DNA of 18,128 nucleotides from a virus, in the IMG/VR virus record IMGVR_UViG_3300045988_000846, positions 1-18,128 of that record. One strand, written 5' to 3'. Position 1 is the first letter of the stretch. Every line of letters starts with the position of its first letter. Made by a program: the position numbers and the translations under genes. This document shows positions 1 to 18,128 of this stretch, piece by piece. The notes below the pieces were generated by a model. That model made no database searches. It worked only from the letters and a program-made list of their open reading frames with translations, and had not been told where the DNA came from.

Positions 1-202
1 AAGGAGGGGAGGGGTCCCAGCAGCTATCCTTTTTCCACAACTGCTCTATCCTGTGTTTTGCATTGCTGTTGCTTTGTGTGTTTTTGTATTGCCGTTGTTC
101 TCTGTGTTTTTCGTTTCCGCTCTCTTTGTGTTCGTTTCCTTGTCTTGTTTTGTCTTCGTTTTTTTGTGTGTTTTGGGTGTGTTGTTTTTTGTGGCGTGTT
201 AT
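1..202. repeat. Left inverted terminal repeat (ITR-L), 202 bp
   Basis: Positions 1-202 (AAGGAGGGGAGGGGTCCCAGC...GTGGCGTGTTAT) are the exact reverse complement of 17927-18128, compared base by base. Identity breaks at 203 (G) versus the complement of 17926 (A). The repeat starts at the first base of the window. Confidence 0.97.
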
Positions 203-205
203 GAT
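197..205 (+). promoter_or_regulatory. Extended -10 promoter-like element TGtTATGAT straddling the ITR/unique boundary
   Basis: TG-n-TATGAT at 197-205. The first 6 nt lie inside the ITR and the last 3 in unique DNA. The predicted start near 212 gives a ~29-nt leader carrying AAGGAAGGAAG (222-232) before ATG 241. There is no good -35. Confidence 0.45.
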
Positions 206-240
206 GTGAGTATCAACCGATAAGGAAGGAAGTAAATAAA

Positions 241-441
241 ATGATTAACAACAACATCATCAAGGATTACGTTGAGGATTACATCTTAAATAGTAATCAA
301 TTCATTGATGAGTTTGACGTTGATGCGATTGTTGAAAATCTGCATCATGTGGCCTTGGTTAATGATATAACTATTGAGGGATATGACGATTGCGATTCGT
401 TTCCGGCTGATGATTTTACGGAAGCGTTCAAGGAAGCGTGA
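241..441 (+). CDS. Small, very acidic early protein (66 aa), function unknown; possible DNA-mimic or host-takeover protein
   Basis: ATG 241 is preceded by a strong SD (222-232). Composition is 17 Asp/Glu, 2 Lys and 0 Arg. The gene is visibly AT-rich compared with the genome core. It is the first gene inside the left ITR. Confidence 0.8.
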   Translation: MINNNIIKDYVEDYILNSNQFIDEFDVDAIVENLHHVALVNDITIEGYDDCDSFPADDFTEAFKEA

Positions 442-446
442 AGGAT

Positions 447-515
447 ATGTTTCTTTCTGTTCTCGTTATCTGCTCGTGTGTTGTTGGTGTTGTTGTCGTC
501 TTTGGCATGATATAG
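447..515 (+). CDS. Possible 22-codon hydrophobic mini-ORF (MFLSVLVICSCVVGVVVVFGMI)
   Basis: ATG 447 to TAG 513-515. AAGGA lies only 1 nt upstream, which is poor spacing. Its hydrophobicity could simply reflect the T/G-rich strand. Confidence 0.15.
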   Translation: MFLSVLVICSCVVGVVVVFGMI

Positions 516-518
516 AAT
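490..518 (+). promoter_or_regulatory. Putative early promoter (TTGTTG - 17 nt - TAGAAT; alternatively the TGaTATAGA extended -10 at 508-516)
   Basis: TTGTTG at 490-495, a 17-nt spacer, then TAGAAT at 513-518. The TGATATA core (508-514) is the same as in the boxes at 7218 and 9636. It lies in the 173-nt non-coding gap upstream of gene 615. Confidence 0.35.
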
Positions 519-535
519 CGTGTTAGAAGGTTGAA

Positions 536-604
536 ATGTTGGATATTGTTTGTTGGACGGCGGTTGTCGTTGTGGTTTCCGTCGTTTTAGTGTCGTATCT
601 GTGA
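536..604 (+). CDS. Possible 22-codon hydrophobic mini-ORF (MLDIVCWTAVVVVVSVVLVSYL)
   Basis: ATG 536 has AGAAGG (525-530) 5 nt upstream. TGA 602-604 overlaps the GTGAGG SD of gene 615. It lies downstream of the putative promoter at 490-518. It is too short for the ORF track. Confidence 0.3.
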   Translation: MLDIVCWTAVVVVVSVVLVSYL

Positions 605-614
605 GGTAAATGAA

Positions 615-860
615 ATGGTTAAGGATGATAGGAAGATTGCCACGTTCCATTCTCCGTTCAGGGGCGGTGACGTTGGATTATGGTATTGCGCTCATCGCAA
701 TGTGTACGAACTTCGGTATGATGTCCGATTTTATTCGATGGACGGACTGACTGATGCAGTTGCATTAACGCCGTATGACGCATGTAACTACGACCAAGTG
801 GTCGACATCATCGTCGACGCTACTAACTTGGCGCTCACTCCACTTTTAGGGAGGGGTTAG
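615..860 (+). CDS. Hypothetical early protein (81 aa)
   Basis: ATG 615 is preceded by GTGAGGT. It is tightly packed with the next gene (stop 860, next ATG 863). I recognise no motif. Confidence 0.7.
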   Translation: MVKDDRKIATFHSPFRGGDVGLWYCAHRNVYELRYDVRFYSMDGLTDAVALTPYDACNYDQVVDIIVDATNLALTPLLGRG

Positions 861-862
861 CC

Positions 863-1066
863 ATGTATTTTCGTGGTTGGATTCATTCGTGGACCTGCGG
901 CAACTGTCCTGACGCTAACATATATTGGCGTTTACGTGCGTTTTGGGCAGGCGTGAAGCATAGACGTAGCGCGGATAATCCGCCGAAACGTTGCCCGAGC
1001 GGTTTTCTGTGGGAAACGTTGTGGCTGGACGGTTATGATAGTAACGAAGACACATTGGAGTTTTAA
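863..1066 (+). CDS. Hypothetical early protein (67 aa), Trp-rich with a CGNC motif
   Basis: ATG 863 is preceded by GGGAGGGG. It has 7 Trp in 67 aa, plus CxxC and one more Cys. I recognise no family. Confidence 0.65.
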   Translation: MYFRGWIHSWTCGNCPDANIYWRLRAFWAGVKHRRSADNPPKRCPSGFLWETLWLDGYDSNEDTLEF

Positions 1067-1068
1067 TT

Positions 1069-1593
1069 ATGAAATTGAAGAATTTGAATTTTGATAAAAG
1101 CGAAAAACGTACGAACTGGTTTGATGATGGCGTACTGGATGACGACCGTGTGCGCCGTGTCATTCGGGGGCGCCGCCGTAATCTGCACTTGCGCGAATAC
1201 AATCGAGGAGAAGGCGATTGGGAAACATTATGTCGTAGCATAATACTGCTCAAGAACTTTTACGAGCCTCAAGGGTCGCAAGTGGCGTTCGCCGACGGAG
1301 TGGAACATGCGGCAAACGTTTGTCTGTCACTGTCCCCCCGCACATCCCGTATCGGAGCGTTGGCGCGAACTCAGGACATTGAAATGCTGGGCGGCGTTAT
1401 TTATGCTCCGGCAATGGTGGCGTGGTGCGCCGTCTGTCATGTCAAGGGCGCGACATGCTATGAAATGTGCAAAGTCTGGGATGGCAACGAATTTGCCCAG
1501 ACTATTGTCAAAATCGCGTGTCGATGTTTTGACAATCTCACCGACGTGCGGTATACTGATGAAGACATTGCAAGAATGTCGCAACAGCAGTAA
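1069..1593 (+). CDS. Hypothetical early protein (174 aa), basic N-terminal half and Cys-rich C-terminal half (possible Zn binding)
   Basis: ATG 1069 has GGAG upstream. It contains RRVIRGRRRN and the cluster WCAVCHVKGATCYEMC (C-x2-C-x7-C-x3-C) plus CRC. I recognise no family. Confidence 0.7.
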   Translation: MKLKNLNFDKSEKRTNWFDDGVLDDDRVRRVIRGRRRNLHLREYNRGEGDWETLCRSIILLKNFYEPQGSQVAFADGVEHAANVCLSLSPRTSRIGALARTQDIEMLGGVIYAPAMVAWCAVCHVKGATCYEMCKVWDGNEFAQTIVKIACRCFDNLTDVRYTDEDIARMSQQQ

Positions 1594-1616
1594 CAATAAG
1601 ATAAGGCGGAATGATT

Positions 1617-1931
1617 ATGGCATATATCAAGAGAGCCAAGCATTACAGTATCGTGCGCGGCATCACGCGCGGTGAAAACGGTGAACTCGTTGATACGGAA
1701 GTGGTCGTGAATGGTGCGTGCCGTACAGCTGACATGGCTATGAAGAAAGCCCGCAAAATCAACAAGGACATGCTGCCCATGTCTGCCGAGTATCATGCGC
1801 AGGTAACGCGCATGAATGAGGCGATTTATTGGGCTAATTGCGAATTTGGGGATGATACCATTATCGACTATCCGGGGCCGGTTGACGGCAACGTGGTCGA
1901 AGATGATATTATCACCGAGGAAAATAATTAA
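1617..1931 (+). CDS. Putative histone-like dsDNA-binding protein (phi29 p6-like), 104 aa
   Basis: ATG 1617 (alternative 1611) follows AAGGCGGA. The size matches phi29 p6 as I remember it. GACRTADMAMKKARKI resembles p6 GNLTMEQAQWRMKRKY. It has an acidic C-terminal tail (VVEDDIITEENN) like p6. It lies immediately upstream of the SSB-like gene, as in phi29 transcription order 6-5-3-2. Confidence 0.5.
   Translation: MAYIKRAKHYSIVRGITRGENGELVDTEVVVNGACRTADMAMKKARKINKDMLPMSAEYHAQVTRMNEAIYWANCEFGDDTIIDYPGPVDGNVVEDDIITEENN
1882..1912 (+). promoter_or_regulatory. Promoter-like element (TTGACG - 19 nt - TGaTATTAT) upstream of the SSB-like gene
   Basis: TTGACG at 1882-1887 and extended -10 TGaTATTAT at 1904-1912, inside the 3' end of the p6-like gene and ~47 nt before ATG 1959. 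The spacer is 1-2 nt longer than optimal. Confidence 0.3.
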
Positions 1932-1958
1932 TAACCCCTATAAGGAAAGGCAACACTA

Positions 1959-2396
1959 ATGGCTGACAACGAACTGACCGTAACGAACGGCAACAACTTT
2001 TCCGCAAACGGCACTAACGCCGTATCCCACTTCTTCGACACCACTACTATGGACGGCAAGATGGCGCTCTACAACGCCATGCAAACCGCCGACAAGGTAG
2101 ATGAACATCTTAACGAACCGTTGCATGTCACCAACGTGCTGGCGCAGGCTATCGAAGTCGCCAATCAGGAGACCGGCGAAATCAATGCGTCCACCCGCGT
2201 CGTCATCCACGCAGAGGAAGGTGACTTTGCCGCCGCCTCCCCCACGCTGGCGCACGCATTCGGCAATCTGTTCGCCATTTTCGGCACGCCGGACACGTGG
2301 AACCAGCCACTTGCCCTCAAGGTGGTGGAAAAGAAGAGCCGCCGAGGCTACAAGTTCTTCGACCTTGAACTGGTGCCGGAAGGCAAGCGCAAGTAA
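1959..2396 (+). CDS. Putative single-stranded DNA-binding protein (phi29 p5-like), 145 aa
   Basis: ATG 1959 follows AAGGAAAGG. The C-terminal half aligns by eye with phi29 p5: STRVVIHAEEGDFAAASPTLAHAFGNLFAIF with [31 protein letters not shown], and LKVVEKKSRRGYKFFDLEL with VKVVQGTSSKGNVFFSLQL. It lies directly upstream of the TP/polymerase pair. Confidence 0.6.
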   Translation: MADNELTVTNGNNFSANGTNAVSHFFDTTTMDGKMALYNAMQTADKVDEHLNEPLHVTNVLAQAIEVANQETGEINASTRVVIHAEEGDFAAASPTLAHAFGNLFAIFGTPDTWNQPLALKVVEKKSRRGYKFFDLELVPEGKRK

Positions 2397-2415
2397 CACG
2401 ATTGTCCGCACCGTA

Positions 2416-2450
2416 TGATATCATGGCAATGTCCCTATAGGGATGTTGCC
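2416..2450 (+). promoter_or_regulatory. Intergenic element: extended -10-like TGaTATCAT followed by an 11-bp hairpin
   Basis: TGaTATCAT at 2416-2424. The hairpin pairs GGCAATGTCCC (2425-2435) with GGGATGTTGCC (2440-2450), giving 9 Watson-Crick and 2 G-U pairs. It lies in the 120-nt gap between the SSB-like and TP-like genes. No U tract follows. Confidence 0.3.
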
Positions 2451-2516
2451 GCCAGACTCACCCCCCGCCGTTTCCATCCTTGCGGCGAGGGGTGTTTCAT
2501 ACTCACAGGGGGAACC

Positions 2517-3461
2517 GTGGCAAAACGCAAAAACCGCCGACGCGCTGACATTCTGAAACGCAACGCCGCAATCAGGTCGGCACAGGTACGCCGAGACCGG
2601 GCAGTCGGGGATTACAGTACCGGACGCCTCCCCAAGCGAATCACCGAAACGTTTTTAGGAAATCTCAGTGCCCAACAGCTTGAGCAGGTGGCACGACGTA
2701 TCGGGCAGGAATTCGGAGAACAACAGCAAGCCTTGAGGGCGCGGGATAATGAGCCGTATCAGGTTGTCCCAGATGTTCATATTACGAAACTTGATCGTGA
2801 GATGGCCGCGCGTCCGCTGATAACTGATGCGGAAATCGCCGCCGCCCCGTCGAAACGTCGGAAAACATTGCGGCAGCAGCAGCGCCGCAGAGTTGAGGCA
2901 CGGCAGAAGATTAAGCGTGCCCAACAATTCGAGGCGCTGAGTATGGCCCGCTATACCGTGGGTGAAATGCGTGAAATGGAACGCGCGGGGGAATCTCCGT
3001 TCGACGTGTTAGGCACTCACACGGTCGGCGGTTCGGCACGTGACGAACTCATGCGAAGCCGTGCGAACGTGTTCAGTACAGAGCGTGGAATAAGCCATGC
3101 TCGTACGATGATGCGAGAAGGGAGCCGTAGGAAACTTGAGCGAGAAATGCTTGAATACGCCGGACTTATTGGACGTGCGCCATTACGCGCGGGAACTAGG
3201 CGTATCCCCGAGAACGAGGGTGTTTCTGATTTCGATAAGGTCGCGCAGCAACTTGAAGCATTCGATTTTAGTGTTGCTCAAAGATTCGCCGCCTTGTCGA
3301 ACCGTCAAAAACGATGGCTGATAAACAACACGAATTTCAGCACCGTAGTACGCGAGGCAACATGGTATAATGATAAGGCACACAAATGGGAGACTAAAGC
3401 AGACGCGGGAGATGTAGAGGCACGACTTGATGAATGGATGACCAGCGCAGCAAGACACTAA
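2517..3461 (+). CDS. Putative terminal protein (protein primer), ~314 aa
   Basis: It lies immediately upstream of, and overlaps, the polymerase ORF, the conserved TP-pol arrangement of phi29-type phages. The N-terminus is strongly basic (VAKRKNRRRADILKRNAAIRSAQVRR). The rest is Arg/Glu-rich and looks helical. I chose start GTG 2517 after AGGGGGA; the ORF is open from ATG 2415, so the start is uncertain. Sequence similarity to phi29 TP is not evident by eye beyond the basic N-terminus. Confidence 0.55.
   Translation: MAKRKNRRRADILKRNAAIRSAQVRRDRAVGDYSTGRLPKRITETFLGNLSAQQLEQVARRIGQEFGEQQQALRARDNEPYQVVPDVHITKLDREMAARPLITDAEIAAAPSKRRKTLRQQQRRRVEARQKIKRAQQFEALSMARYTVGEMREMERAGESPFDVLGTHTVGGSARDELMRSRANVFSTERGISHARTMMREGSRRKLEREMLEYAGLIGRAPLRAGTRRIPENEGVSDFDKVAQQLEAFDFSVAQRFAALSNRQKRWLINNTNFSTVVREATWYNDKAHKWETKADAGDVEARLDEWMTSAARH
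3363..3371 (+). promoter_or_regulatory. Consensus extended -10 (TGgTATAAT) inside the 3' part of the TP gene
   Basis: A perfect TGnTATAAT at 3363-3371, ~105 nt upstream of polymerase ATG 3476. It could be an internal promoter for the polymerase or a chance match. Confidence 0.25.
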
Positions 3462-3475
3462 AAAAGGATGGAATC

Positions 3476-4936
3476 ATGCGAGAGCGTCGAACGGCGGTAA
3501 CAGACGGCGCAACACTATTAACGGATGACGGCATAACGCCATTGACGGTGAATGCCGTCATTCGGCTAACCATGCTTGATCATCATACGCGCGTATGGTG
3601 CGCTCACGGATGGCAGGACATCAAGCCCATAGCCGCTCAACTATTGAAACGACTGCCATTGCAATCGAATCCGGCCAAAGATGGAGTCTGGGGCACTTTC
3701 AACATTCGTGGCCATTTCTACAGTTTCCGCGTGCGCATGGGCGGCATCACCGTGGATTTTCTGGACGTGCGCAACATCACGCGCGACGATGGACTGAATG
3801 TTTCACGTGAAACGTTTGGCGGCGCGGATGACTTGGAAACCACGTGGAATATCGCGCAGGAATGCGACGCCCTAAACCTCAAGGGCAATACAATAGCGTC
3901 CATGGCAATGGGCGATTATATCGGCGGGGATTACGCAGGATTCAAACGTCACTTCCCTCCATTGGATAAAGCGGAATATCATCGGATGCGCCCCGCATAC
4001 TATGGGGCGATAGTGTACAGCAGGCCGGGTGAATATCGGGATTGCAGGAGTTGGGACGTGAACAGCCTCTATCCGGGTATCATGCGCGACTTTGCCATGC
4101 CGGTAGGATCTCCCGTTTGGTATGAAGGGGAATATTATTATGACGCTGATTATCCGCTGCATATCGATGTTATCGCGTTCGACGCGCGACTGAAAACGGG
4201 AAAAACGGCGACACTCACAAACATCCTACCCGTATGGGGGTACGAGGGCGAACGTATGGACAGCACGTTGGGCGTCGTCACCATGCCGGTGGCCGACGTG
4301 GATTGGCAGACCTTGACGGAAAACTATGATGTCCATGTGTGGGAGTATATCGGCGGTTGGAAATTCCGTAAATCGCATGGACTCTACTACGAGTATGTGG
4401 ACAAATGGTTCCACGTGAAACAAACCGCAACCGGCGAGCGTCGGCAAATGGCGAAACTATTGCTTAATTCGTTGGTTGGGAAGTTTGGAGCCTCGCTTTA
4501 TCGGCCCATGCTGCACCCAAAGCCTTCTGGCGATGGCGGCGTGGATTTTACTGTAGACAAACCTGAGTCAACCAACTCGCTCGCATGGCTACCAACCGCC
4601 GCATATGTCAACGCCTACGGTCGGCAAATATTGTCACGCGCGATGAACGCGAACGCCGGTCGTGTGCTCTATGCCGATACGGACGGCATGATACTGGACG
4701 GACTGGATGCGCCTGCGGATATCGAAACGGACGATAGGAAACTGGGCGCGTGGAAAAACGACCACACCTATGGAAAACTTCGTATTCTCGGCAATCGCAA
4801 ATACTGCGGTGTGGAGACGGACGGCGGCACGGTGATGCGGTTGAGTGGCGTGCATCGGGCATCCCCTATCCACTACGACGACTTCCTTCCGAGGTCGCGC
4901 CATGTCAATGATGACGGCTGTTTTTTTGTGCTATGA
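3476..4936 (+). CDS. Protein-primed family B DNA polymerase (phi29 gp2-like), 486 aa
   Basis: ATG 3476 follows AAAAAGGATGG; the ORF is open from 3434. Motif A is WDVNSLYPGIM, motif B is KLLLNSLVGKFG and motif C is LYADTDG. A long collinear match to phi29 pol includes SPVWYEGEYYYDADYPLHIDVIAFDARLKTG against EPIVFEGKYVWDEDYPLHIQHIRCEFELKEG. A TPR2-like insertion lies between motifs B and C. The C-terminal VNDDGCFFVL matches VDDTFTIK. Confidence 0.93.
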   Translation: MRERRTAVTDGATLLTDDGITPLTVNAVIRLTMLDHHTRVWCAHGWQDIKPIAAQLLKRLPLQSNPAKDGVWGTFNIRGHFYSFRVRMGGITVDFLDVRNITRDDGLNVSRETFGGADDLETTWNIAQECDALNLKGNTIASMAMGDYIGGDYAGFKRHFPPLDKAEYHRMRPAYYGAIVYSRPGEYRDCRSWDVNSLYPGIMRDFAMPVGSPVWYEGEYYYDADYPLHIDVIAFDARLKTGKTATLTNILPVWGYEGERMDSTLGVVTMPVADVDWQTLTENYDVHVWEYIGGWKFRKSHGLYYEYVDKWFHVKQTATGERRQMAKLLLNSLVGKFGASLYRPMLHPKPSGDGGVDFTVDKPESTNSLAWLPTAAYVNAYGRQILSRAMNANAGRVLYADTDGMILDGLDAPADIETDDRKLGAWKNDHTYGKLRILGNRKYCGVETDGGTVMRLSGVHRASPIHYDDFLPRSRHVNDDGCFFVL

Positions 4937-4937
4937 T
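4929..4937 (+). promoter_or_regulatory. Extended -10 TGcTATGAT overlapping the polymerase stop codon
   Basis: TG-c-TATGAT at 4929-4937. The pol TGA (4934-4936) lies inside the hexamer. A T7 run lies just upstream (4921-4927). A weak -35, aTGACg, sits at 4911-4916 with a 15-nt spacer. The predicted start near 4944-4946 falls right at the base of the long stem described for the ncRNA. Confidence 0.4.
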
Positions 4938-4944
4938 GATCGGT

Positions 4945-5108
4945 AGCGGGGTGTGCGTCCCAAGCTGATTCAATGGCCCGACCGGTGGGCAATCGGTAAG
5001 GCGATTCGGTCGGATGTAGACGTGCGTAGCCAACGCCCATTGACGGCGAGGGAACCCGCACAGCCTAGCAATCCGGCACGGTGGCGTGATTGCCGCCGTG
5101 CCTTCTAC
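4945..5108 (+). ncRNA. Candidate structured ncRNA, proposed packaging RNA (pRNA)
   Basis: The 180-nt gap has no ORF. By-eye folding gives a long interrupted stem pairing 4946-4976 with 5037-5069: TGTGCG/CGCACA, TCCC/GGGA, GCTG/CGGC and TCAATGG/CCATTGA. The stem closes a three-way junction. One arm is a bulged hairpin at 4978-5013 (7 bp + 5 bp, 6-nt bulge GUGGGC, loop GUAAGG). The other is a short hairpin at 5024-5036 (loop AGCCA). A 3' hairpin follows at 5075-5102. The length of ~160 nt is comparable to the 174-nt phi29 pRNA. The genome encodes gp10- and gp16-like partners. Confidence 0.45.
5075..5102 (+). terminator. GC-rich hairpin (11-bp stem), terminator-like
   Basis: GGCACGGTGGC (5075-5085) pairs with GCCGCCGTGCC (5092-5102), giving 10 Watson-Crick and 1 G-U pair with loop GTGATT. 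It is followed by TTCTACCTT, a weak U tract. It sits just before the scaffold SD. Confidence 0.5.
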
Positions 5109-5122
5109 CTTAAGAGGTGATT

Positions 5123-5467
5123 ATGGACGACATCGAAAACGACGACAGGCCGGACACCACGCCCGACACTGAACCGGACGTGGCCGCTGACGACAATACG
5201 CCGACCCCGGAACCTGAAACGCAGGACGATAACGAACCCGAGGACGCGGGCGACGACAAGAACGCCGACATGGCCGATCGGCTGAGCGCGTTGGAGGCGA
5301 CCGTGGCGGAATTGTCCAAAACCGTTGAGGCGATGCGCGACGCCGCCGCCGACCACGTGCTGAACGATGGCCCCGACGACAATGCAACGCCGGAATCGGA
5401 CGATGAAATGACCGACGACGACTACAACGGCACCTACAGCACGTTCGACGACCTATACGAAGACTGA
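5123..5467 (+). CDS. Putative scaffolding protein (phi29 gp7 position), 114 aa, extremely acidic
   Basis: ATG 5123 follows AAGAGG; the ORF is open from GTG 5117. It has Asp/Glu/Pro/Thr-rich flanks around a helical core (ADRLSALEATVAELSKTVEAMRDAAAD). It lies directly upstream of the major capsid gene. Confidence 0.7.
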   Translation: MDDIENDDRPDTTPDTEPDVAADDNTPTPEPETQDDNEPEDAGDDKNADMADRLSALEATVAELSKTVEAMRDAAADHVLNDGPDDNATPESDDEMTDDDYNGTYSTFDDLYED

Positions 5468-5489
5468 CGATTAGAAAGGAATGACTATC

Positions 5490-7220
5490 ATGGCAACCAC
5501 TCCCGTGGTGACGCCGAAGCAGCAGCTTCGACCGCTCACCGAGTTCAACAACGCTCAGATTCTCAACATGATTCGCAACGAGGCGTCGCCGGAGTATCAG
5601 CGGCGAATGCCCTCGGCCACTCAGATGAACATGGATAGGCAGATGGCTACGCTTATGTCGTCCACCCAGCTTAAGAACGAGTTTTATTCGGCGTTGGTGA
5701 ACCGCATCGGCGGCACCTACGTGAACACGTGGCGTTGGAACAATCCTCTTGGCGTTTTCCAGCGCGCATCGCAGGCGTATGGCGATACGTGGCAGGAAAT
5801 CGCCGTTGGAATGCCTCTTGCGCAGGTCTACGACCCTAATGCGGAATATCTCGGCGCGGATAATTTCCGCAAGTGGAAAATCGACGTGGATTCACTCTAT
5901 CACCGTCTTGACTTCGCTCACTGGTATCCGGCGACCACGGATGACAAGACGTTGCAGCGTGCCTTCACTTCCGAAAACGGTTTGGCCTCGCTCACTTCCC
6001 AGATTCTCACATCCTGCTACAATGCGGCTGAGGTTGACTTGTTCGAGGCCATGTGCCACCAGTTCGTCGAATACGCGAAGCTCGGCGGATATTGGCGCGT
6101 CCATATGGATAACGATCTGAACAACATGGGCAGTTCGGAAACGGACGCCCGCGATATGCTGCGTCAGATTCGCGCATGGGCCGACACGCTTAAATTCGTC
6201 AGCACCAAGTACAACGCCCGTCACATGCCGACCTTCGCCCGTCCGGATGAACTTGTGCTGTTCTGTTCCCCGGAAGTCAAGTCGGCGCTTGACGTGCAGG
6301 GCCTCGCCACGGTATTCCAGCGTACGGACGCGGAGCCGACAATCGACCGGATTATCGTCATTCCGCAGGACAGGTTCGGCATGGATGGCGTGCAGGCCAT
6401 TTTGACTACCGACAAGTTCCTGATTGACATTCCCGTCATCAACGAGATGACCCAGCAGACAAATCCGGTGAACATCAATTCAGTCAACCATTACCTGCAT
6501 GTCCAGCACATCATCTCAGTGTCCGGCTTCGCCCCGGCTGTGATGTTTTGGACGGGCGCCGGTTCCACTGCGAACGTGGTGGCTCCCACCGGCACGCAGG
6601 CTCAGGCGCCGACGTTCCAGCTCAAGCTCGCCATGTATGGCGGCGGCACGACCACGCCGGAGAATGTGGCGCGTGGTGGCGCGGTGCAGGTCACTGCCGA
6701 TACGACCATCGGAAATGACGGTACCGCCACGTTCCGCTCGGATGCGGTTGAGTATCGTATCGGAGACACCGCCAAGCCGAAGAGCGATTACACGTATATC
6801 TCGCCCACCGGCGTGCTCGTGGTCGGCCTTGACGAACCGAACACCACTATCCCGGTGACGGCGACCGCCTTGTACACGAATCCGGCGACGCCGGAAGTGC
6901 CGGGAACCGTGTCCGCGGCTCTGGACGTGCCAGTGGTCGGTGACGGTGTCATCGGATTCAACCCGTCCATCGTCGCGTCCATTGCCGTGACCGTACCGAA
7001 CGTGACCGTAGGACATACGGCGCAGGCCACCGCCGTGGCGACCATGATTGACGGTCGTACCGCCGACGTGACGGCACAGGCGGCATGGACGTCCGGCACT
7101 CCGGCGAACGCCACCGTGTCCGAGTCGGGCGTGGTGACCGGTGTCAAGGCGGGCGGATCTGATATCACCGCCACACTGTTCGGCGTGTCCGGTAAGAAGA
7201 GCGTGACCGTGACGGCGTGA
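5490..7220 (+). CDS. Major capsid protein with C-terminal Ig-like (Big_2-type) domain(s), 576 aa
   Basis: ATG 5490 lies 9 nt after GAAAGGA; ATG 5481 is an alternative. It occupies the position after the scaffold gene, as in phi29 gene 8. The C-terminus TAQATAVATMIDGRTADVTAQAAWTSGTPANATVSESGVVTGVKAGGSDITATLFGVSGKKSVTVTA matches the bacterial Ig-like group 2 pattern. phi29 gp8 also carries a BIG2 domain. Confidence 0.85.
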   Translation: MATTPVVTPKQQLRPLTEFNNAQILNMIRNEASPEYQRRMPSATQMNMDRQMATLMSSTQLKNEFYSALVNRIGGTYVNTWRWNNPLGVFQRASQAYGDTWQEIAVGMPLAQVYDPNAEYLGADNFRKWKIDVDSLYHRLDFAHWYPATTDDKTLQRAFTSENGLASLTSQILTSCYNAAEVDLFEAMCHQFVEYAKLGGYWRVHMDNDLNNMGSSETDARDMLRQIRAWADTLKFVSTKYNARHMPTFARPDELVLFCSPEVKSALDVQGLATVFQRTDAEPTIDRIIVIPQDRFGMDGVQAILTTDKFLIDIPVINEMTQQTNPVNINSVNHYLHVQHIISVSGFAPAVMFWTGAGSTANVVAPTGTQAQAPTFQLKLAMYGGGTTTPENVARGGAVQVTADTTIGNDGTATFRSDAVEYRIGDTAKPKSDYTYISPTGVLVVGLDEPNTTIPVTATALYTNPATPEVPGTVSAALDVPVVGDGVIGFNPSIVASIAVTVPNVTVGHTAQATAVATMIDGRTADVTAQAAWTSGTPANATVSESGVVTGVKAGGSDITATLFGVSGKKSVTVTA

Positions 7221-7228
7221 TATAATGG
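7217..7228 (+). promoter_or_regulatory. GTGATATAATGG box (consensus extended -10) overlapping the capsid stop codon
   Basis: TGaTATAAT at 7218-7226, with the capsid TGA at 7218-7220. The identical 12-mer recurs at 9635-9646. Confidence 0.4.
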
Positions 7229-7232
7229 GAGG

Positions 7233-7313
7233 GTAGCCGGTTGGCTACTCTCTCTCACGGTGTGATGCAGGACAAGGCCCGGAGCGTTATCCACGTGATT
7301 GCTCCGGGCCTTG
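7233..7313 (+). terminator. Two hairpins after the capsid gene (partial terminator/attenuator or 5' leader structure)
   Basis: Hairpin 1 pairs GTAGCC (7233-7238) with GGCTAC (7243-7248), has loop GGTT and is followed by TCTCTCTC. Hairpin 2 is a perfect 13-bp stem pairing CAAGGCCCGGAGC (7273-7285) with GCTCCGGGCCTTG (7301-7313), with a 15-nt loop. There is no clean U tract. Confidence 0.45.
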
Positions 7314-7331
7314 CCATACCGGAGGATAATA

Positions 7332-9638
7332 ATGATCGACGACGCTAACCCTTACGTGGAATCTAATTTTTCTTGGGCGGAATGGACGCCAAACACGACG
7401 TTGAAACTCTGCCGCGTGCCATGGGATGCTTCATACCGTGATATCGTGCGGTTTGTTTCACGTGAAACACAGCGGGAATGGTTCGACGAACTGGACGGCG
7501 TGGAATGCCGTCCGGCCACCATGCATGTTTTCGGCGCCCCCGTTCGTATCGACATGCCATTTAACCAAGCGTCAAACTATAATTACCTTGTCGCCGTCAA
7601 TGATTACCCCGAACTGGAATCGCCACGCGCTTGGTATTATTTCATCGAATCCGTGGAATACATTAACGCGCACGCCACACAACTCACGCTTATGCTGGAC
7701 GTATGGCAAAGTTTCCAGTTTGACGTGAGTTTTGGCAGTTGCTATGTGACGCGCGGCCATATCGGCATCGCCAATGAACGCCAATGGGACGATTACGGGC
7801 GTACCACGCTTGCACTGCCGGAGGGACTGGACACCGGCGCGGAAACCGTCGTTACCTCACAGTCATATACGACGCTTATATCCAGCAAGCCCGCGCAGCC
7901 CGGGTTTAACTCACCAACCTTGGATTATGGTGTCATTGTCGTGGCTACAACCGATCTTGCGGTGTCGGGCGGTAGTACTGAAAAACCGTCGTTGAAAACC
8001 GCGCAAGGCTCACAATTCGAGAATCAATCCAATGGCGCGGGGATTTATTATTTTGACACCGCCGACGATTTCACGCGCGTTATGCAGGCGGGAAGTTCGT
8101 ACCCGTGGGTCACTCAGGGCATTACGGCGATCTACGCCATTCCCAAAATCAGCGCCGACTATATAGCCGACGCCGGTAGAGAGGTAACGCAATTTTTTGG
8201 CAACGACGTGGCCGGCGTGGTTAAAGGGCATGTGTATACGTTTATGTGGGAGGCTAGAAGCGATAACAGGTATGACGATATTGTCTCTATCAAGAATTTT
8301 CGCAATAACTTCAATATCCCCAAACGGTATCATAATCTGAAAAAACTACAGTGCTATCCGTATAGCGTCGTGGAATGTTCGTGCCTGAATGGCTCGAATG
8401 TCATCTATCGACCCGAAGATATCCAGTCCAATGACTTGGTTATCCGCGAAACGTGGAATTACGCGCCGCCGTCTCCGCGTTTGAACTTTTACCCGGTGAA
8501 CTACAATACGTCAGGCGCGCGCGCCGTTTCCTCCCCGTCCGGGAACGGTACCGGGCTGCCGATCGATGGCGGGGAAATGCTTAACGTCAGTTTCGGTATC
8601 ACGAACTTCCCTCAGTTCATGGTGGTGAATAACGGGGCCTCGCTTGCTATGGCGAACAGCGCATACGCTCGCGCATATGCGGAGCAGTCGGCCGGATGGG
8701 CGCAGCAGAAAGCGACCATGAGCGCGGCAAACGCATTATCTCAGGCCGGTACGGCGATTCGCACCCAGCAGGAGATGACCCAACTGGGTATCACCAACCG
8801 TAACGCGCTGAATGCCATCGCGGCCAACTCGCTTAACCAGTCGTTGGCTATCGGGCAGGCGAACACCAACGCCATGACCGACCTGAACGTATCACAAAAC
8901 AACGCGCGAACCGCGTGGGGGCTGATTTCCAATGCGGGTAGCGCATTGGCGTCAGGGAGCGTGGCCGGACTGATTGGCGGCGCCGTCGGCGCCGTCGGCG
9001 GCATCGTGCAGAACGACATCACCAACAAGGGACTGTACGCGAGTCGTGACATCGCCAACGATACGGCAGCTGCAAACACCGCCAACAGTGTGGCGACCAA
9101 CGCGGCGCAAACATCGCAGGCGAACACTTACGCGCAACGCGCACAGCAGATTCAGGGCGCGTCCAGCGCTCTGATGGCCGGGCAGAACTATCGGTTGGCC
9201 ACGCGCTTTGCCGAAGGGGATTATGAGAACTCCATAGCTGGGATCAACGCTCAAGTCCAGCAAATGCAGATGACCCCGCCGACTACGAGCGGTTCGGCGG
9301 GCGGCGACTCGTTCAACCTCGCTAACGGTATTATGGGCGTGTTGGTCCGTTTCCGCACGTGCGCCCCCAGCGCGTTGCGTTCGGTTGGCGAATTCATGTT
9401 GCGTTTCGGGTATTTTGTCCAGCGTTTCGTCACCCCGCCCGCAAGTTTGCAATGTATGGAGAAATTCACGTACTGGCAGATGCAGGAATGCTATATTAAA
9501 GGTACGCTTCCCGAACAGGCGCGGCTAACCATTAAGGGCATGTTCGAGCGTGGTGTGACGGTTTGGAGCAAGCCCGAGTATATCGGCGTGACCGACTGGG
9601 CGGACAATGATCCACTTCCGGGCATTGGCTACGAGTGA
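7332..9638 (+). CDS. Tail knob / distal tail tube protein (phi29 gp9-like), 768 aa
   Basis: ATG 7332 follows GGAGGA; the upstream part of the ORF lies in the hairpin. The N-terminal match is YNYLVAVNDYPELESPRAWYYFIESVEYINAHATQLTLMLDVWQSFQFDVSF against phi29 gp9 [49 protein letters not shown]. The C-terminal match is FMLRFGYFVQRF...FTYWQMQECYIKGTLPEQARLTIKGMFERGVTVW against FFHKYGYKINRV...[34 protein letters not shown]. Confidence 0.88.
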   Translation: MIDDANPYVESNFSWAEWTPNTTLKLCRVPWDASYRDIVRFVSRETQREWFDELDGVECRPATMHVFGAPVRIDMPFNQASNYNYLVAVNDYPELESPRAWYYFIESVEYINAHATQLTLMLDVWQSFQFDVSFGSCYVTRGHIGIANERQWDDYGRTTLALPEGLDTGAETVVTSQSYTTLISSKPAQPGFNSPTLDYGVIVVATTDLAVSGGSTEKPSLKTAQGSQFENQSNGAGIYYFDTADDFTRVMQAGSSYPWVTQGITAIYAIPKISADYIADAGREVTQFFGNDVAGVVKGHVYTFMWEARSDNRYDDIVSIKNFRNNFNIPKRYHNLKKLQCYPYSVVECSCLNGSNVIYRPEDIQSNDLVIRETWNYAPPSPRLNFYPVNYNTSGARAVSSPSGNGTGLPIDGGEMLNVSFGITNFPQFMVVNNGASLAMANSAYARAYAEQSAGWAQQKATMSAANALSQAGTAIRTQQEMTQLGITNRNALNAIAANSLNQSLAIGQANTNAMTDLNVSQNNARTAWGLISNAGSALASGSVAGLIGGAVGAVGGIVQNDITNKGLYASRDIANDTAAANTANSVATNAAQTSQANTYAQRAQQIQGASSALMAGQNYRLATRFAEGDYENSIAGINAQVQQMQMTPPTTSGSAGGDSFNLANGIMGVLVRFRTCAPSALRSVGEFMLRFGYFVQRFVTPPASLQCMEKFTYWQMQECYIKGTLPEQARLTIKGMFERGVTVWSKPEYIGVTDWADNDPLPGIGYE

Positions 9639-9646
9639 TATAATGG
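9635..9646 (+). promoter_or_regulatory. GTGATATAATGG box (consensus extended -10) overlapping the tail-knob stop codon, 6 nt before the portal ATG
   Basis: TGaTATAAT at 9636-9644, with the knob TGA at 9636-9638. The hexamer ends at 9644 and the portal ATG begins at 9651. There is no SD in between, which is consistent with a leaderless transcript. Confidence 0.5.
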
Positions 9647-9650
9647 CAGT

Positions 9651-10601
9651 ATGAGCAGGTCTAAAAAGAATCGAGTCGGCGGCGCGTTGCACCCGCGCGG
9701 CAATTACGCGAAAACACGCGCCGTCACGCTTGATGACATGTATCTTCATTTGCTGATGGAACTCGCGTTGAACCGTTTCAGTTGGCGCGGATTGCCGCCC
9801 ACTGTGGACGAACGTTGGCTGGAAATATGTCTGTGCGAATACGGTTGCGCGCTGTTTTTCGAAGACAAACGTATCGGCAGGTTCCTTGTGACTCAGGCGG
9901 GCTATCAGGGCAGACTGAACGTGTACAATAATCCGACATGCTTCGAGCCGGTAGGCGTCAACTACCATTACAGGCAACTCAAGGCCGGTTCGGAATGCAT
10001 CCCCATTTGGGACAATCGAATGCGCGTCGGATTCAAACCGACATTATGGCAGTACGCGCGACGCCTTGCCGATATCGACAAAGCGTACGATGTGAACTTG
10101 GAGAGTCTTAAACTGCCGACCATCATAACCGCCGACCCCCGCACCAAGCTCACCGTGCAGAACATGCTTCAGCAACGGCAGGACGGTCAGGACTATATCA
10201 TAGGATACGATTCGCTTGACCCCGGCAGTATGTTCCAGCCGTGGCCGAACACCACGCCCTATCTGCTGGATAAGTTTATTCAGCAGAAAGCACAGGTGAC
10301 TAACGAAGTGTTGGGGTATCTCGGCATTCAATCGTCCGGCACGGAAAAAAAGGAACGGCTGATCTCCGACGAAGTTGCGCAGGCCAATGAGAAAACAGAC
10401 GTGTTCCGCTTGAGTTTCCTCAAGGCGCGGCAGGCTGCGGCGACCGAGATTAACCGATTATGGCCGCAACTGAACGTGTGGGTGGAATACGCGGACGCGC
10501 AAAGCTCCGGCGTGCCGAACGCGCTTGATTCAAGCGCAAGCGGTACGACGGATATTGACATGCCAGCATCATACGACGCGGATATCGGAGGTGTATTGTA
10601 A
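9651..10601 (+). CDS. Portal / upper collar connector protein (phi29 gp10-like), 316 aa
   Basis: LALNRFSWRGLPPTV matches phi29 gp10 LAYQLFEWENLPPTI. YLGIQSSGTEKKERLISDEV matches [20 protein letters not shown]. The N-terminus is basic (MSRSKKNRVGGALHPRGNYAKTR), like the pRNA-binding N-terminus of gp10. Confidence 0.93.
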   Translation: MSRSKKNRVGGALHPRGNYAKTRAVTLDDMYLHLLMELALNRFSWRGLPPTVDERWLEICLCEYGCALFFEDKRIGRFLVTQAGYQGRLNVYNNPTCFEPVGVNYHYRQLKAGSECIPIWDNRMRVGFKPTLWQYARRLADIDKAYDVNLESLKLPTIITADPRTKLTVQNMLQQRQDGQDYIIGYDSLDPGSMFQPWPNTTPYLLDKFIQQKAQVTNEVLGYLGIQSSGTEKKERLISDEVAQANEKTDVFRLSFLKARQAAATEINRLWPQLNVWVEYADAQSSGVPNALDSSASGTTDIDMPASYDADIGGVL

Positions 10602-11395
10602 TGGCACAGGATTTTAGCGCCTACGCGATGACGACGCCGGGGGAGTACACCGAAACCCTCGGTAATCTTATCGCATTCGGCTATGATACCGACGACAAAC
10701 TGCATCTTAGCGCCGATTATTACCCGATTTACGACGAATCTCATCGCGCGGAATTAAATGAGAAGATTATCCGCCATTACGCGCTTAGGGAGATAGGACA
10801 GGAAACCGCGCAGCAGTTCGTTTTCTATCTGGGTATGACAATGGCGGAGATCATGCCCTATTTCAACGAACGCTATCGGACACTGGACATGGAATATGAT
10901 CCGCTGGACTCCATGGACATGACAACGGACAGTGAGAGCGACAGCGAATCCCAGTCGTCTGGTAGGGCATCCAGTACGCAGGACTCTAACAGCAGCAGTA
11001 CCAGCAAGTCGGATAATTCCAGCACCACCACGTCAAAGAGTTTCGACAGTGACGTGCCGCAGACCGGCGTCGTGGGCGACTTCGCACGCTACGCGAGCCA
11101 CGCGAACGAGTCGCAGGCGAACAGCTCCGGCACGGCATCCAGTTCTCAGGATTCAACCAGCCACACCACCGCACAAAGCGCAACCGACTACCAGCATGAT
11201 TCAAACAATTCCAAGGGCAAGAGCCATGTGACCGGGCGCAGCCAAAGCGCCATGAGCCTGATACAGGAATACCGGAACGCCATCATCAACGTGGACATGG
11301 AAATCGTACGGAGCCTTGAGCCGTGTTTCATGCAGGTGTGGGGTTCGTATGATACAATATTCAGCAACTGCCATAACTATGGAGAATGGGAGTGA
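10601..11395 (+). CDS. Lower collar protein (phi29 gp11 position), 264 aa
   Basis: The ATG overlaps the portal stop (TAATG) and follows GGAGGTG. Position and size are as in phi29 gene 11. The N-terminal pattern YPIYDESHRAELNEKIIRHYALREIGQETAQQFVFYLGMTMAEIMPYFNERY is typical of lower collar proteins as I remember them. The central part is Ser/Thr-rich. Confidence 0.7.
   Translation: MAQDFSAYAMTTPGEYTETLGNLIAFGYDTDDKLHLSADYYPIYDESHRAELNEKIIRHYALREIGQETAQQFVFYLGMTMAEIMPYFNERYRTLDMEYDPLDSMDMTTDSESDSESQSSGRASSTQDSNSSSTSKSDNSSTTTSKSFDSDVPQTGVVGDFARYASHANESQANSSGTASSSQDSTSHTTAQSATDYQHDSNNSKGKSHVTGRSQSAMSLIQEYRNAIINVDMEIVRSLEPCFMQVWGSYDTIFSNCHNYGEWE
11350..11358 (+). promoter_or_regulatory. Extended -10-like TGaTACAAT inside the 3' end of the collar gene
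   Basis: TG-a-TACAAT at 11350-11358, ~40 nt before ATG 11398. It may drive the fibre module or be a chance match. Confidence 0.25.
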
Positions 11396-11397
11396 CA

Positions 11398-12033
11398 ATG
11401 AGTGCCGTTAATGCACTGGTACCACGGGAACGATTGTTTGACGGAATACCTACATCCGTTCCGTTCACGTATCGGGACGGATTGACCACGTTGCAGTTGA
11501 TTGAATGTCTACGCCATAATCTCGATACCCTCCAATGTGATTTGAGCAGGTTGGAGGGGGTCACTACTGACCTAGCGGTATCCGTGGACAAAACCCTTGC
11601 GGACACCGTGGCGCAGGTCAACAAGTCGATGGACGATTTGCGGGCGGAAATGCTGGCCCTGATTCATGAGATGGAACAACAGGGCGCGGCCACCTCCCCC
11701 GTGTATGGCACCACGCAACCGCTCGGGGATGTGCTTGGCGGCATGTACGATAATGCGCGCAATCACGGATTGTTCTGGGGTGATTATGACGACATGCTGT
11801 TGACCGCGCAGGAATACGACGGGCTTGGACTCGGCGCACGTGAGTACGATCTGAGGGCCACCGCCGTGGATAATTGCGTCCCCGGTGATTTTCCGGGCCG
11901 CCCCCAATTCCCCTACGGGAAATCCATGCCGGAGAACCCCGTGGCGGACATGGCGTTTATCACGCAGTCCGAGGCGGACGCACGCTATGTCGAACGTAAT
12001 CCAACCGCAGACAATTTCGATAGGAAGGAATAA
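11398..12033 (+). CDS. Putative tail/collar-associated structural protein (211 aa), function unknown
   Basis: ATG 11398 follows GGGAG; the ORF is open from 11386. It lies between the collar and fibre genes. It has a predicted coiled segment (LSRLEGVTTDLAVSVDKTLADTVAQVNKSMDDLRAEMLALIHEME). I recognise no family. Confidence 0.6.
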   Translation: MSAVNALVPRERLFDGIPTSVPFTYRDGLTTLQLIECLRHNLDTLQCDLSRLEGVTTDLAVSVDKTLADTVAQVNKSMDDLRAEMLALIHEMEQQGAATSPVYGTTQPLGDVLGGMYDNARNHGLFWGDYDDMLLTAQEYDGLGLGAREYDLRATAVDNCVPGDFPGRPQFPYGKSMPENPVADMAFITQSEADARYVERNPTADNFDRKE

Positions 12034-12038
12034 TTGCC

Positions 12039-12458
12039 ATGACTGCGACCAACAAGACAAAAAATTACAACCTCAGCCAGTTTGTCGGCTCCGACCGTCC
12101 TACGTGGCTCGGAGATTACAACAGCGATATGTCGAAAATCGACGCGCAGCTGAAGCAGAACGCGGACGACATCGCATCAGCAGCAGCCGGTGGCCTCACT
12201 TCGGTAAGCCATACCGCCGACCTTACCGGAAACGGCACATCCGGCTCTCCGCTGGGCGTGGCGAACACCGTCGCAAAGAAGACCGATATCCCGGACGCGA
12301 GCAGATTCGCCACCACCTCCGCCCTCACCTCGGGGCTTGCGGGCAAGGTCGATAAAACCGCCTCGCAGCCAAGCACGCTCGGATTGACGGCGGCTGAACT
12401 TGATTCGATGTACAAGGACGCGAACGGCATCGTCCGCGTTGGTAACGCCGGCGCCTAG
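12039..12458 (+). CDS. Short tail fibre/appendage protein (139 aa) with the conserved N-terminal anchor motif
   Basis: ATG follows AGGAAGGA. The N-terminus NYNLSQFVGSDRPTWLGDYNSDMSKIDAQL is paralogous to the N-terminus of the next gene. It also contains a fibre-like repeat, LTGNGTSGSPLGV. Confidence 0.65.
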   Translation: MTATNKTKNYNLSQFVGSDRPTWLGDYNSDMSKIDAQLKQNADDIASAAAGGLTSVSHTADLTGNGTSGSPLGVANTVAKKTDIPDASRFATTSALTSGLAGKVDKTASQPSTLGLTAAELDSMYKDANGIVRVGNAGA

Positions 12459-12475
12459 GGAAAAGGAAAATAACA

Positions 12476-13921
12476 ATGTCTACCACACAGCATACCGGAC
12501 ACTACAATCTGCCGACATTTGGCGATAATCCGAATGACCGCCCGTCGTGGCGCGGCGATTTCACCGACGCGATGACGAAAATCGATAATCAGATGTACGC
12601 CAACGCCACCAACATCACCACGGCGACGGCGGCGGCGAACAACGCGACCACGGCGGCGGGCGAGGCTAAGACGGCGGCTAGCAACGCCACAAGTCTCGCG
12701 CAGACCAACAAGAACGATATTGCCGACTTGAATGGCTATTTCGGTAAGCTCGGCGTCACGTCGGAATCAACCGCGCAGCAGCTTATGGACACCATCAACG
12801 GCAAGGCGGAGGATACCGAACTGACCTCGCTTAAGAGCACGGTATCTTCATTGTCCAGCACGGTTAATACCAAGGCGAACACCTCCGACGTGTACACCAA
12901 GGGTCAGGCCGACACGACGTTTACTAAGCAGGGCGGATATTCCGGCACCGCGCAGCAGCTGAGCCAGCGTATTCAGGCGCTGGAAGCGACGCCGCAAGAT
13001 CAGCCGCCAATCTGCCTCTGCATCGGAGACAGTTACGCCAATTCGTCCGAGACCGTCGACCCGGACGGGACGGACGCGACCAAGTGGCCTACGCAGCTCC
13101 GCAACATTATCGGCGGCGAGTATCAGGTGAAAAACTATTCCGTGACCGGCGCGGGGTTCAACGTTTCAGGTAAGACGTTCACCGACCAGATTAACAATGC
13201 TTACAGCGCTTCGGCCATCGACAACGATAATGTGGCAATAGTCATCATTGGAGGCGGTCGAAACGATATCGGCACCACTCCGCAGATGGAGTCATATGCG
13301 GACGCGACGTTCTCCAATGCGCGCGTCAAGTTCCCTAAAGCCCGCATTATCTCCGTGCCTATGCTCTGGCATAATGCAGGTATGGACATGTACGGTCGGC
13401 AGAAAGTGGCGGGCGTTGCGGAAGCGGCTGTCAAAAACGGCGTTGAGAACGTTGACTGGGCTTGGACGTGGAATATTGGCAACGATTCTAACTTCCCCAG
13501 TGGCAACATTCATCCGAACGCGAACGGTGCGAAGGTCATCGCATCCTATATGGCCTCCGCAATCCGAGGCACTTATACCGGACGCTACGAAGCGGCCACC
13601 ATCTCTTCATCCAGCGGCCATGTGCATGGCAATATCGTGGCGTCTGGTGGCATGGTTTTCGCCACACTTTGGGGCGAAGATCCAACCACAAATGCCGAAC
13701 TAAAGGCAGGGCTTACGTTCCCGAGCTGGGCCAGAGTGGTAGAGGGTTCCTCGCCCGACCGGCTCAGGACGTGGGGTGCGGGCCTCACTAACTCCGGCAA
13801 CGCTATAAGCGGCTGGCTGTTAGTCAACATGAGTCCGGGAACGTCCGGTAGCCCCAGGATCTCCTACTTCGGAGATACTGCCGGAGGTAACAATGGCTGT
13901 TTCGTCTGCTACCCGTGGTGA
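12476..13921 (+). CDS. Tail fibre / receptor-binding protein with central SGNH (GDSL-type) esterase domain, 481 aa
   Basis: The N-terminal anchor motif is HYNLPTFGDNPNDRPSWRGDFTDAMTKIDNQM. An Ala/Thr/Asn-rich coiled stalk follows. SGNH block I is CIGDSYANS, block II is SVTGAG, block III is IIGGGRNDI and block V is GNIHPNANG. The C-terminal ~115 aa look beta-rich. Confidence 0.75.
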   Translation: MSTTQHTGHYNLPTFGDNPNDRPSWRGDFTDAMTKIDNQMYANATNITTATAAANNATTAAGEAKTAASNATSLAQTNKNDIADLNGYFGKLGVTSESTAQQLMDTINGKAEDTELTSLKSTVSSLSSTVNTKANTSDVYTKGQADTTFTKQGGYSGTAQQLSQRIQALEATPQDQPPICLCIGDSYANSSETVDPDGTDATKWPTQLRNIIGGEYQVKNYSVTGAGFNVSGKTFTDQINNAYSASAIDNDNVAIVIIGGGRNDIGTTPQMESYADATFSNARVKFPKARIISVPMLWHNAGMDMYGRQKVAGVAEAAVKNGVENVDWAWTWNIGNDSNFPSGNIHPNANGAKVIASYMASAIRGTYTGRYEAATISSSSGHVHGNIVASGGMVFATLWGEDPTTNAELKAGLTFPSWARVVEGSSPDRLRTWGAGLTNSGNAISGWLLVNMSPGTSGSPRISYFGDTAGGNNGCFVCYPW

Positions 13922-13950
13922 GTGTTTTCGCTTGAAAATCTAATCCATAC

Positions 13951-13974
13951 CCCCGCTCGGTACGCCGGGTGGGG
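13951..13974 (+). terminator. GC-rich hairpin after the fibre gene (10-bp stem, UACG loop)
   Basis: CCCCGCTCGG (13951-13960) pairs with CCGGGTGGGG (13965-13974), giving 8 Watson-Crick and 2 G-U pairs with loop TACG. It is immediately followed by TATACTATTATC. Confidence 0.45.
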
Positions 13975-13980
13975 TATACT
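13975..13980 (+). promoter_or_regulatory. -10-like TATACT 6 nt upstream of the SD-less tail-lysin ATG
   Basis: TATACT at 13975-13980 and ATG at 13987. No SD lies within 12 nt. The spacing is the same as at the portal gene. Confidence 0.35.
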
Positions 13981-13986
13981 ATTATC

Positions 13987-15252
13987 ATGGACAATACGGC
14001 ACTATACGCGATGTATGTTATCGGCACGGTGGAAAGCAATTGCGATTGGGGCGCATGCAATTATGTGGACGCCATCACTATGGGCATTATGCAATGGTAT
14101 GGCAGTCGCGCCCGCGATCTATTGGAACGAGGGCGCACCGCCGACCCGGACGGGTGGAACACGTTCGCCGCGGCGGCTCCCACATTGGCGCAGCAGGTGC
14201 AGGCTAATGACATCAACTGGACGGCACGCTACCTATCCACCGCGGAGGGTAATGCGTGGAAAACGTGGGCACAGCGGGACGAAAACCATGCTTTCCAAGA
14301 GGCGCAATGGGAGGCGGATTGGAACGGATACCAATTCACTATGACCAATTTCGGTTTTCCCGAAGGGAATGTGAAAGAGCGTATCATGTGGGCGTGCGCT
14401 TATCATCAATCCCCCGCGCAGGCGCAGCGTGTGCTTGCATCATGCTCGGCAACCGCCACGCTGGAATTGATTTACACTACGATTTTGGCGGACGGCGTGC
14501 TGGGCCAGTACCGTAATCGGTATACGACCGCGTATAATCTACTGAAATCGTGGGACGGCACGAACGCGCCTCCTGATTTTGGTCAGACTTCCGAACCGTC
14601 CGACACGCCGGGAGGCGACCAGTCCGGCATCGACGGGAAACCCGCGAGTACCGCGTGGATCCAATTGCAGGGTGATAACCTTATCTACCACAGCGGGGAC
14701 AGTACCGCCATTTTTGTAAAAGGCGTCGCACAGACATGGGTATACAAGACTTCCGAATCAACCAAGCCGGGCGGCGGTCAGACTGGCGGCGGTTCCAGTT
14801 CCGGCAACAGCAGCGAGGATGCGGCGCGAGTCGTGGAATGGCTGCGGTCACGCATCGGCAGATACGCATACTCGCAGGGCGCGGGGCGATTAGATCCCGA
14901 TTCGAGTGGGTACGGCGATTGCTCCAGTGTATGCTGGCGAGCGTATCAGGACGTGCTGGGCATCGACGTGGGCACATGGACAGGCCAGATGGCAAGCAAG
15001 GGCACCCGCGTCTGTGGCAGCTCCGACACATCGGTGTCGGATGCTATCGCCAAGGCGCAAGCAGCCGACCTGCTATTGCTGGACTGGGGCGCGTATACTC
15101 AGGCATGGGACCATGTGGAAATGTTCACCGGAGATTCCAAGGACGAAACATTATCGCACGGGGGGCCGGGCAATGGGCCGAATCTGTTCGCCGCGTCGGG
15201 TGAAATGAGCATGGCGAGCAGGTGGGAGATACGCCGGTACATCACCGATTAG
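13987..15252 (+). CDS. Tail-associated peptidoglycan hydrolase (phi29 gp13 position): N-terminal lysozyme-like domain + C-terminal NlpC/P60-type cysteine peptidase, 421 aa
   Basis: The N-terminus YVIGTVESNCDWGACNYVDAITMGIMQWYG has a Glu-containing, lysozyme-like pattern. A Gly/Ser linker follows (PGGGQTGGGSSSGNSS). The C-terminus has GYGDCSSVCWRAY (nucleophile Cys) and WDHVEMFTG (His), as in NlpC/P60/CHAP-like enzymes. The ORF is open from GTG 13969, so the start is uncertain. Confidence 0.8.
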   Translation: MDNTALYAMYVIGTVESNCDWGACNYVDAITMGIMQWYGSRARDLLERGRTADPDGWNTFAAAAPTLAQQVQANDINWTARYLSTAEGNAWKTWAQRDENHAFQEAQWEADWNGYQFTMTNFGFPEGNVKERIMWACAYHQSPAQAQRVLASCSATATLELIYTTILADGVLGQYRNRYTTAYNLLKSWDGTNAPPDFGQTSEPSDTPGGDQSGIDGKPASTAWIQLQGDNLIYHSGDSTAIFVKGVAQTWVYKTSESTKPGGGQTGGGSSSGNSSEDAARVVEWLRSRIGRYAYSQGAGRLDPDSSGYGDCSSVCWRAYQDVLGIDVGTWTGQMASKGTRVCGSSDTSVSDAIAKAQAADLLLLDWGAYTQAWDHVEMFTGDSKDETLSHGGPGNGPNLFAASGEMSMASRWEIRRYITD

Positions 15253-15262
15253 CGCAACGGTA

Positions 15263-15284
15263 AACCGGTAGATATCTACCGGTT
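15263..15284 (+). terminator. Perfect 22-bp palindrome AACCGGTAGAT/ATCTACCGGTT (hairpin or operator)
   Basis: It lies 11 nt after the tail-lysin stop. It can form a 9-bp stem with an AUAU loop. No U tract follows. A promoter-like element lies 14 nt downstream. Confidence 0.4.
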
Positions 15285-15297
15285 CATCCATACCTTA

Positions 15298-15306
15298 TGG
15301 TATCAT
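15298..15306 (+). promoter_or_regulatory. Extended -10-like TGgTATCAT upstream of the ATPase gene
   Basis: TG-g-TATCAT at 15298-15306. The second in-frame ATG (15314) lies 7 nt after the hexamer. Neither ATG 15305 nor ATG 15314 has a convincing SD. Confidence 0.35.
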
Positions 15307-16411
15307 GGATAGTATGGAGAAGCTGTTAAGCGAGGGCGATTACTACGGTTATGGGCGCGTGCTGTCCTATCACGCGCCTTGGATGTTCGTCATCGGCGCG
15401 CGCGGCCTCGGCAAGACCTATGGTGCTAAAAAACTGGTCATAGGCGACTGGATTAAAAAACGCTGGCAATTCATCTACCTACGCCGAACGGCAGAGGAAC
15501 AGAAAAACAAAGGGACTTGGTTTGCGGACATTGCAGAGCAATACCCGGAATTAGAGTTTAGGATATCCGGCAATCAAGCCGAATGTCACTGGCTGGATGA
15601 CAGGGACGCCACCGCAGGCAAGCACGGCAAGAAACGCCCAACATGGCACATCATGGGATATTTTATCGCCCTATCACAGGCCGGACAGGTGAAATCGGTT
15701 GCCTACCCCAGAGTACGCACCATTGTCTTCGACGAAATATTCCCCGATAATATGCGATACCTTGGCGGAGAGGTCACGGCGCTTGAGGAATTTTACAACA
15801 CGGTAGACCGCTGGAATGACAGGGTTCGCGTTATCATGTGCAGCAACGCCGTAACGTTGGCTAATCCGTATTTCAGCGCGTTTAATATCAATCTAAAACC
15901 GCAGCTGGATAATCACGTGCAATATCAGCGATATTGCGACGGGTTTATTATGGTGGAATTAGCTGATTACGGCGGATTCAGCGCCAAGGTTGCCACATCC
16001 AAATTCGGACAGTTTCTACGCAGATACGACGAAAATTATGCGAATTATGCAATCAATAACGGTTTCAGGGATAACGCCAATGCTCTCATTAGTGATTTCA
16101 AGGACGCCGGATATGCGTTCACATTAAGAACCACCGAATACGGTATTTTCAACGTATATCAGCAATTAAGCGACACCGACGAAGTGCTATATATAATCAC
16201 AAAAAAACAACCGAAAATCACCCGTAATTTCACGTTCGATTATCGACTTGTAGACAATAATTGCATAATGCTCAAGCGCTCCGACGACATGACGCAAAAA
16301 ATACTGAACGCCTATCGCGTCGGTAGATTACGGTTTGAAACCCCGCAGATTAAAGCGGAGTTTAGCATGATTCTTGGCGGCTTATTACAACAATCAGGCA
16401 TAAGAAAGTGA
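15305..16411 (+). CDS. DNA packaging ATPase (phi29 gp16-like), 368 aa (365 aa if started at ATG 15314)
   Basis: VLSYHAPWMFVIGARGLGKTYGAKK matches phi29 gp16 MLSYDRILNFVIGARGIGKSYAMKV (Walker A). VRTIVFDEIF is Walker B. RVRVIMCSNAVTLANPYFSAFNI matches RVRCICLSNAVSVVNPYFLFFNL. The C-terminal RVGRLRFE matches NGYLRFD. Confidence 0.93.
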   Translation: MDSMEKLLSEGDYYGYGRVLSYHAPWMFVIGARGLGKTYGAKKLVIGDWIKKRWQFIYLRRTAEEQKNKGTWFADIAEQYPELEFRISGNQAECHWLDDRDATAGKHGKKRPTWHIMGYFIALSQAGQVKSVAYPRVRTIVFDEIFPDNMRYLGGEVTALEEFYNTVDRWNDRVRVIMCSNAVTLANPYFSAFNINLKPQLDNHVQYQRYCDGFIMVELADYGGFSAKVATSKFGQFLRRYDENYANYAINNGFRDNANALISDFKDAGYAFTLRTTEYGIFNVYQQLSDTDEVLYIITKKQPKITRNFTFDYRLVDNNCIMLKRSDDMTQKILNAYRVGRLRFETPQIKAEFSMILGGLLQQSGIRK

Positions 16412-16419
16412 GGAATATA

Positions 16420-16782
16420 ATGATGCAAGCGGACATATGGTGCACCATTGCAGCCATGTTTTTCATTAGCATCGACTACGTTACTGGCGTAGTAAAAGCA
16501 ATCATGCGGGACAATCTGAGTTCGCGAAAGATGCGTGAGGGACTAGGGCACAAGTTCGCCTATCTTATGCTTGTGCTGGTGGCATGGTTCATCGACGAAG
16601 TGAACCGGCATATCGACTTAGGACTGCCAATGTCCGTATTTGTCTGCACGGTCGGCGGAGTCTGTCTAATCGAACTCACGTCAATACTCGAAAACGTCAC
16701 CGAAATCAATCCCGAATTAAAAAACGCGCCATTTATGCGGATTTTCGCTCAATCCACAAGTGGTAAGCACGGGGCGGAATAA
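16420..16782 (+). CDS. Holin (phage_holin_4 / TcdE-like pattern), 120 aa
   Basis: ATG 16420 lies 6 nt after GTGAGGA. It has three hydrophobic segments: IWCTIAAMFFISIDYVTGVV, FAYLMLVLVAWFI and MSVFVCTVGGVCLIELTSIL. The motif DYVTGVVKA....LSSRKMREGLGHK is typical of that holin family. It lies immediately upstream of the endolysin, with a TAATG overlap. Confidence 0.8.
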   Translation: MMQADIWCTIAAMFFISIDYVTGVVKAIMRDNLSSRKMREGLGHKFAYLMLVLVAWFIDEVNRHIDLGLPMSVFVCTVGGVCLIELTSILENVTEINPELKNAPFMRIFAQSTSGKHGAE

Positions 16783-17570
16783 TGGACGGCGTGAAGTGGA
16801 TAGGCTCGCCAAACCACTACAGTGGACGAGCCGGACATAAGGTGACACACATCACCCTACATATTATGGCCGGTTTTCTGGCAGGTACCGATAGTGTGTT
16901 CTCACGTTCATCCAGTCAGGCGAGCGCACACTACGGCGTCGGAGCCGGTGGCGAAATACATCAATATGTTGACGAAACTAATGGCTCGTGGTCTGATGCC
17001 AATTACGAGTCAAACATGTCAACTATCAGCATCGAGCATGAAGGGGGTATAGCGCAAGCGCCATGCACGCAAGCATGTATCGACGCCAGTGCTCGACTTT
17101 GCGCCGATATAGCGCAACGTTACGGACTAGGCATGTTATGGCATGACGGGACACGTGGTAACGTATGGCTACATCGAGAAATCAGCGGCACCGACCACGC
17201 CACATGTCCAGACCTAGCACCAAACGGGCTACCATACCAGCAAGTGATCGACAAAGCCAACAAGATAATAGGAGGTACAACAATGGCTAGCGCAGGGGAT
17301 GAAGTTTGGAACTGGGCATACAAGCCAGACGGGAAAAACGCGACACCGGGCGGCAATATGTACAATCTACTTAACTACGAACTGCCGATACGCATTCGGG
17401 ACAGCATCATGCAATATAACTTCAAAAACACCGCGCCGGGGGGCAACGTTTACAACACTCTTTGCTTTGAAATACCCGGAATGCTGAAACAACTCGCCAA
17501 AACAATCGAAGAACAGCAAAAGCAAATCGATGCGCTGACCGAAAAAATCGACAAACTGCAAAAAATCTGA
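16782..17570 (+). CDS. Endolysin: N-acetylmuramoyl-L-alanine amidase (Amidase_2/PGRP type) with an unusual repeat plus coiled-coil C-terminus, 262 aa
   Basis: HITLHIMAG, SAHYGV, TISIEHEG and LHREISGTDHATCPD match the T7-lysozyme-type zinc amidase pattern (His, Tyr, His, Cys). The C-terminus has two ~18-aa repeats (ATPGGNMYNLLNYELPIR and TAPGGNVYNTLCFEIPGM), then LKQLAKTIEEQQKQIDALTEKIDKLQKI. Confidence 0.9.
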   Translation: MDGVKWIGSPNHYSGRAGHKVTHITLHIMAGFLAGTDSVFSRSSSQASAHYGVGAGGEIHQYVDETNGSWSDANYESNMSTISIEHEGGIAQAPCTQACIDASARLCADIAQRYGLGMLWHDGTRGNVWLHREISGTDHATCPDLAPNGLPYQQVIDKANKIIGGTTMASAGDEVWNWAYKPDGKNATPGGNMYNLLNYELPIRIRDSIMQYNFKNTAPGGNVYNTLCFEIPGMLKQLAKTIEEQQKQIDALTEKIDKLQKI

Positions 17571-17588
17571 CAAATAGCAACAGAGAAT

Positions 17589-17626
17589 AAGTAAAGCCCC
17601 TAGGATTACGCCTAGGGGGCTTACTT
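17589..17626. terminator. Bidirectional terminator-like hairpin between convergent genes
   Basis: The core stem pairs CCCCTAGG (17597-17604) with CCTAGGGG (17611-17618), with loop ATTACG. After a 2x2 internal loop the stem extends by 6 more bp, pairing AAGTAA (17589-17594) with TTACTT (17621-17626). It lies between the endolysin stop (17570) and the stop of the minus-strand gene (17635). Confidence 0.7.
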
Positions 17627-17634
17627 GTTATATA

Positions 17635-17892
17635 TCAGTCGCCGTTATCGATCGAGATAACATACTTGCGGCACGGACGCCCCTTTTTCGAGAGGCCCTG
17701 AGCAACCTCAATATAATCATAATCAAAGCTCAACATTAATTCAATAACCGAAGAGAGAGCAGAGTCAAAAGTGGTAACAGAGTCGTCAATCAAACCATTA
17801 TCACGAACAGTACCAGTATACACATCTTCAATACCGACTTTATATACATTATCCGGCTCAATCTCGATAACGTAAGCATTAAACTTATTCAT
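17635..17892 (-). CDS. Small acidic protein (85 aa) transcribed inward from the right ITR, function unknown
   Basis: The minus-strand ATG at 17892 is preceded by GGGAAAGGAAAAAA. The longer ORF-track start at 17919 would translate the SD region. It has 15 Asp/Glu and 8 Lys/Arg. It is AT-rich relative to the core. The N-terminal pattern FNAYVIEIEPDNVYKV faintly recalls HicB/UPF0150-type folds, which is very tentative. Confidence 0.75.
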   Translation of the reverse strand: MNKFNAYVIEIEPDNVYKVGIEDVYTGTVRDNGLIDDSVTTFDSALSSVIELMLSFDYDYIEVAQGLSKKGRPCRKYVISIDNGD

Positions 17893-17923
17893 TTTTTTCC
17901 TTTCCCTAGAAGCGGACAACTAC

Positions 17924-17932
17924 AGTATAACA
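17924..17932 (-). promoter_or_regulatory. Extended -10 TGtTATACT straddling the right ITR/unique boundary (mirror of 197-205)
   Basis: The minus strand reads ...GTGGCGTGTTATACTGTAG. TGtTAT comes from the ITR and ACT from unique DNA. The predicted start near 17917 gives a ~25-nt leader with an SD before ATG 17892. Confidence 0.45.
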
Positions 17933-18128
17933 CGCCACAAAAAACAACACACCCAAAACACACAAAAAAACGAAGACAAAACAAGACAAGGAAACGAACA
18001 CAAAGAGAGCGGAAACGAAAAACACAGAGAACAACGGCAATACAAAAACACACAAAGCAACAGCAATGCAAAACACAGGATAGAGCAGTTGTGGAAAAAG
18101 GATAGCTGCTGGGACCCCTCCCCTCCTT
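17927..18128. repeat. Right inverted terminal repeat (ITR-R), 202 bp
   Basis: It is the exact reverse complement of 1-202 and ends at the last base of the window. Confidence 0.97.

Follow-up and report, generated by a model that had tools for sequence, protein, structure and literature searches.

The phi29-like entries in a 2024 review number more than 2000 and include a clade from Actinobacteria (PMC11476376). The phage collection used here contains phi29-like phages of Bifidobacterium, Arthrobacter, Curtobacterium, Microbacterium, Glutamicibacter, and Eggerthella, with GC contents of 49–59%. The original prediction had regarded Actinomyces phage Av-1 as the only comparable case of higher GC, a view overturned by these many actinobacterial phages. 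Among known phages, the genome described here is closest to BD811P2/BP1 and BadAztec/BadAargau2, which were cultured on Bifidobacterium and show gene-for-gene synteny with it at 26–69% amino-acid identity.

The window analyzed is an entire IMG/VR record of 18,128 bp (positions 1–18128) from a metagenomic assembly. It very probably represents, in essentially complete form, the linear dsDNA genome of a phi29-like podophage that is uncultured and non-integrating, belongs to a lineage very common in metagenomes, and infects Bifidobacterium. Phi29-like protein-primed podophages (former Picovirinae, sensu lato) have small linear dsDNA genomes of about 12–30 kb. The family matches, the linear form of 18,128 bp, and a long inverted terminal repeat (ITR) bear out the assignment of the window as a phi29-type phage with a protein-primed replication kit. 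The left ITR (1–202, plus strand) is the exact reverse complement of the right ITR (17927–18128, minus strand), and a repeat finder extends the repeat to 236 nt at 93%. The left ITR is T/G-rich, with A at 14 of 202 positions, and carries the presumed replication origin. Chance cannot explain a perfect inverted repeat of 202 nt placed exactly at the two extremities of an 18-kb sequence. The GC content, computed along the genome as had been proposed, is 53.8% overall, 52–60% in the core (2–15 kb), and 44–49% at the two ends.

The proposed polymerase/portal phylogeny was built as a maximum-likelihood tree of concatenated polymerase, portal, major capsid protein (MCP), and ATPase. The window and the two cultured Bifidobacterium phage lineages form a 100/100 clade, whose sister group, also 100/100, is composed of Av-1 and phages of Arthrobacter, Curtobacterium, and Microbacterium. 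phi29 and GA-1 form a separate 100/100 clade; the window lies in the actinophage clade and thus outside the Salasmaviridae. Judged from these sequences, the window is a third deep lineage of the Bifidobacterium phage clade. The ICTV convention for a genus is about 70% nucleotide similarity over the genome. A megablast search against 50,697 phage records gave no match and protein identities are 26–69%, which places the window outside both Badaztecvirus and the BD811P-like genus. At least 112 IMG/VR contigs encode polymerases 87–96% identical to that of the window. The window is a new lineage of an already known phage group and not a rare high-GC oddity.

Genes g01–g20 lie on the plus strand and g21 on the minus strand. 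Gene order and orientation are the same as in Av-1, Cp-1, and the Bifidobacterium phages, unlike phi29. Starting at the left end, the early genes run rightward, and the ATPase gene precedes those of the holin and lysin. The claim of collinearity with phi29 holds only in part: the layout of the early module and the order of ATPase and lysis genes are those of Av-1 and Cp-1.

The early gene g01 (241–441) has a strong SD and encodes a very acidic protein of 66 residues (17 D/E, 2 K/R) with no Pfam or PHROG match. The next three genes, g02 (615–860), g03 (863–1066), and g04 (1069–1593), together span 615–1593; they are common to BD811P2/BP1 with 35–58% identity and match no Pfam or PHROG family. 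A small protein with an acidic tail is encoded by g05 (1611–1931) at the position of p6. It is 31–34% identical to its homologs in BadAztec/BadAargau2, and hhalign found no significant similarity to p6 of phi29 or GA-1, leaving the p6-like label as one of position. The product of g06 (1959–2396) is a phi29 p5-type single-stranded DNA-binding protein (SSB; PF17427, E 1.3e-15). At the right end, g21 (17635–17892), an early gene for a protein of 85 residues, identified as an ORF with an SD, reads inward from the right ITR and has no family match in Pfam or PHROG. A bidirectional terminator-like hairpin (17597–17618) separates it from the convergent amidase gene.

The terminal-protein (TP) candidate is g07 (2520–3461), a predicted all-alpha protein of 313 residues with a basic N terminus (MAKRKNRRR). 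Its true start is the GTG at 2520, where SD and start are conserved in four lineages; this conservation led us to reject an ATG at 2415. The gene is located directly upstream of the polymerase gene in every clade member. Comparison by hhalign with known TPs gave probabilities of at most 4%, which is not significant, compared with 88% for actinophage TPs against phi29 TP as a control. The AF2 model (pLDDT 78) matches no fold in the PDB, and its top BFVD match outside its own family is the terminal protein of PineapplePizza (E 0.07). Here too the earlier label stands by position. Public metagenomes contain 633 clusters of this type of TP candidate at 90% identity.

The phi29-type protein-primed family-B DNA polymerase of 486 residues is encoded by g08 (3476–4936), which starts from a conserved SD (DNA_pol_B_2, PF03175, 1.8e-32). 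It keeps TPR1, TPR2, and motifs A–C. Residues 169–458 align with residues 206–501 of the phi29 polymerase in the PDB, spanning TPR1 and TPR2. In Foldseek searches, the AF2 model matches the phi29 polymerase over its full length (E 1e-32, TMq 0.62–0.69), compared with E 1e-9 at best for other family-B polymerases.

The N-terminal exonuclease domain of g08 is shrunken. The proofreading motifs Exo I (DxE), Exo II (Nx2–3F/YD), and Exo III (Yx3D) were sought in motif alignments, and their carboxylates are absent from g08 and across the whole Bifidobacterium phage clade. Across four lineages, the first ~150 residues contain a single invariant Asp (D10, in ‘DG’), and the clade polymerases carry a deletion of ~30 residues ahead of Exo III. 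The other reference polymerases keep the Exo motifs, except that of CpV1, which is divergent and poorly aligned. Proofreading thus appears to have been lost in polymerases of the g08 type. A replicative protein-primed polymerase that lacks proofreading residues could be relevant to the extensive micro-diversity seen in this phage swarm.

The late genes encode the virion, packaging, and lysis proteins. The scaffold-like protein g09 (5123–5467) is acidic, occupies the position of gp7, and has a conserved start with the SD AAGAGGTG; it is named from position and composition. The MCP, g10 (5481–7220), is of the phi29 type with a C-terminal Ig-like (Big-like) domain (PF25622 Phi29_MCP, E 2.3e-86), and is 37–42% identical to the MCPs of Bifidobacterium phages. 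It is followed by the gp9-like tail knob g11 (7332–9638; PF20934, PF16838; phrog_2248, 6.5e-90) and the portal or upper collar (gp10) g12 (9651–10601; PF05352, 2.2e-41), which has a basic N terminus. g12 has no SD, and a conserved TGATATAAT ends 6 nt ahead of its ATG in 78 relatives, so its mRNA may be leaderless. The lower collar (gp11/adaptor Ad4) is g13 (10601–11395; phrog_3225, 1.4e-30).

Three tail appendage or fibre proteins, g14 (11386–12033), g15 (12039–12458), and g16 (12476–13921), occupy 11386–13921 and show partial similarity to Bifidobacterium phage proteins at the same position. g16 contains an SGNH/GDSL hydrolase domain (PF13472, 2.5e-10). The tail-associated lysin g17 (13987–15252), at the position of gp13, has a weak C-terminal NlpC/P60 match (PF00877) that, at E 0.0015, falls short of the Pfam cutoff. 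It has no PDB or PHROG match and is 48–54% identical to Bifidobacterium phage homologs and 30% to that of Av-1. The gp16-type packaging ATPase g18 (15305–16411; PF05894 Podovirus_Gp16, 3.9e-43) precedes the holin g19 (16408–16782; PF05105, holin_4_1) and the N-acetylmuramoyl-L-alanine amidase endolysin g20 (16782–17570; PF01510, Amidase_2). Nine hallmark genes, those for SSB, polymerase, capsid, knob, portal, lower collar, ATPase, holin, and amidase, have Pfam or PHROG matches. To this extent the full phi29 gene set first proposed is confirmed; scaffold, TP, and p6 are assigned by position or composition.

A conserved structured RNA of ~125 nt (4946–5069, plus strand) lies between the polymerase and scaffold genes. 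It folds into a long closing helix and a three-way junction, and is near-invariant in 68 distinct relatives. Both sides have changed in 16 of the 38 helix pairs, and 96% of the cells are paired, compared with 32–42% when the partners are slid. A covariance model locates the RNA in the corresponding position of a lineage with an only 56%-identical polymerase (E ~1e-10), and finds no copy in the cultured Bifidobacterium phages. On the same strand, an extended −10 box (TGcTATGAT, 4929–4937) overlaps the polymerase stop codon and is the presumed promoter of the small RNA; 70 of 76 relatives have the perfect form TGnTATAAT at this site, as does the sister lineage. A GC-rich terminator-like hairpin (5075–5102, plus strand) follows 3′ of the RNA, with five compensatory pairs among relatives.

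The RNA has no match in Rfam, pRNA included, and is a candidate for such a prohead/packaging RNA (pRNA). To our knowledge, pRNA has been experimentally shown for Bacillus members only. The 2024 review describes it as a unique feature of Bacillus phages (PMC11476376). The ~125-nt RNA could be the first pRNA outside that group.

The absence of lysogeny genes, noted in the original prediction, is borne out: Pfam and PHROG searches of the window gave no match to an integrase, recombinase, or repressor family, and no integrated copy was found in 151 Bifidobacterium genomes. The phage might instead persist in Bifidobacterium as a linear protein-primed phage-plasmid or carrier-state element rather than being strictly virulent. 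Phi29-like ‘phage plasmids’ are listed in the 2024 review (PMC11476376), several of the small early genes lack an assigned function, and one Bifidobacterium assembly (G110) holds contigs of two other phi29-like phages. However, G110 could simply be a bin from a metagenome, or its assembly could be contaminated, and the 151 Bifidobacterium genomes gave only spacers and lysin homologs. The window encodes full sets of virion and lysis genes, and Pfam and PHROG gave no partition, repressor, or integrase family. We consider persistence of this kind improbable and favor a non-integrating phage.

Bifidobacterium is most likely the host, because matching CRISPR spacers are found in three Bifidobacterium genomes and a B. 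angulatum MAG carries a gene that matches the entire endolysin at 76% identity. The actinobacterial host suggested earlier is thereby narrowed to a genus. The seven spacers have 1–4 mismatches and reside in verified arrays, and the spacer search spanned Bifidobacterium genomes only. Another actinobacterium of the same habitat, such as Actinomyces, Gardnerella, or Collinsella, could be proposed on the ground of that search scope and because phages swap lysis genes, the lysis module having a GC content of 46–50%, below that of the core. However, all close relatives recovered by an endolysin scan of 185,579 species genomes were from Bifidobacterium (identities of 76% and 52%), no other match exceeding 44%, and every nearest cultured relative infects Bifidobacterium. 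With the seven spacer matches in three arrays, these results make another host even less probable than a carrier state, and Bifidobacterium is retained.

The genome ends are real, since more than 20 independent assemblies share the terminus and two have an adapter abutting it. Among 80 independent related contigs, more than 20 start within a few nucleotides of the same terminus; relatives begin with AAAAGG or AAAAAGG, and nine with exactly A4–5GGAGGGG. In two relatives (L008 and L065), a TruSeq adapter lies directly against AAAAGGAGG (AAAAGG). Four relatives have ITRs of 223–495 nt at both ends. The window starts with AA and relatives carry two to three more terminal A, so it is probably ~2 nt (A/T) short at each end, with AAAAGGAGG... 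as the likely true left terminus. The original claim of a whole linear replicon with perfect ITRs at both ends is upheld by the exact 202-nt repeat, the shared termini, and a CheckV completeness of 100%; IMG/VR classes the record under ‘inverted terminal repeats’.

Adapter remnants also occur at internal positions in two related contigs (L051 and L074). That the contig is an incomplete molecule, its repeats being an artefact of assembly or belonging to a larger or circular genome, is the least credible alternative: the metagenomic source, these internal remnants, and the two missing terminal A would fit it, but dozens of independent assemblies from several datasets share the end sequence with ITRs at both ends, related lengths cluster at 17.5–19.3 kb, CheckV gives 100%, and the complete gene set is syntenic end to end with cultured phages of 17.7–19.5 kb.

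A plausible infection cycle can be outlined. The TP candidate g07, bound to g08, would prime replication at both T/G-rich ITR ends and become covalently attached to the 5′ ends. Priming on a 3′-TTTT template would allow sliding-back, and the p5-type SSB would assist replication. Early genes would be read inward from both ends. Late genes would then build a phi29-type prohead of scaffold, capsid, and portal, which the gp16 ATPase would fill, probably with the polymerase–scaffold RNA as pRNA. Lower collar, knob, SGNH-hydrolase appendages, and tail lysin would complete the virion, and holin and amidase would lyse the cell.

Somewhat tentatively, we propose that the whole Bifidobacterium phi29-like clade differs from the phi29 model by combining a proofreading-less polymerase, a TP without detectable similarity to known TPs, and a previously unrecognised class of pRNA with its own promoter between the polymerase and scaffold genes. 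If such a pRNA class exists in the clade, pRNA-dependent packaging would extend beyond Bacillus phages. The genome itself leaves knowledge of this kind of phage unchanged, and the polymerase and RNA features are the more interesting leads. With this genome, the known Bifidobacterium phi29-like phages gain an uncultured lineage of genus level that is very prevalent. Its well-founded host assignment and true genome ends are useful for gut-virome annotation and for isolating lytic phages of bifidobacteria.

BD811P1–3 (B. dentium) and BP1 (B. pseudocatenulatum) share the order and orientation of about 20 genes with the window, and are similar in size (17.7–19.5 kb) and GC content (50–55%). They also possess a short polymerase without exonuclease motifs and a non-coding gap between polymerase and scaffold. 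Their holins are 66–67% and their amidases 69% (BD811P2) identical to those of the window. However, they form a separate deep branch in the tree, their core genes share only 26–54% amino-acid identity, and megablast gives no match. Their receptor-binding module is of the pectate-lyase type, in place of the SGNH hydrolase of the window, and they have no detectable homolog of its small RNA.

BadAztec1/2/4 and BadAargau2 (genus Badaztecvirus), from B. asteroides of the honeybee gut, fall in the same 100/100 clade. They have homologs of g05, g14, and g16, and are 42% (MCP), 44–47% (portal), and 43% (ATPase) identical to the window. They differ in genus-level lineage, habitat, and GC content (49–50%), and share no nucleotide similarity with it.

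Av-1 (Dybvigvirus) belongs to the sister clade. Like the window, it has an actinobacterial host, SSB, TP, and polymerase genes running rightward from the left end, and an ATPase gene before holin and lysin; its GC content is 49.5%. However, its polymerase of 566 residues has intact Exo motifs, its annotated pRNA is near the right end, and its TP is detectably related to that of phi29, whereas the candidate of the window is not. Streptococcus phage Cp-1 resembles the window in its long ITR (236 bp) and in TP and polymerase genes that run rightward from the left end, but is distant in the tree, AT-rich, and has a Firmicute host.

phi29 (Bacillus, Salasmaviridae) has an ITR of 6 bp, compared with 202 bp in the window, and a GC content of 40%. 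Its early operon is inverted, its ATPase gene follows the lysis genes, its polymerase proofreads, and it possesses gene 4, a head fibre, and a left-end pRNA. However, its genome is also linear, is bounded by inverted terminal repeats, and has early genes transcribed inward at the right end, and it shares with the window homologs of SSB, polymerase, capsid, knob, portal, lower collar, and ATPase.

Profile searches of the window genes identify a phi29 p5-type single-stranded DNA-binding protein (SSB), a DNA_pol_B_2 polymerase, a Phi29_MCP major capsid protein (MCP) with a C-terminal Ig-like domain, a gp9 knob, a gp10 connector, a lower collar, an SGNH/GDSL hydrolase appendage protein, an NlpC/P60 tail lysin, a gp16 ATPase, a holin, and an Amidase_2 endolysin. 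The original identification of the window as a complete phi29-type phage genome holds. The match of the tail lysin is weak, and searches of PDB and PHROG with this protein gave no hit. The scaffold is assigned from its position and acidic composition. Profile searches of the window genes found no integrase, recombinase, or repressor family; scans of the window returned no tRNA and, at E values up to 1, no Rfam family. All genes read from left to right except one small gene, which reads inward from the right end.

Start positions were revised by conserved Shine-Dalgarno (SD) sequences in up to 80 relatives. The starts first proposed for the terminal protein (TP) candidate (2415), the polymerase (3434), the scaffold (5117), and the knob (7299) are thereby replaced by GTG 2520, ATG 3476, ATG 5123, and ATG 7332, respectively. 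The portal gene possesses no SD sequence. A conserved TGATATAAT ends 6 nt 5′ of its ATG, which fits a portal mRNA that is leaderless or nearly so. The p6-like label given to gene g05 is statistically unsupported, as its hhalign comparison with p6 was not significant.

The overall GC content is 53.8%, with 52–60% in the core and 44–49% near both ends. By module, GC is 37–50% in the lysis cassette, ATPase, and early genes (16000–18128 and 1–2000), compared with 53–62% in the replication and structural core, which suggests module exchange or different selection. The first early gene (241–441, 37% GC) encodes a 66-residue product with 17 D/E and 2 K/R residues. The UDG inhibitor p56 is one of the small acidic early proteins known from phi29-like phages; that this product acts as a DNA mimic or anti-defence factor is only a guess. 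A perfect 8-bp GC-rich hairpin at 17597–17618 lies between the convergent amidase gene and right-end early gene, resembling the bidirectional terminator of phi29 at the matching place. The appendage proteins g15 and g16 share, in their N-terminal parts (12039–12140 and 12476–12580), the motif YNL..F......P.W.GD......KID.Q, probably a common anchor of two alternative appendage proteins.

The window spans a complete 18,128-bp virus record, which IMG/VR classifies as having inverted terminal repeats (ITRs). The 202 nt at either end are exact reverse complements of each other, and a repeat finder extends the repeat to 236 nt at 93%. The ITR is T/G-rich, containing only 14 A residues in 202 nt, and has a GC content of 42.6%. 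The reality of the ends was judged from independent related assemblies. At least 112 IMG/VR contigs encode polymerases 87–96% identical to that of the window, and most are 17.5–19.3 kb long. More than 20 of the 80 fetched related contigs start within a few bases of the same terminal sequence, and the exact start AAAAGGAGGGG or AAAAAGGAGGGG is present in nine. In two contigs from different datasets (L008 and L065), a TruSeq adapter directly abuts AAAAGG, the pattern expected from a physical DNA end. Four relatives examined at both ends have ITRs of 223–495 nt. The shared assembly starts, the adapter junctions, and the ITRs of relatives together indicate that the molecule is linear and essentially complete. 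The proposed whole linear replicon is thus borne out by the exact ITRs, by relatives that stop at the same terminus, and by a CheckV completeness of 100%.

The four relatives carry two to three more terminal A residues than the window, which probably lacks about two A/T at either end. Sliding-back is a known step of phi29-type initiation, and a 3′-TTTT template end would permit it. Among close relatives, ITR length ranges from 202 to 495 nt (contigs L133–L136 with L128–L131; genomes G152, G154, G155, and G156). In some of them the repeat runs into the first gene, so that both ends carry a copy of a terminal early gene.

The host evidence points to Bifidobacterium. A scan with the endolysin of one genome per species (185,579 species) found close relatives only in this genus: full-length identity is 76% for a gene of a B. 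angulatum MAG, a B. phasiani gene reaches 52%, and all others are at or below 44%. When the whole window was compared with 151 Bifidobacterium genomes, short matches of 89–97% were found, and these sit within CRISPR arrays that were verified in three of the genomes. The matching spacers number seven, four of them in one array, and have 1–4 mismatches. The endolysin and the spacers uphold the actinobacterial host proposed originally. B. adolescentis spacers matching phage BD811P2 and podoviruses have been described (PMC13011404). No integrated copy of the phage was found in the 151 genomes. One Bifidobacterium assembly (G110) contains three contigs, C10, C142, and C261 (L117, L137, and L138), from two different phi29-like phages whose polymerases are 37–39% identical to that of the window. 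Binning, contamination, or a carrier state could account for their presence.

All lineages conserve the position, start, and basic N terminus of the TP candidate, whose predicted model is all-alpha (pLDDT 78). Its family showed no significant similarity to known TPs by hhalign, a test in which known TPs recognise each other. A Foldseek search of the model against PDB gave no fold match; in BFVD, leaving aside its own family, the top match is the PineapplePizza terminal protein (E 0.07). A search for related loci with the single protein queries P0131 and P0136 found nothing. The TP label stays positional. The start at GTG 2520 leaves a 123-nt non-coding gap (2397–2519) between SSB and TP. In phi29, gene 4 is located between these two genes. 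Nowhere in the window was a gene for a late-transcription activator recognised.

Residues 169 to 458 of the polymerase align with phi29 polymerase across motif A, TPR1, motif B, TPR2, and motif C. Along its full length, the AlphaFold model (pLDDT 72) matches structures of phi29 polymerase (E 1e-32, TMq 0.62–0.69), whereas other family-B polymerases match only at E 1e-9. Compared with other phi29-like polymerases, the N-terminal exonuclease domain (3476–3950) is shrunken by about 100 residues, as it is in all Bifidobacterium relatives. It lacks the Glu of Exo I, the Asp of Exo II, and the whole Exo III region. These Exo I/II/III carboxylates are also absent in the cultured Bifidobacterium phages and three further IMG/VR lineages, and the sole invariant Asp in the first 150 residues across four lineages is D10. 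The missing residues make proofreading by the polymerase very unlikely.

No other non-coding stretch is as conserved as the 186-nt gap that separates polymerase and scaffold. An extended −10 box starts at 4929, overlapping the polymerase stop codon, and 70 of 76 relatives match TGnTATAAT perfectly there. About 8 nt after the box begins a long helix that closes a three-way junction, forming a structured RNA at 4946–5069. Downstream, at 5075–5102, lies a GC-rich terminator-like hairpin in which relatives show five compensatory pairs. When a covariance model was made from 68 relatives, it recovered this RNA from the corresponding site of a sister lineage (E about 1e-10), whose polymerase is only 56% identical to that of the window. 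In the joint alignment, both partners change in 16 of the 38 pairs, and 96% of cells are paired compared with 32–42% when partners are slid, pair counts that lean towards the model because the alignment was fitted to it. The covariation with the sister lineage supports the fold.

The cultured Bifidobacterium phages contain a 178–230-nt gap at the same place, which also folds into a closing helix and a terminator; downstream of the folded gap, BD811P2 and BP1 carry a separate promoter-like TGGCATGATATAAT. Run with default filters on 16 reference phage loci, and with filters off on the four cultured Bifidobacterium phages, the covariance model returned only noise (E ≥0.5). Homology of these gaps to the small RNA is thus unproven, though the closing helix and terminator are similar. 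Its size and topology, the phi29-type motor, and the basic N terminus of the portal make a packaging RNA (pRNA) the best reading, which we favour by a little over even chances. The position of the RNA differs from that of pRNA in phi29 or Av-1, and the main rival is a cis-acting leader of the late operon.

A whole-window megablast against 50,697 phage records gave no match. By protein, the closest phages are the Bifidobacterium phages BadAztec1/2/4, BadAargau2, BD811P1–3, and BP1, with identities of 33–36% for the polymerase, 37–42% for the MCP, 44–48% for the portal, 43–48% for the ATPase, up to 67% for the holin, and 69% for the amidase. When polymerase, portal, MCP, and ATPase were concatenated (1503 columns) for a maximum-likelihood tree, the window and the two cultured Bifidobacterium phage lineages formed a clade (100/100), with the window as a third deep branch. 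Their sister group (100/100) comprises Av-1, phages of Arthrobacter, Curtobacterium, and Microbacterium, and RHph_N3_8, while phi29 and GA-1 are placed elsewhere. The actinobacterial relatives have a GC content of 49–59%, so that of the window is nothing unusual among them. More than 2000 phi29-like entries are given in a 2024 review, along with an Actinobacteria clade and gut phages from metagenomes for which Bifidobacterium hosts are suggested (PMC11476376). Given these entries and the many actinobacterial relatives at similar GC, the rarity originally suggested did not hold. None of the 80 fetched relatives is at species level (best 88–91% identity), and in public metagenomes the TP candidate alone falls into 633 clusters at 90% identity, making the lineage very common.

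The window is an uncultured, genus-level new lineage of an already known clade. Taken as a whole genome the finding is modest; what deserves experimental work is its polymerase, TP, and RNA features. Its gene order is the same as that of BD811P2, gene for gene, and Av-1 and Cp-1 share the overall layout. In phi29, by contrast, the early operon is inverted and the ATPase lies downstream of the lysis genes.

What the first reader, a model, noticed from the sequence alone, without database searches (positions are those of the whole stretch)
49..200. ITR interior is an almost adenine-free T/G strand with helically phased short repeats
Between 49 and 200 I count only two A residues (62 and 88) on the top strand. 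Because the repeat is inverted, the 5'-ending (TP-linked, displaced) strand is T/G-rich at both genome ends and the 3' template strand is A/C-rich. Such a strand cannot form Watson-Crick hairpins. The repeats are phased: TTCGTTTCC at 110-118 and 131-139 (21 bp apart) and TGTCTT at 141-146 and 151-156 (10 bp apart). In phi29 the p6 protein builds a phased nucleoprotein complex on the genome ends to open the origin. A p6-like gene is present here (1617-1931). The same T/G skew continues in the 442-614 spacer.
Basis: partly seen in the sequence, partly recalled or inferred. Interest (0 to 1): 0.6.

Follow-up and report, generated by a model that had tools for sequence, protein, structure and literature searches.

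The report
Phased T-run array in phage ITR
The adenine-free stretch in the end repeats of this small gut phage is real, but it is built from about 25-base units with T-runs every ~13 bases (not the 10.5-base DNA helix repeat). It lies at the extreme of a genome-wide replication-type base skew and is probably the docking track for a phi29 p6-like DNA-wrapping protein.

Summary
The window is a complete 18.1-kb phi29-like podophage. Its nearest cultured relatives are Bifidobacterium phages. It has perfect 202-bp ITRs.

**Confirmed.** Positions 49-200 hold T90 G38 C22 A2, with the A residues at 62 and 88. Neither strand of the tract can fold.

**Not confirmed.**
- The quoted 9-mer and 6-mer repeats are at chance level for this composition.
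- There is no 10-10.5-bp phasing.

**What is there.**
- T-runs recur every 12.5-13 bp, in degenerate ~25-bp units. The signal is unique to the ITRs and kept in 18 of 21 sequence-diverged relatives.
- The origin-to-promoter distance in relatives is quantised in ~25-bp steps.
- The tract always ends at the extended -10 of an inward early promoter.
- The T/G skew tops a gradient at four-fold sites seen in all four Bifidobacterium-type podophages tested. phi29 and a Curtobacterium phage lack it.
- A sister clade has T/G tracts without the periodicity.
- The 1617-1931 product has no sequence match to p6. Its best structural match in the PDB is phi29 p6 (8PW4), and it shares p6's architecture and position upstream of the SSB gene.
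- 442-614 is not a spacer. It encodes a conserved 22-residue hydrophobic peptide.

**Best reading (inferred).** Mutational skew combined with a hard-wired assembly track for the p6-like protein.

The parts
1..202 (+). Left inverted terminal repeat (perfect copy of the right one)
   Evidence: Exact reverse-complement identity for 202 bases. IMG/VR classes the record as ITR-bearing and 100% complete.
17927..18128 (-). Right inverted terminal repeat
1..48 (+). Conserved terminal block, the presumed minimal origin: (AA)AAGGAGGGGAGGGGYCCCAGCAGCTAKCCTTTTTCCAYAACTGCTCT. It includes the first T5 run at 30-34.
   Evidence: Conserved in more than 25 relatives. It is less polymorphic than the tract (7/40 against 41/152 columns). 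In L006 and L063 an Illumina adapter is fused directly to AAAAGG, so the physical end is AAAAGG and the window probably lacks 2 A.
49..200 (+). Adenine-poor T/G tract: a degenerate tandem array of ~25-bp units with T-runs every ~12.8 bp. Runs of 3 or more T start at 56, 73, 81, 107, 114, 125, 135, 148, 159, 171 and 185. The major ones lie about 26 bp apart: 30, 56, 81, 107, ~134, 159, 185.
   Evidence: Composition. TT periodicity at 12.5-13 bp, 0/1000 shuffles. TRF units of 26 bp (51-132) and 24 bp (125-175). T-run list. Signal unique to the ITRs within the genome.
17929..18080 (-). The same tract in the right ITR. It reads T/G-rich on the minus strand, which is the 5'-ending strand at that end.
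173..205 (+). Conserved promoter-proximal block plus extended -10 (TGtTATGAT, 197-205). The ITR ends inside the -10, at position 202.
   Evidence: Positions 173-190 are almost invariant among 9 sequences. The block is conserved in all clusters, and the tract always ends at T|ATGAT or T|ATTAT followed by GTATCA..AAGGA..ATG. There is no canonical -35, so the simple scan does not call it. The promoter is therefore inferred.
17924..17932 (-). Right-end counterpart of the split -10 (TGtTATACT). It would drive the inward gene 17635-17892.
1617..1931 (+). Gene for a 104-aa p6-fold protein, the candidate binder of the array
   Evidence: AF2 model pLDDT 76.6. Foldseek best PDB hit is 8PW4_A, phi29 p6 (prob 0.99). 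BFVD hits include named p6/dsDNA-binding proteins. The family is conserved upstream of the SSB gene in Bifidobacterium phages. No Pfam, PHROG or BLAST match.
1959..2396 (+). phi29-type single-stranded DNA-binding protein
   Evidence: PF17427 Phi29_Phage_SSB, E 1.3e-15. phrog_6243.
2415..3461 (+). Putative terminal protein, assigned by position only
   Evidence: It lies between the SSB and PolB genes, as in phi29 and Curtobacterium phage Prophecy. No family match.
3434..4936 (+). Protein-primed family B DNA polymerase
   Evidence: PF03175, E 1.8e-32. phrog_1907, E 1e-51.
447..515 (+). Conserved 22-codon ORF for a hydrophobic peptide (MFLSVLVICSCVVGVVVVFGMI). It accounts for the T/G richness of the supposed spacer.
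   Evidence: Intact ORF of 22 codons in 12 relatives and 24 codons in one more, at 64-100% identity with conservative changes.
536..604 (+). Second 22-codon hydrophobic ORF, weakly supported
   Evidence: It has an RBS-like GAAGG upstream. It was found in only 2 relatives, both identical.

Best explanation
Positions 49-200 are the variable middle module of a three-part ITR: a conserved ~48-bp origin block, a T-run array, and an early promoter at the ITR edge.

Two separate things are superimposed in this module.

(1) Composition. The T/G-rich, A-poor 5'-ending strand is the extreme of a strand-asymmetric composition gradient. The gradient runs in from both genome ends in Bifidobacterium-type phi29-like phages. 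It has the sign expected if the displaced 5'-ending strand spends time single-stranded (C->T and A->G changes). The non-coding ITR, which is displaced first and copied last, goes furthest.

(2) Order. In this clade the tract is a degenerate tandem array of ~25-bp units, with one strong and one weaker T-run per unit (period ~12.8 bp). The window has 6 units and relatives have 5-10.

I propose that this array is a hard-wired assembly track for the phage's p6-fold dsDNA-binding protein (1617-1931). One monomer would sit on each T-run (a narrow A/T minor groove) and one dimer on each unit, wrapping the DNA in a right-handed coil. The complex would help open the adjacent origin for terminal-protein priming. 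As the protein accumulates, it would cover and shut the early promoter at the ITR edge at both ends.

Shown here: the composition, the gradient, the periodicity, the length quantisation, the p6-like fold and the synteny.

Inferred: that this protein binds the array, the stoichiometry, origin opening, and promoter repression.
For: Array:
- TT/TTT periodicity at 12.5-13 bp (0/1000 shuffles).
- The signal is unique to the ITRs: power 2.4-2.75 against a genome 95th percentile of 0.31-0.44.
- It is the top peak in 18 of 21 tract clusters (mean z 5.2 at 13.0 bp). Primary sequence identity between clusters is at shuffled level, while their periodic power stays above neutral-decay simulations.
- TRF finds units of 26 and 24 bp.
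- The distance from the conserved CCTTTTTCCA motif to the -10 takes the values 144, 169-171, 217-221, 243-246 and 267-270, with one at 185. The steps are about 25 bp.
- T-runs are less polymorphic than the spacers between them: 2/35 against 39/117, p = 0.0009.
- The T-block phase folds coherently at 25.7 bp when anchored on the -10.

Binder:
- The best PDB match of the AF2 model is phi29 p6, and named p6 proteins are hit in BFVD.
- The model has the same parts as p6: beta core, hairpin, short helix, acidic tail (compared with PMC10899789).
- The gene lies directly upstream of a phi29-type SSB gene, as gene 6 does.
- Published p6 register: one monomer per 12 bp, one dimer per 24 bp, minor-groove contacts at A/T, a right-handed superhelix, preferential binding to genome ends, and repression of the end-proximal C2 promoter (PMC10899789; phi29 record). 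GA-1 p6 uses 11 bp, so the register varies between phages.

Composition:
- The keto fraction at four-fold sites falls from left to right in the window (0.60 to 0.43, AT skew -0.29 to +0.31).
- The same holds in BD811P2 (0.55 to 0.20, rho -0.20, p 2e-24), BadAargau2 and BP1 (p about 1e-8).
- Four-fold sites of the end-proximal genes, read on the 5'-ending strand, are A 9%, C 17%, G 29%, T 45%.
- Relatives in the BD811P2 clade also have A- and C-poor tracts before the same -10.
Against: - No binding data exist.
- The p6 likeness rests on fold, architecture and synteny only. TM is about 0.5 and the Foldseek E against PDB is 0.086. hhalign gives E 0.015 with low probability. No HMM or BLAST support was found.
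- Phages with a homologous p6-like gene (BadAargau2, BP1 and the BD811P2 clade) show no 12.8-bp signal in their ITRs. The protein therefore does not need such an array.
- With the same test, phi29's own ends give only a weak 12-bp WW peak (p about 0.1).
- A simple wedge model gives a right-handed path, but within 1 SD of genome controls.
- The relatives share ancestry, and unit amplification alone can regenerate periodicity.
- In the phase test with the conserved 60 nt removed, a 10.5-bp control was nearly as concentrated (R 0.55 against 0.59). Phase conservation is therefore only suggestive.
- Pure deamination should deplete C at least as much as A. Here A is 1.3% and C is 14.5%. This clade also has the weakest genome-wide gradient of the four phages. 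The composition is therefore not fully explained either.
Confidence: 0.42

Rival explanations
1. Neutral by-product. Strand-asymmetric mutation pressure makes the non-coding ITR interior T/G-rich. Replication slippage or unequal exchange of a ~25-bp A-free unit makes and resizes a minisatellite. The tract would be only a spacer between origin and promoter, with no protein assembling on it in register.
For: - The skew gradient at synonymous sites has the same sign in four phages.
- Terminal genes already have A at about 9% and T at about 45% at four-fold sites.
- A sister clade has T/G tracts with no periodicity, so the composition does not need an array.
- TRF detects tandem units.
- Copy number varies in unit steps, as in minisatellites.
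- The tract evolves faster than the terminal block.
Against: - T-runs are significantly less polymorphic than the spacers.
- Periodic power is retained in clusters whose sequences are no more alike than shuffles, above neutral-decay simulations.
- Different sequence clusters share length classes within +/-2 bp.
- A is depleted more than at the local four-fold sites (1.3% against 8.6%, P 1.4e-4), while C is not.
- G<->A polymorphism is rarer per site than C<->T polymorphism (p 0.044).
Confidence: 0.27
2. Promoter architecture. The T-run array is an upstream element of the ITR-edge early promoter. It could be an UP-like or bent-DNA activator, or an operator field for a host nucleoid protein or another phage regulator. 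It would be unrelated to replication or to the p6-like protein.
For: - The tract always abuts the conserved extended -10, and the last ~45 nt are conserved in all clusters.
- The promoter has no canonical -35, so it may depend on upstream DNA.
- The tract is 39.5% G+C in a 54% G+C genome. AT-rich DNA is what AT-preferring nucleoid proteins bind.
- The T-block phase folds coherently on the -10.
Against: - UP elements and upstream bends act within about 60-100 bp and in helical phase (10-11 bp). Here the array extends 150-235 bp with a 12.8-bp period and no 10.5-bp signal.
- The array's register also includes the T5 run inside the conserved origin block.
- The phase test outside the conserved 60 nt is weak.
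Confidence: 0.13
3. Single-strand function. The point of the tract is that neither the displaced T/G strand nor the A/C template strand can fold. The phi29-type SSB would then load fast, the polymerase would meet no hairpins, and the two ITR copies on a fully displaced strand could only pair with each other (a panhandle). The periodicity would be incidental.
For: - MFE is -0.9 and -1.8 kcal/mol against -9 to -27 for control windows.
- A strand-specific constraint would explain why A is avoided even between the T-runs, which a duplex-binding model does not.
- The T/G composition is shared by the sister clade that lacks the periodicity.
- The 202-bp ITRs are perfectly identical.
Against: - It does not explain the 12.8/25.7-bp order, the length quantisation or the extra conservation of T-runs.
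- phi29 and a Curtobacterium phage replicate the same way without such ends.
- The conserved terminal 48 nt can form small hairpins, so unfoldability is not enforced at the very end.
Confidence: 0.13
4. One reading: short exact repeats phased at 10 and 21 bp (the helical repeat) position a p6-like protein on one face of the helix.
For: The repeats exist at the stated coordinates. TRF reports local 21-bp and 10-bp periods at 99-139 and 140-162.
Against: - The repeat lengths and counts are at chance level for this composition.
- No 10-10.5-bp spectral signal appears in the window or in any relative (z < 0).
- Published p6 binds every 12 bp, not in helical phase (PMC10899789).
Confidence: 0.03

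Closest known systems
phi29 protein p6 nucleoprotein complex at the genome ends (Bacillus phage phi29; structure 8PW4; PMC10899789)
   Same: - A small (104-aa) early protein with a basic beta core, a hairpin, a short helix and an acidic tail.
- It is encoded directly upstream of the SSB gene.
- Published binding: one monomer per 12 bp and one dimer per 24 bp, through A/T minor grooves.
- It prefers the terminal ~50-125 bp, activates protein-primed initiation, and represses an end-proximal early promoter.
- Here the DNA carries a 12.8/25.7-bp T-run register from nt ~30 to the early promoter.
   Different: - There is no detectable sequence homology of the protein, only fold at TM ~0.5.
- phi29 has a 6-bp ITR, no T/G skew (its first 50 nt are A/C-rich on the 5' strand), and only a weak 12-bp signal.
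- Here the register is written into the DNA as a tandem array of countable units inside a 202-bp ITR, and the period is ~12.8 rather than 12.
- Binding has not been tested.
GA-1 p6 (Bacillus phage GA-1)
   Same: It is a homologue of p6 with a different register (11 bp per monomer; PMC10899789). This shows the register varies between phages.
   Different: GA-1 p6 is recognisably homologous to phi29 p6 in sequence (38% identity). The window's protein is not.
Replication-associated strand compositional asymmetry (G+T-rich heavy strand of animal mitochondrial DNA; gradients at four-fold sites; PMC3269015, PMC3269014)
   Same: The strand that is displaced and left single-stranded is enriched in T and G. 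The effect grades with distance and is strongest at synonymous and non-coding sites. Here the gradient runs in from both ends, as expected for two terminal origins.
   Different: - It is seen here in a protein-primed phage lineage only. It is absent in phi29 and a Curtobacterium phage.
- In the window's tract A is depleted far more than C, which simple deamination does not predict.
- The mutation spectrum has not been measured.
Long ITRs of other phi29-like phages, e.g. Bifidobacterium phage BadAargau2 (227 bp)
   Same: The ITR is about 200 bp, ends at or after an inward early promoter, and has an A-poor interior (A 13%). A homologous p6-like gene lies upstream of the SSB gene.
   Different: The skew in BadAargau2 is mild and there is no 12.8-bp periodicity.
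Iterons / degenerate tandem repeats at replication origins
   Same: Direct repeats of about 20-26 bp lie next to an origin, and copy number varies between relatives.
   Different: Iterons are sequence-specific sites for an initiator and are well conserved. Here the units are only about 74-85% alike and the sequence turns over completely between relatives. Only the T-run register and the composition persist.

Membership tests
phi29 p6 (dsDNA-binding / 'histone-like' protein) family - for the 1617-1931 product | Sequence match to p6 family models or members | tested here: not met
   - No Pfam hit at E <= 1 and no PHROG hit.
- BLASTP against phi29 p6 gives no alignment.
- tblastn with phi29 p6 at E <= 10 finds only Bacillus, Enterococcus and a few other records, none from Bifidobacterium phages.
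- A profile search against PDB sequences does not find 8PW4.
- hhalign of the two families gives a colinear 74-column alignment, but E is only 0.015 and probability 3%.
phi29 p6 family | p6 fold (beta core, oligomerisation hairpin, alpha2 dimerisation helix) | tested here: met
   - AF2 model pLDDT 76.6, with core blocks above 90.
- The best PDB hit of 350,542 chains is 8PW4_A, phi29 p6 (prob 0.99, TM 0.48/0.57, 80 columns). The next hits have prob <= 0.35.
- BFVD hits include named p6/dsDNA-binding proteins of Salasmaviridae, with prob ~1.
- The TM of ~0.5 is moderate.
phi29 p6 family | Disordered acidic C-terminal tail of about 10-21 residues | tested here: met
   Residues 78-104 hold 9 Asp/Glu (translation of 1617-1931) and have low pLDDT (53-62). 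p6 has ten acidic residues in its tail (PMC10899789).
phi29 p6 family | Gene directly upstream of the phi29-type SSB gene in the early replication operon | tested here: met
   Window: 1617-1931, then SSB at 1959-2396 (PF17427). The same order holds in phi29, Nf, GA-1, PumA2, Karezi and an Enterococcus phage, and in Bifidobacterium phages.
phi29 p6 family | Cooperative, periodic minor-groove binding to dsDNA that restrains positive supercoils | not testable with these tools
   This needs footprinting and topology assays.
p6 nucleation region at genome ends (DNA side) | A/T-based bendability pattern with a ~12/24-bp period within the terminal 50-200 bp | tested here: met
   TT period 12.5-13 bp with units of ~25 bp, from nt 30 to 190. 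The period is slightly longer than phi29's 12 bp. With the same test, phi29's ends gave only a weak 12-bp WW peak.
Helically phased (10-11 bp) A/T-tract bent DNA | A/T-runs recurring at the helical repeat | tested here: not met
   z is below 0 at 10-11 bp in the window and in all 21 clusters. In the wedge model the end-to-end/contour ratio is 0.95, so there is no planar curvature.
Replication-associated strand asymmetry | T and G enriched on the displaced strand, with a gradient at four-fold sites that reverses sign between the two genome halves | tested here: met
   - Window: AT skew runs from -0.29 to +0.31.
- BD811P2 runs from -0.53 to +0.75, and BadAargau2 and BP1 behave likewise.
- The profile in the window is noisy and is steepest in the terminal ~1 kb rather than linear.
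Replication-associated strand asymmetry | C depleted at least as much as A (C deamination dominates in single-stranded DNA) | tested here: not met
   The window tract has A 1.3% and C 14.5%. In the BD811P2 clade both are low, for example L177 with A0 C3 G43 T67.
Tandem repeat / minisatellite | Head-to-tail units with copy-number variation between relatives | tested here: met
   TRF finds a 26-bp unit in 3.3 copies at 74% match, and a 24-bp unit in 2.2 copies. Length classes step by about 25 bp.
Protein-coding sequence (ORFs 1-204, 2-223, 53-223 in the tract) | Start codon with an RBS, and frame preserved among relatives | tested here: not met
   All three frames are open only because stop codons need A. 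There is no RBS or start downstream of the terminus. Relatives differ by about 24-26 bp and by small indels that are not multiples of 3.

The most novel reading that the evidence does not exclude
In this clade of gut phages the p6-type origin complex is hard-wired into the genome. Each ITR would carry a counted array (5-10 units of ~25.7 bp) that pre-sets the register and length of a right-handed p6-like filament. One protein filament, nucleated on the array, would then both melt the adjacent protein-primed origin and switch off the identical early promoters at both ends. A lineage-specific, unusually strong displaced-strand mutation pressure would supply the A-free raw material.
Probability: 0.3. 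Interest if true: 0.72.

Novelty: new variant of a known kind. Interest (0 to 1): 0.6.

Why it matters
- phi29 p6 is the textbook case of a protein that recognises a DNA shape pattern rather than a sequence. Its natural sites are short and weakly periodic, and experiments have used artificial 24-bp concatemers (PMC10899789).
- A natural, long and sharply periodic array next to a p6-fold gene would give a clean substrate for footprinting and structural work.
- It would extend the p6 fold beyond Salasmaviridae. A 2024 review found no p6 relatives outside that family and Enterococcus faecium strains (PMC11476376).
- It would explain why ITRs in this abundant human-gut phage group come in discrete lengths.
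- The synonymous-site gradient is a separate, directly testable signature of two-ended strand-displacement replication in a phage lineage.
- Practically, the low-complexity tracts explain why several published genomes of this group lack their true ends.

Tried and rejected
- **Exact short repeats as evidence of phasing.** Chance level in dinucleotide shuffles.
- **10-10.5-bp helical periodicity.** Absent.
- **Known RNA families, including pRNA, anywhere in the window.** None at E <= 1.
- **Coding potential of the stop-free tract.** Rejected: no start or RBS, and the frame is not kept among relatives.
- **Intrinsic curvature by a minimal wedge model.** I used parameters recalled from memory. 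The sign is right-handed but within 1 SD of genome controls, so the result is inconclusive.
- **phi29 ends as a positive control for the spectral test.** Only a weak 12-bp WW peak, p about 0.1.
- **Sequence and profile links to p6.** Negative or weak.
- **Phase conservation of T-runs relative to the -10, outside the conserved 60 nt.** R = 0.59, but a 10.5-bp control gave 0.55, so I do not rely on it.
I re-ran it with permitted rows only.
- **Simple sigma-70 scan.** It does not call the ITR-edge promoter because there is no -35. It finds no promoter-like site inside the tract on either strand.
Full report
**What the window is.** The 18,128 bases are a complete linear genome with a perfect 202-bp inverted terminal repeat. 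IMG/VR classes the record as ITR-bearing and 100% complete. The genes are those of a phi29-like podophage:
- a phi29-type SSB (PF17427) and a protein-primed family B polymerase (PF03175);
- major head protein, tail protein, upper and lower collar, packaging ATPase, holin and endolysin.

All genes read rightward except one small inward gene at the right end. The nearest cultured relatives are Bifidobacterium podophages (BadAargau2, BD811P2, BP1) at about 35% polymerase identity. IMG/VR holds more than 80 close relatives at 87-96% identity.

**Observation check.** On the top strand, 49-200 holds T90 G38 C22 A2, and the two A residues are at 62 and 88 as stated.
- Outside the ITRs no 152-nt window has fewer than 15 A.
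- Both strands of the tract are essentially unfoldable as single strands. MFE is -0.9 and -1.8 kcal/mol, against -9 to -27 for six coding control windows.
- The quoted repeats are at the stated coordinates, but they carry no information. In dinucleotide-preserving shuffles of the tract a repeat of 12 nt or more occurs 14% of the time, and the 6-mer and 9-mer pair counts have p = 0.12-0.15.
- There is no 10-10.5-bp signal.

**What the order really is.** TT and TTT dinucleotides recur with a period of 12.5-13 bp. None of 1000 shuffles reaches the TT peak.
- TRF sees degenerate units of 26 bp (51-132) and 24 bp (125-175).
- The major T-runs start at 30, 56, 81, 107, ~134, 159 and 185, about 26 bp apart. 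Weaker runs lie at the half-period.
- Within the genome the signal is unique to the two ITRs.

I extracted the A-poor tract from relatives and clustered it into 21 groups that share few 10-mers.
- Eighteen groups peak at 12.5-13 bp. Mean z is 5.2 at 13.0 bp and negative at 10-11 bp.
- Alignment identity between clusters is mostly no better than for shuffled sequences. Their periodic power (1.9-3.2) nevertheless stays above what neutral redrawing of half the sites leaves (mean 1.0).
- Among seven close relatives, T-run positions are polymorphic in 2 of 35 cases against 39 of 117 elsewhere in the tract (p = 0.0009).

**Anatomy of the ITR.** In all relatives the ITR has three modules.
- *Terminal block.* About 48 bp are conserved: AAAAGGAGGGGAGGGGYCCCAGCAGCTAKCCTTTTTCCAYAACTGCTCT. 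Two contigs carry an Illumina adapter fused directly to AAAAGG. The physical end is therefore AAAAGG, and the window probably lacks two A at each end. A 3'-TTTT template end fits sliding-back initiation, as established for phi29-type replication.
- *A-poor tract.* It is 133-235 bp long in relatives.
- *Promoter-proximal block.* A conserved ~45-bp block ends in T|ATGAT or T|ATTAT, followed by GTATCA..AAGGA..ATG. This reads as an extended -10 (TGtTATGAT, 197-205) split by the ITR boundary, with TGtTATACT at the right end. The promoter is inferred. It has no canonical -35 and the simple scan does not call it.

The distance from the conserved CCTTTTTCCA motif to the -10 takes discrete values: 144, 169-171, 217-221, 243-246 and 267-270, plus a single 185. 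The steps are about 25 bp. Relatives therefore carry 5-10 units, and the window carries 6. Anchored on the -10, the pooled T frequency folds into one strong T block per 25.7 bp (0.72-0.80 against 0.38-0.64). With the conserved 60 nt removed, the phase concentration (R 0.59) was not clearly better than a 10.5-bp control (R 0.55). I do not lean on phase conservation.

**Where the composition comes from.** All large genes lie on one strand, so four-fold degenerate sites give a clean test.
- In the window, the keto (G+T) fraction falls from 0.60 at the left to 0.43 at the right. AT skew goes from -0.29 to +0.31.
- BD811P2 shows a stronger gradient: 0.55 to 0.20, AT skew -0.53 to +0.75, rho -0.20, p 2e-24. 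BadAargau2 and BP1 show it at p about 1e-8.
- phi29 and Curtobacterium phage Prophecy show no such gradient. The circularly permuted Eggerthella record shows a weak trend of opposite sign.
- The sign is the one expected if the 5'-ending strand is displaced first and copied last, and so suffers C->T and A->G changes while single-stranded. This principle is established for mitochondrial DNA (PMC3269015).
- Four-fold sites of the end-proximal genes, read on the 5'-ending strand, are already A 9%, C 17%, G 29%, T 45%.
- IMG/VR relatives of BD811P2 also carry T/G tracts in front of the same -10. Examples are 397 nt with A9 C19 G152 T217, and 113 nt with A0 C3 G43 T67. They have no 12.8-bp periodicity.

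The T/G skew is therefore a lineage-wide, end-centred property, while the array is specific to the window's clade. Mutation pressure does not explain everything.
- The tract is still A-poorer than the local four-fold sites (P = 1.4e-4).
- A is depleted far more than C, the reverse of what deamination alone predicts.
- G<->A polymorphism is rarer per site than C<->T polymorphism (p 0.044).
- This clade has the weakest genome-wide gradient of the four phages.

**The p6-like gene.** The 104-aa product of 1617-1931 has no sequence-level link to p6.
- It has no Pfam or PHROG match.
- It shows no BLAST similarity to phi29 p6.
- It is not reached from p6 by tblastn.
- A profile search of PDB sequences also fails to reach p6.
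- Profile-profile alignment with a p6 family alignment is colinear over 74 columns but weak (E 0.015).

The structural and positional evidence points the other way.
- An AF2 model (pLDDT 76.6) has phi29 p6 (8PW4_A) as its best and only confident PDB match: prob 0.99, TM 0.48/0.57.
- In BFVD it matches proteins named p6, or dsDNA-binding protein, of Salasmaviridae.
- The order of elements is that of p6 as described in PMC10899789: long N-terminal strand, hairpin, helix, strand, short helix, then an acidic low-confidence tail with 9 Asp/Glu.
- The gene sits directly upstream of the phi29-type SSB gene, as gene 6 does in phi29, Nf, GA-1, PumA2, Karezi and an Enterococcus phage.
- Homologues occupy the same place in Bifidobacterium phages.

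A 2024 review states that p6 has homologues only in Salasmaviridae and E. faecium strains (PMC11476376).

**The 442-614 'spacer'.** It is T/G-rich but shows no periodic signal. It contains a 22-codon ORF (447-515, MFLSVLVICSCVVGVVVVFGMI). The ORF is intact with conservative substitutions in 13 relatives: 22 codons in 12 of them and 24 in one. Hydrophobic codons account for the T/G richness. A second mini-ORF (536-604) is found in only two identical relatives.

**Mechanism.** Published p6 has these properties (PMC10899789; phi29 record):
- one monomer per 12 bp and one dimer per 24 bp, binding in A/T minor grooves;
- a right-handed wrap of the DNA, about 63 bp per turn;
- nucleation in the terminal 50-125 bp;
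- activation of initiation and repression of the end-proximal promoter C2.

GA-1 p6 uses an 11-bp register.

A register of 12.8/25.7 bp running from the origin block to an early promoter, next to a p6-fold gene, fits the same mode of action with a slightly longer register. By simple geometry, bends repeating every 12.8 bp on a 10.5-bp helix rotate by about +79 degrees per repeat. That gives a right-handed path of about 58 bp per turn. A minimal wedge model gave the right-handed sign, but within 1 SD of controls. Binding, stoichiometry, origin opening and promoter shut-off are all inferred.

The main rival is that skew plus slippage made a functionless minisatellite. The extra conservation of T-runs and the maintained periodicity argue against it, but unit turnover could mimic both. 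The other rivals are a purely transcriptional upstream element and a single-strand 'unfoldable end' function. The latter would best explain why A is avoided even between the T-runs. These readings are not mutually exclusive.

**Verdict.** The result is a new variant of a known kind: a p6-type origin complex apparently written into the ITR as a counted array, set on a lineage-specific replication skew.

Limits:
- there are no binding data;
- the fold similarity is moderate;
- the relatives are not independent;

Noticed in passing
window 1-2 and 18127-18128; L006:36-50, L063:32-46: Most relatives begin AAAAGGAGG. In two contigs a TruSeq adapter is fused directly to AAAAGG. The true 5' end is therefore probably AAAAGG (3'-TTTT template, which fits sliding-back), and the window lacks two A at each end.
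   Followed up: partly
window 4950-5099 (non-coding gap 4937-5116 after the polymerase gene): This stretch folds far better than shuffles: -38.2 kcal/mol as DNA, z -3.2, 0 of 200 shuffles as good. An equivalent 180-230-nt gap exists in BD811P2, BadAargau2 and BP1. The scan has already noted and followed it up as a candidate packaging RNA (e1-3754936).
   Followed up: partly
window 447-515: Conserved 22-codon ORF for a hydrophobic, probably membrane-spanning peptide, directly after the first early gene. It is intact in 13 relatives. BD811P2 has a small hydrophobic ORF at the same place.
   Followed up: partly
L036, L041, L045, L052, L059, L062, L066, L069, L071, L077 (first 100-300 nt): A subset of relatives carries two or more copies of a TAAGCGCGTAG box between the T-run array and the early promoter. 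This looks like a sequence-specific operator that the window lacks.
   Followed up: no
window 19-47: Partial dyad symmetry AGCAGCTAT-CCTTTTTCC-AyAaCTGCT is centred on the first T5 run of the conserved origin block. It is a perfect 9-bp inverted repeat in L077 (AGCAGCTAT / ATAGCTGCT). In most relatives GGGGCCCC at 11-18 is a perfect palindrome.
   Followed up: no
L086 (OP172659.1), L089 (OP172658.1), L087 (PQ571273.1): Public Bifidobacterium phage records lack their true ends or are misjoined. BD811P2 starts inside the T/G tract, 12 nt before the -10. BD811P1 starts inside genes. BP1 carries an Illumina adapter at about 241-290, followed by the real terminus. The low-complexity ITRs seem to defeat assembly.
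   Followed up: partly
L086 whole genome (BD811P2): The synonymous-site gradient is very steep. The keto fraction at four-fold sites runs from 0.55 to 0.20, and AT skew from -0.53 to +0.75, left to right. It is much stronger than in the window.
   Followed up: partly
window 863-1066: The 67-aa early protein has a CxxC motif plus a further Cys and matches no family. It could be a small zinc-binding or DNA-binding protein and an alternative binder of the ITR.
   Followed up: no

Follow-up and report, generated by a model that had tools for sequence, protein, structure and literature searches.

Predicted inward-facing promoter-leader modules at the ends of a phi29-like podophage genome and the position of its terminal repeat boundary

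The genome discussed here has a long inverted terminal repeat (ITR), and at both ends the exact repeat stops within what looks like an extended -10 promoter element, pointing into the genome and standing ahead of a small gene. A preliminary description took this to be one promoter core that is used at both ends to drive inward transcription, and held that a repeat boundary falling exactly inside a -10 hexamer was unlikely to be accidental. Two questions are raised by this, the first being whether the two ends do carry inward promoters, and the second whether the repeat ends inside them for a reason. We refer to the DNA analysed, which is the whole virus record of 18,128 bp, as the window.

The genome and its probable host

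The window is in the IMG/VR class of records with inverted terminal repeats, and is a complete linear genome of a phi29-like podophage, probably protein-primed. It has phi29-type structural genes together with a family-B polymerase and a 202-bp ITR, and its GC content is 0.54. The genes referred to are as follows.

1959-2396, + strand: SSB
2415-3461, + strand: 348-aa ORF in the terminal-protein position, without a family match
3434-4936, + strand: family-B DNA polymerase, matching the PHROG DNA-polymerase family phrog_1907
5481-7220, + strand: major capsid protein
7299-9638, + strand: tail protein
9651-10601, + strand: upper collar/connector
10601-11395, + strand: lower collar
15305-16411, + strand: packaging ATPase
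16408-17570, + strand: holin and endolysin

The only gene on the - strand is that at the right end (17635-17892), all others being on the + strand. The host is probably a gut Bifidobacterium, as both the nearest cultured phages and the endolysin match point there. Among cultured phages the closest are podophages of Bifidobacterium, the polymerases of which are about 35% identical to that of the window, and the endolysin is 76% identical to a sequence from a B. angulatum assembly. Megablast of the whole window against cultured phages gave no match.

The terminal repeats and the physical ends

1-202, + strand: left ITR, exact copy, with the real end probably 2-3 A farther out
17927-18128, - strand: right ITR, exact copy

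Positions 1-202 are the exact reverse complement of 17927-18128, a perfect identity that is partly built in because an assembler merges the two ITR copies into one. The exact repeat terminates in ...GCGTGTTAT, and the first mismatch is 203 against 17926. Beyond 202 the two ends agree at 18 of the next 34 positions, and a repeat search extends the arms to 236 nt at 93% identity. Since the ends keep matching past 202, the boundary is simply the first mismatch within a longer, diverged repeat. Inside the ITR, at 56-111, there are two adjoining direct repeats of about 30 nt, TTTTGCATTGCTGTTGCTTTGTGTGTTTTT and TTTTGTATTGCCGTTGTTCTCTGTGTTTTT, which show up in the repeat search as cross-matches between the two ITR copies.

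To judge from other contigs, the ITR of the window is the true genome end and not an assembler artefact. Independent contigs of relatives terminate in AAAA(A)GGAGGGGAGGGG, that is 5'-AAAA(A)GG, and the window begins AAGG. In contig L171 (1-35 and its mirror) an Illumina adapter directly abuts AAAAGGAGGGG at both ends, and this junction marks the physical DNA terminus of the phage group, 5'-AAAAGGAGGGGAGGGG. The ends of the relatives and the adapter junction together indicate that the window is therefore short of only about 2-3 terminal A. Adapter sequence is also attached to the ends of contigs L195, L234, L189 and L191.

In many of the related contigs (L163-L238) the terminal inverted repeat is exactly as long as an assembler word (55, 99, 119 or 141 bp); such repeats still mark a real point of divergence, yet show that the copies were collapsed in assembly. 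The same is seen in a public record, as the "complete" genome of BD811P2 (L253 = NC_073478.1) has a 55-bp repeat (1-55 and 17773-17827) that begins within the promoter module described below. Records with word-size repeats lack about 150-200 bp of each real end. In the BP1 record (L254 = PQ571273.1) about 1-291 holds a second copy of an internal part of gp1 and then Illumina adapter (...ACACTCTTTCCCTACACGACGCTCTTCCGATCT), and genuine terminal sequence comes only after the adapter, so that the start of this public record is an assembly artefact. Many database genomes of this phage group thus have ends truncated by the assembler.

Given such records it might be argued that the exact boundary in the window, and perhaps also the pairing of its two end genes, is itself a product of assembly, with strains joined at the module and repeat copies collapsed. 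The word-size repeats, including that of the deposited BD811P2 genome, and the adapter at the ends of several contigs are in keeping with this, as is the presence of many related strains in the same IMG data set. However 202 bp is not a usual word size, the window contig reaches the physical terminus seen in independent contigs, and the cultured phages show the same architecture. Further, since branching in a de Bruijn graph occurs where sequences first truly differ, the boundary at 203 is real on at least one molecule, and we regard an origin in assembly as improbable.

Predicted promoter-leader units at the two ends

166-240, + strand: left promoter-leader module (nhmmer E=5.7e-19), comprising A-free G/T tract, TGn, -10, predicted +1, A/G-rich leader and SD
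197-205, + strand: left extended -10, TGtTATGAT (TGTTATGAT), with hexamer TATGAT at 200-205; ITR identity stops after base 3 of the hexamer
212, + strand: predicted left transcription start, an A 7 nt past the hexamer, placed by conservation
222-232, + strand: left SD, AAGGAAGGAAG
241-441, + strand: first left-end gene, 66 aa, 17 D/E against 2 K/R, GC 0.37, without a family match
17893-17963, - strand: right promoter-leader module (nhmmer E=6.3e-13), of the variant class with TATACT and leader GTAGTTGTCCGC
17924-17932, - strand: right extended -10, TGtTATACT (TGTTATACT), with hexamer TATACT at 17929-17924
17917, - strand: predicted right transcription start, a G 7 nt past the hexamer, placed by conservation
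17898-17906, - strand: right SD, GGGAAAGGA
17635-17892, - strand: right-end gene, 85 aa, 15 D/E against 8 K/R, GC 0.40, without a family match
17597-17618, both strands: bidirectional intrinsic terminator (CCCCTAGG...CCTAGGGG), separating the endolysin gene from the right-end gene

The preliminary description had the end of the ITR completed by unique DNA to TGtTATGAT on the left and TGtTATACT on the right, with an SD and then a short AT-rich gene for an acidic protein after each, and all of this is present in the sequence, with the SDs at 222-232 and 17906-17898. The distance of about 25-29 nt given there needs a small correction, as the SD cores begin about 17-18 nt past the hexamers. The start codons are at 241 (left) and 17892 (right), with the ATGs 35 and 31 nt past the hexamers.

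A search for a canonical -35 near TTGACA at 16-18 nt gave a best match of 2/6 (GTGTGT, at 17-nt spacing) and none that was acceptable, and a consensus promoter scan of the window listed neither terminal site. With no acceptable -35, promoter strength would therefore rest on the TG and the -10; a -35 is not required for the extended -10 class. The terminator at 17597-17618 closes the right-end transcription unit, and its hairpin is also present in relatives and in BD811P2 and BP1.

Two other observations on the window can be given here. There is a weak module-like match at 475-530 (GTGTGTTGTTGG...TTTGGCATGATATAG), found by relaxed nhmmer at E=10, which is not significant and was not counted; the module-like stretch in 475-604 precedes a 22-aa hydrophobic ORF at 536-604 (MLDIVCWTAVVVVVSVVLVSYL) and may be a decayed copy of the module. 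The string TGNTATNNT occurs 17 times in the window against 7.5 expected, a number reached in 1 of 200 shuffles. The copies are mostly on the coding strand at gene junctions (7218-7226, 9636-9644, 3363-3371, 1904-1912), and there is a perfect TGATATAAT over the stop codon of the capsid gene and another over that of the tail gene. These copies are probably extended -10 promoters too, situated inside the genome.

Conservation of the module

About 60 whole related contigs were fetched by means of the connector protein and searched with a profile of window 165-243. Modules were compared over about 45 of the related contigs and over three Bifidobacterium phages in culture. The contigs all come from metagenomes and often from the same IMG data set, so that full independence of the lineages cannot be assumed. 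Neither Eggerthella phage LE1-1 nor BD811P1 could be used, the BD811P1 record being without both termini and starting inside genes.

There are 85 nhmmer matches to the module in the window and about 44 relatives. Those on the + strand are all within 340 nt of the left end and those on the - strand all within 640 nt of the right end, with no internal or outward-facing copy among the 85. The module is present at both ends in 35 genomes. Some genomes have extra tandem modules at the right end, 370-640 nt from the end, each ahead of another small ORF with an SD.

The conserved module is about 60 nt long. It opens with a G/T tract that has no A, after which come the extended -10, the predicted +1, which is a purine, and a leader rich in A and G that contains the SD. 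When the 64 unique variants are anchored on the hexamer, T-12, A-11 and T-7 are present in all 64, T-10 in 62 and A-8 in 56, and position -9 is free to vary (A in 6, G in 27, T in 31). Invariant T-12, A-11 and T-7 with a free -9 are the signature of a sigma-A -10 box. The TG extension is also well kept (T-15 in 59/64, G-14 in 56/64), being shifted by one base in about 8 of the 64. There is a purine 7 nt past the hexamer in 61 of the unique variants, and T at -1 in 62, in keeping with a Y-1/R+1 start. The leaders, of about 25 nt, are A/G-rich and have no conserved RNA structure (mean z -0.43 over 70 unique leaders).

Two features go beyond this. First, A is absent between -40 and -13 from all 64 unique variants, and in the window the top strand of the ITR interior is nearly A-free over 45-199 and its mirror; this strand asymmetry must have a cause other than the promoter, perhaps replication or protein binding. 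Second, T-A-T-C-A-R-C-C around the predicted +1 (window 208-219) is kept even in BD811P2 and BP1, the proteins of which are only about 35% identical to those of the window. This conservation is more than a promoter needs and no RNA structure accounts for it; TATCARCC may be an operator for a phage or host regulator, or reflect a constraint on the initially transcribed sequence.

With regard to the cultured phages, each end of BD811P2 and of BP1 carries the module, despite polymerases only about 35% identical to that of the window, and BP1 has a second copy about 500 nt from its left end. That copy lies after a terminator and before the next gene, which is the behaviour expected of a promoter. 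In the honeybee phage BadAztec1 a 259-bp ITR spans TGTTATATTAT, the SD and ATGA before the ends diverge. As the layout is shared by BD811P2, BP1 and BadAztec1, the architecture is common to Bifidobacterium phi29-like phages in general.

Is the module a promoter?

In B. breve the promoters have bases 1, 2 and 6 of the -10 as the most conserved and most important, with a weaker -35 (PMC5746004). The module resembles the B. breve promoter map and the extended -10 class in having TG at -15/-14, invariant T-12, A-11 and T-7, a -35 that is weak or absent, and a purine at the predicted start 7 nt downstream (PMC5746004). It differs from the general extended -10 consensus (TGnTATAAT) in the A-free G/T tract upstream and the conserved TATCARCC at +1.

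The proposal of an inward promoter at both ends has fared well in that there is a promoter-like extended -10 ahead of the first gene, that it is conserved over the 64 variants and that 85 of 85 copies face inward. An inward early promoter at each end is well supported by this comparison, and it is from sequence that we infer that the modules are active promoters, that they act early and that they start transcripts at A212 and G17917.

Our reading of the two ends, to which as a whole we give a probability of about 0.75, is that they carry conserved promoter-leader modules giving inward early transcripts, and that the ITR edge is mobile through copying. Each end would consist of the terminus and origin, the A-free G/T-rich tract, an extended -10 without a usable -35, a leader with SD, the ATG and a small variable gene. 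The module would be a portable unit of about 60 nt read by the host primary-sigma RNA polymerase, with transcription probably starting at A212 on the + strand and G17917 on the - strand, and its leader would be short, unstructured and A/G-rich with a strong SD. Early transcripts would run inward from both ends, that on the left carrying on into the replication genes and that on the right ending at the terminator 17597-17618.

The alternative is that the module serves mainly in replication or in nucleoid-protein binding, for example as a binding or nucleation site for a p6-like protein, terminal protein or polymerase, or that it is an operator, and that the likeness to a -10 is incidental. The module is about 200 nt from the ends and adjoins the A-free tract that needs another cause, TATCARCC is conserved past promoter needs, and in phi29 the end-proximal C2 promoter is repressed by p6, which binds near the genome ends (PMC11476376). 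However the extra modules 370-640 nt from the right end and the BP1 copy about 500 nt from the left end are each directly ahead of an ORF with an SD, the module is always oriented towards a gene, and the positions that are fixed and those that vary are as in a -10 box. We therefore think it unlikely that the likeness is incidental; an operator that overlaps a promoter fits the promoter reading and is no true rival to it.

Position of the repeat boundary

Taking the boundary as the first mismatch between the ends, its position relative to the -10 could be called in 33 genomes, the window and 32 relatives. It lies upstream of the -10 in 6 of them and within TGnTATNNT in 2 (the window and L208). 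Another 3 have it between -10 and +1, and 16 have it in the leader, the SD or the first codons. In the remaining 6 it is past the whole first ORF, and the five contigs among these that extend to the terminus have exact ITRs of 354 to 546 bp. The range is from 54 nt upstream to 338 nt downstream of the -10. ITR length is thus plastic in this phage group, from less than 200 bp to at least 546 bp, and in some genomes the ITR takes in an entire gene. With the boundary in the box in only 2 of 33 genomes, the view that its position there is unlikely to be accidental does not hold, and by this comparison the boundary inside the -10 is an accident of the window genome, its placement not being conserved.

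There is also a reason for a boundary to be seen at this base. The module is near-invariant from about -40 to -10, and -9 is the first free position, so any copying tract that ends in that stretch appears to end at -9. In the window the end of the tract can be placed more closely. Both window modules carry the rare C195 and T199. All other modules with TATGAT and GTGAGTATCA have G at -13, and T at -13 is typical of the TATACT class. As C195 and T199 are common to both window copies, homogenisation reaches at least to 199. On these bases the left module is a chimera, of right-hand type upstream and left-hand type downstream, with the joint between 199 and 203.

We suggest that the ITR is the stretch currently identical between the ends, that copying or recombination from end to end maintains the identity, and that the inner edge shifts as a result. 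In the window the copying tract would have stopped between 199 and 203, inside the -10, joining the right-hand-type TGT-TAT to the left-hand-type GAT-GTGAGTATCAACC. The mechanism of copying could be panhandle repair of a displaced strand, or recombination between ends.

That selection placed the boundary inside the -10, with a shared core that each end completes in its own way, perhaps so that the two are tuned differently, is very improbable: although L208 breaks at the same base with another right-hand variant (TGGTAT-GAT against TGGTAT-TAT) and three further genomes break no more than 9 nt past the start of the hexamer, the other 31 of 33 genomes have the boundary elsewhere over the range given, even past a whole first gene, the near-invariance upstream of -9 makes tracts seem to end there, and in Cp-1 the boundary is in the spacer and not the -10.

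End genes and possible cassette exchange

Pfam and PHROGs gave no family for either of the terminal genes of the window. Both terminal-gene families show the excess of third-codon-position differences that is expected for real genes. The ORFs directly behind modules in the window and relatives fall into at least 19 families, and the small early end genes are likely to be host-takeover or anti-defence genes.

The family of the right-end gene is at the right end in all 16 of the relatives that carry it. The family of the left-end gene is at the left end only in the window, L208 and L168, at the right end only in L181, L221 and L227, and inside the ITR, hence at both ends, in L164, L175 and L196. 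A complete small gene is included in the ITR, and so present in two copies, in L164, L175, L179, L190, L196 and L234. The exact repeats with a gene are 354-546 bp where the contig reaches the terminus, and the identity ends on the stop codon or only a few bases from it (at the stop codon in L164, L179, L190 and L196). Overall the boundaries of the ITRs tend to fall where the first gene starts or where it stops.

The families and boundaries suggest that cassettes may be exchanged at the module. Both ends must keep the module, and this would give homology between the ends of one genome and also between co-infecting phages. Small early genes might then be swapped in as cassettes running from promoter to stop codon, and be moved between ends, or be duplicated onto both when an ITR copying tract runs through the gene. 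That the module doubles as a recombination platform, with telomere-based exchange of early-gene cassettes in a protein-primed phage, we put forward tentatively, with somewhat less than even confidence.

We know of no transcription map for the virulent Bifidobacterium podophages, and the module offers a concrete early-promoter and leader sequence for them, as predicted from sequence. It is present in the cultured phages BD811P2 and BP1 and is directly testable there, and it could serve as a compact expression signal for Bifidobacterium genetics.

Comparison with known systems

Phage phi29 has an inward end-proximal early promoter, C2, at the right end only, where host sigma-A polymerase transcribes small early genes inward and p6 represses the promoter, and its ITR is of 6 bp (PMC11476376). 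It differs from the window in that with so short an ITR the promoter is not part of it, and in that the left early genes are transcribed outward from the internal A2b/A2c promoters, so the arrangement is not symmetric.

Adenovirus (E1A and E4) and the tectivirus PRD1 also have protein-primed linear genomes with early units that run inward from beside both terminal repeats. Their polymerases and promoter types differ from those of the window phage and they are analogies only. We found nothing specific in the literature on promoters inside the ITRs of PRD1 or of Bifidobacterium podophages.

The best comparison is with the Streptococcus pneumoniae phage Cp-1, for which we used the annotated record NC_001825.1 (PE1/PE2 on the left, PE4/PE5 on the right). 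Like the window it has a long ITR and belongs to a protein-primed podophage. One strand holds nearly all of its genes, with a few small ones converging on them at the right end, and, again as in the window, there are mirror-symmetric inward promoters at both ends before different first genes. The exact ITR is 236 bp, with a -35 TTGACA at 222-227 inside it and the -10 at 245-250 outside; the -10s carry TGn (TGCTATAAT on the left and TGATACAAT on the right), and the mirror copy at the right end has the annotated start site PE5 at 19087. Near-identity runs past the ITR to about 350, through a second promoter and almost to the SD. In both phages exact identity ends within a promoter and an imperfect repeat continues inward, in the window with 18 matches over 34 nt. 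The break in Cp-1 is in the spacer between -35 and -10, whereas that in the window is after base 3 of the -10. Cp-1 also differs in having canonical TTGACA -35 boxes and two tandem promoters per end. Its host is a low-GC Firmicute and sequence similarity to the module is not expected. The general layout of Cp-1 was reportedly described already in the 1990s.

An inner edge of the ITR that cuts through an inward early promoter shared by both ends is thus already known, being of the Cp-1 type. In contrast to Cp-1, the module of the window is a family-wide portable unit standing before at least 19 families of small genes, and our analysis suggests that what is added to the Cp-1 type is this portable promoter-leader module together with a possible exchange of cassettes between ends.

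Follow-up and report, generated by a model that had tools for sequence, protein, structure and literature searches.

A hyper-acidic 66-residue protein in an exchangeable terminal cassette of phi29-like gut podophages: a candidate early decoy of host DNA-binding or defence proteins

The DNA analysed here, called the window throughout, is the whole 18,128-bp stretch of IMG/VR record IMGVR_UViG_3300045988_000846, a complete linear genome with an exact inverted terminal repeat (ITR) of 202 bp at both ends. It encodes a protein-primed family-B DNA polymerase, SSB, a phi29-type major head protein, upper and lower collar proteins, a gp16-type packaging ATPase, a holin and an endolysin, all on the plus strand, with one small right-end gene on the minus strand; it is a complete phi29-like, protein-primed podophage genome. 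A megablast search against 50,697 phage records returned no DNA-level relatives of the whole window, and the closest isolated phages by polymerase are Bifidobacterium podophages at ~35% identity. Over its full length the window endolysin shares 76% identity with a gene from a Bifidobacterium angulatum MAG; with a B. phasiani gene it shares 52%. These identities make a gut Bifidobacterium the most likely host. The ITR is 87-90% identical to the homologous ITRs of relatives. The features of the two genome ends are as follows.

1..202, no strand: left ITR, exact reverse complement of 17927-18128, T/G-rich, holding the upstream part of the terminal promoter
197..205, plus strand: predicted extended -10 promoter TGtTATGAT (consensus match and conservation), straddling the ITR boundary and reading inward into g66
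224..232, plus strand: Shine-Dalgarno sequence GGAAGGAAG, strong, 8 nt upstream of the g66 ATG
241..441, plus strand: g66, gene for a 66-aa hyper-acidic protein (ORF, composition, homologues, dN/dS, predicted four-helix structure)
244..610 (approximate), plus strand: exchangeable cassette, made up of the g66 ORF and a 173-nt T/G-rich spacer
17590..17625, no strand: GC-rich hairpin (AAGCCCCCTAGG...CCTAGGGGCTTT) between g86R and the endolysin gene, a probable bidirectional terminator
17635..17892, minus strand: g86R, gene of the right-end terminal slot (85 aa, net charge -7), with a predicted beta-beta-beta-alpha-beta-beta fold (pLDDT 90.7)
17924..17932, minus strand: predicted extended -10 promoter TGtTATACT, the inward-reading right-end counterpart
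17927..18128, no strand: right ITR, exact 202-nt match to the left end

The gene under study, g66, is the first ORF past the left ITR and its translation is MINNNIIKDYVEDYILNSNQFIDEFDVDAIVENLHHVALVNDITIEGYDDCDSFPADDFTEAFKEA. The initial annotation had counted 17 Asp/Glu, 2 Lys and no Arg in 66 residues with a net charge of about -15, and translation reproduces this exactly (11 Asp, 6 Glu, 2 Lys, no Arg, 2 His; net charge -15; pI 4.05). In the window it is surpassed in acidity only by the putative scaffold protein (116 aa, net -36). The gene is indeed AT-rich compared with the genome core, as had been stated: its GC content is 37.3% (GC3 43%) against 53.8% for the genome, with window late genes at 54-61% (GC3 65-80%), and a similarly low value is found elsewhere in the window only for the right-end gene (40%). 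The separate origin previously read from this AT-richness stands in so far as g66 has a separate history, being part of a cassette exchanged between lineages (see below), but low GC by itself says little about a foreign origin, since the ITR and every terminal early gene are also low in GC.

A sigma-70 consensus scan, which requires a -35 element, found no plus-strand promoter in the window. The motif TGNTATRMT, in turn, is present in 6 copies where 1.8 are expected, a count reached in 0 of 200 shuffles, and each of the six, among them the right-end mirror-image copy, points the way of transcription and sits at a gene or RNA start. Across relatives from three lineages the terminal promoter is kept as TG(T/G)TAT(G/A)(A/G)T, the leader ...AAGGAAAGGAAAAAATAAA-ATG is kept among g66 relatives, and promoter, leader and Shine-Dalgarno sequence of g66 are retained together in ~25 relatives. 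The extended -10 box at 197-205 is thus a predicted promoter that would drive inward transcription of g66, in agreement with the earlier placement of g66 as the first gene downstream of the left terminal promoter.

A search of 5.8 billion proteins returned 173 clusters of g66 homologues with 71-91% identity, nearly all of exactly 66 aa and found on contigs of about 16-19 kb. Over 22 codon-aligned genes the median pairwise dN/dS is 0.14 (mean pS 0.51, mean pN 0.12), and variable columns at codon positions 1/2/3 number 32/24/54. g66 is a real protein under strong purifying selection. We also considered that the conservation might reflect a role of the sequence as cis-acting ITR DNA, and rejected this: changes concentrate at third codon positions and dN/dS is 0.14, so the constraint is on the protein. 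Among 104 full-length homologues, net charge ranges from -12 to -20 and 13 positions (9, 12, 13, 26, 28, 32, 46, 50, 52, 57, 58, 61 and 64) are acidic in at least 91% of sequences; Cys51 is invariant and Lys8 is fixed. The structure prediction that had been suggested for this protein gave a confident AlphaFold2 model (pLDDT 93.3, pTM 0.77; 62-sequence alignment), a compact four-helix bundle with predicted helices at 4-17, 27-40, 48-53 and 56-65, but not a known mimic fold, the best Foldseek matches having E-values of 6.3 against the PDB and 2.2 against BFVD, none of them significant. The protein is small and soluble-looking and has no membrane segment or signal.

Searches for relatives outside this family were negative throughout. 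No family was matched at E<=1 in Pfam-A or NCBIfam, anti-sigma, UDG-inhibitor, ArdA and Ocr families included, none in PADLOC at E<=1 and none in PHROGs at E<=0.01. Against PDB sequences phmmer returned nothing significant and a profile returned 0 matches at E<=10. A match to a protein of unrelated function, which the initial annotation had named as evidence against its reading, was therefore not found in Pfam, PHROGs, NCBIfam, PADLOC or the PDB. The structures of AsiA, Gp2, p56, Ugi and ArdA in the PDB gave no Foldseek match to g66, and the sole anti-sigma entry among the BFVD matches listed had an E-value of 5.9 and a TM-score of 0.31. With tblastn against 50,697 phage records only chance matches were seen (E>=0.3), without any match in the phi29 group, and a scan of 185,579 prokaryotic species genomes turned up no copy. 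From 1.84 billion representative proteins a profile search retrieved 20 representatives, all of the same narrow family or frameshifted fragments thereof. In direct comparisons, the g66 profile scored 1.7 bits against phi29 p56 (gp0.8; E 0.065-0.13 in databases of only 4-8 sequences), 0.7 bits against phi29 p17, 0 bits against T7 Ocr and within 0-2 bits against T7 gp5.9. The lack of similarity to p56 noted earlier is thus borne out, and g66 is not a homologue of p56, Ocr, ArdA or gp5.9. One diverged relative, also of 66 aa, occupies the terminal slot of another related phage; it has 30% identity, a net charge of -16 and an hhalign probability of 87%, and retains the DY..DY and CD-x-FP motifs without the His-His pair.

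Carriers of g66 in IMG/VR fall into three diverged lineages. Lineage A is window-like, with structural proteins mostly >85% identical to those of the window. Lineage B has the gene order of the window, and its connector is 45-48%, its polymerase ~35% and its terminal protein (TP) ~30% identical. Lineage C has genomes of ~16 kb with another gene order, a connector ~29% identical and unrecognisable early genes. Across all three, g66 is 66-92% identical to the window copy. Its median identity is 77% between A and B, 80% within A and 82% within B, so that inter-lineage identity approximates intra-lineage identity, and in 7 of 22 cases the nearest neighbour belongs to another lineage. Because A-B identity equals that within lineages while synonymous sites are unsaturated (pS ~0.5) and the connectors are diverged, g66 has moved among the three deeply diverged phage lineages after their divergence.

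Connector-based scans gave at least 135 contigs of lineage A, 130 of B and 211 of C. A profile search of fetched loci detected g66 in 12 of 80 (A), 8 of 80 (B) and 4 of 80 (C). When contigs are restricted to those of 17 kb or more, the figures are 9 of 53 for A and 7 of 58 for B, and among 19 group-A genomes that are complete and have real ITRs, the window counted, 4-5 are carriers. These frequencies are approximate, many contigs being end-truncated, as is shown by ITR lengths that match assembler k-mer sizes (55, 99, 119 and 141). g66 is accessory, carried by roughly 12-25% of relatives and missing from ~75-88%.

The boundaries of the exchanged segment can be read from three relatives that are 87-88% identical to the window elsewhere (L062, L084 and L085). 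Homology with these spans the ITR, promoter, leader and Shine-Dalgarno sequence, stops at 235-248, at the g66 start codon, and restarts at 607-611, just upstream of the next gene (615); within the interval the three relatives hold unrelated small genes. On these alignments the g66 interval is a clean cassette replacement, precisely bounded. The spacer behind g66 was also considered as a diverged copy of the ITR promoter, which we do not claim: the alignment lies ~2 sd above shuffles and the sequence is low-complexity and T/G-rich.

In every case examined g66 is terminus-proximal and inward-reading, downstream of the conserved promoter and leader. Complete genomes carry it only at the early (replication-gene) end (the window, 022824 and 053117) or only at the late (endolysin) end (007734, 002631 and 016630), and the same g66 protein, P0109, was found beside early genes and beside the endolysin in different samples. 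Others carry it at both ends: 000661, 002365, 006903, 028413, 032762 and 082458, as do two that break off inside the gene, 034844 and 017596. Exact ITRs of 401-686 bp enclose the two copies in at least 8 contigs. The exact ITR of 002365, 006903 and 028413 (401-435 bp) ends at the g66 stop codon, and that of 032762 and 082458 (522-686 bp) reaches past g66. The element next to a late-end g66 is the hairpin, which also terminates the convergent lysis operon; it stands directly 3' of the gene in L001, L008, L010, L012, L017, L019, L020, L022, L024 and L025. In 000661 promoter and leader are repeated, one copy serving g66 and another the 85-aa gene. These are short-read metagenome assemblies in which strains with g66 at opposite ends could have been co-assembled, but a true duplication is the simpler reading, because exact ITRs with different unique flanks recur independently.

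To place these observations in context, the slot itself was surveyed by clustering the ORFs that follow an extended -10 box and a Shine-Dalgarno sequence no further than 900 nt from an end of an A or B contig. The survey yields 39 clusters, with at least 10 unrelated small families beside g66, mostly acidic. The most frequent slot families are given below with the number of contigs and the median net charge.

85-aa family (the right-end gene of the window): 28 contigs, -7
81-aa family: 18 contigs, -11
g66: 15 contigs, -16
76-aa family: 13 contigs, -5
118-aa family: 3 contigs, -16
83-aa family: 3 contigs, -13
95-aa family: 2 contigs, -18

A C5 DNA methyltransferase gene stands at the early end of one relative. 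In the right-end slot, relatives have a second g66 copy or g66 together with g86R. The latter is itself conserved (114 homologue clusters), and its predicted fold has no significant match in the PDB (best E 0.22). Kinship between g66 and g86R was considered and rejected (hhalign probability 0.07%). Taken as a whole, the contents of the slot look like a counter-defence or host-takeover arsenal.

The nearest parallel to a g66 gene borne within the ITRs is offered by the pre-early genes of phage T5, which are duplicated in the terminal repeats, are expressed from first-step-transfer DNA and serve host takeover and counter-defence. In T5 the repeats are direct, run to ~10 kb and contain many genes, whereas those of the present phages are inverted, measure 0.2-0.7 kb and have room for at most 1-2 cassettes. 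The two-step entry of T5 is mentioned in PMC2771126. We have seen no description of ITR-borne genes in phi29-like phages; a 2024 review mentions ITRs only for the short repeat of phi29 and in a cited reference, and p56, DNA mimics and anti-defence do not occur in it.

What might such a protein do? At -0.227 per residue, the charge density of g66 is close to that of T7 Ocr (-0.239) and above those of gp5.9 (-0.154) and p56 (-0.125). g66 is far too acidic to bind DNA on its own, and since it would be unable to bind nucleic acid itself we read it as a decoy of a host protein that does. Its charge, early position and hypervariable terminal slot fit an anti-defence or host-directed decoy. A host-directed inhibitor, with counter-defence foremost, is favoured by a charge density at the level of Ocr, by the accessory and mobile nature of the gene, and by a slot shared with small acidic proteins and a methyltransferase. 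The partner is probably a conserved host protein and not a phage protein, because g66 remains 66-92% identical where TP and polymerase are ~30-35% identical or unrecognisable. Our leading reading, to which we give a probability of about 0.42, is that g66, an optional gene passed on by horizontal exchange, supplies an immediate-early decoy of a DNA-binding or defence protein of the host.

The early expression, decoy action and target that we infer would combine as follows. As soon as one end of the genome is inside the Bifidobacterium cell, the ITR-borne extended -10 promoter would be fired by the RNA polymerase of the host; with g66 in a terminal slot, and often in both ITRs, its product could be among the first expressed whichever end enters first. 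That product, a compact four-helix protein whose predicted surface is saturated with positionally fixed carboxylates, would act stoichiometrically, filling the nucleic-acid-binding surface of a host protein that threatens the incoming or replicating phage DNA. The target would be a restriction complex or another DNA-targeting defence complex in the first place, a repair enzyme or nucleoid protein being less likely. In its mode of action g66 would be akin to Ocr, ArdA/sArdA, gp5.9 or p56, with an unrelated fold.

Each of these systems shares some features with g66. Ocr (gp0.3), the T7 inhibitor of type I restriction-modification and BREX, is the first gene expressed from the entering end, as g66 would be, is likewise all-helical and non-essential or accessory, and has the same pI of 4.05; unlike g66 it has 117 residues and forms an elongated dimer of helices in which carboxylates follow the path of bent B-DNA, it shows no sequence or fold similarity, and the phage that carries g66 is protein-primed, with the gene next to or inside the ITR. 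ArdA and its short forms sArdN and sArdC are, like g66, very small and acidic. The single-domain sArdA, about one third of the length of ArdA and found in Actinomycetota and Lactococcus, blocks type I restriction-modification; sArdN and sArdC suffice for this block, and sArdA is common in Actinomycetota, the probable host phylum (PMC12548430). On the other side, ArdA gave neither a Pfam or NCBIfam match at E<=1 nor a Foldseek match, and g66 is confined to one podophage group, unlike ArdA/sArdA, and absent from the 185,579 species genomes. T7 gp5.9 is a helical, acidic RecBCD inhibitor of 52 aa that serves as a decoy of the DNA-binding site (PMC9836394). It is of the same size class as g66 without sequence similarity, and the TP-capped ends of the present phages make RecBCD/AddAB a less obvious target. 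The UDG inhibitor p56 of phi29 is also small, acidic, early and dispensable and comes from a protein-primed podophage; it differs in having half the charge density, in its 1.7-bit score and in that g66 is predicted to be all-alpha without a PDB fold match, and the p56 gene lies at the distal end of the left early operon and reads toward the terminus, whereas g66 sits behind the terminal promoter. Finally, the closest positional analogue, overlooked in the initial annotation, is phi29 gene 17, the first inward gene from a terminal promoter, whose strongly acidic product (net -21) is made immediately on entry; p17 has 166 aa and no sequence similarity, and g66 is an optional cassette with unrelated proteins in its place in most relatives.

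Several points weigh against the decoy reading. Small acidic early proteins also comprise anti-sigma factors and RNA polymerase inhibitors. The terminal protein shields the genome ends from exonucleases, and one classic target, RecBCD/AddAB, is removed because of this protection. The confident g66 model matches no DNA-mimic or anti-defence fold in the PDB or BFVD by Foldseek, and p17, its nearest positional analogue, is very acidic yet serves internalisation and early replication. A monomer of 66 aa is short for a duplex mimic. In the EVADES preprint, DNA mimics make up 11 of 268 catalogued anti-defence proteins, a small share; in the same preprint co-folding predicts that DNA mimics interact with many defence proteins.

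The rival that we take most seriously, although we find it unlikely, is host takeover directed at a non-defence target, with g66 binding sigma-A region 4 or RNA polymerase in the manner of AsiA or Gp2, or else acting as an inhibitor of a nucleoid protein or of UDG. A sigma or polymerase binder would disable the -35-dependent promoters of the host and spare the extended -10 promoters of the phage, and the recognisable phage promoters of the window are precisely extended -10 boxes without a -35 element. With T4 AsiA, the extended -10 class of promoters survives blockade of sigma region 4. That g66 is small, helical, acidic and early-positioned suits such a role, its being kept in several phage lineages points to a host target that is conserved as well, and for UDG the precedent is p56, which is acidic and early and comes from a protein-primed phage with single-stranded replication intermediates that UDG can attack (PMC4974454). 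However, most relatives with the same promoters lack g66, which places it outside the basic transcription programme. Neither Pfam and NCBIfam (E<=1), with their anti-sigma and UDG-inhibitor families, nor PHROGs gave a match, the PDB folds of AsiA, Gp2, p56 and Ugi were not matched either, and the p56 comparison reached only 1.7 bits.

Two further readings seem improbable to us. In one of them g66 would be an analogue of phi29 p17, made from the first-entering DNA in order to pull in the remaining genome and/or to recruit replication factors to the origins. The product of phi29 gene 17, which is also the first inward gene from a terminal early promoter (C2), has 166 aa, a net charge of -21 and a pI of 4.3; the second step of DNA entry depends on it (PMC2771126), and so, conditionally, do the first replication rounds (PMC11476376), and with g66 in both ITRs its expression would be assured no matter which end went in first. 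Yet g66, which has no sequence similarity to p17, is missing from ~75-88% of close relatives and is replaced by structurally unrelated proteins such as the beta-rich g86R, which makes it ill-suited to a mechanical core role, and its conservation despite strongly diverged TP, polymerase and ITR speaks against co-evolution with the phage replication machinery. A core function in entry or replication is therefore less likely than a host-directed inhibitor, g66 being an optional cassette swapped for unrelated folds. The other reading, which we hold to be a shade less credible again, is inter-phage competition or superinfection exclusion, or else trigger-masking or anti-abortive-infection activity, the target being another mobile element or a host sensor. 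This would suit a gene that is accessory, mobile, terminal and patchy among co-circulating lineages apparently sharing a host genus, in a slot with many mutually unrelated families; but g66 is a small, soluble-looking protein that lacks any membrane segment or signal, and a negative charge this extreme and this fixed in position is a mark of nucleic-acid mimics more than of exclusion proteins.

That small acidic early proteins may be decoys is nothing new in itself. What is new is the g66 family, with a confident, unmatched predicted fold and restricted to one group of gut podophages, the sharply bounded, promoter-equipped terminal cassette slot, and the capture of g66 inside both ITRs in many relatives. 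It is tempting, although we consider it on balance rather doubtful, to generalise the decoy reading: the ends of these phi29-like phages of gut Bifidobacterium would then be counter-defence islands, where promoter-equipped cassettes for small acidic proteins in each ITR-adjacent slot are traded between deeply diverged lineages, g66 would be the founder of a new four-helix DNA-mimic fold, and its capture in both ITRs would be an adaptation ensuring that the decoy is expressed from either genome end, depending on which is first to enter.

Few phage counter-defences act as broadly as small acidic decoys, which also serve as tools for blocking DNA-binding proteins, and a new, very small and confidently folded family with the charge density of Ocr would extend this toolbox. 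The source phages probably infect an important genus of gut commensals, Bifidobacterium, whose restriction barriers hamper its genetics. The ITR-adjacent slot raises the question of genome-entry polarity in phi29-like phages with long ITRs, and, with its at least 10 exchangeable small-protein families, it is a place to mine for host-interaction genes.

In the relatives of the window, at least 10 unrelated small-protein families (39 clusters in all) occupy the following ITR-adjacent cassette positions, or slots; each family is preceded by its own extended -10 promoter and most are acidic, including the four sized here:

Relatives L062-L221 (IMG/VR loci), equivalent to window 206-610 and 17520-17923: ITR-adjacent slots
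81 aa, net charge -11: acidic slot family
95 aa, net charge -18: acidic slot family
118 aa, net charge -16: acidic slot family
83 aa, net charge -13: acidic slot family

Many ITR-flagged IMG/VR relative contigs present repeats of exactly 55, 99, 119 or 141 nt, which look like assembler k-mer sizes, i.e. truncated termini and not true ITR lengths; true ITRs in the clade of the window span ~200 to 690 bp.

Besides g66, the first gene after the left ITR, which encodes the hyper-acidic 66-aa protein, the window holds two further elements near its ends:

17635-17892, minus strand: gene for an acidic 85-aa protein, unrelated to g66, in the right-end terminal slot
442-614: T/G-rich spacer of 173 nt, 3′ of g66

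The net charge of the 85-aa protein is -7, and a patch at its C-terminal side (KKGRPCRKY...IDNGD) is basic; 114 clusters attest its conservation over the same phage lineages. AF2 predicts a beta-beta-beta-alpha-beta-beta fold (pLDDT 90.7), for which no PDB match was found. The spacer is counted as part of the exchangeable cassette because homology to relatives restarts only at ~607-611.

Among the relatives, a third lineage and a methyltransferase-like gene also stand out:

L013-L016, L021, L031-L034 and L222-L301: lineage C, ~16 kb
L058, contig IMGVR_UViG_3300045988_016630, early end, ~690-1600 from the terminus, reverse strand of L058: C5 DNA methyltransferase-like gene

Lineage C differs in gene order, its packaging ATPase lying apart from the lysis genes. 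Not one of its early genes can be recognised by comparison with the window; it nevertheless shares the terminal promoter with the window and also has g66 and the 85-aa family. The methyltransferase-like gene (motifs FSGIE... and GGSPCQAFSIAG) is found in one relative, among the terminal early genes, with g66 at the opposite end.

Away from the termini, the window also contains:

5117-5467, plus strand: gene for a 116-aa protein, directly upstream of the major head gene
3363, 4929, 7218 and 9636, plus strand: additional extended -10 boxes of the form TGnTAT(A/G)(A/C)T, each where a gene or RNA begins

With 35% Asp/Glu and a net charge of -36, the 116-aa product, presumably the scaffold protein, is the sole protein in the genome exceeding g66 in acidity. 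No -35 element is recognisable at any of these four boxes, and the phage appears to depend wholly on extended -10 promoters.

At the late end of contig IMGVR_UViG_3300045988_000661 (L006, 47-610), the unit of promoter, leader and Shine-Dalgarno sequence is tandemly duplicated, one identical copy serving g66 and the other the 85-aa gene. The arrangement suggests that cassettes are acquired along with their promoter.

Follow-up and report, generated by a model that had tools for sequence, protein, structure and literature searches.

A conserved structured RNA gene next to the scaffold gene of phi29-like phages, a candidate packaging RNA

Results

We found that positions 4945 to about 5105 (+ strand) of an 18,128-nt viral sequence (the window, by which we mean the whole stretch of DNA that was analysed) constitute, on the comparative evidence, a conserved structured non-coding RNA gene of the phage. 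With moderate confidence, we read its product as a pRNA-type packaging RNA, the counterpart of the phi29 prohead RNA. The source phage is small and phi29-like, and its host is probably a gut Bifidobacterium. Reviews restrict pRNA to phi29 and related phages of Bacillus (PMC5066667; PMC11476376, 2024), and why one DNA-packaging motor should contain RNA is an old puzzle with rival evolutionary ideas (PMC7672431). We found no published description of a pRNA-type RNA in the phages considered here.

Genomic context and transcription signals

The RNA gene occupies the gap at 4937-5122, which comprises 186 nt of non-coding DNA with a GC content of 0.61, compared with 0.54 in the whole window. The remaining gaps of at least 150 nt (442-614 and 17571-18128) have a GC content of only 0.41, which upholds the claim of an earlier reading, made from the letters alone (the sequence-only reading), that this is the sole long GC-rich non-coding gap; the coordinates given in that reading all hold. 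The RNA gene shares its strand with all other genes of the window, and its neighbours and signals are the following.

3434-4936: polymerase gene, the upstream neighbour of the RNA locus
4929-4937 (+): extended -10 promoter TGcTATGAT, read from the sequence
4945-4946 (+): predicted start A4945/G4946, 8-9 nt past the -10, from promoter geometry
5112-5125 (+): ribosome-binding site AAGAGGUG and ATG (5123) of the scaffold-like gene, read from the sequence
5123-5467: scaffold-like gene, the downstream neighbour of the RNA locus

A megablast search of GenBank phages with the entire window returned no match, and relatives of the window phage were collected via the capsid protein; clade 1 denotes the close relatives of the window (n = 78) and clade 2 the BD811P2/BP1 clade. 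In clades 1-3 and in the BadAztec phages the RNA gene lies between the replication/polymerase and the structural/scaffold modules, a position thus shared by four Bifidobacterium-phage clades. The locus carries no annotation in any GenBank record examined, and in some of them it is partially overlapped by a doubtful ORF.

The extended -10 picked out by the sequence-only reading is present and overlaps the polymerase stop codon (TGA, 4934-4936), and TGnTATAAT is kept in essentially all relatives (clades 1, 2 and 3), with TATAGT in BadAztec1. Upstream of TGcTATGAT no -35 hexamer is recognisable, which is why a simple consensus scan misses the promoter. In the alignment of the relatives the A preceding GCGGGG is invariant and the 7 nt before that A vary freely; helix A starts at G4946. 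Between the 3' hairpin and the scaffold-like gene of the window we saw no second promoter.

Secondary structure

The three-way junction drawn by hand in the sequence-only reading is reproduced exactly by RNAfold of 4940-5110, with a minimum energy of -83.7 kcal/mol (z = -3.43; none of 200 shuffles folds as well). The centroid is identical to the minimum-energy fold, and helix A and the 3' hairpin coexist. The three-way-junction domain spans about 124 nt (4946-5069) and the whole RNA about 160 nt, with the elements listed below.

4946-4976 (+): helix A, 5' strand, interrupted (minimum-energy fold, RNAalifold consensus, two-sided changes)
4977 (+): single unpaired base at the A/C joint of the three-way junction (fold, RNAalifold consensus)
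4978-4984 (+): helix C, 5' strand CCGACCG, paired with 5007-5013 (fold, covariation)
4985-4991 (+): 5'-side bulge loop GUGGGCA, the counterpart of the phi29 CE or right-hand loop (fold, alignment)
4992-5005 (+): helix E, AUCG/CGAU, 4 bp, with the 6-nt loop GUAAGG at 4996-5001 (fold, alignment)
5007-5013 (+): helix C, 3' strand CGGUCGG (fold, alignment)
5014-5023 (+): single-stranded C/D joiner AUGUAGACGU, nearly invariant (alignment)
5024-5036 (+): helix D hairpin GCG(U)/(A)CGC with loop (U)AGCCA(A) (fold, alignment)
5037-5069 (+): helix A, 3' strand, abutting helix D with zero unpaired bases (fold, alignment)
5070-5074 (+): single-stranded linker AAUCC from the junction domain to the 3' hairpin (fold, RNAalifold)
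5075-5102 (+): 3' hairpin with a 12-bp G+C-rich stem and loop region C-GUGAUU-G at 5085-5092 (fold, alignment)

U5006 is either a single-base bulge or part of a G-U pair, the 3' strand of helix A carries an invariant 3-nt bulge ACC (5054-5056), and in clade 3 the C/D joiner reads AUGUAAAAU. The sequence-only reading had also given the RNA a terminator of its own. The hairpin at 5075-5102 is indeed there, but it is followed by UUCUACCUU, only a partial U-tract, the scaffold ribosome-binding site comes 9 nt after the hairpin, and as a terminator it is weaker than its equivalent in the BD811P2 clade. A terminator scan of the window did not list it, and it is probably a leaky terminator or a 3'-end-forming hairpin. 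A candidate antiterminator, in which GGUGG of the bulge pairs with CCGCC of the hairpin, was rejected, as its columns do not covary and A-C combinations occur.

Selection and covariation in relatives

Across the 78 close relatives, per-site variation in the junction domain is 0.038; in the flanking genes it is 0.22-0.24 for third codon positions and 0.03-0.05 for positions 1 and 2. It is therefore roughly six-fold less variable than third positions and resembles codon positions 1 and 2, a pattern that indicates purifying selection on the junction domain. When clades 1 and 3 are aligned (alignment A5), 95.5% of the cells are paired and 26 pairs are changed on both sides, values that none of 500 shuffles reaches, while slid controls give just 3-4 such pairs. 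The covariation is found in each of helices A, C, E and D and in the 3' hairpin: five of the seven pairs of helix C are changed on both sides between clades 1 and 3, and two of four pairs covary in helix E, three of four stem pairs in helix D and six of 12 in the 3' hairpin. The clade 2 alignment has 99.4% of its cells paired and 15 compensatory pairs. The check for covariation in related genomes that had been proposed with the sequence-only reading thus turned up compensatory changes in every helix. Conserved G-U pairs are numerous, and read on the opposite strand they would be C-A mismatches, which places the RNA on the + strand.

A covariance model built from clade 1 recovers, at the same genomic position, the RNAs of clade 3 (76-82 bits) and of BadAztec/BadAargau (21-24 bits). 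In BadAztec and BadAargau helix A and the terminator covary, and the core is identical in both genomes. The clade 2 covariance model (BD811P2, R1), which scores BP1 at 192 bits, does not match the RNAs of the window, of clade 3 or of BadAztec, also when filters are switched off. What connects clades 1 and 2 is thus position, promoter, hairpin loop and architecture, and not alignable sequence.

These results bear on two readings in which the gap makes no functional RNA. It is very improbable that the gap consists of a promoter and a terminator, with the fold a by-product of a G+C-rich spacer: such sequence does fold stably, and the minus strand of 4940-5110 also reaches z = -2.37, but against this account stand a per-site variation six-fold below that of synonymous sites, 26 compensatory pairs with 0/500 shuffles reaching the observed values, and a structure preserved across clades whose sequences are unalignable, and the variation and covariation results refute it in practice. 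A small protein encoded in the gap is more improbable still. Its only starting point is a mechanical ORF list, which includes 4953-5120 (+, 55 aa, GTG start) and 4873-5061 (-). The GTG start has no preceding ribosome-binding site, substitutions track base pairs and not codon positions, indels of 1-3 nt occur in the D loop and the linker, and single-base indels split close relatives (about half of clade 1 differs by GGC-AAU vs GGCAAAU); on account of these frame-breaking indels the protein-coding reading was rejected.

The packaging motor of the phage

Protein comparisons show matches to PHROG families for polymerase B, the upper collar, the lower collar and a gp16-type 'terminase', and the polymerase is of the protein-primed type. 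Two components of the motor are of particular relevance to the RNA.

9651-10601 (+): portal / upper collar protein, homologue of phi29 gp10 (1h5w, E 2e-36)
15305-16411 (+): packaging ATPase, full-length homologue of phi29 gp16 (7jqq, E 2e-33)

The ATPase alignment pairs query residues 13-349 with gp16 6-318, which includes the short C-terminal domain, and the portal has the basic N-terminus MSRSKKNR. The homologues of gp10 and gp16 asserted by the sequence-only reading are thus borne out by full-length alignments to 1h5w and 7jqq, and the basic portal N-terminus that it mentioned is present. ATPases of the gp16 type that lack the portal-binding nuclease domain have been described (PMC7672431), and by homology this phage has a phi29-type packaging motor, with a gp10 connector, a nuclease-free gp16 ATPase and a protein-primed genome. 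The portal would presumably be the docking partner of the RNA, and the ATPase presumably the partner of helix A.

Comparison with known and proposed pRNAs

The phi29 pRNA layout was taken from the structure line of Rfam RF00044 (Phage_pRNA), which covers the Bacillus phages phi29, PZA, M2/Nf, B103, SF5 and GA-1. Both RNAs have the helix order A-C-bulge-E-loop-E-C-D-A, with one unpaired base each at the A/C joint and none at the D/A joint. The C/E bulge loop is on the 5' side in both (7-8 nt in the window, 9 nt in phi29), and both have a helix E of 4 bp with an E loop of 6 nt. In phi29 the bulge is complementary to the loop of the D hairpin, as it is in the window over a 3-bp stretch that is not significant by itself, and each RNA consists of a three-way-junction domain of about 120 nt that a single-stranded linker joins to a 3' hairpin domain (PMC5066667 for both features of phi29); we infer that the 3' hairpin is equivalent to phi29 domain II. 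The total length is about 160 nt here and 174 nt in phi29, and the two phages share a protein-primed polymerase, a gp10-type portal and a gp16-type ATPase.

The differences are also clear. The C/D joiner is 10 nt here in contrast to 3 nt in phi29, helix D of the window is shorter (3-4 bp), and the complementarity amounts to three G-C pairs compared with 4 bp. The 3-nt bulge of helix A is ACC on the 3' strand here, whereas in phi29 it is CCA on the 5' strand, where it is needed for ATPase binding. The hosts are Actinobacteria instead of Bacillus. The phi29 pRNA gene lies at the left genome end under the early promoter A1, and all known pRNA genes are at a genome end (PMC11476376, PMC6266182), whereas the window RNA is flanked by the polymerase (3434-4936) and scaffold (5123-5467) genes; the sequence-only reading had already remarked on this departure from phi29.

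The Rfam pRNA model, which had been suggested as a check, did not support the reading: RF00044 gave no match in the whole window at the gathering score (100 bits) and no pRNA match at E <= 10 in the region 4850-5200, while it scored phi29, the positive control, at 145.4 bits. No Rfam family at all matched the window at its gathering score, and E <= 10 gave only chance-level snoRNA-like matches. Rfam scans of the BD811P2 and Anjali loci likewise gave no RF00044 match and only terminator- or snoRNA-like noise.

A precedent is the Streptococcus phage Cp-1, a phi29-like phage of a non-Bacillus host for which a putative pRNA was proposed, from sequence only, by Martin, Lopez & Garcia (1996, as cited in PMC6266182). 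As in the window, covariance models built from Bacillus pRNAs do not recover it. The Cp-1 GenBank record has no pRNA feature, and folds of its three non-coding gaps gave nothing obviously similar and were uninformative. We know of no covariation support for the putative Cp-1 pRNA.

Complementarity between the bulge and the D loop

Next, we investigated whether the bulge and the D loop could pair as in phi29. In the window, GGC of the bulge (4988-4990) is complementary to GCC of the D loop (5029-5031) over 3 bp, which in simulation arises by chance with P ~0.33 and is not significant on its own. The sequence-only reading had proposed two 3-nt registers; both are present in the window, but only GGC/GCC is conserved in relatives, and UGG/CCA is specific to this genome. 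GGC and GCC are each kept in 82 of 83 distinct rows, with flanking bulge positions varying, and within clade 1 they are invariant and hence carry no covariation signal. The phi29-like pairing suggested by that reading is therefore insignificant here, but it gains from the sister clades, which show 4-6 bp with differing sequences and covariation. Clade 2 has GCCA/UGGC, one pair of which is G-C (57 rows), G-U (7) or A-U (4), never A-C; clade 3 has UGGCA/UGCCA; and three loci (L020, L022 and L044) have GGCAAA/UUUGCC, with chance probabilities of 0.002-0.03 for each of these complementarities. In Tillums and Thatch the complementarity is 3 bp only, and in the BadAztec clade none is convincing, either in its own fold or in the covariance-model alignment. 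Overall, the comparison indicates that complementarity of the bulge and the D loop is maintained through sequence change across the family, and it would fit an intramolecular pseudoknot and pairing between copies equally. A descriptor search (C helix, 5' bulge, E and D hairpins, at least 4 bp of complementarity) returned about 20 loci on each strand of the 18-kb window and was dropped as useless for detection and for testing significance.

Packaging RNA, operon leader or small RNA

If the RNA is a packaging RNA, transcription would begin at the extended -10 promoter, which shares bases with the polymerase stop codon, and yield a discrete RNA, the 3' end of which would be set by the G+C-rich hairpin at 5075-5102 through leaky termination or processing. 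Its 5' and 3' parts would pair as helix A, closing a junction with the C-E arm and the D hairpin. On the model of phi29, the junction-distal loops may anchor the RNA to the portal vertex of empty proheads, GGC in the bulge of one copy could pair with GCC in the D loop of the next copy to form a ring, and helix A would point outward and dock the gp16-type ATPase, itself devoid of a nuclease or portal-binding domain; the RNA would then be needed for packaging.

The same locus could, though we think it unlikely, be a cis-acting leader of the late (structural) operon, with 4929-4937 as the late promoter. The junction domain and the hairpin would then form a 5' UTR acting on the scaffold/capsid mRNA at the level of read-through, stability or translation, whether as an attenuator, as a switch responding to a protein or ligand, or as a processing site. 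In its favour, the scaffold ribosome-binding site follows within about 10 nt of the hairpin both in the window and in clade 3, where we see no further promoter, and the hairpin lacks a full U-tract; the succession of promoter, structured domain, hairpin resembling a terminator, ribosome-binding site and gene is the usual one for attenuation leaders and riboswitch-like 5' UTRs, and the layout is equal in Arthrobacter and Curtobacterium phages. What separates the RNA from such leaders is that we find no alternative (antiterminator) pairing, the centroid being the minimum-energy fold with helix A and hairpin side by side, and no match to any Rfam cis-regulatory family; a leader would also leave the agreement with the phi29 pRNA architecture and the recurring bulge/loop complementarity unexplained. 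In clade 2 (BD811P2/BP1), promoter, RNA and a hairpin with a true U-tract are followed by a second conserved promoter, TGaTATAAT, for the late genes. With this canonical terminator and separate late promoter the RNA is a free-standing gene and transcription unit in that clade, and a leader is impossible there; the hairpin loop sequence of the BD811P2 clade is that of the window. Slightly less probable than a leader is a trans-acting phage small RNA with a non-packaging role, such as controlling phage or host genes, titrating a host protein or serving as a decoy against host defences, whose three-way-junction likeness to pRNA would be coincidental. Strong conservation, covariation and an own promoter would suit such an RNA as well, and neither its sequence nor covariance models link it to known pRNAs, nor does its gene location resemble theirs. 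For the likeness to be coincidental, however, many independent features would have to agree by chance (helix order, unpaired junction bases, bulge side, a helix E of 4 bp, an E loop of 6 nt, bulge/D-loop complementarity and the 3' domain); the RNA is moreover found in phages with gp16-type ATPases without the portal-binding nuclease domain (PMC7672431), and it lacks the long unstructured seed region expected of small RNAs that act by base pairing.

Syntenic RNAs in other phi29-like phages

A wider reading, which we advance tentatively, is that pRNA is an ancestral and general part of the phi29-type motor, with highly diverged copies, placed where the replication and structural modules meet, in phages of Actinobacteria (Bifidobacterium, Arthrobacter, Curtobacterium and Glutamicibacter) and even of Rhizobium, the genome-end location in Bacillus phages being derived. 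If the packaging reading is right, pRNA would track the nuclease-domain-less gp16-type ATPase and not the Bacillus host, and its origin would move back to the root of the phi29-like phage group. RNA nanotechnology makes much use of the phi29 three-way junction and its interlocking loops, and a large set of natural pRNAs with different junctions and interlocking loops would then provide dozens of natural variants for structure-function work and for that field. The finding also bears on annotation, the locus being unmarked in every GenBank record examined. Cultured systems exist for BD811P1-3 (B. dentium), BP1 (B. pseudocatenulatum) and BadAztec (B. asteroides), and likewise for the phages of Arthrobacter and Curtobacterium.

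Unannotated syntenic RNAs were observed in the Arthrobacter phages Anjali, Swim, Mendel and Tillums, the Curtobacterium phages Prophecy, Ayka, Trapezoid, Squall and Thatch, the Glutamicibacter phage Voltaire and the Rhizobium phage RHph_N3_8. As in the window, a non-coding gap, here of 150-300 nt, lies just upstream of the scaffold gene, and the RNA folds into a three-way junction closed by a long terminal helix, with a 5' bulge, a short helix E (3-5 bp, 6-nt loop) and a D hairpin, followed by a strong hairpin; outside the Arthrobacter set these structures come from single-sequence folds and inspection. The phages differ from the window in having a small extra gene between the RNA and the polymerase, and their RNA sequences cannot be aligned with it, the clade 1 covariance model scoring Anjali at 12 bits (E = 0.19). 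Among the four Arthrobacter phages, 11 pairs covary.

A structured RNA gene between polymerase and scaffold genes

We found that a candidate packaging RNA (pRNA) gene occupies the sole long G+C-rich gap of the window (4937-5122, 186 nt, GC 0.61; the other gaps of at least 150 nt have GC 0.41). The sequence-only reading had placed an extended -10 promoter, TGcTATGAT, at 4929-4937 and had folded the RNA by hand into a three-way junction; direct checking of the sequence confirmed all coordinates and the promoter, which overlaps the polymerase stop codon, and RNAfold on 4940-5110 returned the same structure with an identical centroid (-83.7 kcal/mol, z = -3.43; 0/200 shuffles folded equally well). 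The opposite strand of the gap folds more weakly (z = -2.37).

Elements of the window RNA (RNAfold)
4946-4976 with 5037-5069, + strand: interrupted helix (helix A)
4978-5013, + strand: arm with 5' bulge
5024-5036, + strand: hairpin, loop AGCCA
5075-5102, + strand: 3' hairpin, 12 bp

Conservation and covariation of the RNA

Among 80 IMG/VR contigs closely related to the window (clade 1; capsid proteins 92-98% identical), the RNA region is present in all 80, at 83-95% nucleotide identity. In 79 genomes, per-site variation of the junction domain (4946-5069) is 0.038, compared with 0.24 and 0.22 at third codon positions of the flanking polymerase and capsid genes and 0.05 and 0.03 at their codon positions 1+2; the non-coding junction domain is therefore constrained like protein sequence. 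The 3' hairpin is more variable (0.117 per site), through compensatory changes such as CACGGUGGC/GCCGCCGUG versus CAUGACGGC/GCCGUCAUG. A coding reading of the gap is ruled out by the single-base indels that these relatives show in the bulge, D loop and linker.

A covariance model built from clade 1 (R2) finds a sister clade of seven clearly diverged contigs (clade 3, e.g. L173:2039-2213) at the same genomic position with 76-82 bits (E about 1e-17). When both clades are aligned jointly by fitting to the model, with clade 3 amounting to about one evolutionary event per pair, standard pairs occupy 95.5% of cells and both sides have changed in 26 of 56 pairs (251 cells). The observed pairing values were reached by 0/500 column shuffles, and a control with partners slid by 1-3 columns gave just 3-4 both-side-changed pairs. 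These changes lie in helix A, helix C (5/7), helix E (2/4), helix D (3/4) and the 3' hairpin (6/12), and the conserved G-U pairs assign the RNA to the + strand. Low variation and covariation in practice exclude a chance structure, as indels and pair-wise substitutions do a small ORF in the gap, and we have very little doubt that the gap holds a genuine gene for a structured, strongly conserved RNA.

The RNA in cultured Bifidobacterium phages

A gap is found at the same place in the cultured phages BD811P2 and BP1 and in 80 related contigs (clade 2).

Order of elements in the clade-2 gap
1st: GTGCTATAAT, overlapping the polymerase stop codon
2nd: long terminal helix
3rd: three-way junction
4th: hairpin GGCCCUC-CGUGAUUG-GAGGGCC, then AUUUUAUUU
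5th: second extended -10 promoter cATGATATAAT, invariant, ahead of the scaffold gene

As read from its sequence, the clade-2 RNA is predicted to be a separate transcription unit, a free-standing gene. Clade 2 is more diverse than clade 1 (71-90% identity), with 99.4% of cells paired and compensatory changes in 15 pairs, values which 0/500 shuffles reach. The covariance model of this clade (R1) does not detect the window RNA, and the relation between the RNAs of the two clades is argued from position, the promoter over the polymerase stop, the shared hairpin loop CGUGAUUG, size and architecture. BadAztec and BadAargau have the gap as well; comparison of these two genomes shows covariation in helix A and the terminator, and R2 hits the corresponding position with 21-24 bits (E 7.5e-5 and 3e-4).

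The 3' hairpin loop region C-GUGAUU-G is identical in clade 1 (window 5085-5092) and clade 2 (contig L082, 4878-4885), the stems around it being wholly different and the remaining RNA unalignable. Because a plain terminator loop should not stay conserved like this, the loop may bind a protein or mark a processing site.

Likeness to phi29 pRNA

We compared the window RNA with the phi29 layout given by the structure line of the Rfam pRNA model RF00044, which scores phi29 pRNA at 145 bits.

Layout of phi29 pRNA and window RNA
Helix A: 5' and 3' ends paired in both
A-to-C unpaired bases: phi29 1, window RNA 1
Helix C: phi29 9 bp, window RNA 7-8 bp
5'-side bulge: phi29 9 nt, window RNA 7-8 nt
Helix E: phi29 4 bp, window RNA 4 bp
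E loop: phi29 6 nt, window RNA 6 nt
C-to-D unpaired bases: phi29 3, window RNA 10
Helix D: phi29 6 bp, window RNA 3-4 bp
D loop: phi29 5 nt, window RNA 5-7 nt
D-to-A unpaired bases: phi29 0, window RNA 0
Past the junction domain: phi29 13-nt linker and domain II (PMC5066667), window RNA 5-nt linker and hairpin
Domain size: phi29 117-120 nt, window RNA 124 nt

RF00044 did not match the window RNA even at E <= 10, and sequence-based assignment failed; the helix order around the junction, the 5'-side bulge with its short helix E, and the linker plus 3' hairpin agree with a phi29-type pRNA. Since sequence identity among known pRNAs is only 12% although the secondary structure is kept (PMC5066667), this failure weighs more on formal membership than on functional analogy.

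The phi29 CE bulge and D loop pair between molecules, with just two G-C pairs seen by NMR (PMC5066667). Bulge/loop complementarity, also proposed for the window in the sequence-only reading, does exist between GGC (4988-4990) and GCC (5029-5031), but at 3 bp (P about 0.33 by simulation) it is no proof alone. Both triplets are invariant, and neighbouring positions in both loops vary. Longer matches are found among the relatives, where loop boundaries in some lineages are our assignment.

Bulge/D-loop matches in relatives
Clade-1 members L020, L022, L044: GGCAAA / UUUGCC, 6 bp, chance P 0.002
Clade 3: UGGCA / UGCCA, 5 bp, chance P 0.002
Clade 2: GCCA / UGGC, 4 bp; BD811P2 ACCAC / GUGGU; chance P 0.003-0.03

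In clade 2, purine-rich and pyrimidine-rich strands are exchanged between bulge and D loop. One bulge/loop pair of this clade reads G-C in 57 rows, G-U in 7, A-U in 4 and A-C in 0; the A-U rows fall into three distinct sublineages (L082, L152 and L086/88/89). A convincing match was sought in BadAztec and not found. The D loop of L020, L022 and L044 (at window 5027-5033) reads UUUGCCG instead of UAGCCA, and the match with the bulge GGCAAA grows from 3 to 6 bp. A clade-1 outlier with many RNA substitutions (L021:1338-1512) has GGA for the otherwise invariant bulge GGC, by which one bulge/loop pair would break.

The phage and its packaging motor

At 18.1 kb, the window represents the genome, complete or nearly so, of a small phi29-like podophage.

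Genes identified by PHROG profiles
3434-4936: protein-primed family-B DNA polymerase
5481-7220: major head protein
7299-9638: tail protein
9651-10601: upper collar/portal
10601-11395: lower collar
15305-16411: gp16-type packaging ATPase

No DNA-level similarity was found among GenBank phages. By capsid protein, the closest cultured relatives are the Bifidobacterium phages BadAztec, BadAargau, BD811P1-3 and BP1 (37-42% identity); phi29-like phages of Arthrobacter, Curtobacterium and other Actinobacteria rank next. This order makes a Bifidobacterium the probable host. The portal can be aligned to gp10 (1h5w, E 2e-36) and begins with the basic sequence MSRSKKNR, similar in this respect to the basic, RNA-binding N-terminus of gp10. 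Alignment of the ATPase with phi29 gp16 is full-length (7jqq; residues 13-349 to 6-318, E 2e-33) and takes in the short C-terminal domain, which in gp16 is a vestigial nuclease lying against the pRNA (PMC7672431).

Alternative explanations

A cis-acting leader of the late mRNA is the most serious rival. The 3' hairpin of the window and of clade 3 has only a partial U-tract, a ribosome-binding site follows 9 nt downstream, and no second promoter is visible between hairpin and scaffold gene, so that the late mRNA must read through or start at this promoter. The RNA is, however, a free-standing unit in the BD811P2 clade, its fold yielded no alternative pairing, and it matches pRNA in many features. 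A trans-acting small RNA of other function seems improbable. The best reading, which we hold to be somewhat better than an even bet on the analogy with phi29, is a pRNA-type packaging RNA of highly diverged sequence and different genome location, and it is of high interest, as cultured phage-host pairs make it readily testable.

A 2016 review names phi29 and its relatives as the only phages known to need RNA for packaging (PMC5066667). For Streptococcus phage Cp-1 a pRNA has been proposed in the past, but covariance modelling from Bacillus phage pRNAs failed to recover it reliably (PMC6266182), and pRNAs have reportedly been detected in archaeal ampullaviruses (PMC7672431). Full-text literature of incomplete coverage yielded no account of a pRNA in phi29-like phages of Bifidobacterium or other Actinobacteria, which leaves novelty unproven.

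Wider distribution in phi29-like phages

In phi29-like phages of Arthrobacter, Curtobacterium, Glutamicibacter and Rhizobium we observe, partly by inspection, a 150-300-nt gap right before the scaffold gene, located after the polymerase and one small gene and ending in a strong hairpin.

Unannotated structured RNA candidates in these phages
L166: 4988-5140
L247: 2803-2955
L248: 2934-3138
L249: 2879-3099
L250: 3020-3192
L252: 2950-3115
L253: 961-1112
L254: 806-958
L255: 932-1125

The RNAalifold consensus of four Arthrobacter phages is a three-way junction whose joints have 0, 3 and 0 unpaired bases. Its 5' bulge is 6 nt long, helix E has 4 bp and carries the 6-nt loop UUGAAU (UUGAGU in phi29), and 11 pairs show compensatory changes. 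The bulge and D loop match over 5 bp in Anjali, Swim and Mendel (CAGCU/AGCUG, including the loop-closing G; P about 0.01) and in the Curtobacterium phages Prophecy and Ayka (UUGCA/UGCAA; P about 0.012), and over just 3 bp in Tillums and Thatch. These RNAs are unalignable with the window, R2 scoring Anjali at only 12 bits (E 0.19), though at the correct place and strand; that they form one family with the window RNA is suggested, not proven.

A conserved linker, (A)UCCGAA(U)A, between terminal helix and hairpin is common to Arthrobacter and Curtobacterium phages, whose E loops UUGAAU, UUGAAA and UUGAUU are similar to UUGAGU of phi29. In Curtobacterium phage Reje (L167, NC_073477.1; 4056-4150), the annotated start of gp05 (4056) falls within the predicted RNA and hairpin; because the homologue in the near-identical phage Trapezoid starts about 90 nt later, the Reje start was probably called too early. 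Small ORFs annotated in this gap in Swim and in Tillums, gene 11 in each, may likewise be doubtful.

Other features of the window

A 348-aa ORF (2415-3461), without a PHROG match, lies directly upstream of the polymerase with a 28-nt overlap, where related actinobacterial phages have the terminal protein. The capsid protein (5481-7220) extends about 200 aa past the phi29-type head-protein domain, with weak matches of residues ~453-578 to tail-protein PHROGs, and this C-terminal extension may be an Ig-like decoration domain. A second long gap (442-614), A+T-rich (GC 0.41), carries the promoter-like GGCATGATATAGAAT, similar to the BD811P2-clade late promoter cATGATATAAT, and a hairpin with a T-run (GACGGCGG...CCGTCGTTTT), probably a promoter/terminator pair of the early region. 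At 17597-17618, a perfect palindromic hairpin (CCCCTAGG...CCTAGGGG), reported by the scan as terminator-like on both strands, separates the rightward genes from leftward ORFs at the right end and is probably a bidirectional terminator.

Follow-up and report, generated by a model that had tools for sequence, protein, structure and literature searches.

Putative leaderless starts of three late genes in a phi29-like gut phage with a probable Bifidobacterium host

Introduction

Three late genes of a phi29-like phage from the gut, encoding the portal, a putative tail-associated lysin and the packaging ATPase, have start codons that closely follow a -10-like hexamer and lack a Shine-Dalgarno (SD) sequence. 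This arrangement raises the question of where the mRNAs of these genes begin and how ribosomes find their start codons. We have addressed it by comparing the three sites with each other, with the remaining gene starts, and with the corresponding positions in related genomes.

Results

The phage and its probable host

The window, by which we mean the whole 18,128-nucleotide stretch analysed (IMG/VR record IMGVR_UViG_3300045988_000846), is a complete phi29-like phage genome whose genes all share one strand and are separated by short gaps. No near-identical phage was found in a megablast search of the whole window against cultured phages, and an exact look-up of the portal protein returned only two contigs, both from DNA gut metagenomes. 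Bifidobacterium phages BP1 and BD811P2 have portal and ATPase proteins sharing 47-48% identity with those encoded here, and a sequence from a Bifidobacterium angulatum genome matches the endolysin at 76% identity. A gut Bifidobacterium, an actinobacterium, is thus the most likely host on sequence similarity. The preliminary description of this DNA had read the unusual gene starts as a clue to an actinobacterial host, and that clue holds for the probable host, as the nearest cultured phages infect Bifidobacterium and the endolysin is Bifidobacterium-like.

Layout of the three late-gene starts

The features discussed below are as follows.

9636-9644, + strand: extended -10 box TGaTATAAT, whose TGA terminates the tail-knob gene
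9645-9650, + strand: 6-nt discriminator ggcagt from the box to the portal ATG, fixed in length and variable in sequence
9651-10601, + strand: portal (upper collar connector) gene, 316 aa, with a putative leaderless start (PF05352, E=2e-41; phrog_2038)
13947-13977, + strand: conserved GC-rich hairpin downstream of the GDSL appendage gene, with a 3' arm that runs 3 nt into the -10 box
13975-13980, + strand: -10 box TATACT without TG extension, 6 nt before ATG 13987
13987-15252, + strand: gene in the gp13 position, putative tail-associated cell-wall hydrolase (lysin), 421 aa, start reset from GTG 13969
15263-15284, + strand: palindrome after the lysin gene, a hairpin with a perfect 9-bp stem (AACCGGTAG-ATAT-CTACCGGTT)
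15298-15306, + strand: extended -10 box TGgTATCAT, 7 nt before ATG 15314 and overlapping the in-frame ATG 15305
15314-16411, + strand: gp16-type DNA-packaging ATPase gene, with a putative leaderless start at the second in-frame ATG (PF05894, E=4e-43)
7218-7226, + strand: leadered comparator TGaTATAAT within the capsid stop codon, followed by hairpins and a leader of about 105 nt to the SD-led knob start at 7332
11350-11358, + strand: conserved leadered comparator TGaTACAAT, upstream of the SD-led gene at 11398

At the portal, the knob stop codon (TGA, 9636-9638) runs directly into TATAAT (9639-9644), and 6 nt (ggcagt) separate the hexamer from ATG 9651, the first start codon of its open frame. 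The lysin has TATACT at 13975-13980 followed by 6 nt (attatc) and ATG 13987, and the ATPase has TATCAT at 15301-15306 followed by 7 nt (ggatagt) and ATG 15314, so that the first T of the TANNNT motif lies at -12, -12 and -13 relative to the respective start codons. The portal and ATPase boxes carry the TGn extension, in which the TG is 95-100% conserved among relatives; the lysin box is not an extended -10 box, because GG stands where TG would. A consensus scan matched no -35 element at any of the three sites, and no usable SD core is present between -20 and -4 of 9651, 13987 or 15314, the sole SD-like sequence at the lysin being a GGTG about 13 nt upstream. The preliminary description, which placed these ATGs 6, 6 and 7 nt after -10 hexamers and noted the lack of SDs, is borne out, with its coordinates exact; the TGn extensions of two boxes are an addition to it.

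All three sites use ATG in the window, as do the relatives with rare exceptions (GTG in three unique ATPase sequences), and a pyrimidine at -1 is conserved among relatives at all three. The portal start lies 12 nt beyond the preceding stop codon, and those of the lysin and ATPase 65 and 61 nt beyond theirs; none of the starts overlaps or lies within a few nucleotides of the upstream stop, as translational coupling would require, and only the portal is within a plausible range. Folding of the predicted mRNAs leaves the first 13-15 nt of the lysin and ATPase transcripts unpaired; in that of the portal only AU is unpaired, yet it is less structured than 199 of 200 shuffled sequences.

Other gene starts and corrected start codons

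The further proposition of strong SDs at nearly all remaining genes is broadly correct once starts are revised (knob ATG 7332 with GGAGG; terminal protein, probably GTG 2517 with AGGAGG; and SD-led starts at 5123, 11398 and 16420), but does not extend to the polymerase (3434) and endolysin (16782), whose SDs are weak or badly spaced. The terminal-protein open frame beginning at 2415 was considered as a fourth gene without an SD and rejected, because the conserved box at 2416-2424 overlaps its ATG and an AGGAGG-led GTG is available at 2517.

Two of the late-gene starts had been proposed to lie downstream of those in the open reading frame models. Moving the lysin start from 13969 to 13987 is well supported, as the GTG at 13969 is inside a hairpin arm and is absent from many relatives. 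The resulting N-terminus, MDNTALYAMYVI, aligns with VSNQSMYAMYVI of BD811P2. No family was assigned to the lysin with PHROGs and Pfam at default thresholds, and at relaxed thresholds a weak NlpC/P60 match was obtained (E=0.0014, below the Pfam cut-off). Moving the ATPase start from 15305 to 15314 is also supported, but less firmly, since about 90% of relatives also have the upstream in-frame ATG. The 6 nt between the two ATGs nearly always have T as their last base, yet would 'encode' 16 different dipeptides. The arrangement TGcTATACT-N6-ATG is found in an ATPase subgroup. In one subgroup the leaderless-type ATG aligns with the upstream ATG position (15305).

Conservation of boxes and spacing

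The relatives are 80 related gut-phage genomes (81 genomes for the count of lysin cassettes); their sequences are not independent, because they are close (portals 92-99% identical). The portal box motif is present in 79 of 80 aligned relatives. Across 66 unique sequences T at -15, G at -14, T at -12, A at -11 and T at -7 are 100% conserved, as is the ATG, while -13, -10 to -8 and -6 to -1 vary; hexamer positions 3-5 accordingly take many forms (TATAAT, TACAAT, TATGAT, TATACT, TATGCT and others). In one portal subgroup the TG falls outside the stop codon (TAG-TGc-TATACT) and is nonetheless kept. This combination of invariant T-12, A-11, T-7 and TG with variable neighbours is the signature expected of sigma-70 -10 recognition. 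The ATPase box is kept in 42 of 44 aligned relatives, with G-15, A-12 and T-8 100% and T-16 95% conserved (59 unique sequences). At the lysin site GGGGTAT..T is invariant (63 unique sequences), and 70 of 81 genomes have an open frame preceded by GGG-TAnnnT-N6/7-ATG. In these 70 genomes the lysin cassette (hairpin, TATACT, N6/7, ATG) fronts four unrelated N-termini.

The distance from box to ATG is exactly 6 nt at the portal in 79 of 79 relatives, and at the ATPase it is 7 nt in 48, with 6 nt in one subgroup. Before SD-led genes the same box lies at variable distances (for example 37-46, 44-50 and 103-108 nt). The 7218-7226 box is kept in 69 of 70 relatives at 54-56, 103-108 or 145-146 nt from the ATG, and the 11350-11358 box in 80 of 80 at 20 to 46 nt. 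More generally, intergenic TGnTAnnnT boxes are retained in 88-100% of relatives, compared with 16-71% for those inside genes, and their orientation is always that of the genes.

An accidental fall of AT-rich hexamers beside three start codons might account for the layout, and the total of TANNNT-N6-ATG in the window is indeed no higher than expected (9 versus 7.5). It is the placement at gene starts that is enriched: TANNNT at N6/7 is found at 3 of 20 gene starts but at only 6 of 363 other + strand ATGs (Fisher p=0.008), and a match of at least 5 of 6 to TATAAT at 3 of 20 versus 1 of 363 (p=0.0005). The perfect TGNTATAAT occurs three times in the window against 0.45 expected. Chance is also at odds with the comparative data, the layout being kept in about 80 relatives while non-critical positions vary; we regard it as disfavoured and scarcely credible.

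Hairpins upstream of the lysin and ATPase

Stable, conserved hairpins lie upstream of two of the three genes. That at 13947-13977 has a folding energy of -22.1 kcal/mol (z=-3.0), with compensatory pairs GC:31/AU:25 and CG:37/UG:19/UA:7 among 63 sequences. The lysin-ATPase intergenic region, containing the 15263-15284 hairpin, also folds at -22.1 kcal/mol (z=-4.1), and the stem shows compensatory changes at 5 of 9 predicted pairs (47 sequences). No + strand intrinsic terminator is called at 13947-13977 or 15263-15284, as their tails are not T-rich, and neither has a canonical U-tract. Folding found no hairpin between knob and portal, and no family was matched in an Rfam scan of the window. A CCATACC repeat (7315, 13946, 15288) was examined as a shared element and dropped, because the copy at 13946 is a hairpin arm and that at 15288 is not conserved in relatives.

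The hairpin offers a different explanation for the lysin site alone, in which a terminator or RNA-stabilising hairpin contributes the conserved GGGGTATACTATTATC as its 3' arm and tail and the likeness to a -10 box is incidental. The TAT of the hexamer does pair with ATA in the 5' arm of a stem that is stable and covarying, and with half of a TG-less box within the stem, the stem alone would conserve TAT. It would not, however, explain the invariance of the unpaired last T of the hexamer or the more than 90% conservation of the A/C before it, next to 6-7 nt that vary; nor is the tail U-rich. Moreover, one relative that lacks the 5' arm still has GGGGTATACT-N6-ATG, and another class of lysin has TGcTACAAT-N6-ATG without a hairpin of the 13947-13977 type. 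We consider this explanation improbable.

Possible transcription from upstream

A broader alternative is that the boxes are promoters, or have some other conserved function, but that the proteins are made mainly from longer polycistronic transcripts and the leaderless geometry is secondary. The portal would then be translated by termination-reinitiation, and the lysin and ATPase by SD-independent initiation on an AU-rich, unstructured stretch. The one-strand gene arrangement with its short gaps accords with this, as does the AT-rich sequence directly before the three ATGs. Read-through of the hairpins is plausible because they lack a canonical U-tract. With the portal ATG 12 nt past the knob stop and no intervening hairpin, reinitiation on read-through transcripts could also yield portal, and the portal and ATPase genes of cultured relatives have SD-bearing leaders. 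Neither AU-richness nor coupling, however, predicts invariant T-12, A-11, T-7 and TG or a nucleotide-exact spacing, and the lysin and ATPase ATGs are well past the preceding stops, behind stable hairpins. In mycobacteria, leadered initiation needed an SD (PMC4633059). Predominantly polycistronic expression is therefore unlikely in our view, if less so than the hairpin explanation of the lysin site.

Discussion

The portal, lysin and ATPase mRNAs probably begin at the start codon, because a promoter box lies 6-7 bases upstream and there is no ribosome-binding site. We put at roughly 0.7 the probability that internal host-type promoters make leaderless mRNAs at these genes. This interpretation, advanced in the preliminary description, gains support from the relatives, which conserve only the -10-defining bases and the ATG, at fixed spacing and with a pyrimidine at -1, and from the unstructured predicted 5' ends. 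From these observations of layout, conservation and spacing we infer promoter activity, exact transcription start sites, leaderless translation and the roles of the hairpins, as follows. Three internal promoters of the host housekeeping-sigma type, without -35 elements and two of them with TGn, would operate beside promoters that serve SD-bearing leaders. On the portal, gp13-position lysin and packaging ATPase genes, RNA polymerase would start at the A of the start codon, giving mRNAs without a 5' UTR that would be translated by the leaderless route, efficient in Actinobacteria, in which the ribosome binds a 5'-terminal AUG or GUG directly. The conserved GC-rich hairpin upstream of the lysin and of the ATPase probably ends or attenuates transcription arriving from the preceding gene, and each of the two would thereby form its own transcription unit.

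A more speculative proposal, which we hold only tentatively, is that a large clade of phi29-like phages of human-gut Bifidobacterium has swapped the single activator-dependent late promoter of phi29 for a series of extended -10 promoters without -35 elements. A portable cassette (insulating hairpin, -10 box, ATG at +1) would be formed by three of them; it sets the output of low-copy portal, tail lysin and packaging ATPase through leaderless translation and, at the lysin, also provides a fixed junction for exchange of lysin modules.

Several consequences follow. Starts missed by SD-based or longest-ORF models are corrected (lysin 13987 rather than 13969, ATPase probably 15314), and an uncultured gut phage family acquires a host signal from sequence alone, Actinobacteria-type expression, which agrees with homology to Bifidobacterium phages and a Bifidobacterium lysin. 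For actinobacterial phi29-like phages, a departure is indicated from the phi29 plan, in which a single late transcript carries SD-led genes. Short promoter-plus-ATG cassettes with insulating hairpins could also serve as compact Bifidobacterium expression parts. As the leaderless mechanism is already established, the finding extends a known principle and reveals no new one.

Comparison with known systems

Leaderless expression is well known in Actinobacteria. In Bifidobacterium pseudolongum 15% of mapped transcription start sites are leaderless (PMC4782308), and leaderless genes, recognised by a TANNNT motif some 12 nt ahead of the start, make up about 19% of genes in Actinobacteria versus 4% in Firmicutes (PMC3160421). 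In mycobacteria a 5'-end ATG or GTG is necessary and sufficient for leaderless translation (PMC4633059). The sites described here share with the leaderless genes of Mycobacterium, Streptomyces and B. pseudolongum the lack of an SD, a -10 first T located 12-13 nt before the start, an ATG/GTG start codon and a pyrimidine at -1, and the inferred host is of the same phylum. They differ in being phage late structural and packaging genes, within what is one late operon in phi29, and in having two boxes with TGn and a near-consensus TATAAT, where high-GC genomes have a degenerate TAnnnT; the start sites here are predicted from sequence.

In phi29, late transcription is from a single p4-activated promoter, A3, with SD-led genes 7-16 (PMC11476376). 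The gene order (capsid, knob, portal, collar, appendage, gp13-position lysin, gp16 ATPase) is the same, as is the lack of a good -35 element in late promoters, but the present genome has several conserved -10 boxes in internal positions, of which three abut start codons, and carries all its genes on one strand.

Of the related phages compared (Bifidobacterium phages BP1 and BD811P1-3; actinobacterial phi29-like phages Transit, Curie and Anjali), BP1 and BD811P2 are syntenic with the genome described here. The BP1 lysin gp5 has TATAAT-N6-ATG, the M23 lysin of Curtobacterium phage Transit has a hairpin followed by TGgTATCAT-N6-ATG, and the -10-N6-ATG layout is also found at the knob of Microbacterium phage Curie and the terminase of Arthrobacter phage Anjali. 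These phages differ in that each genome has only one to three leaderless-type genes, and not the same ones. A hairpin and an SD leader precede the portal and ATPase genes of BP1 and BD811P2, and because cultured Bifidobacterium phages have SD-bearing leaders there, the portal and ATPase layout is clade-specific. The suggestion that leaderless genes would be new for phi29-type phages fits the literature consulted: we found no report of them in phi29-like phages, and a 2024 review of phi29-like phages makes no mention of them. The layout itself is seen sporadically in other actinobacterial members as well.

The classical leaderless phage transcript is the phage lambda cI mRNA from PRM, which starts at the A of its AUG. 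The late genes described here would likewise have transcripts with a 5' end at the A of the AUG. However, cI is a regulatory gene expressed in E. coli, a host inefficient at leaderless translation, whereas these are structural and packaging genes in a phage whose probable host belongs to a phylum that is efficient at it.

Genome content and relatives

The window is a complete virus record of 18,128 bp with inverted terminal repeats and a core G+C of about 55%. Its gene content is of the phi29 type, and the main genes are all on the + strand:

Protein-primed type B polymerase, + strand (PF03175)
Major head protein, + strand
gp9 tail knob, + strand
gp10 connector (portal), + strand (PF05352)
Lower collar, + strand
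GDSL-type appendage, + strand
Gene at the gp13 position (lysin), + strand
gp16 ATPase, + strand (PF05894)
Holin, and Amidase_2 endolysin, + strand

The closest cultured phages are the Bifidobacterium phages BP1, BD811P1-3 and BadAztec/BadAargau (portal and ATPase identity 43-48%), of which the genomes inspected (BP1, BD811P2, BadAargau2 and BadAztec1) are syntenic with the window; Bifidobacterium is an actinobacterium. Over its full length the endolysin shares 76% identity with a Bifidobacterium angulatum genome sequence, and it shares 52% with a sequence in B. phasiani. These matches make Bifidobacterium the probable host. The B. angulatum match (76% over endolysin residues 1-260) lies in a MAG contig, CAJLKD010000006.1, 19164-25946 (handle L087), and this locus could be a prophage lysin or a product of lysin exchange. 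The exact portal protein is recorded in DNA metagenomes only. An IMG/VR search with the portal gave 80 related genomes (portal identity 92-99%, mostly from one large IMG/VR dataset), hereafter the relatives.

Three starts preceded by -10 elements

The portal, lysin and ATPase starts were described preliminarily as following -10-like hexamers by 6, 6 and 7 nt and as having no Shine-Dalgarno (SD) sequence. The hexamers and distances read on the sequence exactly as claimed, and a usable SD is absent at 9651, 13987 and 15314:

9639-9651, + strand: portal site, TATAAT 9639-9644, 6 nt, ATG 9651
13975-13987, + strand: lysin site, TATACT 13975-13980, 6 nt, ATG 13987
15301-15314, + strand: ATPase site, TATCAT 15301-15306, 7 nt, ATG 15314

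A TGn stands before the portal hexamer (TGaTATAAT, in which TGA is the stop codon of the knob gene) and before the ATPase hexamer (TGgTATCAT), which makes both of them extended -10 elements. The accompanying claim that nearly all other genes have an SD holds for most of them once starts are corrected, the SDs of the polymerase and endolysin being weak. SD-led starts are found at 5123, 11398 and 16420, and at the knob, where ATG 7332 stands behind GGAGG (768 aa in independent gene calls) and the ORF start at TTG 7299 is therefore wrong. At the polymerase there is no more than a badly spaced GAGG. The terminal protein probably starts at GTG 2517 behind AGGAGG (predicted product VAKRKNRRR...) and not at 2415.

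In the window, TANNNT ends 6-7 nt upstream of 3/20 gene starts versus 6/363 other + strand ATGs (Fisher p=0.008), and hexamers with at least a 5/6 match to TATAAT do so at 3/20 versus 1/363 (p=0.0005). Perfect TGNTATAAT occurs three times, always on the + strand, against 0.45 expected. TANNNT-N6-ATG strings overall are not enriched in the window; the signal is their location at gene starts.

Conservation of sequence and spacing

Upstream of the portal, all 66 unique sequences share T-15, G-14, T-12, A-11, T-7 and the ATG (100%), and positions -13, -10, -9, -8 and -6 to -1 are variable, with the commonest base at 53-83%. The hexamers include TATAAT, TACAAT, TATGAT, TATACT, TATGCT, TACACT and TACGAT, and position -1 is a pyrimidine in every relative. 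In a subgroup whose knob ends in TAG, the TG of TGcTATACT lies outside the stop codon, yet is kept.

At the ATPase, G-15, A-12 and T-8 never vary among 59 unique sequences, with T-16 at 95% and T-1 at 97%; eight relatives form a subgroup with TGcTATACT-N6-ATG in place of this arrangement. The protein is otherwise 91-98% identical among relatives, and the six bases between its two in-frame ATGs would encode 16 different dipeptides (DI, IY, DT, DS, NI, DV and others), with a final T in nearly all. That the dipeptides vary while this T stays points to selection on the nucleotide, not the amino acid. The proposed reset of the ATPase start from 15305 to 15314 is probable but cannot be called secure, since about 90% of relatives also have the upstream ATG. 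The corresponding lysin reset, from 13969 to 13987, is well supported, as GTG 13969 sits in a hairpin arm and gives way to GCG in many relatives, and the N-terminus from 13987 aligns with those of BD811P2 and BadAargau2.

The 63 unique lysin sequences have GGGGTAT, two more variable bases (A/G, C/A), an invariant T, 6 or 7 nt and ATG. In 70 of 81 genomes this motif is followed by a frame that stays open for at least 100 codons; other relatives have TGcTACAAT-N6-ATG. Since the same cassette of hairpin, TATACT and ATG leads four unrelated N-termini (MVDVQAWL, MDNTALYA, MAVDFRTW and MPTLDEWF), the relatives (L002-L081; junction at, for example, position 13960 of L046) suggest that modules are swapped at a fixed regulatory site. 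One class opens with a CHAP-like motif (MVDVQAWL...GAQCWDLW).

Intergenic TGnTAnnnT boxes (197, 1904, 2416, 3363, 4929, 7218, 9636, 11350 and 15298) are kept in 88-100% of aligned relatives, and those within coding sequence (6015, 7439, 7632, 9489, 14673 and 17156) in 16-71%. Indels shift the distance from box to SD-led start among relatives, to 103-108, 54-56 or 145-146 nt at the knob, 20-46 nt for the 11398 gene, and 44-50 nt, or 97-98 nt in a few relatives, for the 1959 gene. Portals keep a box-to-ATG distance of exactly 6 (79/79), and 48 ATPases one of 7. Boxes before SD-led and SD-less starts alike would be explained by a promoter; the fixed distance would be explained only by a need for +1 at the ATG. 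The main alternative, which seems unlikely to us, is that the three proteins come chiefly from transcripts reading through these junctions, with reinitiation or with initiation independent of an SD; it is most plausible at the portal, where the ATG is 12 nt past the knob stop codon. We favour, at a probability of roughly 0.7, three internal host-type promoters that lack a -35 element and would place +1 on the A of the ATG, giving leaderless mRNAs.

Hairpins and other boxes

Stable hairpins at 13947-13977 and 15263-15284 precede the lysin and ATPase sites, in intergenic regions that both fold at -22.1 kcal/mol (z = -3.0 and -4.1, respectively), and both show compensatory changes in relatives. 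The lysin hairpin extends three bases into the -10 box. With no U-tract behind it, neither hairpin qualifies as a canonical intrinsic terminator; we infer that they act as insulators. As DNA, the hairpin nearest the ATPase is a perfect palindrome of 22 nt (AACCGGTAGATATCTACCGGTT), with stems of up to 16 bp in relatives, and it could equally well serve a dimeric DNA-binding protein as its operator as form an RNA structure. No hairpin was found upstream of the portal. Minimum-energy folds leave the first 13-15 nt unpaired in the predicted lysin and ATPase mRNAs; the predicted portal mRNA has only its first two bases (AU) unpaired, but shows less structure in its 5' region than 199/200 shuffles.

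Several other boxes adjoin hairpins, and transcripts from a box directly 5' of a hairpin would start within the stem. ATG 2415 overlaps a conserved TGaTATCAT (2416-2424), after which comes a hairpin at 2425-2450, and the capsid stop codon contains TGaTATAAT (7218), with two hairpins directly after (~7227-7250 and 7277-7311). In BP1, BD811P2 and BadAargau2, too, a -10-like box runs straight into a hairpin at the knob and portal junctions. A perfect TGgTATAAT at 3363, within the final part of the terminal-protein gene and 62 nt upstream of the polymerase ATG (3434), is kept in 64/65 relatives; a three-codon mini-ORF (ATG GGA GAC TAA, 3386) lies between the two. At the polymerase stop codon (4929) is a conserved TGcTATGAT (TGcTATAAT in 54/66 relatives), then about 185 nt of GC-rich sequence without a convincing ORF, then the SD-led gene at 5123. 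Rfam gave no match in the window, including 4929-5122.

Comparison with known systems

A survey of 953 bacterial genomes took TANNNT about 12 nt upstream of the start to mean a leaderless gene, and put such genes at ~19% of the total in Actinobacteria and ~4% in Firmicutes (PMC3160421). Cappable-seq of the mouse gut microbiome placed 15% of B. pseudolongum transcription start sites at annotated start codons, versus 0.4% in E. coli (PMC4782308). For leaderless translation in mycobacteria, an ATG or GTG at the 5' end is both required and enough; an SD is needed when initiation is leadered (PMC4633059). Leaderless genes are well known in Actinobacteria, and the window sites, so read, would be a further instance. 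A 2024 review on phi29-like phages says nothing of leaderless genes, and nothing relevant came up in a full-text search that paired 'leaderless' with 'phi29'.

In eight actinobacterial phi29-like genomes, TANNNT stands at N6/7 before 12/174 annotated starts, about four of them really SD-like (TAGGAT or TAAGGT), versus 103/4,661 other ATG/GTG. Unlike the window, BP1 and BD811P2 have a hairpin and then an SD leader at the portal and ATPase, so that the -10-N6/7-ATG layout is not universal. The same layout as at the window sites is nevertheless found at the BP1 lysin gp5 (TATAAT-N6-ATG), at the M23 lysin of Curtobacterium phage Transit (hairpin, TGgTATCAT-N6-ATG) and at the knob of Microbacterium phage Curie (TGcTATGGT-N6-ATG), and it recurs at the terminase of Arthrobacter phage Anjali.
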